The position numbers were made by a program, and so were the translations under genes. This document shows positions 1 to 64,000 of a stretch of DNA of 64,000 bases, piece after piece. This DNA comes from Mobula hypostoma (taxonomy: Eukaryota): assembly GCF_963921235.1 (NCBI RefSeq), contig NC_086097.1, forward strand, positions 17,050,001-17,114,000, written 5' to 3'. The notes beneath the pieces are model-generated. The model was not told the origin of the DNA and did no database searches. It saw only the letters and a program-made list of their open reading frames with translations. How positions within the stretch are numbered: position 1 is the first letter of the stretch; every line of letters begins with the position of its first letter.

Positions 1-381
1 CACACACCGGGTTCCCGCTGATCGTACCTTTCCACCCTGTGCGTCTATGGCTTGGTTCCGCAACCAGCCTTCCAAAACGACTCCCGCCGACTTGCGGGGG
101 GGCACCGCTTCCAGGGTCTCGTTACCTCGTGGTGTCGTGTGTGTCCTGCCTTAGCGAACCTGTCCCTTTTTATTCCCCTGCTGGGGTATCGCCTGTCCAT
201 CACTTCAAACAGTTCAGGGTTCAAAGGGGGAGCCGCTCTAGATAGCTCTCTCTTCTGTCCCTTCATTACACATCTCCAAATGCTGCTCCATTGTCTTCCT
301 TATCTCTCTCTCTCCCGAAGACAGGTGGCAGACCAACGCTGATCACACAGGACAGCTAACATCTATGTGTATTCTGTCACA
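1..381 (-). mobile_element. LTR, partial (runs off window), inserted into a Gypsy pol remnant
   Basis: Ends ...ATTCTGTCACA at 381 (TGTGACA on minus). Gypsy RNase H sequence starts immediately after. Orientation is inferred. Confidence 0.55.
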
Positions 382-2125
382 ACACCACTTTCATTTTCTG
401 CTGGAGGGTTGCCATTTCACATTGTTTGTTGACCACAAACGCTTGGTGCATGCGGTGGCCAAAATATCAGACCCTTGGCCTGCACGGCAGCAGTGCCAAC
501 TAGCTTACGTATCAGAGTTCACAATGAACTCTGGGGAAAAATAATGCCATGAGGCCATGGTACGGCCAGCTATTGAGGCCATACACACAGGGGTTGACTA
601 TGCCGGCCTGGTGGCCAGCCAAGCTACTGACCCAAAGGCCCAGGCTTACCGAACAGCAGTCACGGGTCTGCAGTTGGCTGACATTAAGTTCATGGAAAGC
701 CAGGGTTTCTGTCTTGTGCGATTTCTCAGCTGGTCAGCCTCGCTCCATAGCGCCTGTCAACTGGAGGCAGACTGCTTTCGACTCCATATATGCCCTCTCA
801 CTTCTGGACCGGAAGGCCTCTGGTTGAACTGAAGTTTGTGTGGCAGGGTCTTAGAAAGAACGTGTGGGATTGGAGTGCAGCCTGTGTGAAATGCCAGCGG
901 GCAAAAATTAACTGTGATGTTCAGGTTCCATTGGCACCTTTGAGGTCCCTGAGTGATAGTCTGGATATGTCAATGTGGACCTTGATGGTCCTTTTCCCCC
1001 TCCTGCGGTTTCACGCACCTCCTTGCCATGGTAGACCATACCACCCGGTGGCCCGAGGTCATCCCTCTAGTATCAACGACAACACAGATGTGACTCAGGC
1101 ATTCGTCAGCACCTGAGTTGCTCAGTTTGGCACCCATCTGATATTTCCTCTGACCACAGTCCCAATTCATATCAGACCTCAGGGCTACAATGTCTCAGAA
1201 CCTCGGCATTAAGCTACATCACACCACAACGTATCACCTGCAGCCTAATGACCTGTGCAAGCAGTTTCAACGCTCCTTAAATACTGCTCTGAGGGCTTCC
1301 CTGAAGGATGAGTGTTGGCATAATCATCTCCCGTGGGCCCTGCTGGGGCTCAGAACAGCTCCAAAAGAGGATCTACAGTCGTCCCTGGTTGAGTTGGAAT
1401 ACGGGCAGCCATTACGAGTGCCAGGTAATTTTATTCCTGACATTGCGGCTGCCTGATCAGCCCCTCACCAGCGTTCCACCCTCCTCAGTAAATACAATTT
1501 CTTTGCACCGATTCCTACCTCCCATTATGGCGAGCAGCACTCTGGTTCCTGTTGACCTGCATTCCACCTCGTTTGTTTTTGTCCGCCATATTGCACAGCA
1601 ACATCCTTTAAGCCCCCTTATGCTCGCCCATTCCGTGTTATGGAATGGAGCGAAAAGACTTTTATTATGGATAAGAGGGGTAAACCTGAATGTATGGTAT
1701 TTTGGTAGATCACCTTAAACTGGCTCACCAAGATTTGGAGGATTCTGCTACCATGCTCCTGTCAACACAACTTGACCATGAGTGTGTCAACACACCTTGG
1801 CCGGAGGCCTCTGCTGTTCCTTCACCCATGGAACATAGATCCCAAACTGGCTGGCTTGTCTGAGTACCGGGCAGGCTCACAATACCTGTTTTCATGAATC
1901 CTGTCGGGGCCTGTGTAGGGTAATGTGATTGGTGGAAACATACATAATCATAACTACCATCACTAAGTTGGTGTCACTTTAAGAGGCTGGTCTGATGTGA
2001 TGATGTAACTATGTGAAGTTTGAATACCGCACTTTGTGTTCAGTATTTGAACTACAATAACTGAGTTGTTATGGTTTTTCTTAAACATAAAATGGCTCAC
2101 ATCATTTTATTTGTGAAAATCTACA
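382..2125 (+). mobile_element. Degenerate Ty3/Gypsy LTR retrotransposon: RNase H-integrase remnant plus 3' LTR (1914-2125)
   Basis: HFHFLLEGCHFTLFVDHKRL (RNase H); WSAACVKCQRAK (integrase zinc-binding); LGIKLHHTTTYHLQPN...PWALLGLRTAPKEDLQSS (integrase core). Many frameshifts and stops. LTR has TGTAG...CTACA inverted termini. Confidence 0.85.
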
Positions 2126-3247
2126 ATATAAAAGAAAATACCAAAAGCTTTTTCAGGTATATAAAGAGTAAAAGACATGCAAAAGTGGATATTGGACTGC
2201 TGGAAAATGACACTGGAGAGATAGTAATGAGGAACAAAGAAATAGTGGATGAACTTAATAAATATTTTGCATCTGCCTTTACTGTGGCAGACACCAGCAG
2301 TAGGCCAGAATTTCAAGTGTCAGGGGACAGAAGTGAGTGTAGTTCCTATTACTAATGAGAAGGTGCTTGGGAAGCTGAAAGATCTGAAGGTAGATAAGTC
2401 ACCTGGACCAGATGGACTAGACCCTAGGGTTCAAAAAGAGATAGTTGAAGAGATTGTGGAGGCATTAGTAATGATCTTTCAAAATTGACTAAATTCTGGA
2501 ATTATTCCAGATGATTGGAAAATTGCAAATGTTGCTCTACTCTTTAAGAAGGGAGAGAGGCAGAAGAAAGGAAGTTATTGTCCAGTTAGTCTGATTTCAG
2601 TGGTTGGGAAGATGTTGGAGTCCATTATTAAGGATGAGGTTTCAGGGTACTTGGAGGTACATGATAAAATAGGCCAATGGTTTCCTTAAGGGAAGATCTT
2701 GTCTGACAGATTGGTTGGAGGAAATAATAAGCAGGATAGACGAAGGAGAATCGATAGATGTTGTTTACTTGGATTTTCAGAAGGGCTTTGACAAGGTGCA
2801 GCCCATAAGGCTGCCTAGCAAGATAAGAACCCATGGTATTACAGGAAAGTTACAAGCATGATAGAGAGGCTGGTTGACTAGCAGAAGGCAAAGAATGGAA
2901 AAAAGGGAGCCTTTCTGGTGGGCCGCTGGTGACTAGTGGTGTTCCGCAAAAGTTAGTCAGTTTTGAGACTGCTTCTTTTTATGTTATATGTTAGTGATTT
3001 GGATGATTTCTTCAGCCAGAGGAAGCTGAATCTGTGGAATTTATTGCCACAAATAGCTGTGCAGGCCAAGTCATTGAGTGGAGGTTGACAGGTTCTTGAT
3101 TAGTCAGAGTGTCAAAAGTTATGGGGAGATGGTAAGAGAATGGGATTGAGAGGGATAATAAGTCAGCCATAGGGGAATGGTGGAGCAGATTCAATGAGCT
3201 GAATGATCTAATTTTGCTCTTATGTCTTATGATCTTATAGTCTTATG
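2126..3247 (+). mobile_element. CR1 LINE fragment (ORF2 RT region, internal deletion, 3' end)
   Basis: KENTKSFFRYIKSKR, LKVDKSPGPDGLDPRV, YLDFQKGFDKV motifs; (TCTTATG)-like 3' tail at ~3217-3247. Confidence 0.9.
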
Positions 3248-3455
3248 CTCTAAATAGAAATACACTCAACAGCAATTTTTTTTAGGTACAGTTGTACACC
3301 TGCTCAGTAATGCAAATATCTACTCAACCAATAACGTGGCAGCAACTCAATGCATAAAAGCATGCAGACAAGGTCAAGAGGTTTAGTTGTTGTTCTGACC
3401 AAATATCAGAATCGGGATGAAAAGTGCTCGAAGTGACTTTGACCATAGAATAATT

Positions 3456-3487
<32 letters not shown>
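3456..3487. repeat. (GATA)8 microsatellite (LINE tail)
   Basis: Read directly from the sequence. Confidence 0.95.
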
Positions 3488-3970
3488 TACTTTATTGATC
3501 CTGAAGGAAATTGGGTTTCGTTACAGCTGCACCAACCAAGAATAGAGCATAAATATAGCAATACAAAAACCACAAACAATCAAACAACAATATGCAAACT
3601 ATGCCAGATGGAAATAAGTCCAGGACCAGCCTATTGGCTCAGGGTGTCTGACCCTCCACGGGACGAGCTGCAAAGTTCGATGGCCATGGGCAGGAACAAC
3701 CTCCCATGACGCCCAGTGTTGTATCTCGGTGGAATATGGCCGGAGTCCAACAGCAAAAAGTTCAATATCCGGTCTACAAACACGTTCCTCGATCGTAATA
3801 TGACCAGGATTGCACCATCCGTTGTTAACCAGAACAGCAAACCCCCAACTCCTTTACGCTTACCGCTCTCAGTGTATTTCCGGTCAGCCTGAATGGTCTG
3901 CAAGGCCTCCATGGAAAAGTTTTGGTCGGGTGTGTCCTCGTGCAGCCCCGTTTCAGTAAAACACATAAAA
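3456..3970 (-). mobile_element. Internally deleted Rex1/Babar-type LINE with (TATC)n tail
   Basis: On minus, APE motifs MCFTETGLHED...QADRKYTESGKRKG are joined directly to C-terminal PPRYNTGRHGRLFLPMAIEL; then 3'UTR, AATAAA and the tail. Confidence 0.75.
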
Positions 3971-5005
3971 TTAAGTATCTCAGAAACTGCTGATCTCCTG
4001 GGATTTTCACGTACAATAGTCTCTAGAATTTTCAGAGAATGGTGCAAAAAAGCATCCAGTGAGCAGCAGTTTTGTGGGCAAAAAAGTTTTGTTAAAGTGA
4101 GAGGTTAGAGGAAAATGGCCAGACCAGTTCAAGCTGACAGGCAGGTGAAATTAACCACGTGTTATAAAATCGGTGTGCAGAAGAACATCTCTGAATGCGC
4201 AACATGTCGAGACTTAAAGTGGTTACAGCAGCAGAACACCACGAGCATACATTCAGTGGCCACTTTATTAGGTACAGGAGGTACCTAATGAAGTGTCCAC
4301 TGAGTGTATATTATGCAGACTAAGATCTCAATTTATTAGTTAATAATATTTCAGCATATTTTGGACAATTACACATAGTCAATGTCTGTCACATAATAAT
4401 AAATCCATATACATAGCGTAACATTTTCCATCAGGGAAATACAAATGCTCGTGTGCTGACAACATTGGTTGAGTTATTTATCCAATTATAACCCTGGCAA
4501 AGTGTCCCAGACAACGAAGTTATTGTGAAAATCTCAAGACACTATGCTAACACTCATGCCTGTGTCACAGGTTTTGTTTAATTTTTAAAGCAATTGTGGC
4601 ATTAAAGTGTTACAATTTTTTAAAAAACTTTCCGGTAAAACAGTTCTGCTAATTAAAACAGTCGTCTCAAAAATTAGTCATAAATCTCTTTTACTGGATT
4701 GAAAAGTGCAACGTTTATAATGTTGGCATAGAAAAAGCATTAACATTTCTCAATTAATTCCAGTAAAGTAGATATTTCTGATTAACGGATTAAAAATTTT
4801 ACTCTGTGTACTTGGTAACTTAGTACAAAGCTATTTGCTACACAGTTGGACTCCACTTAAATATGTCCTGACATGTATCATGTTTCTGTTTATAAGAGGC
4901 CTTGATACTGATGTCTGGTTTTAAAAAGGGTCTCAACAAAATCCATTTTTAATGGAGATTCTAATGGTGTGACTCACTGGTCATTAGGGTCCAAGTAGTG
5001 AAACA

Positions 5006-5896
5006 TCTTCCTTAAAGGGGGAATAGACCGTGTCATTTCATTTTCACAGACATACTAATAATCAGACTCGTCATTGAATGAGAGCCTGAATAGGAAGATT
5101 CTTTCTTCAATGCTGAAACACTTTGAAATTATTTCTTTTACGAATTCCCATATTAGAAACACCAACTTAAATAAAATCAGAATGATGATGGAAACTGGAT
5201 GCATTCTTCCTTTAAAAGAAAGACTAATGGTGAAACTCTGCCAATGCAATTTTAATTCATTCATTGGTAATGACTACTTTGTAGCAGTTCTTTGAGAAAT
5301 GTTTATAACTTTTTGTACAAACATTATAAAATTTGTACTTTTCAATCCAACCACTGAAATTTATGACAAACTTCTCTGATCATGGTCTTAATTAAGTGAC
5401 CTTCTGTGTGGCTGTAAAGTTGTAAAAATGTAACACATTAATGGCACAATAAATTTTATTTTTTCAAGCAGATTCCTCAGTTTCAGTGCTTCTGCTTCTT
5501 GTATGATTTATGCACTGTGTATATATTGTCCATCCAAGTGTCACCGTATGGTAAACTACTTATTTCCGCAGACCACTAGGAAAAGGGTGATTACTCTAAG
5601 TTGGAAGAAATAGGGAGCAATTCAAATGACTTCTTTCTCAGGCAACTCTCTTACCTGTTTAATGGTGACTGGTGACTGAAGTTTGGTCTTGATATGGATT
5701 TGTAGGAACAAAGGAGATTGTTATGTCTGTGCTGGCTTTAGGTTAGAGTACTCTGAATGGACCCACCTCCCTGCTATTGTTTCTTCACAGCCTTTCAAGA
5801 TTTTTATTGCCTATTTTTATTTCTTCCTTAAAGGGGGAACAGACCGCATCATTTCATTTTCACAGACGTACTAATAATCAGACTCGTAATTGAATG
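5006..5896 (+). repeat. 75-bp dispersed direct repeat (5006-5080 and 5822-5896)
   Basis: TCTTCCTTAAAGGGGGAA...AATCAGACTCGT.ATTGAATG; 70/75 identical by manual alignment. Confidence 0.9.
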
Positions 5897-6888
5897 TTTA
5901 TCCATTTCCCTTTTGAACACAACTGACTGTGGTAACACCAGTTCTTATCACTCGTCATATAAAACAAAGCTTTTCGTCGTGTCACTTTTGGTTCTTCAGC
6001 CAGTCATCTTCCTTCTGGGATTCTCTGTCATTGACTCACCAAAGGGAATTGTTCTTACCTACTCTGTCTGTCCTCACCCTGAATTTTTTTTGGTGCTCCT
6101 CTCACGTCCCTATGCAATCTTCTCTGTTCCACGAAACCTCTGCATCTCCAATTTACCTACCCTCATTCCAGGAATTTTCCTGTTCACGATTTATCAATCT
6201 GCAACATGTACCTGCATGGCACACACAATTTCTTAATTCACAGCAGGAGCAAGACAGCTGACAAAGGAGGAAATATTTCCAACCTTCTGATTCATTGTTT
6301 ATTGAAATAACTGTGCTTGTCAGTGACATTAAAAGTGAAGCAAGGAATGGGAATTTCATCCCAGATGAGGCTATTGAGTCAGTTCATCTGTATTTCATTC
6401 ACTAATTCACCGTAATGACAACAGTAATGAACATTAAAACCTTGTCTGGCTCTGGAAGGCAATGTTGCACGTGGATTGAGCTTGAACTTTTCATTTGTTT
6501 AAATATTCGTTTCATTCTGGGAGAGGTTTGTTCTTTTTTTGGGATTTTGACAAAACAGGTACTTTTAATTATCTGAAGGAAAACATTTGCAATATATTTT
6601 AAGTTTCTGTGAAGTGTAACTAAATTTAAATTGCTAAAAATGTCCTGTGCGCATTCATAATCACAGTAAATTATGAAAAGTTTGTCACTGTTCTGCCAGG
6701 GCAGCTATAGATCACTAATTGTGACAAACCAATAAATAGACATGAATTAGTGGTGGAAGTAGGCCACTCAGTCCATCGCAATTATTCTGTTTATAAAGGA
6801 TATTATGTCTAGTCCCCATTTCCATCTACCTTTTCTAATTTGTTCATCAACAATCAAGCTAGCTCTGACTTAAAAATATTCAGGGACT

Positions 6889-7490
6889 CATAGAAACATA
6901 GAAACATAGAAAACCTACAACACACTACAGGAACAATGCTGTGCCAAATATGTACTTACTTTAGAAATTACCTAGGGTTACCCATAGCCCTCTAGTTTTC
7001 TAAGCTCCATGTACCTATCCAGGAGTTTCTTAAAAGACCCTATCGTATCCACCTCCACCACCGTTGCTGGCAGCCCATTCCACACACTCATCATTCTGTG
7101 TAAAAAACTTACCCCTGACATCTCCTCTGTACCTGCTTCTAAGCACCTTAAAACTGTGCCCTCTCGTGTTAGCCATTTCAGCCCTGGGAAAAAGCCTGTG
7201 ACTATCCACACGATCAATGCCTCTCATCATCTTATACACCTCATACACCTCTATTAGGTCACCTCTCAACCTACGTCTCTCCAAGGAGAAAAGGCAGCGT
7301 TCACTCAACCTATTCTCATAATGCATGCTCCCCAATCCAGGCAACATCCTTGTAAATCTCCTCCGCACCCTTTCTATGGTTTCCACATCCTTCCTGTAGT
7401 GAGGTGACCAGGACTGAGCACAGTACTCCAAGTGGGATCTGACCATGTTCCTATATAGCTGTAACATTACCTCTCGGCTCTTGAACTCAT
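6889..7490 (-). mobile_element. CR1 LINE 3' fragment (same subfamily as 46.5-52.8 kb copy)
   Basis: ORF 7030-7521: LQLYRNMVRSHLEYCAQSWSPHYRKDVETIERV...LFSLERRRLRGDLIEVY; (CATAGAAA)n tail. Confidence 0.92.
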
Positions 7491-7689
7491 CTTCCTCCAT
7501 CTTTGAAAAAGATTCTTCCAAATGTTCACAGCATTCTTAGAGAAAATACTTTATCTCATCTTTTCCTTTAATAGTCAATCACTTGGTTTTTAAACCGTGA
7601 ACCTTGGTCCTGATTCTCCCACAGTGAGGAACATTTCTCTGCATCCACCCTGTCAACTCCTCATGGATCCTTTGTACAGTGCCTATTTT

Positions 7690-8200
7690 TAGAAGAATAA
7701 GGGGGGATTTCATTGAAACCTATTGAATACTGAGAGCCTAGAGCAAGTGGACATGGAGAGGATGTGTCCTATGGTGCAATCTAGGACCAGATGGCACAGC
7801 CTCAAAATAGTGGGACATCCCTTTGGAACAGAGATGAAGAGGAATTTCTTTAGCTAGAGGCTGGTAAACCTGTGAAGTTCATTGCCACAGACCAAGTCAT
7901 TGGGTACACTTAAAGTTGGAGGTTGATAGGTTCTTCATCAATCCTGATGAAGGGTCTTGGCCCTTACACATTTATACACATTCATAGATATTGCCCGACC
8001 TGCTGAGCTCCTCCAGCACATTGTGTGTATTGCTCTAGCTTTCCAGTATCTGCAGTACGTCTTGTGTCTATGATAGGTCAAAGGTTATGGGGAGAAGGCA
8101 GGAGATTGGGGTTGAGAGGGATAATGATGGAATGATGAAGCAGACTCGATGGGCCCGAATAGCCTAATTATGCTCCTATGTCTTATGGTGTTAATGTCTT
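7690..8200 (+). mobile_element. CR1 3' fragment carrying a Penelope-terminus fragment (~7940-8070)
   Basis: AGAAGAATAAGGGGGGATTTCATTGAAAC...TCTTATGG is CR1 3' sequence; inner CCTGATGAAGGGTC...CCTCCAGCA. Confidence 0.75.
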
Positions 8201-8589
8201 TATAATCTTTATCTAGAGTTACTCTCCTCTGTTTTTGAAGTGTTGTTTATAATGGTTACAGAAAAACAGAAACTTTCTCACACATTCACCTTGTCAAGAC
8301 CTTTCAAGATTTCTATGCACGAGTTGAAGGACAAGTTCAACACTCTAAAACCACAGAATAGGGTACCAAGTGTGTTTTCAGTTAAAACCAAAGGATTCAA
8401 ATCTTAGACATACAGTATATGTACTATCTTAGTGATGTTTTCAGACAATGGCTTAGATTCTGTGGTCAGTGGTAAAAGCCCACAAGCCGTCTAAACATTC
8501 TGTGGGCTCTTGATTGATAATTTCCAGTTCTCAGGGAGCTGTAATAATGCACAATCTGGAGGAACTTACGAGAATCTTCTCTTGGAAGG

Positions 8590-8965
8590 AATCAAAGACC
8601 CAAAAGAAGACTCGATTTTAGACAGCTGGGTCACATGAGAAGATCCTACTCTAAGGAATTCTGGATCTAGGAACACATTGCACTATGTAGTATGTGGAAC
8701 CTTTGAGAAAGAGATCCCATGACAGGGGATCTGAACTTTACAGGAAGTAGGTCTCAGCAGGGAGGATCTACGACCTAGGAGAAGAAGTTCCCACTGTCGT
8801 GGATCTAGGACCTATGCTAAGGTCTGACTCAGGGTATCTGGGTGCTATGTGAAGTAGACCCCATTGCACGAAGTCGAGGACCTATGAGAATAAGATCCGA
8901 CCACTGGGATATGTGATCTTTGGGAAGCTTGGAAACTAAGGGCTCTGAGGCCCACGTGAAGATCA
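8590..8965. repeat. Degenerate minisatellite, ~33-37 bp unit
   Basis: GGATCT at 8727, 8764 and 8801 (period 37); weaker units at 8834, 8871, 8907, 8941. Consensus approx. GGATCTRGGACCTATGAGAAGTAGATCCCACTG. Confidence 0.7.
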
Positions 8966-9209
8966 CATTAACTGGTTTTGTTCAAAACCAGAGCATGGCA
9001 TGGAATAAAGTACTGTTGTGAAAATATTATAGGCTGTATCCCAGCTGAGGTAAATTGTTTGCCCATTCCTTGAGGCGCATCTATTTGTAAGGATTGATCA
9101 GGATGCTGGCAGGGTGTTTAGCACAGGGTCAGAGCAAATCATAATGTGACGCCATGTAGCTAATCTTTAATCTACTTTTAAGCCACTTTATTAGCTGTTT
9201 TTCCTCAAA

Positions 9210-10600
9210 GATCAATCCTCAACAAGGGCCTGACCTGGGTATTCACAGACCTCGTGGGAAGTGAGAGTAAACAAAGTATAGAGGCTCTTGCAGGGATCTT
9301 TGCTTCACCTCTGGCCACAGAGGATGTTCTGAAGGACTGGAGAGTGGCTAACATGGCAGCATTGTTTAAAAAGAGCAGTAAAGACAAGCCAGAGTACGAC
9401 AAACTAGTGAGTCTGAGTGGTGGGTAAATTGCTAGGGGGAATGCTGAGCAAGGGGATCTACCAACATTTAGTGAGACAGGGCCTGATTCCACACAGGCAG
9501 GATGGCTTTATGTGTGGCAAGTTGTCTTTGGCAAATCTTTTGAAGTTCTTCAAGGAGGTAACCAAAAGTGTAGATGAAAATAGGGCAGAGGAAGCTGTCT
9601 GTGTGAAATATGGCAAAATCCCCCATGGCACGCTCGCCTGGAAGGTTAGATTATATGTATGGGATCCAGGGGTATAGCTGATTGGACTCATAATAGGCTC
9701 TGTGATAGAAAGCAAAAGGTGATGCTCAGAGGTTATTTCTTAGACTGGAGGCTTGCAATTAGTAGTGTGATTTATATGAATGATTTGAATGTAAAAGTAC
9801 AATGCATGTATCTAAGTTTGTAGATGATACTGAAATAGCTGGTGCTCTGGACACTGTAGAATGATATGAAAAATCACCGGCAGGATCTAGATCAGCTAGA
9901 TATGTGGGATGATATTTGGCAAATGGCTTTAAATCCAGATAAATGCGAGGGTGTTAGGTTTTGGGAGATTAAATCAGGGTAGGGCTTATACCCTGAATGG
10001 TAGATCCTTAATGGAACAGAGGGACCTGAGAGTACAAGTGCATAGTTTGCTGAGAGCATCTTTAGAGATTGGGTGGTGAAGAAGTTGTTTGGCATGCTTC
10101 CCTTCATCACTTACGTTACTGAGTATAGGAATTGGAACCTATGTTGCAGTTACATAACGTGTTGGGGAGTATTGTGAATAGTTTTGGTCTTATAGGAAGG
10201 ATGTTATTAAACTAGAAAGGTTACCAAAAACACTTATCAAGACACTGCCTGGACTTGGGGATCTGAATTACAGGAAGGTATTTTACAGACTAACATATCT
10301 TGCCTCATGGGGGATGTGCTAAAAAGAAGAGGTACAGATTTAAGGTTGGAGGCGAGAGATTCAAAAGCGACATTAGGGGATGGCTTCTTTATGCAAAGAG
10401 TGGTGCATATTTGGAACGAGCTGCCAGAAATACTGGCTAAGCCAAGCACATTAGCAACATTTAAAAGCCATCTAGATAAGAACAAGAATAGGAGAAGTTT
10501 TGAGCATTAGTGTCCAAACGTAGGCAGATGGGACCAGCTCACTGGACAACTCAATAATCTTGGACAAACTGCGCTGAAGGCACAGTGTCCATGTTGTAAA
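9210..10600 (+). mobile_element. Old degenerate CR1 LINE (RT to 3' end)
   Basis: LANLLKFFKEVTKSVDENRA, KFVDDT-like, FFMQRVVHIWNELP motifs. Confidence 0.85.
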
Positions 10601-11799
10601 ACTTCCATGTGTTATCACATTCAGTATCCTGTTGGTTCAATTCATCTGGCTGTTCAATATATATTCTTCAGAATGACAACACAACATCAGATGCAATAGG
10701 GTGTATGTGAACCCAAACTGCTGATGTAGGCTACGAAAGTACTTCTCACAAATAAAGCCAGATTCACTTGATGCCCGATCCCGACTAGGACTGTAGATTG
10801 GTCAGTTTTGGTTAAGTTCCTTCGATAGCTGATAAAAAAAATGGAGAAAAATCATTTCTTCAGTTGTAATGACCTTGCCTGCTTCAGAAAGTGCTATGAT
10901 TGCCTTGAAGGCTGGCAACAGACGATAGAAATTTCTCCTCAGCTCCCTGGAGAGGCGTAGTCTCCTCATGCAGTTTAGTTTTGTGTTGTTTACTTTAAGC
11001 CAAGCCCATGAACTTGGCTTGGAGAGGTAAGGCTGGGTGTGACTTAATCTCGCCTCCATGTGCTGCATCCTAAGCAACAATCAAGCTTTATTCCATTTTC
11101 TTCCAATATAAACCCAATACAGCGGTATTCCCAGAGGCTCCATAACGCAAGGGATAAGACTCTCGCTATCTTGGATCCAAAAAAAATTGCAGCTGAAAAC
11201 CTCTTCAGACACAGAAGGTTGTAATTATTAAAAATCTGTAAATTACTGTAATAAAAGAAAAGCCACAAAAGCCAGCAGGCTCTTCAAAAACTATTTTTAT
11301 AAAATTCTGTTCCCTGGTTCAGTAGAAGGAAAAAAAAGATCAAAGTTGAAGAGTGCTTTATAAGCACAAGTTTTCAATGTTCACAGGGCACCTCAAAGTT
11401 CTTTACAGACAGGGAGTACCTTGTACTGTTGTAAAGAAGGAGTTAGTATCACACATTTGTATGTAGAAACAGGAAGCCGTGATACATACACACATGTAGG
11501 AACATGCGTCTATATGGACACTCTGAAGTGTTAATGTTAAGTGTATTCACAAGGCTGCTACATGGACTGGATAGGACTTGCATGCACACCACAATATTGC
11601 CAGGAAAAGAAAGCCAGACTCAGTAATGGTAACCACAAGATGACTGGATTATTGTAAACATCTATCTACTAACTTCATATCCTACAGGGAAAGAAATCTA
11701 CTGTCCTTTCCCATTCTGTCTTACATGTGACTCCAGACCACCAATATGGTGGCCTCACGACTGCCTTAACAGTTCAGGAGCAAATAGGGATGGAATACA

Positions 11800-12770
11800 T
11801 ATGGTGACATATAGGGAACCCAGCTTGAAAGAGGTCCAAGAAACAGTTAGGAGCAGCTAGGACAAGTTCAGCACCTGGACCAAGTGGAGTCCCATACAAG
11901 GTATACGAGTCGTGTCCCAAACGTCTGTACAGACTGAGGAGGATCCTCAGGGTGATTTGGAGGAGGGGGAGAGTGGCCCACCAATGGAGATTCACAGATG
12001 GTGTCTGGATTCCCAAGGAGAAGAACTCCAAGAACATCAAACAATTTTGAGTCATCTTACTGCTCAGCATTCAGGGGAAGATTTTTTTCAGTGTCGTTGC
12101 CCAACGCCTAATGGAGTACCTCCTGAAGAATCATTACACTGACACCTCAGTGCCAAACGGCAGGATAGTGCGGGTCCTAGGGTGCTTCGAGCATGCAGGA
12201 GTGATCACTCCGTTGATCAGAGAAGCATGGAAAGGCAAGAGAGATCTGTCCATGACCTGGCTGGGCTTCACAAACATGGATGGTTCCATGCCACATGAAC
12301 TGGTTGAAATCGCCCCCAGGCGCCACCATGTTCCAATTAGGACCAGGAAACTCATTCTGGACTACGACAGTAATTTCAGTCTAAGAGTCACCTTTGGGAC
12401 AGTCACATCTGATTGACATTGTCTTGAGAAGGAGATTGTAGCAGGTTGTGATCATCTTCTCCTTGGTAATGAACATGTCGGCCAGGTCAACAGAAGTAGA
12501 GTGCTGAGGACCTTTGTCCAGGTCTGGAGTCAGACAACCACCGAAAAGAGCATTCATAGTTGACCTGACTGTAGCAATGTCAGTGCCAGGATGCAGATGA
12601 AATCCTCCAGGGTCTGGAGAAGCTCACAGCTTGGGCAAGGATGAACTTCAGTCCTAAGAAATCCAGATCTTTAGTAGAGAGGAAAGGTGGTTGACAAATT
12701 CCGCTTTAACCTGGGAGGCGCCTATTTTCCAAGCCTATTGGAGAAGCCAGTGGAATCAGACAGCTCTGGA
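11800..12770 (+). mobile_element. RT remnant of an R2-group (HERO-like) non-LTR retrotransposon
   Basis: Across frameshifts it translates to SSAPGPSGVPYKVY..CP..L.RILRVIWRRG..QWRFTDGVWIPKEKNSKNIKQF..GKIFFSVVAQRLMEYLLKNHY..GCFEHAGVI..LIREA..DL..WL..GSMPHELV. Clade assigned from recalled HERO motifs. Confidence 0.7.
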
Positions 12771-13002
12771 AATTCAGCCAAGCACTTCAGCTGCAAATCG
12801 TGCTTGATTTTCAAGGGCATGTAATTCTGTGAGTCCAGAATTCATGTCTCCACTACTGCCTTCAAATTTTCCTCAAAGAAAATTTTTGTACTAAGTAAAT
12901 ATTATCATTAAAAAAAAACTACTCTCTTCACGTTTGGACTTGTAAGCCCTTCTTCCATCCTCTGACTTGATTAAAAAGTGATGGGCCAGATAGGCTTCTC
13001 GT

Positions 13003-13210
13003 GCAGCATGCACAAAGTGCTGGAGAAACTCAGAGAGTCAGGCAGCATTCACAGAGAGGAGTAAACAGTCGACAATTCATCAGAACTGGAACTTGACCTG
13101 AAACGTTGACTATTTATTCTTCTGTATGGACACTGCCTGACTTTCTGAGTTCTTCAACCCTTTTTTGCTTGTTGCTCATGATTTCCATCATCTGCAAAGT
13201 CTCTTGCGTT
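13003..13210. mobile_element. Penelope-derived foldback miniature element
   Basis: AAAGTGCTGGAGAAACTCAG... followed by its reverse complement ...CTGAGTTCTTCA, then ATTTCCATCATCTGCA. Confidence 0.7.
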
Positions 13211-13729
13211 TAAGATTGGGTTCCCTGTTAACATGCATTCCATCAATGGGCGAGGCATGTTCAGAATACCAGCTCCTACAAATTTGGTTTCCCAGTCCAC
13301 CGTCTGCACCATTCTGCAATGCACTTGGGCAAAGGGTCTTTAGGAACTTAACATTTGATTCTTTGCTTTACTCCAACAATACTTTAAGGTCAAGTGTAGC
13401 CCTAATTCATTTGAATGGCATCAACACCCTTAATGGACAGCAAGGTGTGTTTATTACACTTAAATTAATCTTCATGTTTAAAATTAAATTACATAAGTTG
13501 AATGTAATTCTTAAAAAGATTTTTTTCTTAATATTCTCTCCCTTTTCTATAAGTCTCTGGACATTTAATAACAGTAGAAAGGCCTGTTTGAAGGCTGTTA
13601 GGGGGGGATCCCTGGGCAAGGCCTTAGTTTCTGCTGCCTGTAGCCTACTTTGTCCCACACAAAAGTGGTAACAACAAGACTGGAAGGATGGTGGGAAGAA
13701 AATGGATGCCAAAGGCCAAATCCACCTTT

Positions 13730-14100
13730 TGTTTGTTCATTATTTGCCACGTCATATGATGTGGGCGATCATGGTCTTTCCATGACCATGTTTGTTCTTG
13801 GCAAATTTTCTATTGAAGTGGTTTGCCATTGCCTTCTTTTGGGCAGCGTCTTAACAAGATGGGTGACCCCAGCCATTATAAATACTATTCAGAGATTTTC
13901 AGCCTGGCGTCAGTGGTCGCATAACCAGGATATGCACCAGCTGCTCATACGATCAACCACCACCTGCTCTCATGGCTTCATGTGGTCCTGACTGAGGGGC
14001 TAAGCAGATGCTACACCTTGCCCAAGAATGACCTGCAGACTAGTGGAAGGAGGAGAGCCTTACACCTCCTTTGGTAGAGATGTATCTCCACTTTACCATC
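13730..14100 (-). mobile_element. RTE-related non-autonomous repeat, family A (copy 1)
   Basis: Clearly homologous to 22175-22520. Minus strand has GAAGGCAATGGCAAACCACTTC, resembling a Bov-A/RTE motif. Confidence 0.65.
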
Positions 14101-14465
14101 CAAAGATCCACCAGAGGCATCCCAAAAGAAAGAAACCAAAATGTGATAGGAAAGATGTTATTAACATGGAAAGAACACAGAAATTACTTCCAGGGATGTT
14201 GTTAGGATATGACCAACTGAGCTATAAGGAGATGTGGGAAGTGCTGGAGTTTTTATTCCTCAGAGCGTTGGAGACGGAGAGGTGATCTTAGAGAGTTGTA
14301 TAAAATCATGAGGGGTGAATATACTCAGTCTTTTCCCCAAGGCTGGCTAATCAAGAACTGAAAGTTGCAGGTATAAGGTAAGAGGAGAAAGATTTAATAG
14401 GAATGTGAGGTTTTTTCAAACATATAGAGGGTGGTTCATATATGGAATCAGCTGCCAGAAGAAAT
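14100..14465 (+). mobile_element. Old CR1 3' fragment
   Basis: RKDVINMERTQK..LPGM motif; ATATGGAATCAGCTGCCAG. Confidence 0.7.
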
Positions 14466-14965
14466 GGTTCAAAGTTCAAAGTAAATTTGTTATCAAGGTA
14501 TGTATATGTTACCATATACTACGCTGAGATAAATTTTCTTGCAGGCATTTACAGGAATGAAAGGAATAGAGTAGAATTTTTATGAAAATTCTATATATAA
14601 GCAGACACAACTGACGAACAACCAATGTGCAAATAGAGGCAAACCGTGAAAGTAAAAATAATGCTGAATACCTGAGTTGTAAAGAGTCCTGTAGTTCATA
14701 GAATCAATTCAGAGTAGTGAGTGAAGTTATCCACATCGCTTCAGGAGCCTGATGGCTGCAGGGTAACAACTGTTCCTGAACCTGGGTGCTAAGGCTCCTG
14801 CATCTCTTGACCGATGGTAGTATTGAGAGGAGAGCAAGGTCTTTGATGATGGATTTTGTCTTGTACAGTGCATCCAAAGAAGTTCGTCAAAGATTTTGGT
14901 GGTATGCTGGATCTATGCAAACTTCTAAGAAAGTAGAGGCACTGTTGTGCCTTCTTTATAAAGTA
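14466..14965 (-). mobile_element. Rex1/Babar-type LINE 3' fragment
   Basis: (TTCAAAG)n tail on plus; CTGTTCCTGAACCTGG matches the antisense 3' ORF seen in other Rex copies here. Confidence 0.65.
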
Positions 14966-15029
14966 TTTTAAAGGCAGAGGGGATGGAGTATCTTTATGAT
15001 TAACTCATTGTGCTGTACAAATGTGGCAG

Positions 15030-17722
15030 TTCTGTCTCAGTACTGCTCACCCAACCTGGAACATCCAGGGTTAAATGTCGTGCATTTTATCTGCTGAGGG
15101 AGTTTTCTGCCATCATTCTGGTAGCAGCGTACAACCCATCTCAAGCGGGCATCAGGCAGGCACTGGAAGAGCTGATCAACGTAATCTGCAGCCACAAATC
15201 AGCGTACACTGATGCATTCCCTATCATTTTAACCAGACCAGCTCTGAGCAACTACCACCAACATATCACCTGTGGAACCAGAGGAGCCAACCAACTTGAC
15301 CACAGTTAAACCAGCATCAAGAACTCTTACCGCGCTGATCCATGCCCACACTTTTAAGGTCGATCACCTGCCTGTGTTTCTACTCCTGGCACATAGGCAG
15401 AGACTAAAGACCCCAGCGCCAGCGGTGAGGATCAATAGGGTATGGTCAAGGGAGGCAGAGGAGCATTTACAGGACTGCTTTGAGTTGGTGGACTGGACAA
15501 TATTCAGGGATTCATTTCTGAATCGGAATGAATATGTCATATTTGTCGCTGACTTCATCAAGACCCACATGAGTGAGTGTGTGTCTTTGAGAACACATGG
15601 GACTCTGAGACAGTGATCACAGCATTACCAAATGCTGCAGGGATTCACACAAGAGTAGTTTTAACCAAATCAAAAGCTGTGGATGAACCAGGAGATCCTC
15701 AATCTGCTGAGGACTAGATCTGTGTCATTCAAGACCAGTAATCCAGGTACAACCTACAGAAGGCTATTTCAAGGGCAAAAAAAAAAACAACTTTAATTGA
15801 GCTCAGAGACAGAAATGGATGCAAGTCAGATCTGGCAGGGTTTACAGGTCATTACTTCCCACAAATTGAATCCTAATACCATGAATGTCTGTGATGCTTC
15901 ACTCCTAGATTAACTCAGCTTTCTAGATTAGGAAGGGGAGAATAAAACTATACCTGTGCGAATCCTTGCGGCATTTAGTAACCCTGTGATTTCCATCCTG
16001 AAGCTGACATTTGAACATGTTTCAAAAGTGTGAACCCTTGCAAGCTGTCAGACCCTGATGGTGTACATGGTGGGGCTCTTAAAACCTGTGCCAATCAACT
16101 GGTGGGAACGTTTAAAGAGGAGTTTTCAATCTCTCACTGCTGCATTCGGAGGTTCCTACCTGCTTCAAAAGGGTGACAATCATACCAGCGCCCAATAAAA
16201 GCAGGGTGAGCTGACTCAATGACCATCACCCAGTGGCTCTCACATCTACTGTGATGAAGTGCTTTGAGAGGTCATGGCTAGAACCAGCTCCTGCCTCAGC
16301 AGCTCTGCTGCAAATTGCCAATTGCCACAACAAGTCTACAGCAGATGAAATCTCTCCACTCCACCTGGGATCATCTGGACAATAGTAATATCTACGTCAG
16401 GCTGTTTATTGACTACAGCTTAGCATTCAATAAAAGCATACCCTCAATGCTAATCAGCAAGTTCCAAAGTTTGACCCTCTGTATCTCCTTCTGCAACTGG
16501 ATTCTTGACTCACCAAGAGACCACAGTCTGCCTGGATTGGAAATAACAACTCCTCCTCACTGACAACCAATATCCACGCATCTCTGGGGTGTGTGCTTAG
16601 CCCACTGCTCTATTCTCTCTACACCCACTGTTGTGTAGCTAGGCACAGCTTAAATGCTATCCATAAATTTGCCAATGGCATCACTGTTGTTGGCAGAATT
16701 TCAGATGGTGACGAGAAGGCGTACAGGAGCCAGATAGATCAGCTTGCTAAGTGGTGTCACAGCAACAACCTTGCACTCCACGTCAGTAAAACCAAGGGAT
16801 TAATTACGGCAACACACATCAAATGCTGGAGGAACTTAGCAAGCCAGGCAGCATCTATGGGAAGGAGTAAACAAGGAACGTTTTGGGCCCGGATGAAGGA
16901 TCTTGGCCTGAAACGCTGACTATACTTTTTTCCATAGATGCTGCCTGGCCTGCTGAGTTCCTCCAGCATTTTATGTGCATCTCCAGCATCTGCAAATTTT
17001 CTCTTGCTTGTACCCTTGTTTGATTGTGGACTTTTGGAAGCGGAAGTCAAGGGAACACCCACCGGCGATCGCCAAGGGATCAGATGTGGAAAGGGTGAGC
17101 AGATTCAAGTTCATGGGTATCAACATCTCTGAGGTTTAATCCTGGGTCCAACATATTGATGCAATTACAAAGAAGGCACGATAGCGGCTTTATTTCATTA
17201 CGACTTTGAGCAGAATTGCTAGGTCACCAAGGACACGCACAAATTTCTACATATGTACTGTGGAGAGCGTTCTAACTGATTGCATCACATTTTGGTATGG
17301 AGGGGCCACGGCACAGGATCAGAAAAAGCTGCAGAAAGTTGTAAACTCAGCCAGCTCCCTTATGGGTACTAACTTCCCCAGCAAAGCCTCAAAAAGCACC
17401 CATTATTAAGGATCCCCATTCCTAAGACATGCCCTTTTCTCATTGCTATTATTAAGGAGGAGGTACGGGAGATTAAAGACACACACTCACCATTTCAGGA
17501 TCAGCTTCTTCCCCTCTGTATCAGATTTCTGACTAGAAAGTGAACAAATGAACACTACCTCAGTATTTTTTTCTCTCCTGTCACACAACTTATTTAATTT
17601 AACTTTTATAAATTCTTATTGTAAGTTATAGTTTTATTATTATGTGTTGCAATGTACTGCTACCCACAAACCAACAAATTTCACAACATATGCCAGTGAC
17701 ATTAAACTTAATTTTGATTCTG
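15030..17722 (+). mobile_element. Long degenerate Rex1/Babar LINE (APE, RT, 3'UTR)
   Basis: KCRAFYLLREFSAIILVAAY, CGTRGANQLDH, LQDCFELVDW, YVRLFIDYSLAFN, LSPLLYSLYTH, FY.CTVESVLTDCITFWYG; (TTCTGA)-type tail. Confidence 0.9.
16808..17010. mobile_element. Penelope-derived foldback miniature inserted in the Rex1 RT
   Basis: AAATGCTGGAGGAACTTAGCAAGCCAGGCAGCATCTATGG and CCATAGATGCTGCCTGGCCTGCTGAGTTCCTCCAGCATTT are inverted arms around a degenerate GATGA..GAAAC core. Confidence 0.85.
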
Positions 17723-17850
17723 AACATACAACATAGAACAGTATAGCACAGAAACATGTTGTGTTGAACCAAATAAATTGGGAATCAAATGGCCATCTGG
17801 ACTTGTGCCTACACAATGTCCATATCCCTCCATCCATGTGTGTATCTAAA

Positions 17851-20800
17851 CCATAAGATCATAAGATATAGGAGCAGAATTAGACCACTTGGCCCATTGA
17901 GTCTGCTCTGTCATTTCATCATGGCTGATCCACTTCCCACTCAGCCCAAATCCCCTGGCTTCTCTCCGTATCCCTTTATGCCCTGAAAATCACGCATCTA
18001 TCAAGGCTTCACAGCTGCCTGTGGCAATAAGTTCCACAGATTCTCCACTCTACGACTAAAGAAATTTCTCCTCATCTCCACTCTAAAAGGTCGCCATTCC
18101 ATTCTAAGGCTGTGGTCTTAGACTCTCTTACCATAGGAAACATCTTCTCCACATTGACTCTTTCAAGGCCTTTCTCCATTCCATAGGTTTCAATGAGGCC
18201 ACTACTCATTCTTTTCCAATGAGTACAGACTCAGAGTCATCAAATGCTCTTCATATGACAAGCCATTCAATCCTGGAATCATTTTCTTGAAACTCCTATG
18301 AATCCTCTCCAGTTTCAGCACATCCTTTCTATGATAACAGGCCCAAAACTGCTCACAAAACTCCAAGTGAGACTTCATAAAGTCTCAACATTACATCCTT
18401 GCTTTTAAATTCTAGTCCTCTCGAAGTGAATGCTGACTTTGCATTTGCCCTCCTCACCACTGACCAAACATGCAAATTAACTTTCAGAAATCTTGCACAA
18501 GAACTCCCAAGTCCCTTTGCACTTTTGATTTTTGATTTGTTTTCTCTATTTAGAAAATAGTCAACCCTTTCATTTCTTCTACCAAAGTGCATGACTATAC
18601 AATTCCTGACACTGTATTCCATCTGCCATTTCTTTGCCCATTTTCCTAGTCTGTCAATGTCCTTCTGTAACCTTTGCTTCCTCAAAACTACCTGCTCCTT
18701 CACCTATCCTTGTATCATCCACAAACTTGGCAACAAAACCATCAACTCCTTCATCCAAATCATTGACATATAACGTAAAAAGAAGCTGTCCTAATAGCTA
18801 CGCTTGTGGAACATCACTAGTCATTGGCAGTCAACCAGAAAATGCTCCCTTTATTCCTACTCTTTGCTTCCTGCCAATCAGCCAATGGTCTATCCATGCT
18901 CGTATCTTTCCTGAAATGCTAATGTTTTTCCTGAAATGAGGCTTGTTAAGCAGCCTCTTGTGTGGCACCTAGTCAAAGGCCTTCTGAAAATCCAAGTACA
19001 CAATATCCATCGATTCTCCTTTGTCTATTCTGCTTGTTATTTTAAAAAATAATTCCAACAGATTTGTCAGGCAAGTTTTTCCCTTAAGGAAACCATGCTG
19101 AGTTGGCTATTTTATCATGTGCCTTCAAATACCCTGAGACCATGTCCTTAACAATTGACTCCCATATCTTCCCAACCAATGAGGTCAGACTAACTGGCCT
19201 ATACTTTCCTATATTCTGCCTCCTTCTCCTCTCAAAGAGTGGAGTGCCATTTTCAATTTTCCAGTCCTCAGCAACCATGCTAGAATCTAATGATTCTTGA
19301 TAGATCATTACTAATGCCTTCACAATCTCTTCAGCCACCTTTTTCTGAACCCTAGGGTGTAGACCATCTGCTCCAGGTGACTTATCTACTTTCAGACCTT
19401 TCAGATTCCCAAACACCTTCTCTGTAGTAATGGCAACTTCATTCATTTCTTCCCCCTGACACTCTCAAACTTCCGATATATTGCTTGTGTCTTCCATAGT
19501 GAAGATTGGTGCAAAATACTTATTCAGTTCATCTGCCAATTCCTTGTCCCATATTACTACCTCTCCAGCATTGTTTTCCAGTAGTCTGCTATCAACTCTC
19601 TCCTTTGTTTTGCACTTTATATATCTGAAGAAACTTTTGGTATCCTCTGTATTATTTTGTACTTTGTATTCCATCTTTTCCTTTTTTATGACTTTTTGGT
19701 TGCTTCTATTTGTGTTTAAAAGCTTCCCAATCCTCTAACTCCCGCACTAATTTTTGCTCTATTATATGCCCTTTTCTTTGGCTGTTTTGTTGGCTTTGAC
19801 ATCCCTTGCAGCCACAGTGGCTTCATCTTGCCGTAGAAGACTTCTTCTTTTGGATGTACCTTCCGAGTTGCTCCCAGAAACTCCATCCATTGCTGCTCCA
19901 TCATCATCCATGCTAGTGTTCCCTTCCCATTAATTTTAGCCAGCTCCTCTTTCATGCCTCTGTAATTCCCCCTACTCCACGTTAATACTGTTGATACATT
20001 TGGTTTTAGTTTTTCTCTCTCAAATCACAAAGTGAATTCCATCATATTATGATCACTCACTCCTAAGGGTTCCTTTACCTTAAGCTCCATAATCAAATCC
20101 TGTTGATTGCGCAATACTCAATCCAGAATAACTGATCCCCTTCTCGGCTCTACCATGAGCTTCGCTAAAAAAGCCATCTCATAGGCACTCTTGGGATCCA
20201 GCACTAACCTGAATTTCCCAAACCTCCCTGCATACTGAAATCCCCCATGACTATTGTAACATTGGCCTTTTGACATGCATTTTCTACCTGAAACCCCTTT
20301 TTACCAGGCATCTATAGAGATGCGGCTCCTTAGTCCCTTGCTAACAGCCACCAGAGTCAGTGGCGAGAGAACCACCTTTCTCAGACTTCATACATCTGGG
20401 GTCGATATGGCTTGTGTCCTACCAAACCTGGGAAGTTGGGAAGCCTTGCCCACTCGAAACCCAATCTGTGTGAATACTGGGTAACTACTGCTCCCATGCA
20501 ATCACCTGTTGGCAAGAAATAACAGAACATACACTGCATACAATTATAAAGAAAGTATATTTATGAATGTTAACTTAACCAAACAGTTATTAGAGAAGAA
20601 AAAAGGGGGCCCATCATAACTAAGACAGTCAAATGTGCACAAGGTTGAAGCTTAAATCTTCCAAAAGCTGATGTATCTAATGTGTTGCTTCCACAGAAAA
20701 CCATTAAATGAAATACCTTACAACATTAGCAGTAGAATTTTAACCACAGCATTACATACCTCCCTTTGCCATTTGTAGCCCATTTTTTTTACTACTGTTT

Positions 20801-20900
20801 GGAGACATTATATACTGTAACTCCTATCAAGGTCTTTTTACCCTTGAGGTTTCTTAGCCCTACCCACAACAATTCTATACCTTCCGATCCTATGCCCCTT
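17851..20900 (-). mobile_element. CR1 LINE ORF2 (APE to 3' end), split by a solo LTR
   Basis: Minus ORFs LQKDIDRLGKWAKKWQMEYSV, LKVDKSPGADGLHPRV, YRPVSLTS; (CATAAGAT)n tail; homology resumes after 20756. Confidence 0.9.
20289..20756. mobile_element. Solo LTR (468 bp) with 4-bp TSD TACC
   Basis: TG at 20289, CA at 20755-56; TACC at 20285-88 and 20757-60; interrupts CR1. Confidence 0.8.
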
Positions 20901-20904
20901 AAAA

Positions 20905-22160
20905 GTCCCTAATCTCTCTGCCTCAACCTCAACCCCAGGCAGCACATTGCAGGTGCCCACAAATCTCTGTAAAAAACCCTCAGATCTCCTTTAAAATTAT
21001 GTTCTCTCACATCAAATGCATTTGCTTCTAGTACCCTGTGAAAAAGGCACTGTCTGCTACTCATAATCTGATAGACCTCTATCAGATCTTCCCTCAGCCT
21101 CTGGTGCTCTAGAGAACACAACCCAAGTTTGTCCAATCTCTTATTATAGCAAACGCCCTCTGATCCAGGCAGCATCCTGGTAAACCTCTTCTGCACCCTC
21201 TCCAAAGCCTTGATATCCTTCCTATAATGGGTGACTTGACTAGAGTTTTAGAAAGCTGCACCATAACTTACTGACTTTTGAACTCAGTGCGTGGACTAAT
21301 AAAGGAACGCATGCCGTAAGCCTTCTTAACCACCCTATCGACCTGTGTAGTCACGTTTAGGGAGATCTGAACTGGGACTCCAAGATCCCTCTGCTCATCA
21401 ACACTTTTAAGGATCTTTCCCTTAACAGTATATTGTCCCTTTTCATTTGACCCTACCAGGGTGCAATGCTTCACATTTGTCTCTCTTTGCAACTGATCTA
21501 TATCCTGCCGTATTACTTGCCAGTCACCGACGCTATTCACAAAACCACCAATCTTCATATCATCTGCAAACTTACTAATGCACCCATCTACATTTCCATC
21601 CAGTCATTTATTTACTTCACAAACAGTACAGATCCCTGTGGAACGCCACTAATCACAGACTTCCAGCTAGAATAAGTCCCTTTGACCACCATCGTCTGCC
21701 TTCTATGGCAAGCCAGTTCTGAGTCCAAACGGCAAATTCACCACTGATCCCATGTATCTTAATCTTCTGTATGAGCCTCCCATTAGGGACCTTGTCAAAT
21801 ACCTTTCTAAAATCCATGTAGACAACATCTACAACTCTACCTTCATTAATTACCCTTGTTACCTTGTCAAAAACTCAATAAAGTTAGTAAGACACAACAT
21901 ATCCTGCACAAATCATGCTGTTTTTTCCTAATTAGGTCATAGTTTTCCAAAAGCTCATAAATCCTATGCCTAAGAATTCTTTCCAGTAACTTCCCTACCG
22001 CAGAAATGAGACTCCCCAGTCTATGGTTTCCAGGATTATCCCTGGTTTCCTTCTTGAATAATGGAACAATATTAACTACTTGGCTGTTCTCTGGGCCCTG
22101 GGCTCTGGCTAAAGATGGCACAAAGATATCAGCCAATGCCCCAGCAATCTCTTTTCTCTC
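20905..22160 (-). mobile_element. CR1 LINE RT fragment
   Basis: Minus ORFs MERVQKRFTRMLPG, VDEQRDLGV, NIVPLFKK. Confidence 0.88.
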
Positions 22161-22174
22161 AGTAAACAGGCTTC

Positions 22175-22520
22175 ATTTGTTCGTAATGAGCCATGTCATA
22201 TGACGTAAGCGTCATGGTCTCTCCATAACCATTACTGTTCTTAGCAAATGTTGCCTTCTTCTGGGCAGTGTCTGTACAAGTCTGATCACCCCAGCCATTA
22301 TCAATACTCTTCAGAGATTGTCTGCCTGGCGTCAGTTGACGCATAACCAGGACATGTGATGTGCAGCAGCTGCTCATACAACCATCCATCGCCTGCTCTC
22401 ATGGCTTCATGTGACTCTGACTGGGGTGCTACATCTTGCCCAAGGGTGACCTGCAGGCTAGTGGAGGGAAGCAGTGCCTTACACCTCCTTTGGTAGAGAT
22501 ATATCTCCATCCCACCTCCT
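22175..22520 (-). mobile_element. RTE-related non-autonomous repeat, family A (copy 2)
   Basis: Homologous to 13730-14100 (shared CCTTACACCTCCTTTGGTAGAGAT, GCCTGGCGTCAGT). Confidence 0.7.
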
Positions 22521-22524
22521 GAAA

Positions 22525-25092
22525 CCTGGGTTATAAGTGTCAAAGGTAAAAAAAAAACCAGTATGGGAATCATATATAGGCTTCCAAATAGTAGCCAAGA
22601 TGTGGGGTTGAGATTGCAAAGGGAGCAGGGGAGGGTATGTAATAAGGGTAATGTCACAATTGTAATAGGGAACTTCAATATGCAAGAGGATTGGGAAAAT
22701 CAGGTTGGTGTCAGATCGCATGAGAGGGAATTCGTTGAATGCCTACCAGATAGTTTTTTAGAGCAGCTTGAATCTACAAGGGGAAAGGCTATCTTATTAG
22801 TCAGCTTAACATAAAGGAACCCTTCGGAGGCAGTGATCATAATATGATTCAATTCGTACTGCAACTTGAGAGGGAGAAGCATAAGTCAGATGTATCAGTA
22901 TCCCAATGGAATAAAGGGAATTACAGAGGCATGAGAAAGGAACTTGCCCAGGTGGACTGGAGGGGGATGCTGGCAGGGTTGATGGCTAAGCAGAGGTGGC
23001 TGGAGTTTCTGGGAATAGTTCACAAGGTGCGGGACAAATATGTCCCACAGAAGATGTTCTCAAATGGCAGGTCTAGGCAACCGTGGCTGACAAGTGAAGT
23101 TAAAGGACTGCATAAAAGCCAAGGAAAGGACAGATAAAGTAGCAAAAGTGAGTGGGAAGTTGGATGATTGGAAAGCTTTTAAAATCCAACTAAAAAATTT
23201 ATAAGAAGGGAAAAGAAGAAATATGAGAGCAAACTAGCGGATAATATAAAGCAGGATACTAAAAGATTTTTCAGCTATAGAAAGAATAAAAGGGAAGTGA
23301 GAATTAATATTGGACCACTGGAAAATGATGCTGGTAAGGTAGCAATGGAGGACGAAGAAATGGCAGAGGAACGTAATAAGTACTTTGCTTCCGACTTTAC
23401 CGTGGAAGTCACCAGCTGTACGCCAGAGATCCGTGCGTGACAGCGAGCAGGAGTGAGTGTTTTTGCTATTACACAGGAAAAAGTGCTAGGCAAACTCAAA
23501 GGTCTTAAGGTGGATAAGTCACCTAGTCCAGATGGACTATATCCCAGAGTCCTGAAAGAGATTGCTGAATTGATAACGGATGCATTGATCATGATCTTTC
23601 AAGAATCACTTGATTCTGGCATGGTCCTGGAGGACTGGAAAATTTGCAAATGTCACTCCACTCTTTAAGGAGGAAGGAAGGTATAAGAAAAGAAATTATA
23701 GGCCAATTAGCCTAACCTCAGTGGTTGGGAAAGCGTTGGAGTGCATTTTTAAGGATGAGGTTTTGGGGTACTTGGAGACTAATGATAAAATAAATCAAAG
23801 TCAGCATGGCTTCTGCAAAAGGAAATCTTGCCTGACAAATCTGTTAGAATCTTTCAAGAAAGTAGCAAGGAGGGTGGACAAAGGAGAGGCAGTGGATGTC
23901 ATTTCCCTAGATTTTCAGAAGACATTTGATAAGGTGCCTCACATGAATCTGCTTAACAATATAAAATCCTATGGCATTACAGGAACGATCTTGGCATGGA
24001 TAGCGGAATGGTTGACAGGCAGGAGGCAGTGATTGGGAATAAAGGGAGCCTTTTCTGGTTGGCTGCCAGTGACTAGTGGTGTTCCTCAGGGGTCAGTATT
24101 GGGACTGCTACTTTTCACATTGTTTTTCATTGATTTGGATAATGAAATTGATGGCTTTATGGCAAAGTTTGCGGATGATACGGAGATAGGTGGAGGGGCA
24201 GGTCGTGTTGAGGAAGCAATGCAATTGCAGCAGGACTTAGAAAAATTGGAAGAATGAGCAAAAAAGTGGCAGATGTAATACAGTGTTGGGAAGTGTATGA
24301 TAATGCATTTTGGTGAAAGGAACAATAGTGCAGACTATTAGCTAAATGGCGAGGAGGTTCAAACGTCGAGGGTGCAGAGGGATTTATGAGTCCTCGTGCA
24401 AGACACCCAGAAAGTTAATTCACAGGTTGAGTCTGTGGTAAAGAAGGCAATGCAATGTTGGTATTTATTTGAAGGGGAATAGAATATAAAAGCAAGGAAA
24501 TGATGCTGAAGCTTTATAAGACACTATTCAGGTCGCACTTGAAGTACTGTCAACAGTTTTGGGCCCCTTATCTCAGAAAGAAAGTATTATCATTGGAGAG
24601 AGTTCAGAGGAAGTTCACAAGGATGATTCCAGGAATGAAGGTGTTAACATATGAAGAGTGTTTGGCAGCTTTGGGCCTGTACTCACTGGAATTTAGAAGA
24701 ATGTATGAGGATCTCATTTAAACCAAACGAATCTTGAAAGGATTAAATAAGGTGGATGTGGAGAAGATGTTTCCTCTGGTGGGGATATCCAGAACTAGAG
24801 GGCACAGCCTCAAAATTGAGGGGTGACCTTTTAGAACAGGAATTTTTTTTTAGCCAAAGAGTGGAGAATCTGTGGAGTGCTCTGCCACAGACTGTGGAAG
24901 AGGCCTAGTCCATGGGTGTATTCAAAGTGGAAGTTTATATGTTCCTGACTGGATGGGGCTTCAAATGATATGGTGAGGGGGCAGGTGTATGGGGTTGAAT
25001 GGGATCCGCGAACAGCCATGGTGAAATGGTGGAGCAGAGTCGATGGGCTGAATGGCCTAATTCTGCTCCTACGTCTTATGGTCATATTATGG
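22525..25092 (+). mobile_element. 5'-truncated CR1 LINE (APE, RT, 3' tail)
   Basis: MGIIYRLPNS, IGNFN, GSDHNMI, DKSPSPDGLYPRVLKE, YRPISLTS, LDFQKTFDKVPH, SGVPQGSVLG, KFADDT, HLKYCQQFWAP; TCTTATGG tail. Confidence 0.93.
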
Positions 25093-25489
25093 TGACACTT
25101 ATGTGTTGGTTCCAGGGCAGACAGTCAAATATGTTAATACCAAGAAATTTAAAGCTGCTGACCCTCTCCATCTCTGTTCCCCTTATGAGGACTAGCTCAT
25201 GGATTTCCGGCTTTTATAATAACACCTTTTAAATACTCTTGGACAGGCAGATGGATTGTAAAGGTTTGGAAGGTTATGGTCCAAACACTGGCAAATGGAT
25301 GAACATCTTGGATGGGATAGGCCAAAATGTAAGAAAACAAGTCCTTCAGCCATCAAGTCTGTGCTGATAAAGAGGCATATATTTTTACAACAATTCTACC
25401 CTAATCTACTTTATTCTCTCCATATTCCCATTAACCCTCTCAAAAACAGGAGAGACAATTTGCATTAATCAATCCCCCAAAGATTACTC

Positions 25490-25670
25490 ACTAGGGACAA
25501 TTTACAGTAACCAATCATCAACCTATCAACATGACCTTTGTTGGGATAAGTAGCCGGATGAATCCCACGTGGCCGCAGGGGGAACAGGGATACCTCACTC
25601 AAGCAGCACCCAAGATCAGGACTGATCCCTTCCCTCTGGAACTGTGAGAAAGCAGCTCTGCCAGCTACAT
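25490..25670 (-). mobile_element. V-domain (HE1-like) SINE fragment
   Basis: GGGACAATTTACAGTAACCAAT...ATCCCACGTGG; antisense to the 44.8 kb copy. Confidence 0.55.
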
Positions 25671-26821
25671 CTCTCAGTCATCTCTAAACCCAGGGAACCA
25701 ATCAAATAGTTTATGTTTATCTCTTCCCTTCCTGAAATAATTACATAAAATCCAATAACAGTAGCTCACAGGCACCTTCTTTCCCAACTGAGAAGACTAA
25801 ATTTACTTACTTGTGACATCAGAAATTAGCCACTTTGGTGCACCAACCCCAGCACATAAAAGTCTCCTTTGTCTCTCCAGTCTTTCAAAGAGTTTCTTTA
25901 TTTAAAACCCACCTCTTTTATCAAGCTTTTAAACGCCTGTCCCCATGCTCGATATCAGACTTTAATTATCTCTCCTTAGGGATGTTTTACAACACTAAAG
26001 GAGATAAAGACAGGTTGTGCTTGTTAAGTTTGATGTTACTGTTTGCGATTTAATCATGACTTCCTCTGGCTTGAGTTCGACATTAGATTCAATAGGTATT
26101 GCTTATTGGTGCTCTGTATAATTTTGTTGCAGGTATTAACCATTAACAATAAAGATCAATGAAGCACAAAGAGAATCTGTATTTACTAACAAATATCTTT
26201 ATTGGTTCAGTGAACATGCATGTGAATTTACAAAACTAAATTCTGGTGTGCATACTTAATAGGTCTCCCTAGATGTCCATTAACAGCCAAAGAATAGAAA
26301 AGGTAATAGCTGGGAAAAGGAATCTGTGATGGCCAGGCATTCCTCTTAATGCTGAGGTAATCTCCACGTTTCCAATGTGGGGCCATCCCTTCTGAAATAT
26401 TGCTGCCTGTGCTTCTGAAATGCTCTATTCCTATCCTTTTCCATATAAAATCAATGTTTTATCTTCCAATTTCATTCATTCAGACTGACTTGTGTCAGCT
26501 TCTCATTGGATCTGGCCCAAGGCTACAAGCAATATTACTTTATAACTCTTTCCCCAAACTTGTGCCTCTGGTAACTTCCTTTGCTCTTTCCAGGTCCGAT
26601 AAATGCTAGGTCCAGACCGCTTCTGATCACAGGCTGTTTTCTCTGCAGGACTGCCATTTTCACATAACCAAATAAACAGCTTCTTATCTGGAAATGGTCT
26701 CAGGTTTAGTAGCTCATCAGCAAAGAGTCCTTGTGCCCACATTCAATTGTTCTGATTGAGTCATCCCAGAGCAAGAACCAGTACACCAAACAGTTCATAA
26801 ACTGGTGGCTGTAAGAACAGT

Positions 26822-27247
26822 CTCCCTCCAAGAGGACCACAACCTTGTCATTGGGTTTGGAGGCTTGCGTGCCTCAATGATCCAGAGAGCTAATTTGTCT
26901 GAGGTCAGGGATTTCTTTATGCTTTGGCCCTTGGTAGAGTCACCCATGCCAAACAGGTCAAACGGTAAAGGACAGACTGAGAGTAGTCCACTGCTCCTCC
27001 ATGTTCGGGGGTTCAGCTCAGGGCTAACAGCCCAGCTTGGTAAAACAAGATTGTTACAGAAACACCAATGAAGAATTCTTCTACATTTGAGTGCGATGGT
27101 ATTTCTGAGTCTCCACCCGGGACTTACATGACTGACAGTAGTGAAAGCTGAGAAGAAGCTACTGACTGATTATGACCTGAACATCACCAGAGATAGAGGA
27201 CCTTCATTGTGCCCCAAGCACCCATGGTGTAATGGGCAGTAAGTAAG
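26822..27247 (+). mobile_element. Bipartite RTE-derived non-autonomous element, family B (copy 1)
   Basis: 5' CCTCCAAGAGGACCACAACCTTGTC..GGAGGCTTGCGTGCCTCAATGA resembles RTE/BovB 5'UTRs; 3' GGGCAGTAAGTAAG tail. Confidence 0.7.
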
Positions 27248-28369
27248 AACAATCTCACAAAATGTGTCTGATTATTGACACATCAGAATACAAAGTTAGC
27301 CAAGACTACCAAAAGCAAATATTGATAGCTTACCACAAGATTCATACATTTAATTGTGCTTTAATGAAACAATGAAAAATGGAATTAATTTTACATGGGC
27401 AGCGATAAACAGATGATGGTCAATCAACAGCCTTAACTACCTCTTGCCTGAATTTATTTTCCATTGATTCAACTCACCATTCAATGCTTTTAATATAGAG
27501 AAAGTGTGAAGAAAATAGCAGGTCTATTATATAGTTTAACACAAGGTAATTGGTTCATTTACGATTCTCTGTACTGACCTGACAGAGCACTAACTCATTT
27601 GGTACAAGGTAAACCATTAGAGCTTGCTTTAGTTCAACTTTGACAAAGCAGGGAGAAGGATTGTTGCCAAAGGAAACATCTTGCTGGAACTGGTAACATT
27701 ACAGTTTGAAAATGGTTCCAGTCCAGGCTCTGAACGTAACATTACAACCTGCATTGGTGGAATGCCACAGATAACATGGTCTGCAACTATAAAGTGTTGG
27801 ATCATCTGGATTCCAAACTTCTGAGTTGTATCTTATATTCATTCCAAATAAGATCTCAAAAGTATTCCAGATCTTCTACGTGACACGGTGACAGAAAGAC
27901 AATGGAAAAGATTATAAATCTGTTAAGAAGACAAAAGCTGGAGCATTCATTTTCAAATGAGAGTAACAAAATCATGCCGGATTTATTCATGAGCAGTCGA
28001 TGTGCATTCCCTTTCAACATGCATCAATGTTCAGGCAATAATTTACACATTTTCCACATATTTTACAGACTGATTTAAAAGTGTGAAGTAGTTTAAAAAA
28101 AGGAACAACCTGCAGATGGGAGAAATTTGAATGCAGCAACACATAAACACAAAGATTAAACTATGAATTATGAGTATATGATGGTTTGTTTGTAATTGCC
28201 TTTTTACACTGTCTTGTCGGAGATATTAACTCATTTATGTTACCCTATTTATTTTATATATATTAACGTCTGTGGATATGATTTATGTTGTAAAGATCCT
28301 GGACTTCATTTTGTAAACCTTGCTCTGCTTTCCTATTCCTTTCTTGTCTCTTGTGGTCGTGGTGACAAT

Positions 28370-29718
28370 ATTTTGACAAACATATGTAGATGTGTGGTGG
28401 AGTGTATATCAACTGGCTGCATTACAGCCTGGTGTGGAAACATCAATGCCCTTGAACAGAAAATCCTACAGAAAGTACTGGATATGGCCTAGTCCATTAT
28501 GTGTACAGTCCTCCCCACCAGTGAGCACGTGAAGTGCTAATGCAGGAAATCAACATTGATTACCAGGGACACCACCTACGTCATGTTCTCTTCTCGCTGT
28601 TGCCATCAGGAAGAAGACACAGGAACATCAGGACTCACATCACCAGGTTCAGGAACAGCTATTACCCACTAACCATCAGGCTCTTGAACCAAAGAGGACA
28701 ATTTCACTCAGTTTTGCTTGCCTGTTCATTGAAATGTTCCCTCAACCTATGGACTCACTTTCGAGGACTCTTCATTTCATGTTCTGATATTTTTTGCTTA
28801 TTTATTTATTTGTAGCCCCCCGGCCAGCTTCAGGGTCGCTCGGCCCGCTGTCGTCTAGGGAAACAGCCCTCGGCCCTGCCAAACTGGGTAATTAGTTTGT
28901 GTGGATGCTGTGTGATGTACCCCACCCCGCCCAAATAACAGACAATACGCCAGATACGATTAAATAATTTACAGTTTATAGATATTACTGGAACTATATA
29001 ATTGATAGAGAATAAAATATAAAAGGAAAATAAAAGGCGCCACACTTATCAAAGTTCAATCTCTTCGTGCACAAACAGTTGGAGCTCAGGACCCTTCTTC
29101 TTCACCCTGAGACCCCTTGGAACACCTTGACTGGCCACCTGGGAGTAACAATGGTGGTTGACCAGACGCTCCACACGAGTTGGTCTCCGTCTCCTCTCCT
29201 CGCCGAACGCCCCACTCGGGGTCCGACCCCGTTAGTGGACTCACAGCACCTGATCCATCCTCTGTCTCTCTCTCCCGCCTTCTCCCCCAAAACCTTGCGC
29301 ATACAGTATCTTCAAATACACCAAAAACATAACGACTATCCCAATTGGTTCGTAACATATTCTTATTACACTCTAACCCAAAACAAGCTGCTAGTGCAAG
29401 AACTTTCTCAGCGTTTAACATAACAAAGAAGCATTCCCAAGTATAACATAACAAAGAAGCCATCTTAATTAGCCTATGCAGTAACATAAAAGACGAAACC
29501 CCCTTACATATTATTATTATTTCTTTTTGTATTTGCAAAGTTCATTGTCTTTTGACTACTGGTTGAATGCCCACATTGGTGCGATCTTTCATTGATTCTA
29601 TTGTGGTTATTATTCTATTATGGATTTATTAAGCTTGCTGCAAGAAAATGAATCTCAGGGTTGCATATGGTGGCATGTATGTACTTAGATAATAAACTTA
29701 CTTTGATCTTTGAACTTT
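28370..29718 (+). mobile_element. Rex1/Babar 3' fragment split by a solo LTR
   Basis: CVVECISTGCITAWCG, LFSLLPSGRRHR..TRFRNSYYP; AATAAA and (CTTTGA)n tail. Confidence 0.85.
28811..29508. mobile_element. Solo LTR (698 bp) with 4-bp TSD TATT
   Basis: TGTA...TACA termini; TATT at 28807-10 and 29509-12. Confidence 0.85.
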
Positions 29719-29814
29719 GGAGAAATGGCACTCTGAGGCTTGGACCATTGACTCAAGGTATTTGGATTGAAAAGCCAGTTTCACTGATATTGAGCATGAT
29801 GGTTCTACATTGCT

Positions 29815-30012
29815 GAAAACACACACACGCAAACTCACCAGGTCCACAAATGGAAGCTGGTGTGTGGACGGAGGTCCATGGAGTCCCGATGAAGAGACTC
29901 ACCCCAAAATATCGACTCTTTATTCCTTTTCATCACTGCTGCCTGTCCTGCTGAGTTCCTCCAGTACCACGTATGTGTTACTTTGGACTCTGCAGAATCT
30001 GCTGTGTTTATC
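29815..30012. mobile_element. Degenerate Penelope-derived foldback miniature
   Basis: GAGTCCCGATGAAG...ATCGACTC core followed by CCTGCTGAGTTCCTCCAG. Confidence 0.6.
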
Positions 30013-30059
30013 ACGGATGAAAACTCACCATGGTTTCTTGTGTCCCGAATGGACAATGA

Positions 30060-30355
30060 TTTTACTTTATTTTATTTTACTTAGAGATATTATGTGGAAC
30101 AGATGCTTCCACCCCACTGCCCAGCAACCCACCGATTTAACCCTCACCTCATCAGGGGACAATTTAACAATGACCAATTAGTGTACTGACCGGTATATCT
30201 TTGGACTGTGGGAGGAAACCTAAGCACTTGAGGGAAACCCATGCACAAATGGGGATGGACGTACAAATTTTCTTACAGAGGACACCAGAGTTGAACTCCG
30301 AAACCCTGAGCTATTGTAGTGTTGTGTTAACCTCTATGCTGCTGTGGTGCCCACA
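30060..30355 (-). mobile_element. V-domain tRNA-derived SINE
   Basis: TCTTTGGACTGTGGGAGGAAACC...GGGAAACCCATGCAC is the antisense V-SINE core. Confidence 0.75.
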
Positions 30356-31208
30356 GTAACCACAATGTTCACACACTAGGGAGAGGGAATTAGAAAATGC
30401 CACTAACCCAGCTTTTCGTCACTGGATTTATACTCAACTAATGTGGCTGAATATCAAGTTTATTAGCAATTCTTATTAGACACTAGACTGCAGTAAATAC
30501 TATTAATGCAGCGGGTGATTTGAGATTAATAGATTCAGCAAGTCAAGGAGAACTTTCATGACACACGCTTACTAAATTTCACTGATTTTTACTGGAAGTA
30601 ACAAAGGCACATTATCCCCTTCCTGTACCTGGGGCTATTGCCTTGAGTTGATGCATTGAATCACGTGTGGGGCAGCCCTTATATATAAGGGAACATTGCT
30701 GTATTTTTGCGCAGGATATGAAACAATCAGAAACTTGTGCGGAGGAGTTAAACTATAAGCCCTTCCTCACTTGCAGAATTCAAGTGGAGACTGTGTGGTG
30801 GCTATGTTACTGGTGGAATGTTCCAGAGGCTTAGACTAGTGATCCAGAGAATGTATTTCAAGGCAGATTGAGAGATTTAACTCAGAGTAAAATGTATCTT
30901 GAAATTCAAAGCTGGAACGAATGCAAGAACCCATCAAGATGTAAAAACTAAACTAATCTGCAAATGTTACTTAATTTTAAATTTGAACCATCTCCCTCAA
31001 AAAATAATTGGCAGTCATTTTCTTTTAACTATGCTCCTAAACTGTGGAATTTAATACATAAATCTATAAAGGATGCAGACTCAGTTGACACTTTTAAACA
31101 CCAGCACAAAACCTATCCTTGCTTTTAACTTAAAATCTTTTTGTCATTTATTTTCATATTTGCACTTATCCCATTGGAAAACACTTTCAACTACATCACT
31201 TGTATGAT

Positions 31209-31612
31209 CTTACTTACTTACTTACTGCCTGTTACACGGTTGGTGTTTAGGGCAGCAATGAAAGTCGTCCATTTTGGGCTGCATTCATCATGCCAGCAGC
31301 TTCCTCTCGGTTTTCACTCTTGTCAGTCATGTAAGTTCTGAGTGGAGACTGAGGAATACCGCCCTACTCAGATGTAGAAGGATTCTTCATTGCTGTTTCC
31401 GTAACAACTTTGTTAATCTTGAGCTGAACCCCCGGACCTGGGGGACCAGTGGCCCACTCTTAGTCTGGGCTCTCCCCTTTGACTTGTTTGACATGGGTGA
31501 CCCTACCAGGAACCAAAGCGTAAAGCACTGACTCCAGCCAACATAGCTCTCCGGGTCATTGAGTATTGCAAGCCTCCAAGCCCAATGACAAGACTGTGGT
31601 CCTCTTGGAGGA
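31209..31612 (-). mobile_element. Bipartite RTE-derived element, family B (copy 2)
   Basis: (CTTA)4 tail and GGTCCTCTTGGAGG end; reverse complement of 26822-27247. Confidence 0.75.
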
Positions 31613-32034
31613 TTTGTATGAAAAGCACTCTATACATAAGTTGTTATTATTATTTGTTTCTCATTAGGCAAGTGGAAGAGAAAACATTGTAATTGCTTTA
31701 TATGTTAGATAGATTATTTTCCTTAAGTATTATACACAAAGTTATGTATTGTACAGGATTTTTATGTTTTATGTGTTGCATAATTTTTTTAAATACATGT
31801 CATTTTTCAGTTTCTCCTATCTTCATGGGCAGGAGGTGTAGGGACTAGATATATCAGTATAGATGAGTCTGGAGCAAGGATAACACCCCAGTCGCTACAC
31901 ACTACTGTACAGTAATAAGCAACATGATTAAAATGTAAATGTGAATCTGGTATCCATTGGTAATTTGGAAAAGAGCTACATACTTCTGCTGGTTCAGTAC
32001 AAGCATCATTGACGTTTAATCTGGAAAGAGGTTA

Positions 32035-32040
32035 GTGTGT

Positions 32041-32105
<65 letters not shown>

Positions 32106-32139
32106 CGTGTGTGCACGTGCATACGTGTGCGTGCGCGCG
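32035..32139. repeat. (GT)n microsatellite with alternating purine-pyrimidine extension
   Basis: Read directly; unbroken R/Y alternation 32043-32139. Confidence 0.95.
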
Positions 32140-33054
32140 AGTGCAGATTTACCTCCACTGAAAAACTCCATAAGGCCAATATGTTGTTCACAGATAACCA
32201 ACCACACAGTCTCGAAAGTCAAAGAGCCCTTGTTAATGGAAGTGCTGTTGAGACGTCAGGCGAAAGAAAATCCTGGCAAACAGGCAAAGACAACAGTTAG
32301 AGGCACGGCAGTAATTATTTCCTGTGATTCCAATCGGATTAAATGCTCAGTCCCAAGGTCAGACAGAGCAATTTGGAAAAAGTAAGGACTGTATTCATGT
32401 AAAGTGATTTTGGCGATTCAAGGTGCCTGGGGTCCATCAAGTGCTATTCAACATGACATAAAGGGCAGAGCTTGTGCTCTGACATTAACCCTCGCTCTGC
32501 TGAAATAAAACATGAATCTCATGCTATCAGCATAATAACCAGGGTGGTTCAATTTATAAAGAAATATTTGTCTTTCTTTGCTGCTCCCAGTCTTTCATGT
32601 CTTCAACAGGTCACCTGTGATCATGGTTAGCTTCCACAAAGTCGTGGATAAGATATTGGACAGGTCAAGCACAGACAATGACAGATCATAAATGATAATG
32701 GGCAGTTCACATGGACGTGACGTGCAGGTGGCTAAAATGGTTCCAGGAGTCCTGTCAATGTTGCACCGTAAACTTCTTGCAAGATGTAGGAATGATTGGT
32801 GCATTCATATGCAAAAATTCACAAATGACCATTCCCTGTGAAAGTGCATCTTACCTTATGCCATGTTTGTTCCTAGTTTTGCAGACATAAGATTTTAATT
32901 GGTAAGATGCAAAGATTGCAGAATAAAGGATTTCAATTGTAGAAAACAGGCCATCTGTGACATTATGCCCTGAGCTGAAAATGCATTGGCTAAATATGGT
33001 GCTGATTTGTGGGAAGTACACAAAGCTACTCAAGGGCTCTATAACTTATGTTAT

Positions 33055-33252
33055 CAGTAATATTTATTTATTCAATTTTTTTTTGTATTTGCACAGTCTG
33101 TCTTCTTTTCCACGTAGATTGCTTGTCAGTTTTTGCATGTAGTTTTTAATTGATTTTGTTGGATTTCTTTGTTCTACTGTGAATGTCTGCAAAACCTGAT
33201 TCTCAGGGTAGTGTACGGTAACTTTGATAAGAAATTTACTTTGAACTTTGAG
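33055..33252 (+). mobile_element. Rex1/Babar 3'UTR fragment
   Basis: Matches the 3'UTR at 29510-29718 (TTGTATTTGCA..TCTCAGGGT..CTTTGAACTTTG). Confidence 0.7.
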
Positions 33253-35164
33253 TTGGAATAGAGAGAAGCTGAGCATTCTGTAGCAAAGCTAGCTTTAGTT
33301 TGGATCTGATTTGTGCCCTTTTTCCATTTAATAGATGGAAATGATTTCTACAATAAAAATCTAATTTTAATTTTAAAAAGAGGAAAATGAAAATTGATTC
33401 TGATATTTTAAGTTAATAGCCTACATGCTAAATTGCTTCATAGCTCTGAGATGTCAGCGATGTGATACTAAACCTGATTCTGAGATTGTTCTGTATTTTC
33501 CTGCTCTTAATGGTTATTTTTCTTAATATTGTTTATCAAAATGACTGGTTCGTAAATCCCATTTTGTACTGGCGTGACTCATGTTAACAGTGACCCCATG
33601 AATTTGCATGACCTTTTCATGACGCACAACACAAACTAGGCTTGTTTTCTACATCACTGACTACATTTAATTAGCTGTAAAGTTCTTTGGATGTCCTGAA
33701 GTTGTGAAAGGCAAGGCATTGCTTTCTTGTATTCCTTTGAGTATAGGATATTAATGGATAAACAGAAGAGATTCTGCAGATGCTGGAAGTATTAATGGGT
33801 GACGTGATTGAAGTATTTAAAATCTTGTTTTTTTATCGATAGCAGGAAACCATTTCCTACATTAGGAAAATCAGCATTAAATGGGCATTTTTTTTTCAAA
33901 ATGAGACTAAGGTCCATTTAAGAGAGAAATCAAGAAACACATTTTCAAATAGTGGTGATAGAGTTCCCATGGTGTCTCCCACAAATGACTGCATTTTAAC
34001 AGCTTACTACATTAAGATTGGTAGATTTTGTTAGGTAAGGAATATAAAACTATGTAAGAAAATACCACTGAGGAGGAGGAGGATTTAATGCCAGTATCCA
34101 CTCTTCTGTTTCACTCTTTATTATGTACGTAAATCCTGCCTTTTCAATGCTCTGTTCACAGCTCACAATCTCTTAAGGGGCTTGTAGTTCCATGCTTGAG
34201 TCTTACAACTGCACCAAAGAGATGGGAACCAGCCAGTGCAAGTAATTTTCAAATGTAAACAACTATAAACAAAACAACTCATGTTCAGTGCCTAATTTCA
34301 GAGCTTTAATCATCGGTAAATGGAAAGGTAAAAGTAAGTTAGAGAGATGTCTGGTTGGTGACTAATTTAGTGGATGTAAGTTTTGATTCCTGCCCCCCCG
34401 TTGAGTTCCCTATTTTATTGTTAGGTTGGTGGGGGAAAGCAAGGTCACTGAGAGAAAACAAACTTTCCCAAGGAAGCAAACACAATTTGAAAGGGATTGT
34501 TATCACTACTTCATCTTTTTACATTTCACATGGGAGGAGGTCTCCCACCTATCCAGTTTCCCTTAGGAGGTCCTGAAACCTGAGCAGGTGAAGTTAAATT
34601 GTGGTTTTAACATTGGGGATAAATAGCATTGACACTAAGTTTATTTATGGTAGGCTTAGGACACGACAAAGACCTAATGTGTTTGAATCTGATAGCTCAT
34701 GGTTCACTGGAATTCTTTAAAGGAAATATAATATTTATCGAATTAATAGCACACTGCTATAGGTGTAATGAAAATTAGTAAAGGAAGCAGAAAGTGGTAA
34801 TGAGAAAATTTCTCCACTGGATTCATAACATGGCAATTGAAATTAACTCTTGAGATATTATGAAATTTTCTAATCATACAAAGCTCCATGTTTGATTGAC
34901 ATATGGAGAAAATAATGACTATAAAAAACAGGAAACTTTTAAGTAAATATATTGAGGAAAACCAGACAGGTTTTAATTAACATAACTGCGAAGTAATGTA
35001 CAGTATATGGGAGCAGGCCATTGTCTAAATCAATCCTGCAAACCTAAAAACTTCCAGATCCATTGATTCATTAGCAAAAACAAAATTATCAGGAAAGTAT
35101 AACCTCCCAGAATGATTTTAAACATCTCAAGGTGACAAATGGGAAGATAAAGTGCTCATTCACT

Positions 35165-35390
35165 ATGACTCACTTTTAAGAACTCTACAACTCATGTTTT
35201 CAGTATTATTTATTTATTATTTTTGTATTTGCACATTGGTTGTTTATTAGTCTTCGTTTGAGTGTAGTTTTTCATTGATTCTATTGTATTTCTTTGTTCT
35301 ACTGTGAATGCCTAAAAGAAAATGAATCTCAGGGTAGTATATGGTGACATATATGCACATACTTTGATAATAATTGTACTTTGAAGTTTA
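35165..35390 (+). mobile_element. Rex1/Babar 3'UTR fragment
   Basis: Same 3'UTR (AGAAAATGAATCTCAGGGTAGTATATGGTG). Confidence 0.7.
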
Positions 35391-35804
35391 AAAGACATCT
35401 ATTTAAGCCAATTCGCACTGTAGACATGAAAACGAAAGAGAAACAGGAATGGGTCATTCTGTCCCTCATGTGCCATTCAATAAGGCCATAGCTAGTCATT
35501 TACTTCAGTGACAGTTTCCTGCAACAACCTCGTGTTTCTTGATTCTTTTAATATCAAAAAAAATCTATTGATCTTTGTTTTCAATAAACTGCCTGAGAAC
35601 CACCTCATTCTTCTTGAACAGAGGAATTCCAAAGATTCTCTACCTCTAGTTGAGAAAATTCTCATCCCATGAAACCTCTTAAAATTATCTCTCATTCTTT
35701 TAGTATGAAGAGAATAAAGACTCATTTTGCTTAATCTCCTCTCATAGAATAATCTCTTCCTTCTGAAGAATCAATCTAGTGAATCTTCATTGTGTTCCCT
35801 CTAT

Positions 35805-37196
35805 AGAAAGGAAACTATAGACCTCTTAGCCTGATATCAGTGGTTAGGAAGTTGTTGGAATCGATTGTTAAGGATGAGATTATGGAGTAACTGGAGGCAC
35901 ATGACAAGATAGGTCAAAGCCAGCATGGTTTCCTGAAAGGAAAATCCTGCCTGACTAAGCTACTACAATTTTTGTGGAAATTACGAGCAGGGTAGACAAA
36001 GGAGATGCAGTAGATGTGGTGTCCTTGGATTTTCAGAAGGCCTTTGACAAGGTGCCACTTAGCAAGATAAGAGCCCATGGAATTACAGGGGAGTTTCTAG
36101 CATGGGTGGAGCATTGGTTGATCGGCAGAAAACAGAGAGCAGGAATAAAGGGATCCTATTCTGCCTGGCTGCCCATTACCAGTGGAGTTCCACAGGGGTC
36201 GGTGTTCAGACAGCTTCTTTTTATGATGTATGTCAATGACTTGGACTATGGGATTAATGGAATTGTGGCTAGATTTGCTGATGATAAAAAGATAGTTGGA
36301 GGAGCGGGTAGTGTTGAGGAAACAGGGAGCCTGCAGAGAGACTTATATAGTTCAGGGGAACAGGCAAAGAAGTGGCAAATGAAGTACAATGTTGGAAAGT
36401 GTATGGTCATGCACTTTGGTAGAAGAAAAAAACAGGCAGACTATTATTTAGATGGGAGAGAATTCAAAATGCAGAGATGCAAAGGGACTTGGAAGTCTTT
36501 ATGCAGGATACCCTGAAGGTCAACCTCCAGGTTGAGTCAGTGGTGAAGAAGGTGAATGCATTTATTTCTAGAGACAAAGAATATAAGATCAGGGATGTGA
36601 TGTTAAGGCTCAATAAGGCACTCGTGAGACCACACTTGGAGTATTGTGTGCAGTTTTGGGCTCCTTATTTTAGAAAGGATATACTGACATTGGAGAGGGT
36701 TCAGAGAAGATTCACGAGAATGATTCCAGGAATGAAAGGGTTACCAAATCAGGAACGTCTGGCAGCTCTTGGGCTGTATTCCCTGGAGTTCAGGAGAATG
36801 AGGGGGATCTCTTAGAAACATTCTGAATGTTAAAAGGTCTGAACAGATTAGATATGGCAAAGTTATTTCCCATGGTAGGGGAGTCTAGAACAAGAGGGCA
36901 CAACTTCAGGATTGAAGGACGTCCATTTTGAACTGAGATGCGGAGAAATTACTTTAGTCAGAGGGTGGCAAATCTGGAATTTGTTGCCATGAGAGGTTGT
37001 AGAGGCCAAGTCATTAGATGCATTTAAGGCAGAGATAGATAGGTTCTTGATTAGCCAGGGCATCAAAGGGACTGGGGAGAAGGCAGGGGAGTGGGGATGA
37101 CTGGAAGTATTGGATCAGTCCATGATTGAATGGCAGAGCAGACTTGATGGTCTGAATGGCCTACTTCTGTTCCTGTATCTTATGGTCTTATGGTCT
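35805..37196 (+). mobile_element. 5'-truncated CR1 LINE (RT to 3' tail)
   Basis: ORFs 35974-36516 and 36477-36815: LDFQKAFDKVP, SGVPQGSV, RFADDK, LVRPHLEYCVQFWAP; (TCTTATGG)2 tail. Confidence 0.93.
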
Positions 37197-38189
37197 AATT
37201 ATAACTTTCTGTAACAGCTACTTGAAAAACAAACCAGAACTGCTGAGAGACTGAGTGAGGGAATTAGCACTGTGTGAAAGGCTTCCAAATAACTGAGTTC
37301 CATATTGATAAAAGAACATTCAATCCTTTATTATGAAAAATCTAGCAAAGATGAACGATCAAAAATAGCAATACTGAAGTTAGCAATATTTACAAAGTTT
37401 GCAGAATTAGCAATATAAGCAAAATAAGTACAATTAGCGTTCAACAAAAAAATTCATCCCTGCTTAGTCTATCTCTAACAATACCAACGGTATAAAGGGT
37501 GAATACGTGACTATACTCATTTACTTCTACCATGTCGTGTCTACTACATGACAAATTGCTGTAACCCAAAATAAAACACGAAACACAAAGTATAATACAT
37601 ACAGACAGAAAATAGATAGATACATTTTCCATAGTTAAGGAGAACAGATTTGTGCAATCTGTCCAATGTATCATCTCATCAAGACCTTTTGTGAATTCTG
37701 GGTTGAATATTCTTGTACTCAGTTGTTTCATTTACCTTGTTCTTTGTCTTCCTCCAGATATGATAGTATCATGGTTAAACTTGGCAACATAGAAACATGG
37801 GAAATGGAAGCAGTAATAAGCCCACCCTGCATTCAATATTATTATGATTGATCATCTGTCTCAATGACCCTTTCTCTTCCCAGATCCCTTAATGCCGTTT
37901 GCATCTTAGAAGTTATCCATCTCCACCTTACAACTACTCCAAAAGATAGCATTTGCTAAGAGAATTTGCAGTTACTCCACTCTCTGTGTAAAGATACTTT
38001 TCCTCATCACAGTCCTAAATTTCTTGCCCTATGGCCCAACACCAAGTTGTCCTGTCCAAGATCGGAAGAAGCCGCAGAAGATCGTGAACACAACGTAGCA
38101 CATCACACAAACCAATCTTCCGTCCTTGGAACACACATCAAGGTTGCTGGTGAATGCAGCAGGCCAGGCAGCATCTGTGGGAAGAGGTG

Positions 38190-38227
38190 CAGTCGACGTT
38201 TCAGGCTGAGACCCTTCGTCAGGACTA
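38190..38227 (-). ncRNA. Minimal hammerhead ribozyme motif (mirror copy)
   Basis: Reverse complement of the 40900 motif; loop II is CTCA. Confidence 0.72.
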
Positions 38228-40279
38228 ACTGAAGGAAGAGTGAGTAAGGGATTTGAAAGTTGGAGGGGGAGGGGGAGATCCAAAATGATAGGAGAAGACA
38301 GGAGGGGGAGGGATAGAGCCAAGAGCTGGACAGGTGATAGGCAAAAGAGGATACGAGAGGATCATGGGACAGGAGGTCCGGGAAGAAAGACAAGCGGGGG
38401 GGACCCCAAAGGATGGGCAAGAGGTATATTCAGAGGGACAGAGGGAGAAAAAGGAGAGTGAGAGAAAGAATGTGTGCATAAAAATAAGTAACAGATGGGG
38501 TACGAGGGGGAGGTGGGGCCTTAGCGGAAGAGAAGTCAATGTTCATGTCATCAGGTTGGAGGCTACCCAGACGGAATATAAGGTGTTGTTCCTCCAACCT
38601 GAGTGTGGCTTCATCTTTACAGTAGAGGAGGCCGTGGATAGACATGTCAGAATGGGAATGGGATGTGGAATTAAAATGTGTGGCCACTGGGAGATCCTGC
38701 TTTCTCTGGCGGACAGAGCGTAGATGTTCAGCAAAGTGGTCTCCCAGTCTGCGTCGGGTCTCGCCAATATATAAAAGGCCACATCGGGAGCCCCAGACGC
38801 AGTATATCACCCCAGTCGACTCACAGGTGAAGTGTTGCCTCACCTGGAAGGACTGTTTGTGGCCCTGAATGGTGGTAAGGGAGGAAGTGTAAGGGCATGT
38901 GTAGTACTTGTTCTGCTTACACGGATAAGTGCCAGGAGGGAGATCAGTGGGGTGGGATGGGGGGAACGAATGGACAAGGGAGTCGCGTAGGGAGCGATCC
39001 CTGCGGAATGCAGGGTGGGGGAGGGAAAGATGTGCTTAGTGGTGGGATCCCGTTGGAGGTGGCGGAAGTTATGGAGAATAATATGTTGGACCCGGAGGCT
39101 GGTGGGGTGGTAGGTGAGGACCAGGGGAACCCTATTCCGAGTGGGGTGGCGGGAGGATGGAGTGAGAGCAGATGTACGTGAAATGGGGGAGATGCGTTTA
39201 AGAGCAGAGTAGATAGTGGAGGAAGGGAAGCCCCTTTCTTTAAAAAAGGAAGACATCTCCCTCGTCCTAGAATGAAAAGCCTCATCCTGAGAGCAGATGC
39301 GGTGGAGACAGAGGAATTGCGAGAAGGGGATGGCGTTTTTGCAAGAGACAGGGTGAGAAGAGGAATAGTCCAGTTAGCTGTGAGAGTCAGTAGGCTTATA
39401 GTAGACATCAGTGGATAAGCTGTCTCCAGAGACAGAGACAGAAAGATCTAGAAAGGGGAGGGAGGTGTCGGAAATGGACCAGGTAAACTTGAGGGCAGGG
39501 TGAAAGTTGGAGGCAAAGTTAATAAAGTCAACGAGTTCTGCATGCGTGCAGGAAGCAGCGCCAATGCAGTCGTCGATGTAGCGAAGGAAAAGTGGGGGAC
39601 AGATACCAGAATAGGCACGGAACATAGATTGTTCCACAAACCCAACAAAACGGCAGGCATAGCTAGGACCCATACGGGTGCCCATAGCTACACCTTTAGT
39701 TTGGAGGAAGTGGGAGGAGACAAAGGAGAAATTATTAAGAGTAAGGACTAATTCCGCTAGACGGAGCAGAGTGGTGGTAGAGGGGAACTGATTAGGTCAA
39801 ACTGATTAGTCCTTACTCTTAATAACTTCTCTCAGGATGAGGCTTTTCATTCTAGGACGAGGGAGATGTCTTCCTTTTTTAAAGAAAGGGGCTTCCCTTC
39901 CTCCACTATCAACTCTGCTCTTAAATGCATCTCCCCCATTTCACGTACATCTGCTCTCACTCCATCCTCCCGCCACCCCACTCGGAATAGGGTTCCCCTG
40001 GTCCTCACCTACCACCCCACCAGCCTCTGGGTCCAACATATTATTCTCCGTAACTTCCGCCACCTCCAACGGGATCCCACCACTAAGCATATCTTTCCCT
40101 CCCCCCCCCCCGCATTCCGCAGGGATCGCTCCCTATGCAACTCCCTTGTCCATTCGTCCCCCCCATCCCTCCCCACTGATCTCCCTCCTGGCACTTATCC
40201 GTGTAAGCAGAACAAGTGCTACACATGCCCTTACACTTCCTCCCTTACCACCATTCAGGGCCCCAAATAGTCCTTCCAG

Positions 40280-40606
40280 GTGAGGCAACACTTCACCTGT
40301 GAGTCGACTGGAGTGATATACTGCGTCCGGTGCTCCCGATGTGGCCTTTTATATATTGGCGAGACCCGACGCAGACTGGGAGACCGCTTTGCTGAACATC
40401 TACGCTCTGTCCGCCAGAGAAAGCAGGATCTCCCAGTGGCCACACATTTTAATTCCACATCCCATTCCCATTCTGACATGTGTATCCACAGCCTCCTCTA
40501 CTGTAAAGATGAAGCCACACTCAGGTTGGAGGAACAACACCTTATATTCCGTCTGGGTAGCCTCCAACCTGATGGCATGAACATCGACTTCTCTAACTTC
40601 CGCTAA
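40280..40606 (+). pseudogene. Penelope GIY-YIG endonuclease domain (upstream in-frame TAG at 40268)
   Basis: FTCESTGVIYCVRCSRCGLLYIGETRRRLGDRFAEH...VATHFN...EQHLIFRLGSLQPDGMN; preceded by C-x4-C-x2-C (PCKQNKCYTC). Confidence 0.9.
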
Positions 40607-40899
40607 TGCCCCACCTCCCCCTCGTACCCCATCTGTTACTTATTTTTATGCACACATTCTTTCTCTCACTCTCCTTTTTCTCCCTCTGTCCCTCTGAATA
40701 TACCTCTTGCCCATCCTCTGGGTTCCCCCCCCCCCTGTCTTTCTTCCCAGACCTCCTGTCCCATGATCCTCTCGTATCCCTTTTGCCTATCACCTGTCCA
40801 GCTCTTGGCTCTATCCCTCCCCCTCCTGTCTTCTCCTATCATTTTGCATCTCCCCCTCCCCCTCCAACTTTCAAATCCCTTACTCACTCTTCCTTCAGT

Positions 40900-40937
40900 T
40901 AGTCCTGACGAAGGGTCTCGGCCTGAAACGTCGACTG
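40900..40937 (+). ncRNA. Minimal type I hammerhead ribozyme motif (Penelope-associated)
   Basis: TAGTC-CTGACGA-A-GGGT/CTCG/GCCT-GAAA-CG-TC-GACTG: stem I, conserved core, stem II, palindromic ACGT stem III, predicted GUC cleavage after 40932. Confidence 0.75.
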
Positions 40938-41439
40938 CACCTCTTCCTACAGATCTTGCTTGGCCTGCTGCATTCACCAGCAACTTTGATGTGTGTTGCT
41001 TGAATTTCCAGCATCTGCAGAATTCCTGTTGCTTCCGTCCTTGGACTCACTTTATACCGCACACTGTCGGAGAAGTGCTGCCAGGATAATCAAGGACACG
41101 ACCCACCCAGCCAACACACTTTTCGTCCCTCTTCCCTCCAGGAGAAGGCTCAGGAGCTTGAAGACTGGTACGGCCAAATTTGGGAACAGCTTCTTTCCAA
41201 CTGTGCTAAGACTGCTGAGCGGATCCTGACCCGGATCTGGGCTGTACCCTCCAAATATCTGGAGGTGCACCTCAGTTTTTTTGCACTACCTTACTTTCCA
41301 TTTTTCTATTTTCTATTTATGATTTATAATTTAAATTTTTATTATTTACTATTGAGGGAGCGGGAAGCGCAGAATCAAATATCGCTATGATGATTGTACG
41401 TTCTAGTATCAATTATTTGGCGACAATAAAGTATGCATT

Positions 41440-41920
41440 CCTGGTCTTATCATGGCCAAAAATGCATTGAATCCTCAAGTCTGGTTTCACCAAGGCTCTA
41501 TTTCACTGTAGAAAGTAATCTTTGCTTCTGCATGCAAAACCTGTTGTGATGAAGACCTACATGCCATTTGCCTTCTTAATCCAATAACGTATATACTTGC
41601 AGTGACGTGTAAAAGGACACCCAGGTTTCAACACATGGCAGTCTAATGCTATTTAAATAATATATTACTTTTCCATTCTTCTTACTAAGGTAAATAACCT
41701 CACATTTATCTGCATCATACTTCCTCTGCCATGCTTTTGCCCATGCTTTCCGTTTATCCAAATTGCCTGGAAGCCTCTTTGCATCTTCCTCAGAATTCAA
41801 TATTCAGATTAATGACGTTACTGGTTTAAATAATTGACATGTTGTGAAGCTGTGAATAGCTGAGGCCCAAGCACTATTTCTGGTGGCACCTCCCTAGTTA
41901 CTGAATGAAATCCTGAGCGA
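41440..41920 (-). mobile_element. Old CR1 RT fragment
   Basis: Minus ORF WAKAWQRKYDADKCEVIYL. Confidence 0.7.
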
Positions 41921-43644
41921 CCGACAAATTGCAGGTGGAGCTTTGCAGGTCACATAAAATGCTGGGGGACTGATCTGCTGCGTTCCTCCAGCATTTTCCA
42001 TGTTGCTCGGAAATGTATGAAGCTGGTATCAGATTCAAAATTCAAGATTCAAGATTCAGAATTACCCAATTATTTCTTCTTTTACTTTCTTATTTGGCTT
42101 TAATGCATGGTTGTGGGAGAAATGTACTCCATGCCAATGTATTGCCTCCCCCCCCCAACTGCCATACCATGCATTAACTCACTGGGATGGCATCTTAAAG
42201 GTCTAAGCTACTGATTGAGGAATGTGAGTTCAAATCCTGTTTCCCATCTTCCAAAAAAATTACATTTAGATAGCTAAATAAACCTGAAATTTATGAACGC
42301 AAGAGATTATGTAGATGACGAAAATTCAGAGCAGCCCTCAAAATGCAGGAGGAACTCAGCAGGTCAAGTGACATCACACACAAAGTGCTGGAGGACTGAC
42401 CTGCTGAGTTCCTCCAGCATTTTGCACGTTGCTATGATACGTTTGAAGCTGGTATCAGATTCAAGATTCAAGATTCAAGATTCAATATTGTTTAATGTCA
42501 TTTGAAGTAAACAAGTGTAACGGAGAATGAAATAATCTGGATCTGAAGCAGCAGGAAAAAAAAACACAGTAAGATGAGGAACACAATAGTAAAAGAATAC
42601 AAGATATAAATACGTAGTAACACTCACAACATGTTTGCGTTTTTAAAACAAACTGCTGGAATTTGTCATATAAATCATATATGATGGAGAAAAGGAAATC
42701 TTTATCTGGTCTAGCATACATCCTGTGAATAATCAGAGTATGTTAGAAAATAACCCTATGATGTTATTAATATCAGACCCATTTCTAGTAAATGTTATGA
42801 CTGGAATTATAGCTATATCTTCCTATAATTGTCTGTTACAGAAAAATTTAAAGTGAATTAGACATTTCATCTGATCTCTGCATAACTGATTTAAGAATAT
42901 CCAAAGTACATATTAAGCATTGTGAAGTCTATTTTCAATAACTTCTGTCATTGAAATACATGTAGTTCTGATATTAAAACGTCTTTTCAATAACAGAACC
43001 AGGAAATAAATGATCACTATTTTTTCCTACATGAGAACAAGTAACATATGTAAAATGAATTGGTTTAGCATGCACCGAGGTTAGGAGAGATGTGATATCA
43101 ATGCAAGTCTTTCTTTTGCACTCAACACTTTAAGGAATGTGAACTTACCTTAAAAAAATAATAGCCCATGGCCAAAGGTCCTATTTGGTCATTGGAAAAT
43201 AACATGAAAACCAGAATCTATGCTGTGTTAGTGGATTTCAGGGCAGTGGTTGGCCTTAACACTAGAGGTCAATGGATAAAACGTGGAGGGTTTCCGCAGG
43301 TCAGCAACATCTCGTGACCCTGGAGCTAAATATACACATGCCTGTACCCTCAGGAAGAGAAAGAAAATCAAAGGCCAGAATTAATTCCAAGGACAGTTGA
43401 CTAGAAATAAAATAGGTTATTTCAACATGCTATTGACTACTGAGGAGACTACAGGAAAATATCATAGATAGTTCACGTTCCTCAATTAAAAGCATGTTGA
43501 GTTGGTGAGACAGAAAGGCAGATAATGATTCTGGATCTTGGAGTATTGAGTTATGAAAAGAGATTCACAGAGGCACATACATTTTCAATGGTGGAATGAA
43601 GGTATCATGAATCAAACCATTAAAATGATACATATTTAAATGGG

Positions 43645-43957
43645 AATACAAGAGATTCTGCAGATGCTGGAAATCTTGAGCAACATTCATAAAATGCTGG
43701 AAGAACTCAGTACATTTTAGGTATATATATGAATTGTGTCTTATAGATTTTCAGTTATGTATTGTATTGAACTGTCGCTGCAAACCATTACAACTCACGA
43801 CATATGCCAATGATATTAAATCTGATTCTGATTCAAGTAAGCCAGCATCTATGGAGGGAAATGATGACTGATGAAGGGTCTCGACCTGAAGCATTGACTG
43901 TTTATTCCTCTCCATAGATGTTGCCTAACTTGCTGATTTCCTCTGTGTGTGTTGCTC
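43645..43957. mobile_element. Penelope-derived foldback miniature interrupted by a Rex 3'UTR (~43710-43835)
   Basis: GCAGATGCTGGAAATC..; CATCTATGGAGGGAA / TTCCTCTCCATAGATG arms around CTGATGAAGGGTCTCGACCTGAA. Confidence 0.75.
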
Positions 43958-44496
43958 ATTTCAACAGTTTAGATAGCATGGAATGCAAGTACAGAATTAG
44001 AAGACATAAATCTATTATTGACAAAGTTTAAATTCATCTCAAAGAATCTATCTGAATAATGAATGAAAATAGTCAGTATAAAATCATTAGCAAAGTACTT
44101 TATAATAAGAATTAGAGTATTATTTAGTTGGAAATTAGGTTTACAAGGAAAATTACAGATTGACAACTAACCTACAAGATTCTAGATCACAAGCTAGGAA
44201 GAGGCATTAACCTAAATAGCTATTTTCTGCTCCTATGGTCACAATGGGTTGAATAGCCTTGCTCTGTGTTCTGAATTTCTATGGTTTTATTACAGGCTGA
44301 AGATAAATACTTGAAGGAATATTGTTAGAGACATGAGAGTAGGGAATGGATCAAAACAGTTTTACAAAAAGGAACAAATCAGATAGGTTTTTGGATGGAC
44401 AACTATCAGTCTGGATAAAGGGAAATTAGTGGATATGGTAAACAAATCTTCAGACAGTATTAAGGGCTACACAATAGTTTACTCCTTGTTACTACA

Positions 44497-45075
44497 ATAG
44501 GTTGGTATGATGGCATAGTGATTAGTGGAATGATTTAGAATGGCAGTGAACACATACACACAAAGTGCTGGAGGAACTCAGCAGGCCAGGCAGCATCTAT
44601 GGAAAGAGTATAGTCAACGTTTCAGGCTAAATGATGAGCACTGATGAAGAGTCTCAGCCTGAAATGTCAATTGTAATCTTTTCCGTAGATACTGTCTGTC
44701 CTGCTGAGTTCTTCCAGCATTTTGTCTGTGTTGCTTGGATTTCCAGCATCTACTGATTTTCTCTTGTTTATGAATAGAATGGCAGCGATTGTGATTGGGG
44801 TTCAAATCTGACCGCTGTTGGTAAGGAGTTTGTATGTTCTCCTCAGTGACTGCATGGATTGCTCCCAGGTTCTCCAGTTTCCTCCCACATTCCAAAGACA
44901 TATGGTTAGGGTTAGTAAATTGTGTGCATGTTATGTTGGTATGGAAGCGTGGTACCCCCAACACTTCCTCAAACTGCGTTGCTCTTTGACGCAAATGACG
45001 GACATTTTCAATGACGGACTATGTTCCAACGTTTCATTGTGTATATGACAAATAAAGCTAATCCTTAATCTTTAA
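44497..45075 (+). mobile_element. V-domain tRNA-derived SINE split by a foldback insertion
   Basis: A-box-like TGGCATAGTG, B-box-like GGTTCAAATC, V core GGAGTTTGTATGTTCTCC..GTTTCCTCCCACATTCCAAAGAC; AATAAA and TAATCT tail. Confidence 0.8.
44550..44774. mobile_element. Penelope-derived foldback miniature with 14-bp TSD
   Basis: ~75-bp inverted arms around CTGATGAAGAGTCTC; TAGAATGGCAG(T/C)GA at 44536-49 and 44775-88. Confidence 0.88.
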
Positions 45076-45539
45076 CTACAGGTAATATGTTATCGAGGTC
45101 TGGGGACTGGCTGATAGACAGAGAACAGTACTATTTGCAGGATGCTTATTCACCTTGTCCTACTCATTCTTCCTCCAGGCCTATCTTTAGTTATTCACTA
45201 ATGTCTTTACCTCCTTTTTCCGACCAGCTCCACAACCTGCTTTGCTATTTAATGAATCCTGCCCTCCACCCTGCCATTGATCTTTGTGTTCTCTCTGTCC
45301 AACCCCCTTTCTCTTCAAGTTAAAACTTGCTTTTACTTCTTAATTCCCAATTCTGATGTAATGTCATTGGCTGAAATCCTTAACAAATACTGAAAAAGCA
45401 AGAAGAAGATAAAGGTAATTCAATCTGAAACTTCAGATGTTTCTCTTTCCACAGATGCTCTGTGACCTGCTGAATGGCTCCATCATTTTCTGCTTTTTGT
45501 TTCAGATTTCTAGCATCTGAATTTTAAAAAAATCAATCA

Positions 45540-46074
45540 GAGAGTGGTAGTAGATGGTTCCTTCTCTGACTGGAGACCTGTGACTAATGGAATGCTGCAA
45601 GGATTGCTGATGGGTCCATTGTTGTTTGTCATATATATCAACAACTTGGATGATAATGTGACAAACTGGATCAGAAAATTTGCATATGGCACCAAAACTG
45701 GGGGAGTAGAAGACAAGGATGGACTGAATTGATTGGGTAATGCAAGCAGACTTTTTCCACTGGGATTGGGTGGGACTACGACTAGAGGTCATGGGTTACG
45801 GGCAAAAGGCAAAAAGTCCAAGGGGAACATGAGGGGAAATGTCTTCACTCAGCAGGTTGTGAGAGTGTGGAATGAGCTGCCAGCGCAAGTGGTGAGTGTG
45901 ATTTTGATTTCAACGTTCAAGAGGAATTTGGATAGGTACATGGATTGGAGGAGTATGTAGGGCTATGCTCCGAGTGCACGTCATGGGTCTAGGAAGTTTA
46001 AATAGTTTGACATGGACTAGATGGGCCGAAGGGCATGTTTCTCTGCTGTACTTTGCCATGACTCTATAACTCTA
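45540..46074 (+). mobile_element. Internally deleted CR1 fragment
   Basis: SDWRPVTNGMLQG..GPLLFVIYINNLD; TRGHG..FTQQVVRVWNELP; ACTCTA tail. Confidence 0.85.
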
Positions 46075-46778
46075 ACCTGAACCGTTAACTCTGTCTCTTC
46101 TCAGAACCTGCCTATCCAATTGAGTATTTCCGGCTTATTTTACGTTTCCAGCATTGGCAATTGTCTGCATTTCCTAGGGGATTTGGGGACCATATGTGAC
46201 ACATCTAAGTTTGTTGATGGGACAAAATGAGCTGGAAAAGTGTTTGCATGAGAACTTTGTAAAGGATTGACTGGGTTGATTGGATAAGAAAATGGAAAAT
46301 GGCATATAAGTGTGTGGCTGTGTGCAATCGTTCATTAAGTGAGGAGAAAGGAGAACAGAATAGTTTCTTATGAGAGTGAGTGAAACAAATTGAAAAGTAA
46401 CTAGTATGGAGGCCTTTATTGAAAGGGGGTAGAAGTATAAACATAAGTAAAGCTTCCTGTAATTACATAAGCATTTGTGAGACCACACCTGGAAACATAC
46501 GTACAGTATTGACTTATTCGGAACAAGAGGGCTGCAGGTGAATGGCTAAGGATTTCCGGAGCGAAGGCAGTTTCCCTACTTGGGATAAAAGAGGGGCAAG
46601 ACTGCGCAGGCACGTGACATCAGCCAGTGGAGCGGAAAAGTTGAAAAAGAAGACTGCCATATCCAGTGGGCAGCGGAGTGTGTGGTGGCAGAGTGATAGG
46701 GCTTTTGCTCAACGGGCTTAGGTGGTACCAGGATGAGGCGAGGTAGGTTTACCTGTGTTAATTGCAGAAAGGAAGTAG

Positions 46779-47716
46779 CATGTGTGTGAGGCTGGTTTTC
46801 TGTGCTCAGTGTTAGATGTGGGAGGACCTGGAGTCTCCCAGCCTCCCGGACGGCCATATCTGCATCCGATGTGTTGAGCTGCAGTTCCTTAGGGACTGCA
46901 TTAGGGAACTGGAGATGCAGCTTGATGACCTTTGTCAGGCCAGGGAGAGCGAGGAGGTGATAGAAAGAAGTTATAGGCAGGTGGTCACACCGAGGCCATG
47001 GGAGACAGACAAGTGGGTCACAGTCAGGAGGGGGAAGGGGAAGAATCAGAGTCAGGTACTAGAGAATACCCCTGTGGCTGTACCGCTTGACAATAAGTAC
47101 TCCTGTTTGAGTACTGTTGGGGGGGAACTGTTGGGGGAAGCAACAGTGGTTGTGCTTCTGGCATAGAGTCTGGCCCTGTGGCTCAGAGGGGTAGGGAAAG
47201 GAAGTGGAAGGCAGTAGTGATAGGGGACTCTATAGTTAGGGGGTCAGACAGGCGATTCTGTGGATGCAGGAAAGTAACTTGGATGGCAGTTTGCCTCCCA
47301 GGTGCCAGGGTCCGGAATGTTTCAGATCACGTTCAAGATATCCTGCAATGGGAGGAAGAACAGCCAGAGGTCGTGGTACATATTGGTACCAATGGCATAG
47401 GTAGGAAAAGGGAAGAAGTCCTGAAAACAGACTACAGGAAGTTAGGAAGGAAGTGAGAAGCAGGACCGCAAAGGTAGTAATCTCAGGATTACTGCCTGTG
47501 CCATGCGACAGTGAGAGTAGGAATGGAATGAGGTGGAGGATAAATGCGTGGCTGAGGGATTGGAGCAGGGGACAGGGATTCAGATTTCTGGATCATTGGG
47601 ACCTCTTTTGGGGCAGGTGTGACCTGTACAAAAAGGACGGGTTGCACTTGAATCCCAAGGGGACCAATATCCTGGTGGGGAGGTTTGCTAAGGCTACTGG
47701 GGAGAGTTTAAATTAG
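46779..47716 (+). pseudogene. CR1 ORF1 (zinc-finger/coiled coil plus SGNH esterase), frameshifted
   Basis: Three consecutive ORF pieces: 46816-47166, 47178-47456, 47453-47716. Confidence 0.85.
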
Positions 47717-49577
47717 AATTGTTGCGGGGGGGGGGTGTCTGGGAACTGAACTGAAGAAACTGGGGAAGAGGCGGTTGACTCACAAATAGAGAAAGCTTGT
47801 AGACAGTGCGAGAGGGAGGATAGGCAGGTGATAGAGAAGGGACGTGCTCAGACTGATGGTTTGAGGTGTCTATTTTAACGCAAGGAGTATTGTGAACAAA
47901 GTGGATGAGCTTTGAGTGTGGATCAGTACTTGGAGCTATGATGTGGTGGCCATTACAGAGACTTGGATGGCTCAGGGACAAGAATGATAACTTCAAGTGC
48001 CTTGTTTTAGATGTTTTAGAAAGGACAGGGAGGGAGGCAAAAGAGGTGGGGGCGTGGCACTGTTCAGAGATAGTGTCACGGCTGCAGAAAAGGTAGATGT
48101 CATGGAGGGATTGTCTACGGAGTCTCTGTGGGTGGAGGTTAGGAACAGGAAGGGGTCAATAATTTTACTGGGGATATCGAGGTGCAGATAGGGAAACAGA
48201 TCCTGGAAAGGTGTAATAATAGCAGAGCTGTCGTGATGGGAGATTTTAATTTCCCAAATATTGATTGGTATCTCCCTAGAGCAAGGGGTTTAGATGGGAT
48301 GGAGTTTTTTAGGTGTGTTCAGGAAGGTTTCTGACACAATATGTAGATAAGCCTACAAGAGGAGAGACTGTACTTGATTTGGTATTGGGAAATGAACCTG
48401 GTCAAGTGTCAGATCTTTCAGTGGGAGAGCATTTTGGAGATAGTGATCATAATTCTATCTCCTTTACAATAGCATTGGAGAGAGATAGGAACAGACAAGT
48501 TAGAAAAGTGTTTAATTGGAGTAAGGGGAATTATGAGGCTATCAGGAAGGAAATTCGAAGCTTAAATTGGGAACAGATGTTCTCAGGGAAAAGTACGGAA
48601 GAAATGTGGCAAATGTTCAGGGGATATTTGTGTGGAGTTCTGCATAAGTATGTTCCAGTGAGACAGGAAAGTTATAGTAGGGTACAGGAACCATGGTGTA
48701 CAAAGGTTGTAATAAATCTAGTCAAGAAGAAAAGAAAAGCTTACAAAAGGTTCAGAGATCTAGGTGATGTTAGAGATGTAGAAGGTTATAAGGCTAACAG
48801 GAAGGAGCTTAAAAAGGAAATTAGCAGAGCCAGAAGGGGCCATGAGAAGGCCTTGGCGGGTAGGATTAAGGAAAACCCCAAGGCATTCTACAAGTATGTG
48901 AAGAGCAAGAGGATAAGATGTGAAATAATAGGACCTATCAAGTGTGACAGTGGTAAAGTATATATGGAACTGGAGGAAATAGCAGAGGTACTTAATGAAT
49001 ACTTTACCTCAGTACTCACTATAGAAAAGGATCTTGGTGATTGTAATGCTGACTTGCAGCAGACTGAAAAGCTTGAGCATGTAGATATTAAGAAAGAGGA
49101 TGTGCTGGAGCTTTTGGAAAGCATCAAGTTGGATAAGTTGCCGGGACCAGATGAGGTGTACCCCAGGCTATTCTGGGAGGTGAGGGAAGAGATTGCTGAG
49201 CCTCTGGTGATGATATTTGCATTATCAAATGGGATGGGAGAGGTTCTGGAGGATTGGAGGGTTGTGGATGTTGTTCCTTTATTCAAGAAAGGGAGTAGAG
49301 TAGAGATAGCCCAGGAAATTATAGACCAGTAAGTCTTACTTCAGTTGTTGGTAAGTTGATGGAGAAGATCCTGAGAGGCAGGATTTATGAACATTTGGAG
49401 AGGTATAATATGATTAGGAATAGTCAGCATGGCTTTCTCAAGGGCAGCAGGTTGTGCCTTACGAGCCTGATTGAATTTTTTGAGGATGTGACTAAACACA
49501 TTGATGAAGGAAGAGCAGTAGATGTAGTGTATATGGATTTCAGCAAGGCATATGATAAGGTACCCCATGCAAGGCTT

Positions 49578-51706
49578 TTTTTTTGTAATTTATTTTTTAT
49601 TGAAGTTCATCATCAAACAAAACTTTCCATAAGATGTATTTCAGATACTGTACATATATATCATATAGTCATATTTGTCACAAATCTCCATATAATACTT
49701 ATCTGAGGTATATACTTATAGAAAGAAGAGGAAAGAAAGAACAATTGAAAGAAGAAAACTATGTAGAAATAGGGAGTGATCTTTTTTTTAACAACATATT
49801 CATTGACTTGTGAGAATAAAATCAGGCTTATGAGGTGTTATGTAGTTAAACCATTTTTCCCAGTATGAATCAAATTGTTCCAACTGATAATTAACAGATG
49901 CTGTTATCTTCTCCATTTAGTAAATGTCCATTGTAACTTCCATCCATACATTTAAAGTTGGGCTCTCCTGTGATAACCATTTCCTGGTAAGAGTCTATTT
50001 ACCAGCCACCAGCAGTATATTCATTAAATATTTATCTCTTTTCAACCATTCTTGAGGTATATACCCAAAATATATGGTCTTACTCTCCAAGGATATTTCA
50101 GATTTAAATATGTCTGGTAGGGTATTATGTATCCCAGTCCAATAGTCTTTGATAACAGGGCATTCCCAGTAATATGATAATGGTTTGATTCCCAGTAATA
50201 TGATAATGGTTTGCATTTTGATTTCCACAATTTCTCCAGCAAACAGGGAGGTTACTATCATAATGGGATTTCTGAGAGGGTGTAATGAAATATCTTATCA
50301 AGTTTTTCCACCTGAACTCCCTCCATTTCTGTGAACTGGTACACTTCCATTGATACCTCCATATTATTGTCCATTCTTCCTCAGATATTATTATCCCTCC
50401 TTCCTTCTCCCATTTTGTTTTAATGTATGAAGTCCAATGTGTTTTAAGATTCGACAAACCTTTCTACACACTTGAAATTATTCTGCTGCCGTTGTCTGAA
50501 TTATATGCTTTTCTAAATAGCTCTATCAAACATGTGGATTTTTAACCTTCCTATTAACATACTGTCGCATCTGTAAATATCGATAAAAGTCTTGTTTTTC
50601 TAGTAAGTGTTTCTCTTTGAGCATTTCAAAACTAAACAGTGTTCATTCTTTCATGATATTGCAAATAGCTGTTACTCCTTTAACTGTCCAGTCCTTAAAT
50701 CTAGCATCCAGTTTGTTCGGCGTAAAATCCAAGTCATATGCACACCATTTAAGAATTGCAATGTCTCTCTCTAGTTTATATTCTTTTATAATAGTTTTCC
50801 ATATTTTAAGAGTCCATTTCACCCACGGGTTATCAATAGTATTTATGTAACTTTGTAGGTTGTTATCAGCTAAAATTGCCTGTATGGGGATGGAAAGTAT
50901 CCTGTCCTCAATGTTTTTCCATTGAGCGTCACATGAGGGGTTGCACCAACATATCACAGCTCTCAACTGTGCTGCAAAATAGTAATCTCTAAGAGAAGGT
51001 AGGCCCCATCCTCCCTTTTCCTTGGTTAATTGCAAAGTTTTGAGACGAACCCTAGGCCTTTTACCTTGCCATATATATCTTGATAGCATCTTGTTCCATT
51101 CATTGAATTGGTTTTGGTTAATCTCTATTGGTAGGGTCTGAAAGATATATAATAGTCTGGGCAGTATATTCATTTTAATAGATTCAATCCTTGAACTGAG
51201 ACCAAGAAAAGGAATTAGGTTCCATCTTGTTAAACCATCCTTAATTTTTCTATATATAGGCTGATAATTGCATTCTGATAATTTTGTCAAATCTTTTGGC
51301 ATAATGATGCCCAAATATTTGACGGACTCCGTTTGCCACGCCCAAGGATATCTACTTTCAATTCCTCTTGGTGGGCTAGAGTTATATGAAAGTAGTTATG
51401 TTTTATCTATGTTGATCTTGTACTCTGATAATTGGCCATATTGTTCAAAGGATTGCATCAATTTAGGTAAGGAGTATCTTGGTTGCCCTAGATAGATCAA
51501 AATGTCATCTGCGTAACAGGCCAATTTATGTTCTGTGTACTTTAATAGTAATTCCCCTGATATCTTCATTTTTTCTGATGTATTGAGCTAATGGTTCCAA
51601 ATATAATGCGAAGAGTAGCGGTGACCATGCACAACCCTGTCACGTACCCCTTTCTAGGGTAAAACTATTAGATAAATATCCATGATTTTAATCTTTGCAG
51701 TCGGAT
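49578..51706 (-). mobile_element. 5'-truncated L1-clade LINE inserted antisense into the CR1 RT, 17-bp TSD
   Basis: Poly(T) at the left end. Minus: [76 protein letters not shown](A/C)GGCTT at 49561-77 and 51707-23. Confidence 0.92.
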
Positions 51707-53344
51707 TACCCCATGCACGGCTTATTGAGAAAGTAAGGAGGCATGGGATCCAAGGGAACATTGCTTTGTGGATCCAGAACTGGCTTGCCCACAGAAGGCA
51801 AAGAGTGGGTCCAGAAGGGTCATTCTGCATGGAGTAGTATGCCTCACGGATCTGTTCTGGGACACCTACTCTTTGTGATTTTTATAAGTGACTTGAATGA
51901 GGAAGTGGAGGGATGGGTTAGTAAGTTTGCTGATGACACAAAGGTTGGAGGTGTTGTGGTTAGTGTGGAGGGCTGTCAGAGGTTACAGCGGGACATTGAT
52001 AGGATGCAAAACTGGGCTGATAAGTGGCAGATGGAGTTCAACCCAGGTAAGTGTGAAGTGGTTCATTTTGGTAGTTCAAATATGATGGCAGAATATAGTA
52101 TTAATGGTAAGACTCTTGGCAGTGTGGAGAATCAGAGGGATCTTGGGGTCCGAGTCCATAGGACACTCAAAGCAGCTGTGCAGGTTGACTCTGTGGTTAA
52201 GAAGGCATATGGTGTACTAGCCTTCTTCAACTGTGGGATTGAGTTCAAGAGCCAAGAGATAATATTACAGCTATATAGGACCCAGGTCAGATCCCATTTG
52301 GAGTACTATGCTCAGTTCTGGTCACCTCACTACAGGAAGGACGTGGAAACCATAGAAAAGGTGCAGAGAAGATTTACAAGGATGTTGCCTGGAATGGGGA
52401 GCATGCCTTATGAAAACAGGTTGAGTGAACTCGGCCTTTTCTCCTTGCAACGACAGAGGATGAGAGGTGACCTGATAGAGGTGTATAAGATGATGAGAGG
52501 CATTGATCGTGTGGATAGTCAGAGGCTTTTTCACAGGGCTGAAATGGTTGCCACAAGAGGACACAGGTTTAAGGCGCTGGGGAGCAGGTACAGAGGAAAT
52601 GTCAGGGGTAAGTTTTTTTACTCAGAGAGTGGTGAGTGCGTGGAATGGGCTGCCAGCAATGGTGGTGGAGGTGGATATGATAGGGTCTTTTAAGAGACTT
52701 TTGGATAGGTACATGGAGCTTAGAAAACTAGAGGGCTATGGGTAAGCGTAGTAATTTCTAAGGTAGGGACATGTTCGGCACGACTTTGTGGGCTGAAGGG
52801 CCTGTATTGTGCTGTGGGTTTTCTATGTTTCTATGTTTCTATGCTTTATGTTATAATTCCCTGAGAGGAAATGATGCCCAGAGTAAAAGATGTTCTGTAA
52901 GGAGATATTAACTAGAACATATATTTTGTATTTTACAGAATGAAAGATGACCACTTTAAAATGTATAAAACTTTTCAAGAATTTAACTTCAAAGCTCAGG
53001 GTTTAAAGTACATTTATTATCAAAGTATGTATACAACCTTGAGTTTTGTCTCCTTACAGGCAGCCACAAAACAAGAAACCCAAAAGAACACAGTAAAAAA
53101 AAAGACCATCAAGCACCCAATGACCCAATGCGCAGGAAGAGAAAAATAACAGTGCAAACAATAAATGTAAACAAATACCACTCACTTGGTAGATGTCGAG
53201 AGACGATTTCTTCAAGCTGCAGAGTTCAGAGCGAGGAGTCAGGACACTTAGGAGACGAGATGAAATTTCTTCCTTCAGAAAGCTGCGATCCTTTGGTGTT
53301 TTCCTCAAAGAATAATGGATGATCTCCCATTGACTGAGAATGAC

Positions 53345-53790
53345 AGTCAAGTCAAGTTTATTGTCACTTAACTATATACTACATATATAATGTATGTTAC
53401 CATATAATGCATGTAGAAACAAGACAACATTTCTCCGAACCAGGGTGCAAAGCACATAACACACATAACACATTATAACTTATGAAAATAAGGATAAAAT
53501 CTACAGATGAACCATGCATAAATGTACAAAGTAAAGTGCATGAATTAAATATTGTAAACTATGGAACAGATTAACCAGTGACACTTCAAATCCGATGTGA
53601 CAGGGAGTTCAGAGCCTGATGCCCTGAGAGGAAAGAATTGTTTCCCATCCTGACCATTCTTGTCCTTATGCCTCGGAGTCTCCTACCTGATAGTAAAAAG
53701 TCAAAGAGGATGTTCGATGGATTGGTAGGATCATTAATAATACCAAGGACCATGCGTACACAGCAATCCTGATAAATGTTGTCTGCTCCA
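53345..53790 (-). mobile_element. Rex1/Babar 3' fragment
   Basis: GTCAAGTCAAGTTTATT tail; antisense coding remnant TGTTTCCCATCCTGACC. Confidence 0.6.
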
Positions 53791-54359
53791 TACCAGATGG
53801 AGAGGCTGATAGGTCTTTAAAATCAAGAAAAATGAGGAAACAGGACTGGGATGGGATGGGGGAGGAAAGGTGGCACCTGAAGTTGAAGTAGAAGTTTAAC
53901 CCATGATATAATTACTGAAGTAGGCTCGAGAAGCAGAATAGTGGAATGCTGTTCATATTTCAGCTGGTGTTCTTACAATTCTTCTGTGCCGAGTATGTAG
54001 TCCAGTCTCCTCCTGTTTAATTAGTTAAATGCACATATCGGCTGCTACCAAAATTCACCTATTTTTGAATTCCTATCACATAAGGGTGAATGTAGTTAAG
54101 CATTACCATTGTGTCCTTTGTTTTTCAGGATGGCCCAGCGGGTGATAAGTATTTAAAACATGTAATGACATTTATAAACCTTCACAGTATCTAATCTTAA
54201 TACTAGCCTTAATGAGAAACACTCTTATTTACTGTTCAAAGGAACAGGGTTTTAAGTCGATGCAGATGTTTTAAAATTGTTTGTGTGCTTCCTCTCACCA
54301 TGCTCCTGTTCGGACCAGACAAGCTCCAGGTTTCATGATCCCATAGTTTCCCTTGTGAA

Positions 54360-54704
54360 ATAGCCTGAGCTGATTGGGGATAGTAGTTGCCTGGTTTATA
54401 ATGAGCTATGAAGAAAGCAAATTGCATTATTCCAATGGGGCGGGTCTGTGGGTGACACAGGCTATTCATCAGTGCACTGCGTGCGTTGCGTTGAAGGGGG
54501 GAGATGTCTACATCTGCTGCTGTGTGAGTTGTATCTCCCTGTGCCAGCTCCTGCACCTACTGTGCATTCACATGAGGGAATGCGTGTCTAGACTTTGCGT
54601 TCCCTGTTGTGCACACACATTATTGCACACTGCAATCAGTGTGATTTGTCTGTGATTGAGTGTGAGCCCCTGTATGCTAACAGCCCAACCAGATGTGGGT
54701 GAGT
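54360..54704 (+). promoter_or_regulatory. Candidate host promoter and short first exon with splice donor
   Basis: TE-free, relatively GC-richer patch. CTGATTGG (~54370), CCAAT (54432) next to GGGGCGGG (54437). ATG at 54674 gives MLTAQPDV-G, then consensus donor GG|GTGAGT at 54698/54699. Confidence 0.45.
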
Positions 54705-55317
54705 TAACAAATTTTTATTCAGCTCACCCTGGATGAAACCATTAAGTTTGCCACATCTGCTGCTGAATGGCTCCTTTATGTCCAAATTGTTGCAGGTCAT
54801 TATGTGTAAGTCACACACTAACTTCCTCCTCCAATAACACGGTGGCAGAATATTCCATGGTGAGACTATTGACTTTTGCAATTTCTCTGGGAAAATGGAC
54901 ACAATTCCAAAATATGATTCCCAAAGTACTGGTAAATGTCTAGGGAAATTCACTGACACTATGTAACAGATGAAGAATTTGCCTTATTTTGTCATCACAG
55001 CCCAGAGGGCTGGGTCATAAACAGATAAAATTTTAAAAAAACTTTGATGTCAGATCATGGTAAAAATATTAGACTCCAATGTGATAAGAATATTGCTTAG
55101 TTTATTGTCACCATAATGGGTAGTCATGTTCAAAGTTCTGTAAGTTAGAACTGGCAGCACGATAATTGGGGAGTTGGTGTTTGCATAACCTTGAACTTTT
55201 TCTCAGATTGTACCACAGAAAATATTCCAGTACATTCAACCCCATTCTGGTAACATCAGTTATTTTTTTCCCTATATAGACAGACTGAAGAGCAATCTAA
55301 TAGTTTGTGAGTCTTTA

Positions 55318-55592
55318 CAGTGTAATATTAATGTCACATTAAATCATTGATCAAGAGACACGAGTTCAATTCCCACAGTAGCAATTGGAGATCTGAAATT
55401 CAAGTATTTATATAAATCTGGATTTAAAAAGCTGGGATCAGTAGCAATGACTGTTAAACCCCTAGGATGTCATAAAAAAAACCCATCTGGTTCACAAAAG
55501 ACCTAATTGAATTAAGGGTATATGTAACCCCTGATCACATCAATGTGTCTTACTCTTAGCTGCCTTTTCAGTTATGGATCATTTTGGGGCAG
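55318..55592 (+). mobile_element. Old tRNA-derived SINE (shark-type); related fragments near 11.7, 30.8 and 42.2 kb
   Basis: GAGTTCAATTCC B-box; AAAAACCCATCTGGTTCAC motif. Confidence 0.55.
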
Positions 55593-55818
55593 ATATAAAT
55601 GCTGGAGGAACTTGGCAGCCCAGGCAGCATCTACAGAGGGAAATAAACAGTCAATGTTTCAGGCCAAGACCCTTTATCATGTGCCCTGATGAAGGACCTT
55701 GGCCTGAGCCATCGACTGTTTCATTACCTCGAAAGATGCTGTCTGACCTATCAAGTTCATCCAGCATTTTGTGCATCTTGCTCAAGATTTCCAGCATCTG
55801 CAGAATCTTTTGAGTCTC
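55593..55818. mobile_element. Penelope-derived foldback miniature
   Basis: AAATGCTGGAGGAACTTGG / CAAGTTCATCCAGCATTT arms around CCTGATGAAGGACCTTGGCCTGA. Confidence 0.8.
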
Positions 55819-56384
55819 TGAAATGCTGGCATTGTCAGCAACATCTACATTCCAAGAATGAATAAAACTAAAACATTGGGTTAGGGAAATTGTTCTTAAC
55901 TTTAAATTGTTATATTCACCCACAGGCTCAGGAAATATATAAACACACTATTGACAAGACACTCACTATGCCAGGCAGCGTGTGTAGAGAGAATTTCAGG
56001 TTTAACATTTCAGGGCAATGAGTGTACATTACAATTAGACAAAGCCCAGTATAATATTGAGACATGTATCTTGGCACTTGTGACAATATTGAATGAAGAT
56101 CAAGTTAGAGATTTCAGAATTTAAGTATCGAGGCAGTGAAAATGATGGGAAAAGGATGAGCAAAGGGCAAAAAGAACGGTCAGAGATGTAGTGGAAGTAG
56201 TGATAGAGTCACTAAGGAAGTAATGGTGCAAGTCAAAATGGACTGATACGGAAGAAAAGGAGAACTAATCAAATCAGGGTCATTGCCATCTTCTACGGAC
56301 TAAGAAAATGGGAATGGTGGTCATGATTGTAATTTTGTTGAACTGAACGTTGACTCTAAAAGGTCATAAAGCACAAATGACAGC

Positions 56385-56700
56385 ACTTACTACTGTCAGT
56401 CACACAGGTCCCGGGTGCACAATCAGGAATACTGCTGCACTCAGATGTAGAAGGATTCTTCATTGCTGTTTCCATAACAAATTTGTTTTACCACTCAGGG
56501 TTGTTAGTCCTGAGCTGAACTGCCAAACCTGGAGGATCAGTGACTGCTCTTAGTCTGGCATCTATCCTTTGAACTGTTTGGCACGGGTGACCTTACCAAG
56601 AACCAACGTATAAAGTCCTGACTCCAGCCAACGCAGATCTCCAGGTCACTGAGGCACGCAAGCCTCCAAAACACGAAAAGGTTGTGGTCCTCTTGGAGGT
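56385..56700 (-). mobile_element. Bipartite RTE-derived element, family B (copy 3)
   Basis: ACTCAGATGTAGAAGGATTCTTCATTGCTGTTTCC and GGTCCTCTTGGAGG shared with the 31.2 kb copy. Confidence 0.75.
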
Positions 56701-56935
56701 TCTCATCACCTTTTGTAACAAAAATATTTAAAAATTCATTCCTTGTTCATTTCTGTTTCAGCAGCAAGAGGTATTACTTTATTAGAGATTATACAGAATA
56801 TAATATAGAATGGAAGAAAAATGGTTAATAAAGTAGCAAACGAGACAAAGTAATTCTTATCAGCCAAACACCACACCACACCACACCACACAGTATACTG
56901 CTGAGGGAAGAGCTAATGTCTGACAGCTTTTCCAG

Positions 56936-56939
56936 TCTC

Positions 56940-56982
<43 letters not shown>
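56936..56982. repeat. (CT)n microsatellite; (CACAC)n at ~56867-56891
   Basis: Read directly from the sequence. Confidence 0.9.
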
Positions 56983-56986
<4 letters not shown>

Positions 56987-57269
56987 CCCTCTCAATGCCC
57001 TCATCTCTATTTCCAGCTCTAAGCACAAGTCATGATCCAGCCTAACAGAAGATTCCCACTAGCACAACGAAAATGTTCCTGTCTATACCCTTCCAGACCC
57101 CATACTTCCCCAGACGAACAGGTTTTTCACCATTATCTACTCTCAGGGCTGCGGTCCAGTTACTTACACTGTTCACAAAACACTGCTGTGGACTGGTTCC
57201 CCCTGTGCTTTATCAAAATATTCCTACATCCCAGACTTACACAGATTTGTATTACAAACTTCCATTTTG

Positions 57270-57775
57270 TGTTACACATTTTAGCATTTATCAACGAGTC
57301 CATGGCCACTCGTGCCATGATGAGGGCCACTTTCAGGGTGAAGGAGCAACACCTTATTTTCCATCTGGGTTGCTTCCAACCTGATGGTATGAATATCGAT
57401 TTCTCCCTGCAGTAAAAAGATTTTTCTCTCCCCTTCCCTGCTTCTTCAGTTCCCCACTCTGTTCTCTTACCTCTTCTCACCTGCTGTCTCCTCCCTCTGA
57501 GTTGTCTCCTCCTTCCCTTCCTTCCATGGTCCACTCTCCTCTCGTCTACACTCTCAGATTCCTTCCACTCCAGCCCTTTACCTTTCCCACCCACCTGGCT
57601 TCATCTATCACCTCTAGCTATCTTCCTTCCCCAACCCCCACCTTTTTATTCTGGCGTCTTCCCCCTTCCTTTGCAGGCCTGATGAAGAGTCTCGGCCCGA
57701 AACATCCACTGTTTGTTCATTTCCATAGAAGCTGCCTGACCTGCTGAGTTCCTCCAGCATTTTGTGTGTGTTGCA
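57270..57775 (+). mobile_element. Penelope 3' fragment (EN C-terminus, pyrimidine-rich UTR, degenerate hammerhead)
   Basis: ATFRVKEQHLIFHLGCFQPDGMNIDFS; CCTGATGAAGAGTCTCGGCCCGAAAC at ~57678-57703. Confidence 0.85.
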
Positions 57776-58059
57776 TTAAATTCAATTCTTTCCTCACTCC
57801 TTCTGTGAAAACCTTGTTGCATCATTGATGGTAGAACAGTGGGAAACAGAGAAGACGAAGTATAAACATCAGCTCATACATGAGGAAGAAGGCCTCCTTT
57901 TGATTATCACTCACTGACTTCCATCAGCTGATGAATCATGATGAATTCTGCATGAAAGACTTCCGTAATTTGGGTGAAGGACTGATTTGTCCATCTACAA
58001 GAATCCGACATTAAAAATTCTTTAAAATATTCTCTGTAGATCCCTCCAGATTCTACACT

Positions 58060-58215
58060 AGGGGCAAGTCACAGAAGGCAATTAACCCACCAATCTCTTA
58101 GATGTGGGAGGAAGTCAGAATGCCCAGAGCAACCTCACACAGTCCCAGGGGAAGCATTGAAATGCCATACAGAGGCACTGGAGGTCAGGTTTGAACGCTA
58201 GCGTCTGCTGCTGTG
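58060..58215 (-). mobile_element. V-domain SINE fragment
   Basis: ATGTGGGAGGAAG...CACACAGTCCCAGGGG...GTTTGAAC. Confidence 0.55.
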
Positions 58216-58627
58216 TGTAATGGAGATATGGAGTCATAGAGCACTGCCGCACAGAAACAGGTCCTTCAGGCCGTCAAGACAGTACCAAACTGTTTTTCTT
58301 CCTTGTCCCATCGACCTTGGATCATAGCCCATATACACCTCCTGTCCATGTACTTATGCATATTTCTCCTAAATTGAATCTGCTTTACCACTTCTACTGG
58401 CAGCATGTTCCATAATCACTTCACTCTCTGAGTGAAGAAGTTCCTCCTTGTAGACATTTCACCTTTCACCTTTACCCTATGACTGCCAGTTCTAATTTCA
58501 CCCAACCTCAGTGGATCCTCCTTCTGGTAAAAAAAAATTCCTTCTCCTTCCCTCTTTTCCTATGCCCACTCTGGCCTCTTACCTCTTCTCATGTCCCTCT
58601 GGGTCCCCTCTTCCTTCCCTTTCCTTA

Positions 58628-59140
58628 AAACCATAAGACATTGGAGCAGATTTAGGCCGTTTGGCCCATTGACTCTGCGCCGCCATTCAATCATACTGAT
58701 AATTTTTTCCCCTCCTCAGCCCCACTCCCCAGCCTTCTCCCCGTAACCTTTGATCAGTGTCCAATCAAGAACCTATCAAGCTCTGCCTTAAATACACCCA
58801 ATGACCTGGCCTCCACAGTTGCCTATGGTAATAAATTCTACTTAATTCACCCCCTTTGGCTAAAGAAGTTTCTCTGCATCTCTGTTTCAAATGGACACCT
58901 CTATATTCTAAGGCTGTGCCCTCTTGTGCTAGACGATCCCACCATGGGAAACATCCTTTCCACATCTACTCTATCTAGGCCTTTCAACATTCAAAAGGTT
59001 TCAATGAGATCCCCCCTCATCCTTCTAAATTGCAGTGAGTACAGACCCAGAGCCATCAAATGTTCCTTGTATGATAACCCTTTCATTCCCAGAATCATCC
59101 TTGTGAACTTCTTCTAAACCCTCTCCAATGCTAGCATTCA
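58628..59140 (-). mobile_element. CR1 3' fragment
   Basis: CCATAAGAC tail; antisense to the 36.7-37.2 kb CR1. Confidence 0.88.
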
Positions 59141-59184
59141 GACAGAAGGTTTGAATGGTTCTCAGTAGACCCCAGATGTCACAA

Positions 59185-61210
59185 AAGACCATAAGACCAC
59201 ATGACATAGAAGCAGAATTAGGCCACTCGGCTCATTGAGTCTGCTCTGTCATTTGATCATGGCTGATTTATTATCACCTTCAATCCCATTCTCCCACCTT
59301 CTTCCTGTAACTCTGACTAATCAAGAGCCTGTCAACTTCCGCTTTAAACATACTCAATGACTTGACCTACATAGCTGTCTGTAACAATGAATACCAGAGA
59401 TTCACTACCTTCTAGCTAAAGAGATTCCACCTTATTTCTGTTCTAAATAAACATCACTCTATTCTGAGGCTGTGCCCTCTGGTCCTAGATCTTCCCCAAC
59501 ATGGGAAGCATTCTCTCCACATCCATTCTAGGACCTCCTATATCCAATAGGTTTCAATGAGACCCCCCCCCTTCATTCTTCTAAGCTCCAGTGAGTACAG
59601 GCACAGAACCATCAAACACCCCTCATTGTTGATCACCTCTGCTTCATTTGCCAAAAGTGGAATTTCCCAGTGGCTAACTATTTTCATTTGTATCCCCATT
59701 CCCTTTCCAACATGTCAATCCATGGCCTCCTTTTCTGCCATGATGAGGCTGCTTACGGGGTGGAGGAGCAATACTCATATTCCATCTCGTTAGCCTCCAA
59801 CCTGATGGCATGAACATTGATTTCTATTTCAGGTGATTTTTTTCCCTCTTTTTTTTTCTTATCTCCTCTCCCTTCCCTCTTTTTCTGTTCCCCACTCTGG
59901 CTTCTTACCTCTTCTCCTCACCTGCCTATCACTTGCCCCTGGTGCCCCACCTTCTTCCTTTTCTCCCATGGACCACTCTCCTCTCATATCAAATTATTTC
60001 TTCTCTCGCCCTTTACCTTTCTCACTCATGTAGCTTCACCTATCATTTTCTCGCTTGTTCTCCTTCCCCTCCCCCCACCTTTTATTCTGTAGTCGTCCCA
60101 CTTTCTTTCCAGTCTTGAAGAAATGTCACCGCTCCTCTGTCCTTTGAATTTTCTCTCCATTTAGAAAATAGTCTACACTTTCATTTCTTCTATCAAATTG
60201 TATGACCATACACTTCCCGACATTGTATTCCATCTGCCACTTCTTCGCTCATTCTCCCAATCCATTGAAGTCCGTCTGCAGATTTCCTGCTTCCTCAACA
60301 CCACCTGCCCCTCCATGTATCTCCATCTTGTTTGGAAATTTGGCCACAAACCATTAATTCTGTCATCCAAATCATTGACATGTGACATTAAAAGAAGCTG
60401 TTTCAATGCTGACCTTTGTGGAATACTGCTAGTCACTGGCAGCCAATCAGAAAAGACCCCTTTTATTCGCACTCTTTGCCTCCTAACAGTCAGCCAATCT
60501 TCTATCCATGCTAGTACCTTTTCTGAAATACCATGAACTCTTTTCTTGTTACCAAGCTTTATGTACAGCACCTTGTTAAAGGCCTTCTGAAAATCAAAGT
60601 ATACTTCATCCAGTGACTATCCTGCTTGTTATTTCCTCTAACAATTCGAACAGATTTGTTAGGCAAAATTTCTCTGTAAGGAAACCATGCTGGCTTTGGC
60701 CTATTTTATCATATGCCTCCAGGTACCCTGAAATGTCATCCTTAATAATGGACTCCAACATCTTCCTAACAACTGAGGTCAGGCTAACTGCTTTAATTTC
60801 TTTCTTCTCCCTTCCTTCATTCCTAAAGAGTGGAATAATATTTGCAAATTTTCAGTCCTCCAGCACCATTTCAGAATCTAGTAATTCTTAACAAAATCAT
60901 CAGTAATGCCTCCACAATCTCTCCAGCTACCTCCTTCATAACCCTGGGGTATAGGCTTAGACCGTTTAGCTTCCCAGGCATCTTCTCCTTTGTAATAGCT
61001 ACTACACACACTTCTGTCCCCTGACACTTTCGAATTTCTGGCATATGGCTTGTGTCTGCTACAAAATACTTAAGTTTATCTACCATTTCTTTGTCTCCTA
61101 TTACTATCTCTCCAGTGTCAATTTCCAATGATCCGATATCCACTCTCTGCTCTCTTTTACTCTTTATCTATCTGGAAAAAATTGTTATGCTCTTTTATAT
61201 TATTAACTAA
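59185..61210 (-). mobile_element. CR1 LINE fragment interrupted by a plus-strand Penelope fragment (~59630-60125)
   Basis: Minus ORFs VLAWIEDWLTVRRQRV, YPRVMKEVAGEIVEAL; insert contains GGAGGAGCAATACTC..CCTCCAACCTGATGGCATGAACATTGATTTC. Confidence 0.85.
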
Positions 61211-61589
61211 TATAATAATATGATTAGGAAGTCAGCATGGCTTTGTGAAAGGCAGGTAATGCCTTATGAGCCTGAATGAATTTTTTAAGGATGTGACTAA
61301 ACACATTGATGATGGTAGAGCAGTAGATGTAGTGTGAGTACTCAGAAATGTGTAGACAGAAATGAGTACTCAGTCAACCTAATTCACTCAACATGATTTA
61401 ATAAGAGGCTGACTATCATGGATACAGCAAAGATTATGGGACAGATGTATCTTTTAAAGTCCATGGTCCAGAATTAGCTGCATCTCCATATGAAGTCCTG
61501 TTGTGTTGGATATACAATGCCTCACTTTTTGGTATTTATAGTACCTCAGTGACAGATCATCAGATGTTAGATTTTTTTCACTAATGAGC

Positions 61590-61800
61590 ATTCAATATAA
61601 AGAAGGGTCACTACACTGGGGATTGCTGTTCTGTTCTCCAAGTAGTGTCAAGGCATGCTTTCTTACATCTATCTGAGAGGATCAATCATTATCAGCTTAA
61701 TATCACTACTGAGAAGCATACTTTTAACAATGCAGTAGCTGTAGTGGAACATCAGGCAAGACGTCACACCCAAGTGTCTGGACTGGGATTTGAACCCCCC
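61590..61800 (-). mobile_element. Ancient tRNA-derived (Deu-like) SINE remnant
   Basis: Minus B-box GGGTTCAAATCCCAGTCCAGACAC; otherwise heavily degraded. Confidence 0.4.
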
Positions 61801-61927
61801 CCCCCAATGATTCACAAATCAAATATCCGATTATGGTGTGCTTACTATTTGTGGGATCTTGCTTTGTCTTTTTCTGATATTACATCAGTTAGCAGATTTC
61901 AAAAGAAAATCACTGACTGTAAAGTTC

Positions 61928-63172
61928 TGTCATGGTCTGGTCCGTGAAATCCGCTTTCCGGTTCACGGTCCGGTCCATGTTCCTTATTCCAGGATTTCTG
62001 GTTTTCCCCAGTTTCTGTTGAGGCAGCTGATTCTCTTTCGGGCTAGCTTCATAAATAGCTTCAGGATTCTGCCTTGGCTGCTGGATTGTTCCTGTCCATA
62101 CCCCTCCATCTGAATCCCTTTCCCTTCCTTCTGTTGCCTTGCCTCACTTGTAACCCTTGCCTGCACCGTTGTCATTCAATTGCTGGAGCAAGATAAGGAA
62201 CTGTCTATTGTTGTTTTGAACTGTCTCTGTGTCCTTGCCTTCGCAAGGTAGGTCTGGCTGTTTGCCGCTACCTAGTGTTGGGAACCGTCCGTGTCCACAC
62301 CTTCGCTAGGTAGGTCTGGACATCTGCCGCTACCTAGTGTTGCAAACCGTCTTGTTGTGTTCTGCATTCTGCGTAATGAATCCCAGCCCTACATCCTGTA
62401 CCCAAGGAGGGTTCCCGGCTCTGTGTTCTGTGTATGAGCCCCGGCCCTATGTCCTGTTTCCAAGGAGGGGTCCCAGCTTTGTTCCATGTTCCTGTCTCTC
62501 CCTCGACCAAGGCTCTGCGTTCCTGTCTCTCCCTTGACCTAGTCAAGGCTTTGGGGTCTCATCCAGTCCTAGCCACGATCCAAGAACCTTGTCCTGTCCA
62601 AGCCATGGCTTTGTGTTCAAGTTTTGCCCATGTGTCTCGCCCAGCCCAGGATTACCTTGCCCAGCTCAGTGCTGGGGTTCCCTTGTCCTGTCCAGGAGTC
62701 TCATGTCCAGTCCTGTTGCCACTCCTCGTCCTGTAGCCATGTCTTCTCCTTGCCTAGTTCTGGAGTCCGAGCCCGAGTCAAGTCCCAGCTTTTGGGTCCT
62801 TGCCCAGTCTCTGGCTCGGAGTCCATACCCAAGCCTCGAAGTACCCTAGCCTCGAAGAACCCAAGCCTCATCACGTCTTTGCCTAGATCCAGGGTCTGAG
62901 CCGAGTCAAGACCCAGGTTTCAGGTCCTTCTCCAGTCTCTGGCTTGAACTCCAAGCCTAGACTCCTAGTTCCAAGTTCCATGTCCTGGTTCCATTATCCT
63001 AGTCAAGTCCTAGCCCAGGCCCTGTATCCTTGTCTCGTCCAGGGCCTGTGTCACGTCCAGCGTCCTTTCTTCCCCACTTCCCTTGCTTTCTTGACTAACC
63101 TAGTCCTGTTCCTTGTACTTCAGTGTCTGTGTCTTGCATTTGGGTCCACCACCCAGTGCCCCCACTATGACA
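61928..63172. mobile_element. Long solo LTR or LTR-like element (1245 bp) with 5-bp TSD AGTTC
   Basis: TGTCAT...ATGACA inverted termini; AGTTC at 61923-27 and 63173-77; internal direct repeats. Confidence 0.85.
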
Positions 63173-63385
63173 AGTTCTTTGCCAGATCTGTGACAAATCT
63201 TCTTTGTCATTATCTTCTTCGTCTTTCAATCAGATCTTGAATATTTTTCTAAGGTAGACCCATTGAGCACTATAGTACAGAAACAGTCCCTTTGGCCCAT
63301 CTAGTCTGTGCCAAGTTCTCCTGCCTTGTCCTGTCTACACCCATCCAGACCATAGCCTTCTATAACCCTCTCATCCAAGTACATA

Positions 63386-64000
63386 CAGTTGAAGTCAGAA
63401 GTTTACATACACCTTAGCCAAAATACACTTAAACTTAGTTTTTCACAATTCCTGACATTTAGTCCTAGAAAACATTCCCCATCTTAGGTCAGTTAGGATC
63501 ACTACTTTATTTTAAGAATGTGAAATGTCAGAATAATAGTAGAGAGAATGATTTATTTCAGCTTTTATTTCTTTCATCACTTTCCCAGTCAGTCAGAAGT
63601 TTACATACACTTTGTTAGTATTTGGTAGCATTGCCTTTAAATTGTTTGACTTGGGTCAAACGTTTTGGGTAGCCTTCCACAAGCTTCTCACAATAAGTTG
63701 CTGGAATTTTGTTCCATTCCTCCAGACAGAACTGATGTAACTGAGTCAGGTTTGTAGGCACATGCTTTTCCTTGCTCGCACATGCTTTTTCAGTTCTGCC
63801 CACAAATTTTTTTTATCGGATTGAGGCCAGAAGATGATGTCAAGTCTGGTTATCTTTGGGAGCAATTTCTAAATGCCTGAAGGTACCACGTTCATCTGTA
63901 CAAACAATAGTACGCAAGTATAAACACCATGGGACCAAGCAGCTGTCCGCTCAGGAAGGAGACGTATTCTCCTAGAGATGAATGTACTTTGGCGTGAAAA
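63386..64000. mobile_element. Sleeping Beauty-like IR/DR Tc1 transposon, rearranged, runs off window
   Basis: TA-CAGTTGAAGTCAGAAGTTTACATACACCTTAG, with inner DR TCAGAAGTTTACATACAC ending at 63610. Minus C-terminus ...KLVEGYPKRLTQVKQFKGNATKY*. Plus N-terminal LGAISKCLKVPRSSVQTIVRKYKHHGT. Confidence 0.93.

Follow-up and report, generated by a model that had tools for sequence, protein, structure and literature searches.

The short foldback structures in the window (the whole stretch of ray DNA analysed here, 64,000 nt) are, by their sequence, the terminal ~100–135 nt of a ray Neptune-type Penelope-like element (PLE), joined head to head. Very probably each is an independent insertion, now dead and 5'-truncated to an extreme degree, from an older PLE subfamily. 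They are of a known kind, the layout having already been described for PLEs.

Identity of the foldback stubs

The stubs and the PLE pieces compared with them, with the labels used for them here, are as follows.

13001..13211, no strand assigned: foldback stub 13003, assessed by shuffle score and fold z
16809..17012, no strand assigned: foldback stub 16808, within a LINE-like fragment
43645..43955, no strand assigned: foldback stub 43645, with the reverse asymmetry
44550..44772, no strand assigned: foldback stub 44550, assessed by shuffle score and fold z
55597..55820, no strand assigned: foldback stub 55593, near-symmetric about a point just upstream of CTGATGA
29878..30010, plus strand: single sense arm 29815, from hammerhead region to tail
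57296..57774, plus strand: direct 5'-truncated PLE copy with EN end, 3' UTR, hammerhead region and short end

A sequence-only reading had proposed six foldback copies, each consisting of the Penelope terminal segment plus its inverted copy. This holds for five of them (13003, 16808, 43645, 44550 and 55593), in which the inverted-arm score is matched by 0 of 200 shuffles on either strand. The sixth, 29815, has a sense arm only; no significant inverted arm was detected at 29815–29877, the inverted score being equalled or exceeded in 12 of 200 shuffles. Fold z is −8.4 for 13003, −17.3 for 16808, −13.2 for 44550 and −9.9 for 55593, with 43645 left out of this set because another repeat fragment interrupts it. 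In the Rfam search 13003 gave a sub-threshold match to MIR2118.

The arms of the stubs align to the ends of 38131–41031 and 57296–57774. Mean arm identity is 0.65 to the left arm of the large 2.9-kb element and 0.77 to the copy at 57.3–57.8 kb, which is of the subfamily nearest to the stubs and in which no inverted arm was found. By this comparison the stubs belong to an older sister subfamily, not to that of the 2.9-kb element, and their earlier description as miniatures of the large Penelope does not fit. An RT fragment is 89–92% identical to Mobula and Hypanus proteins, and the RT homologues carry RVT_1 and GIY-YIG. The stubs make up the majority of PLE ends within the window, where insert sizes form a continuum from a 31-bp tail-only insert up to 2.9 kb.

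The large element

38131..41031, no strand assigned: large PLE insertion made of a head-to-head pair of 5'-truncated copies
40271..40606, plus strand: GIY-YIG endonuclease end of the ORF (Pfam PF01541, E 2e-5)
40900..40937, plus strand: predicted minimal type I hammerhead motif, comprising helix I, CTGACGA (40905–40911), stem II and GAAACGTC

The two copies are 96.3% identical over 1173 bp. The left is ~490 nt longer inside and has the short end, and the right bears a 34-nt tail. At their junction 10 nt are duplicated, and the joint also contains 27 nt of templated insert and microhomology. A perfect 14-bp target duplication flanks the insertion (38117–38130 / 41032–41045). Differences between the arms number 17 nonsynonymous and 3 synonymous, with CpG decay of 6 and 6; the two arms appear to have been identical when inserted, as a single template or two matching ones would equally allow. 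The ORF, broken by frameshift/stop, has a CX4CxxC linker motif just upstream of GIY-YIG. A CX2-5CxxC linker in this position plus CCHH is given as defining the Neptune and Nematis clades (PMC8557442), and the element is of Neptune/Nematis type by this motif, which does not separate Neptune from Nematis.

Outer ends and target duplications

7932..8070, plus strand: sense arm with tail, 7937, with a 9-nt inverted piece only, at the 5' junction
33759..33789, minus strand: tail-only insert, 31 bp, with a 9-bp duplication
44536..44549 (plus strand) and 44775–44788: left and right target duplication of 44550, 14 bp, one mismatch

The outer ends of the foldbacks use the same two places as non-inverted copies, namely the short end (as in 57774) and the tail end (as in 29815 and 7937, and likewise in the tail-only insert 33759). 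The tail, found on either arm among the foldbacks, is ~34–38 nt long in four of the five. The asymmetry reported earlier between a short end and such a tail is present in these four; the left arm of 55593 ends ~10 nt internal to the short end. Among contigs from public runs that match the PLE terminus, some run on into the tail and others into a mixed AT-rich flank. The defined priming site that had been suspected behind the fixed arm end was a correct suggestion, though already published: in vitro, two internal RT start sites delimit the 30–40-bp PLE tail (PMC11167929).

Target duplications were found at five inserts, with lengths of 8, 9, 9, 14 and 14 bp, variable and neither TA nor fixed. 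Besides that of the large element they comprise those of 7937 (8 bp, 7924–7931 / 8071–8078; null 9/1000), the tail-only insert (33749–33757 / 33790–33798; null 2/1000), 44550 (11 exact bases; null 0/300 and 1/1000) and 55593, where the initial 9 nt of the left arm repeat directly after the right end (55821–55829; null 1/300) and double as microhomology with the element. The duplication of 44550 thus has the 14-bp length of the large element's, as had been noticed, with one mismatch where the latter is perfect. Duplications of DNA-transposon type (TA, or a fixed 8 or 9 bp) were looked for and not seen, the lengths varying over 8–14 bp; together with the PLE terminal sequence, the variable lengths and absence of TA bear out the retrotransposition origin already suggested. 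No duplication was detected at the other nine PLE pieces tested, including 13003, 16808, 43645, 42295, 41906 and 29815, and empty-site reconstruction from repeats in the window gave nothing usable. By eye, a degenerate 10-bp duplication is conceivable at 16808; it is not significant.

Inner ends and the hammerhead

42295..42433, no strand assigned: hammerhead-less foldback 42295, antisense arm with tail, ~22-nt piece and sense arm

The hammerhead motif was defined following PMC4209133, and the predicted cut in the large element would fall after 40932. The complete minimal pattern occurs in both arms of the large element only (0 of 11 mini or stub arms tested), and the Rfam search gave no hammerhead match. 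Inner ends flank stem II on either side in 14 of 17 cases. The inversion had been placed at or next to the hammerhead core; 42295 and 41906, however, invert ~45–55 nt downstream of CTGATGA and lack the hammerhead, while the left arm of 43645 ends ~35 nt downstream of CTGATGA, and ‘hammerhead-centred’ fails as a general rule. Hammerhead cleavage was considered as the source of the inner ends and rejected, since 0 of 17 lie at the predicted cut.

The individual joints are diverse. In 13003 the antisense left arm, with the short end, reaches ~8 nt upstream of CTGATGA, without stem II/GAAAC, and the sense right arm begins within stem II and bears the tail. The left arm of 16808, also with the short end, stops in stem II; its right arm begins just upstream of a mutated CTGATGA and has the tail, the junction lying on GGCC-type microhomology. 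The short left arm of 44550 ends in stem II and is followed by ~11 nt of filler and a right arm running from CTGATGA through the tail. In 43645 the left arm, antisense and tail-bearing, is broken at ~43713–43830 by the end of another repeat, and its inner end lies ~8 nt 3' of the predicted cut; the sense right arm contains CTGATGA and has the short end. In 42295 the second antisense piece, of ~22 nt, restarts at the short end and is followed by a sense arm with a short end. This foldback and 41906–42008 have junction and right flank in common, at 78% identity, and we read them as a local duplication because the right flank, not just the junction, is shared.

Junctions and arm comparisons

That central junctions differ between copies, as first noticed, was confirmed for all named foldbacks, and junctions are unique except for the 41906/42295 pair; they are blurred because the arms are 18–29% diverged, and the sample is small (five named foldbacks and two or three more). 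Identity is 0.77 between an element's own arms, 0.71–0.75 across elements and 0.75 between left arms. At the scale of the window there is one arm-diagnostic column among four elements, and the left arms do not form a lineage. The right arm of 16808 is 94% identical to the left arm of 44550 and 82% to its own left arm, and a 2-nt indel that distinguishes its two arms separates other copies too; this discordance suggests two templates. For 13003, 43645 and the large element alike, the extra inner sequence goes with the short end and the tail sits on the other arm; hence the second arm cannot have been copied from the first cDNA.

Origin of the inverted arms

These structures are probably best explained by separate priming of each arm from staggered target nicks, an early stop and end-joining of the cDNAs. 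The PLE protein would nick both target strands, 8–14 nt apart, and each free 3' end would prime reverse transcription at one internal start site (short or tail end). Both cDNAs would end early, mostly either side of hammerhead stem II, and would be joined head to head via microhomology or filler. What is seen here is that the arms are PLE ends, that duplications vary in length and junctions are unique, that either arm can carry the tail, and that sizes form a continuum. Two-strand nicking with extension and the two start sites are borrowed by analogy from in vitro work on Poseidon, another clade, in which the PAc protein, a predicted dimer, is described as nicking and extending both strands, with RT starting at two internal sites, one at each boundary of the tail, and with hammerhead cleavage not needed (PMC11167929). 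That there were two separate priming events, and why the cDNAs stop at the hammerhead, we infer. Some observations sit less comfortably with separate priming: the sign of two templates comes from one element, 16808; own-arm identity slightly exceeds cross-element identity; the 9-nt snapback of 7937 is better explained by fold-back or templated filler; and the in vitro data are from a Poseidon element, the element here being Neptune-type.

The same insertions could have gained their inverted arm by self-priming, with an antisense transcript or the end of the cDNA folding back on itself and the endonuclease setting the ends afterwards. We regard this as unlikely. It was proposed for Adineta Penelope from palindromes at inverted junctions (PMC3846280), and the tail has been ascribed to EN resolution (PMC8557442), although it was later mapped to RT start sites (PMC11167929). 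Fold-back could take place at hammerhead stems and GGCC palindromes, and 7937 and the near-symmetric centre of 55593 fit, but the arms of 16808 are discordant and the would-be copy arm bears the tail in 13003, 43645 and the large element. For these three the tail pattern excludes simple cDNA snapback but is compatible with an antisense-template version with EN-cut ends. Recombination between direct pLTRs in an [inverted pLTR][pLTR]-ORF-[pLTR+tail] arrangement, dropping the ORF and leaving a foldback with its duplication, would give the identical final structure; PLEs typically have this arrangement, and recombination or deletion has been invoked for solo pLTRs (PMC3846280). Nevertheless, such an origin is rather improbable, as it requires many full-length precursors, of which the window contains none; even the large element consists of two truncated copies head to head, and the duplications around tail-only and single-arm stubs show that short products arise at integration. 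Homology of ~100 bp is, moreover, short for frequent ectopic recombination.

Similar sizes (200–225 bp), the way inner ends cluster at the hammerhead, the very large number of matching contigs and the junction shared by 41906 and 42295 would all suit a non-autonomous hammerhead hairpin family (retro-MITE or retrozyme-like), multiplied as whole copies from one or a few master loci. This seems quite improbable, given that the 41906/42295 pair also shares its flank, as expected of local duplication, while the other junctions all differ and the tail occurs on either arm. Left arms resemble one another no more than arms of one element do, with the single diagnostic column noted above; among the 15 joints listed, of at least 940, one is a strand switch, at one or two contigs per run; hammerhead-less and tail-only inserts exist; and retrozymes are head-to-tail tandems. 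Of the two alternatives offered by the sequence-only reading, repeated truncation-with-inversion is thus retained and the non-autonomous family, with its differing junctions and variable tail side, is not. A DNA-transposon MITE mobilised by a transposase can hardly be entertained: it accounts for hairpin shape and size only, whereas the duplications are neither TA nor fixed-length (8–14 bp), the ends are asymmetric and the arms are a PLE terminus.

Comparison with known systems

EN+ PLE insertions in which a 5'-truncated copy lies inverted next to the element, with a 30–40-bp tail at one end, have been described (PMC8557442, PMC3846280, PMC2377424). The stubs resemble those insertions in the head-to-head inverted copy, the optional tail at one end, the palindromic or microhomology junctions and the variable 8–14-bp duplications (8–10 bp in Adineta); they differ from the insertions described there in that both copies are cut back to ~100–135 nt, leaving no ORF. 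The sequence-only reading took them for a poorly described system, which they are not, because the tail start sites are published (PMC11167929) and an inverted 5'-truncated neighbour with a one-sided tail is the usual arrangement of PLEs (PMC8557442, PMC3846280). The literature searched gave no description in which ORF-less stubs this short form the dominant class of insertion.

As in the Poseidon element of Anolis (PAc), two fixed ends lie one tail-length apart downstream of a minimal hammerhead, and the cleavage site is not an end; unlike PAc as reported, the ray element has the CX2-5CxxC linker of Neptune/Nematis type (PMC11167929). The PAc ORF starts in the hammerhead (PMC11167929); the ray element gave no convincing sign of such an ORF, 0 of 120 homologous proteins convincingly matching the terminal region and the ray proteins being fragments. 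The motif is of the same type as metazoan PLE minimal hammerheads, with a palindromic ACGU replacing helix III. Most of the PLE motifs reported there are dispersed, from truncated PLEs, with opposite-strand pairs ~100–700 bp apart (PMC4209133); ray pairs are closer (0–20 bp), with the whole core usually in only one arm. Non-LTR retrozymes are likewise short, non-coding and PLE-derived with a type I hammerhead, but are described as head-to-tail tandem units with a hammerhead in each (PMC7229834; bioRxiv 10.64898/2026.07.22.740005), whereas the ray stubs are single head-to-head pairs with decayed cores, none of the 11 arms keeping the full motif.

Abundance and significance

Contigs matching a 601-bp stretch numbered 180,595 of 29.8 million in one run (X1) and 160,347 of 22.2 million in another (X5). 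Depth along the stretch was 1–2e7 in terminal bins and 1e5–1e6 in 3' UTR and EN bins, ratios that are not copy numbers because they are confounded by mismatches of the window copy and by subfamily-specific UTRs. Pattern scans gave 0 matches in viral contigs and 0 in prokaryote genomes; protein-based locus searches and a PDB search also gave 0. Metagenome contigs gave 0 and then four short matches (L001–L004), rejected with weak profile scores as looking like chance or unrelated.

More tentatively, the stubs may record two-RNA, two-nick integration by a PLE dimer with hammerhead-limited RT and joining. RT would mostly start at the 5'-proximal start-site copy on the element's transcript and run off or stall at the uncleaved hammerhead, and hammerhead stems and palindromes would let two same-polarity cDNAs anneal. 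If true, inverted ends, tail and the excess of ~100-nt stubs would be explained by one scheme, in which the hammerhead would halt RT and join the cDNAs through its structure instead of cutting. Given the very many ray loci, this scheme would be testable from sequence alone.

In annotation, hairpins of this sort will be mistaken for MITEs or microRNA precursors, as the MIR2118 match of 13003 illustrates. Taken as an element, the PLE is unremarkable; what makes it useful is the large natural record of integration that it provides. The mechanism forming PLE inverted ends has been stated to be undefined (PMC8557442). Ray genomes contain very many such ends, and arm subfamily, tail side and junction position could discriminate two-nick priming from self-priming.

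Foldback copies of the PLE terminus

Arms of the Penelope-like element (PLE) terminus were detected with a profile of 12 window arms and by alignments against shuffled controls. The sequence-only reading had listed six short hairpin copies (13003, 16808, 29815, 43645, 44550 and 55593) as foldbacks; an inverted arm is found in five, but not at 29815, where the score was reached in 12 of 200 shuffles. The asymmetry it described, one arm stopping at a short outer end and the other carrying a 30-40-bp tail, holds for four of the five foldbacks but not for 55593, whose left arm ends 10 nt further in. Further features are as follows.

7932-8070: arm with 9-nt snapback (7937)
33759-33789: 31-bp insert made up of the tail alone, flanked by a 9-bp duplication
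41906 and 42295: foldbacks without hammerhead
45421-45519 and 46074-46159: single PLE terminal arms, older, more diverged, of a further subfamily
56017: single arm
57296-57774: direct truncated PLE copy (terminal arm, 57672)
59628-60125: PLE fragment with EN end and 3' UTR, breaking off within the hammerhead
40938-40955, 44672-44690, 45436-45458 and 57715-57732: splice-site-like tract

The large element (38131-41031) lies in animal DNA rich in repeats, LINE-type RT fragments among them. It is a head-to-head pair of 5'-truncated copies of one element (96.3% identity across 1173 bp) flanked by a perfect 14-bp duplication. It encodes a GIY-YIG domain, and its RT motifs sit in the longer left copy; the RT fragment shares 92% identity with Mobula hypostoma proteins, 89% with those of Hypanus sabinus and 72-76% with those of sharks, which makes a ray the most likely host. 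A CX4CxxC linker is present, a type given in the account of PMC8557442 as a mark of Neptune/Nematis that is missing in Penelope/Poseidon. Past the stop and 3' UTR lies a hammerhead that fits the minimal type I definition of PMC4209133, with its cut predicted after 40932. The left copy has the short end and the right 34 bases more. At the junction (39783-39830), a 10-nt duplication, a 27-nt templated insert and microhomology match expectation for microhomology-mediated end joining. Differences between the arms look neutral from their 17 nonsynonymous and 3 synonymous substitutions and CpG decay of 6 and 6.

The short copies had been regarded as mirroring this element, a view not borne out by mean identities of 0.65 to it versus 0.77 to the copy at 57296-57774. 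The full hammerhead pattern is confined to the two large arms, being absent from all 11 short-copy arms tested. In the left arm of 13003 (13070-13085), stem II and GAAAC are missing between CTGATGAA and GTCGAC, possibly through an RT jump over the hairpin or a later deletion.

Target duplications and junctions

Judged against random position pairs, significant duplications flank 44550 (14 bp with one mismatch, matching the large element in length as had been reported), 55593 (9 bp, overlapping the arm), 7937 (8 bp), 33759 and the large element; none was found at 13003, 16808, 29815, 41906, 42295, 43645, 57672, 45421, 46074 or 56017. A DNA MITE is excluded because the duplications vary in length and are not TA. 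A separate hairpin of about 60 bp at 4245-4311, unrelated to PLEs and with TA on both flanks, is presumably akin to a Tc1-type DNA MITE.

Central junctions do differ between copies, all being distinct except those of 41906 and 42295, which share junction and flank and are read as one local duplication. The arm with the hammerhead core carries the tail in 16808 and 44550 and the short end in 43645 and 13003. Arm identities among four elements are 0.75 left-left, 0.70 right-right, 0.77 within an element and 0.71 crosswise, with one arm-diagnostic column; the closest pair is 44550-left and 16808-right (0.94). Public contigs aligned on 57250-57850 numbered 180,595 of 29.8 million records in one run (X1) and 160,347 of 22.2 million in another (X5), and their loose ends past the short end run into either the tail or mixed AT-rich flank. 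Among 15 joints listed of at least 940, one is a strand switch (1-2 contigs per run) and five are backward joints of 37-55 nt, that is, restarts at the short end as in 42295. The contig data, weak evidence at the genome-wide scale, give no sign of a master junction.

Inner ends and the hammerhead

Seventeen inner ends were positioned by eye on a ruler. The set excludes the two large arms and 57672, all three of which continue upstream, as well as the tail-only insert, 41906 (a duplicate) and the 9-nt snapback of 7937. Of the seventeen, eight lie at CTGATGA or up to 8 nt upstream, six in the loop or 3' strand of stem II and three further 3'. Tested against uniformly placed ends, the best 10-nt window has P = 0.01 and a pair of windows 0 of 2000, a post hoc comparison in which paired arms are non-independent and three ends are weak-alignment edges. 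The clustering described in the sequence-only reading (14 of 17 in two groups) is thus real in this sample, if post hoc, but 'hammerhead-centred' does not hold for every copy: 42295 and 41906 are foldbacks without hammerhead. Hammerhead cleavage as the maker of the inner ends is rejected, with 0 of 17 at the predicted cut.

About 21 nt 3' of that cut, all subfamilies have a pyrimidine tract ending in CAYAG and followed by ATG, resembling a 3' splice site. The left arm of 42295 ends there, and a joint from 57774 to 57731, with the most contigs among the joints listed (17 and 13), is compatible with it. The hammerhead may lie within an intron. For D. virilis, PMC4209133 and PMC2377424 describe a start within the pLTR and an intron ending at helix I; the tail-only insert recalls the 34-bp repeat of D. 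virilis Penelope described in PMC2377424.

Integration

PMC11167929 shows for one Poseidon protein that both target strands are nicked and extended, that RT starts at two internal sites whose spacing equals the 30-40-bp tail and that hammerhead cleavage is unnecessary; a dimer is predicted. Were this scheme to carry over across clades to the short copies, as we infer, staggered nicks would give the target duplication, each nick would prime one cDNA from either start site, and both cDNAs would halt early and then be end-joined. Simple snapback of the first cDNA is excluded for the large element, 43645 and 13003 because the would-be copy has a tail absent from its template. Self-priming on an antisense template, with ends set by the endonuclease, is possible on the account in PMC3846280, and 7937 does resemble a true snapback. 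The discordant arms of 16808 hint, in one case, at two templates. The early stop of the cDNAs at the hammerhead may reflect stem II stalling, annealing via local palindromes, or run-off at the end of a transcript starting nearby.

An inverted truncated copy with a one-sided tail is a typical PLE layout in the descriptions of PMC8557442, PMC3846280 and PMC8969392, and truncated PLEs are recorded in PMC4209133 as leaving dispersed minimal hammerheads, with pairs about 100-700 bp apart on opposite strands. Retrozymes, unlike the short copies, are head-to-tail tandems as presented in PMC7229834 and bioRxiv 10.64898/2026.07.22.740005. Our search of the open literature turned up neither a description of ORF-less foldback stubs in rays nor a paper on twin priming in PLEs. 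The foldback stubs are real, abundant and of an already described PLE type, and their value is as a record of PLE integration.

Follow-up and report, generated by a model that had tools for sequence, protein, structure and literature searches.

How does a transposon that looks like Sleeping Beauty (SB) come to lie in the genome of what appears to be a cartilaginous fish? The question is raised by the right-hand end of a 64,000-nucleotide stretch of DNA (hereafter the window; C1:17050001-17114000 in a searched genome of 3.48 Gb in 200 contigs), for which a first-pass annotation had described a right IR/DR of roughly 227 bp after a TA, together with two pieces of an SB-like transposase. It had matched both closely to salmonid-derived SB and proposed horizontal transfer into a chondrichthyan host. 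The basic architecture could be read directly (Table 1). The element begins immediately after a TA, and its IR/DR contains an outer and an inner direct repeat that are 96% alike and spaced by 198 nt. The 20-nt core of the direct repeat has exactly two matches in the 64-kb window, with 0.01 expected by chance and 0/100 shuffles reaching two.

Table 1. Coordinates of the features of the element, given as window positions unless a locus is named.
Feature	Position	Strand	Remarks
Left TA target-site duplication	63384-63385	.	read directly; followed by CAGTTGAAGTC... / CAGTTGAAGTCAGAAGTTTACATACAC
Left arm, 445 bp	63386-63830	+	copy of the element's own right end in inverted orientation
Outer direct repeat, transposase-binding-site type	63393-63415	+	23 nt
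Inner direct repeat of the IR/DR	63591-63613	+	23 nt
Inverted, duplicated C-terminal transposase remnant	63615-63812	-	65-aa frame; SB residues ~293-340
Arm/body junction, ~10 nt	63831-63840	.	its two sides (element 1-445 and 456-1029) match separate regions of L056 on different strands
Element body, transposase remnant from ~codon 20 (PAI helix-turn-helix)	63841-64000	+	without start codon
Right-hand TA	L001:3284-3285, beyond the window		directly after ...GACTTCAACTG

What had been taken for a plain right IR/DR is instead the left arm of a rearranged derivative with long TIRs. The element also extends 1,168 bp past the window, which had gone unnoticed: the whole copy measures 1,783 bp (L001:1501-3283) and is flanked by TA on both sides, and positions 63386-64000 of the window hold the left third of a Tc1/mariner (DD34E, IR/DR) element. 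Beyond the window, the body continues through the RED and DDE domains, a stop codon and the right IR/DR, to end at G000:C1:17115168. The left arm consists of a right IR/DR and the last ~64 transposase codons, and it stands in place of the true left IR/DR, the 5'UTR and approximately the first 19 codons. When reversed, element positions 1-445 are 90.3-90.6% identical to the right end of two SB-type elements (L056 and L057), as against 67-68% to their left IR/DR, and the left arm is 93-94.5% identical to the mirror-image arm at the other end of the same copy. Element positions 456-1029 correspond to positions 757-1339 of L056, with 92.5% identity. It is thus because the left end has been replaced by an inverted right end that a right-type IR/DR, a C-terminal transposase piece on one strand and an N-terminal piece on the other are found side by side; the two opposite pieces, which had been reported separately, belong to one rearranged element.

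This arrangement is not private to the window. At 39 other genomic places, the alignment takes in almost the whole of the 615 bases and runs across the junction, with 91-92% identity. Since one junction is common to all of them, the rearrangement arose once and then multiplied. The same shared junction led us to reject two nested or adjacent elements as the origin of the opposite transposase pieces. The window copy carries additional defects, namely frameshifts, a ~58-bp deletion relative to its relatives, a private 20-bp local duplication at 63758-63789 inside the C-terminal remnant, and, within the right IR/DR, an insertion of ~199 bp (L001:2980-3178), from which a 36-nt stretch has no match within the window at up to 3 mismatches. 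In the window as a whole, 63 frames of at least 110 aa resemble retrotransposon remnants by appearance, and there is no recognisable host gene. A search of the whole window with Rfam returned nothing at gathering scores.

Both transposase pieces proved to be as SB-like as had been claimed when they were compared with SB structures in the PDB. The minus-strand frame of the C-terminal remnant, which reads ...PTNLTQLHQFCLEEWNKIPATYCEKLVEGYPKRLTQVKQFKGNATKY with GNATKY as its final residues, is identical to the last 48 residues of SB100X (5cr4) at 40/48 positions (a hand count of the alignment; E 5e-22), close to the 41/47 given in the first-pass annotation. The plus-strand frame at 63838-63975, which reads SLGAISKCLKVPRSSVQTIVRKYKHHGT from its first position and contains LKVPRSSVQTIVRKYKHHGT, matches the PAI subdomain of SB (2m8e) with 28/30 identical residues (E 1.6e-12) and scores 47.6 bits against Pfam HTH_SB, for which the cut-off is 43. 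Taken as a whole, the window copy's own frames match HTH_SB, HTH_Tnp_Tc3_2 and DDE_3, the latter two in L001:2113-2850. The open frame of another ray copy, L004, matches the SB100X catalytic domain in the PDB with an E of 1.6e-133 as well as the RED and PAI subdomains of SB, and it scores 52.4 bits for HTH_SB (cut-off 43), 71.5 for HTH_Tnp_Tc3_2 (31.5) and 68.9 for DDE_3 (28.6).

The spacing that defines DD34E elements is present too, with 34 residues between the second D and the E in the frame of L002/L015 (MDNDPKH...NPIENLW); the equivalent residues in L056 are D244 and E279 (re-indexed by hand). The window copy is short of two residues in the D-to-E stretch and L004 has a Q at the E position, both of which we regard as decay of single copies. 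The ray family therefore has the TA duplication, the two direct repeats per end, the transposase with PAI+RED and DDE_3 domains and the 34-residue spacing that characterize the IR/DR subgroup. What sets the window copy apart from an autonomous element, with two functional ends and an uninterrupted ~340-codon gene that has a start codon, is that it lacks the ATG and ~19 codons and is frameshifted. It is a dead, non-autonomous Tc1/mariner DD34E element of the SB clade in a devil ray (Mobula) genome.

The same family is abundant in this genome. A 27-mer from the element's terminus matches the contigs at no fewer than 2,009 places (up to 2 mismatches), with 0 for the reversed control. Two protein queries brought up 35,487 and 58,801 candidates at first look; these figures do not represent copy numbers. 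The family comprises thousands of copies or more. We examined 37 distinct loci, kept from 52 after removing places fetched twice and excluding the window's own copy. Both termini were found in 27 of these 37, and 23 of the 27 have TA on either side, within unrelated flanks. Three forms can be distinguished. The long-TIR form, to which the window copy belongs, measures ~1,620-1,645 bp. A second non-autonomous form of ~1,465 bp, displayed by at least 8 of the 12 loci of a search with the N-terminus, has the inner left direct repeat fused to codon 3, with loss of the 5'UTR and the ATG. Finally, one canonical copy of 1,621 bp (L044), the sole locus that spans residues 1-40 (1/150 matches), has both the 5'UTR and the ATG and is frameshifted, its frames being broken to 154 and 111 aa.

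The long-TIR form is the commonest among well-preserved copies. When the best 119 of the 58,801 candidates found with the full SB-type protein were sorted by the residue at which the match starts, 93 started at residues 18-21, which is the signature of the long-TIR form, as compared with 0 at residues 1-2, 5 at residues 3-5, 17 at residues 6-17 and 4 at residues 24-29. Stop codons interrupt 102 of these 119 matches, and the 17 that are stop-free all start at residue 8 or later. The long-TIR form is also slightly younger than the others, with a K2P distance to its own majority of 3.4%, as against 4.2% for the group bearing the N-terminus. The majorities of the two groups are 0.5% apart, and each is 3.0% from L056. 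Measured against a majority sequence of the 37 loci, the mean K2P is 3.6%, or 3.0% without CpG sites (35 copies).

How close is this family to SB? We scanned metagenome contigs with the best database hit (P0001), and three loci were returned. L056 is one such contig, a TA-flanked element of 1,639 bp with an uninterrupted 340-codon gene, and its link to salmonids rests on the clustering of its product with Salmo trutta and Oncorhynchus mykiss proteins. Differences between this product and the SB100X catalytic domain are confined to four short stretches, which we take to be the engineered hyperactive positions. A scan of viral contigs with the SB-type protein gave 9 pattern matches and 0 relatives. 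Single ray copies are 91.6-94.3% identical to the DNA of L056 and L057 over 1.2-1.65 kb, non-coding ends included; for the canonical copy L044 and the 1,639-bp element, the value is 91.6% over 1,647 aligned bases.

To these single-copy values we added those of the majority sequence, which derives from 37 ray loci that had ranked highest in the preceding searches and so favours well-preserved copies. It is identical to L056 at 990/1018 positions in the coding region (97.2%) and at 220/228 in the right non-coding IR/DR (96.5%), which bears out the claim that the non-coding end is SB-like as well. In the left IR/DR, where the majority draws on ~8 copies, the value is 205/223 (91.9%); the 5'UTR is covered by one copy. 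Translation of the majority gives a protein with no internal stops that shares 324/341 residues with the L056 product and is 94.4% identical to P0001/P0002, 88.8% to Salmo trutta, 82.4% to Prochilodus and 80.9% to Coilia. The first-pass annotation had suggested building a consensus and looking for intact ORFs of ~340 aa: the 37-locus majority is indeed open, but an intact transposase gene is not found among the best 119 of the 58,801 candidates. Coding differences between the majority and L056 fall into 9 synonymous and 19 non-synonymous codons, a split that gives no clear sign of purifying selection on the sequences compared, in contrast to the transferred elements described in the available text of PMC7070016.

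Coding identity above 80% within the clade and grouping with SB-type and salmonid proteins both place the ray family in the SB clade. In a protein tree, which we built on database proteins rather than on the data set of PMC9777934, the ray sequences form a clade (support 100/97) that sits inside the teleost SB group (95/97). The salmonid-type clade, composed of the L056 product and the Salmo trutta and Oncorhynchus mykiss proteins, has a support of 96/97 without the ray. The node uniting these two clades is weak (84/28), and the next group out contains Prochilodus, Coilia and P0004 (95/97). The closeness to salmonid-type SB that had been noticed is real, but in the tree the ray sequences stand beside the salmonid-type clade as its sister group and are not nested within it, so that a salmonid donor is not shown. 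From this sister placement, the donor would be an SB lineage close to the salmonid type.

These values have to be set against the divergence of the hosts. We identified the host as a devil ray, and hence a cartilaginous fish, from its RAG2, a single-exon gene (L059). The encoded protein is 98% identical to that of Mobula birostris, 84% to Narcine, 83% to Amblyraja, 74-81% to sharks, 68% to Callorhinchus and 57% to Latimeria. Identity to teleosts, including Salmo salar, Esox, Megalops, Thunnus and Chanos, is 46-49%, with 46% for Salmo salar. The suspicion of a chondrichthyan host was therefore right, and a teleost is not what was sequenced. In addition, most of a protein annotated by NCBI as "endoribonuclease LACTB2 isoform X2 [Mobula hypostoma]" consists of a copy of the transposase. 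At one place on C1, residues 1-202 of this protein are matched at 100%, as compared with 88% or less for the other 149 scored copies. Copies differ from one another by several percent, which makes complete identity to a single decayed copy a highly specific sign.

Tc1/mariner elements are old and occur widely, and the direct repeats and transposase are under functional constraint. It could therefore be argued that cartilaginous and bony fishes both inherited the element from their common ancestor and have merely conserved it. We consider this scarcely credible. A conserved host gene, RAG2, retains only 46% identity between the ray and Salmo salar, whereas the element retains 94.4% of its protein and 96.5-97.2% of its DNA, including the non-coding spacer of the IR/DR, and the similarity to the Salmo trutta protein (88.8%) is likewise far above that of the host gene. 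Copies decay freely in the ray, as their stop codons and their K2P of 3-4% show. Descent from a jawed-vertebrate ancestor therefore cannot yield this pattern. The position of the ray clade among teleost SB proteins also conflicts with the relationships of the hosts. As for distribution, a survey from 2022 reports SB in 107 Actinopterygii and one mollusc, and in its available text the SB clade appears in no chondrichthyan, the sole chondrichthyan entry being a ZB-like element of Callorhinchus milii (Jia et al. 2022, PMC9777934). Likewise, TcMar elements make up 2.30% of ray genomes and 3.28% of skate genomes but 0.14% of shark and 0.03% of chimaera genomes, according to the available text of a 2025 study (PMC12361510).

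Near-identity to a fish element that doubles as a laboratory tool, in a window that ends inside the element, also brings to mind teleost DNA contaminating the ray assembly, or a mis-assembly. This can be dismissed with equal firmness. Copies are spread over many numbered contigs, including the largest, and the thousands of terminal 27-mers, the TA sites and the unrelated flanks described above are those of a family resident in the genome. Ray copies have their own substitutions, for example HQFCLEEWNKIPATYCEKL where SB has HQLCQEEWAKIHPNYCGKL, and form their own clade. NCBI's annotation of M. hypostoma has one copy inside a gene model, the LACTB2-named protein. Family contigs are found, moreover, in the sequencing runs of four organisms close to the host, and in all four runs the summed contig depth over the stretch compared peaks, well above everywhere else, in the ~199-bp insertion carried by the window copy (bin 3041-3200). 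In unique flanks these runs differ from the window genome at 0/852, 17/856, 17/341 and 53/763 positions. Among the contigs listed from the four runs, which are short and dominated by repeats, none bridges either junction of the window insertion.

With vertical descent and contamination both ruled out, we therefore infer horizontal transfer, as had been proposed. Our preferred reading, in which we have high confidence, is that the ray lineage acquired the family from, or by way of, a bony-fish SB lineage near the salmonid type, and that the family then multiplied, decayed and gave rise, once, to the founder of the rearranged subfamily. The direction could have been the reverse, from ray to teleosts, or both could have received the element from elsewhere, for example from a parasite, a virus or a different fish. 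The sister position of the ray clade and the weakness of the joining node are consistent with this, and so is the distance between the ray founder and L056, which at 3.0% is below the 3.4-4.2% that separates ray copies from their own majorities; the split of the master lineages was therefore not much older than the ray burst. We nevertheless find such a course of events rather unlikely. Such diversity as is known for the SB clade is found in Actinopterygii, with 107 species of 33 orders in the available text of PMC9777934, which is why a bony-fish source is favoured, and the next outgroups in our tree, Prochilodus and Coilia, are teleosts. A bony-fish source is thus the parsimonious direction.

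The age of the burst can be gauged in relative terms. By rough inference, copies that are ~3-4% off their majority would correspond to the age of a species split with ~6-8% pairwise neutral difference. On that footing, the burst would date from about the time of the split from the most distant of the four organisms, for which a single 0.8-kb stretch gives a difference of 6.9% (53/763).

How might the family have multiplied? In SB, the transposase binds the outer and inner direct repeats at either end, brings the two ends together, releases the element and integrates it at a TA, as described in the available text of PMC5224488. Judging from the conserved direct repeats, domains and TA duplications, we infer a similar cut-and-paste cycle for the ray family. 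A DDE transposase would bind the two direct repeats of each ~230-bp IR/DR end and excise the element, which would then be inserted at a TA that is duplicated in the process. In one such lineage, the true left end and ~19 codons were replaced, in a single event, by the inverted right 445 bp, to leave two right-type ends. Since the start codon is missing from both the long-TIR form and the form with a deleted 5'UTR, these must have been moved in trans by transposase from canonical copies.

With two right-type ends, the long-TIR form therefore lacks the HDR enhancer motif that is found in the left end of SB and is regarded as helpful in laboratory work, according to the available text of PMC5224488. 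The success of the long-TIR form may reflect better mobilisation, or it may be due to chance. Similar variants of SB may exist in teleosts, given the TIRs of up to 415 bp reported for the SB clade in the available text of PMC9777934.

The ray family resembles SB (SB10/SB100X) and its salmonid-type source elements in its TA duplication, its ~230-bp IR/DR with two direct repeats and its 340-aa PAI-RED-DDE transposase of the DD34E type. It differs in its cartilaginous host, its separate clade and its own substitutions, and in that most well-preserved copies have two right-type ends and lack ~19 codons. Likewise, it fits the SB clade as delimited in the available text of PMC9777934 (coding identity above 80%, TA integration, long TIRs, a 3' TIR overlapping the ORF) in the first three of these respects, and differs in host class. 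Transfer of Tc1/mariner elements among vertebrates is itself well known. In the available text of one study, 975 events are reported, 93.7% of them involving ray-finned fishes (Zhang et al. 2020, PMC7070016), and the words Chondrichthyes, shark, cartilaginous and Callorhinchus do not occur in its main text as available. The event described here is of the same kind, with a similarity beyond vertebrate divergence, and the ray is an added partner lineage. A full-text search of the literature found no report of an SB-clade element, or of its transfer, in rays. What is new is therefore cartilaginous fishes as a host class for a known clade, not the process. Since Tc1/mariner transfer among aquatic vertebrates is so well documented, the ray case is an addition rather than a surprise.

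These findings add cartilaginous to bony fishes as natural hosts of the SB clade, from which a gene-transfer tool in wide use derives, and they offer a clean, datable case of transposon transfer between vertebrate classes. They also provide a candidate cause for the published and unexplained excess of Tc1/mariner elements in rays over sharks. The available journal text of PMC12361510 names no responsible clade, invokes no transfer and does not contain the word "horizontal", which its preprint, as far as available, uses only of retinal cells; judging from our candidate counts, the size of the ray family could account for much of that expansion in the Mobula ray. It is conceivable, and we propose this only tentatively, that a single cross-class invasion by the SB clade lies behind most of the Tc1/mariner expansion in rays, and perhaps in skates, and that the right/right 445-bp derivative out-multiplied the canonical form. 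If so, SB-type transposases would mobilise right/right long-TIR substrates very efficiently in vivo, and the ray lineage would be a source of ~17 amino-acid variants of the SB transposase that nature has already tested; variant residues of this kind had been suggested as something that a new natural relative of SB could supply. In any case, the dominance of a derivative with two right ends is a natural experiment on which ends SB-type transposases accept.

The right IR/DR of the window's Sleeping Beauty (SB)-type copy is broken by an insertion of ~199 bp that is private to this copy, since the other copies of the family lack it. When contig depth was summed along the locus holding the copy (L001), the bin at 3041-3200, which is covered by the insertion, was the deepest by far in all four sequencing runs. 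The insertion therefore resembles a very abundant short host repeat. Within the 64-kb window, a 36-nt piece of it found zero matches at up to three mismatches. In the left arm, the inverted C-terminal transposase remnant contains the 12-nt sequence GCACATGCTTTT twice, spaced by 20 nt (window 63758-63789), which looks like a small tandem duplication private to the window's copy.

Many long frames crowd the rest of the window and look like putative reverse-transcriptase or LINE remnants; judged by appearance, no host gene was recognised among the long frames of the 64 kb. Two frames on opposite strands are oriented towards each other and have near-identical protein text, which includes ...GLLYIGETRRRLGD.FAEHLRSV.... 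This facing pair (38430-40606) resembles Penelope-like retroelements in a head-to-head arrangement, with the similarity lying in their GIY-YIG endonuclease portion.

Features in and beyond the window (G000, Mobula hypostoma genome; C1, the window's contig; L, cut-out loci)
Feature	Location	Strand	Remarks
~199-bp insertion	L001:2980-3178 (G000:C1), about 0.9-1.1 kb past window end		breaks right IR/DR of the window's SB-type copy
Long frame	window 38430-39796	minus	frame listing
Long frame	window 39806-40606	plus	frame listing
Long frames, putative reverse-transcriptase/LINE remnants	window 47097-53000, also in other places; examples 48313-49332, 50643-51395, 51737-52693		
SB-type element, 1,639 bp	L056:313-1951		metagenome contig; TA on both flanks
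Decayed transposase copy in gene model (L041)	G000:C1:220903497-220904102		residue match to NCBI-annotated protein

The ray SB-type family also has a second non-autonomous form of ~1,465 bp (L045-L055, e.g. L047:1366-1520), which lacks the 5'UTR and the start codon, with transposase codon 3 joined directly to the inner left direct repeat. The metagenome element carries an uninterrupted 340-codon transposase gene that is near-identical to the laboratory SB sequence. Finally, the first 202 residues of the NCBI model "endoribonuclease LACTB2 isoform X2" of M. hypostoma correspond to the decayed SB-type copy L041, and this transposase part of the model is either an annotation artefact or else an exonised transposon.
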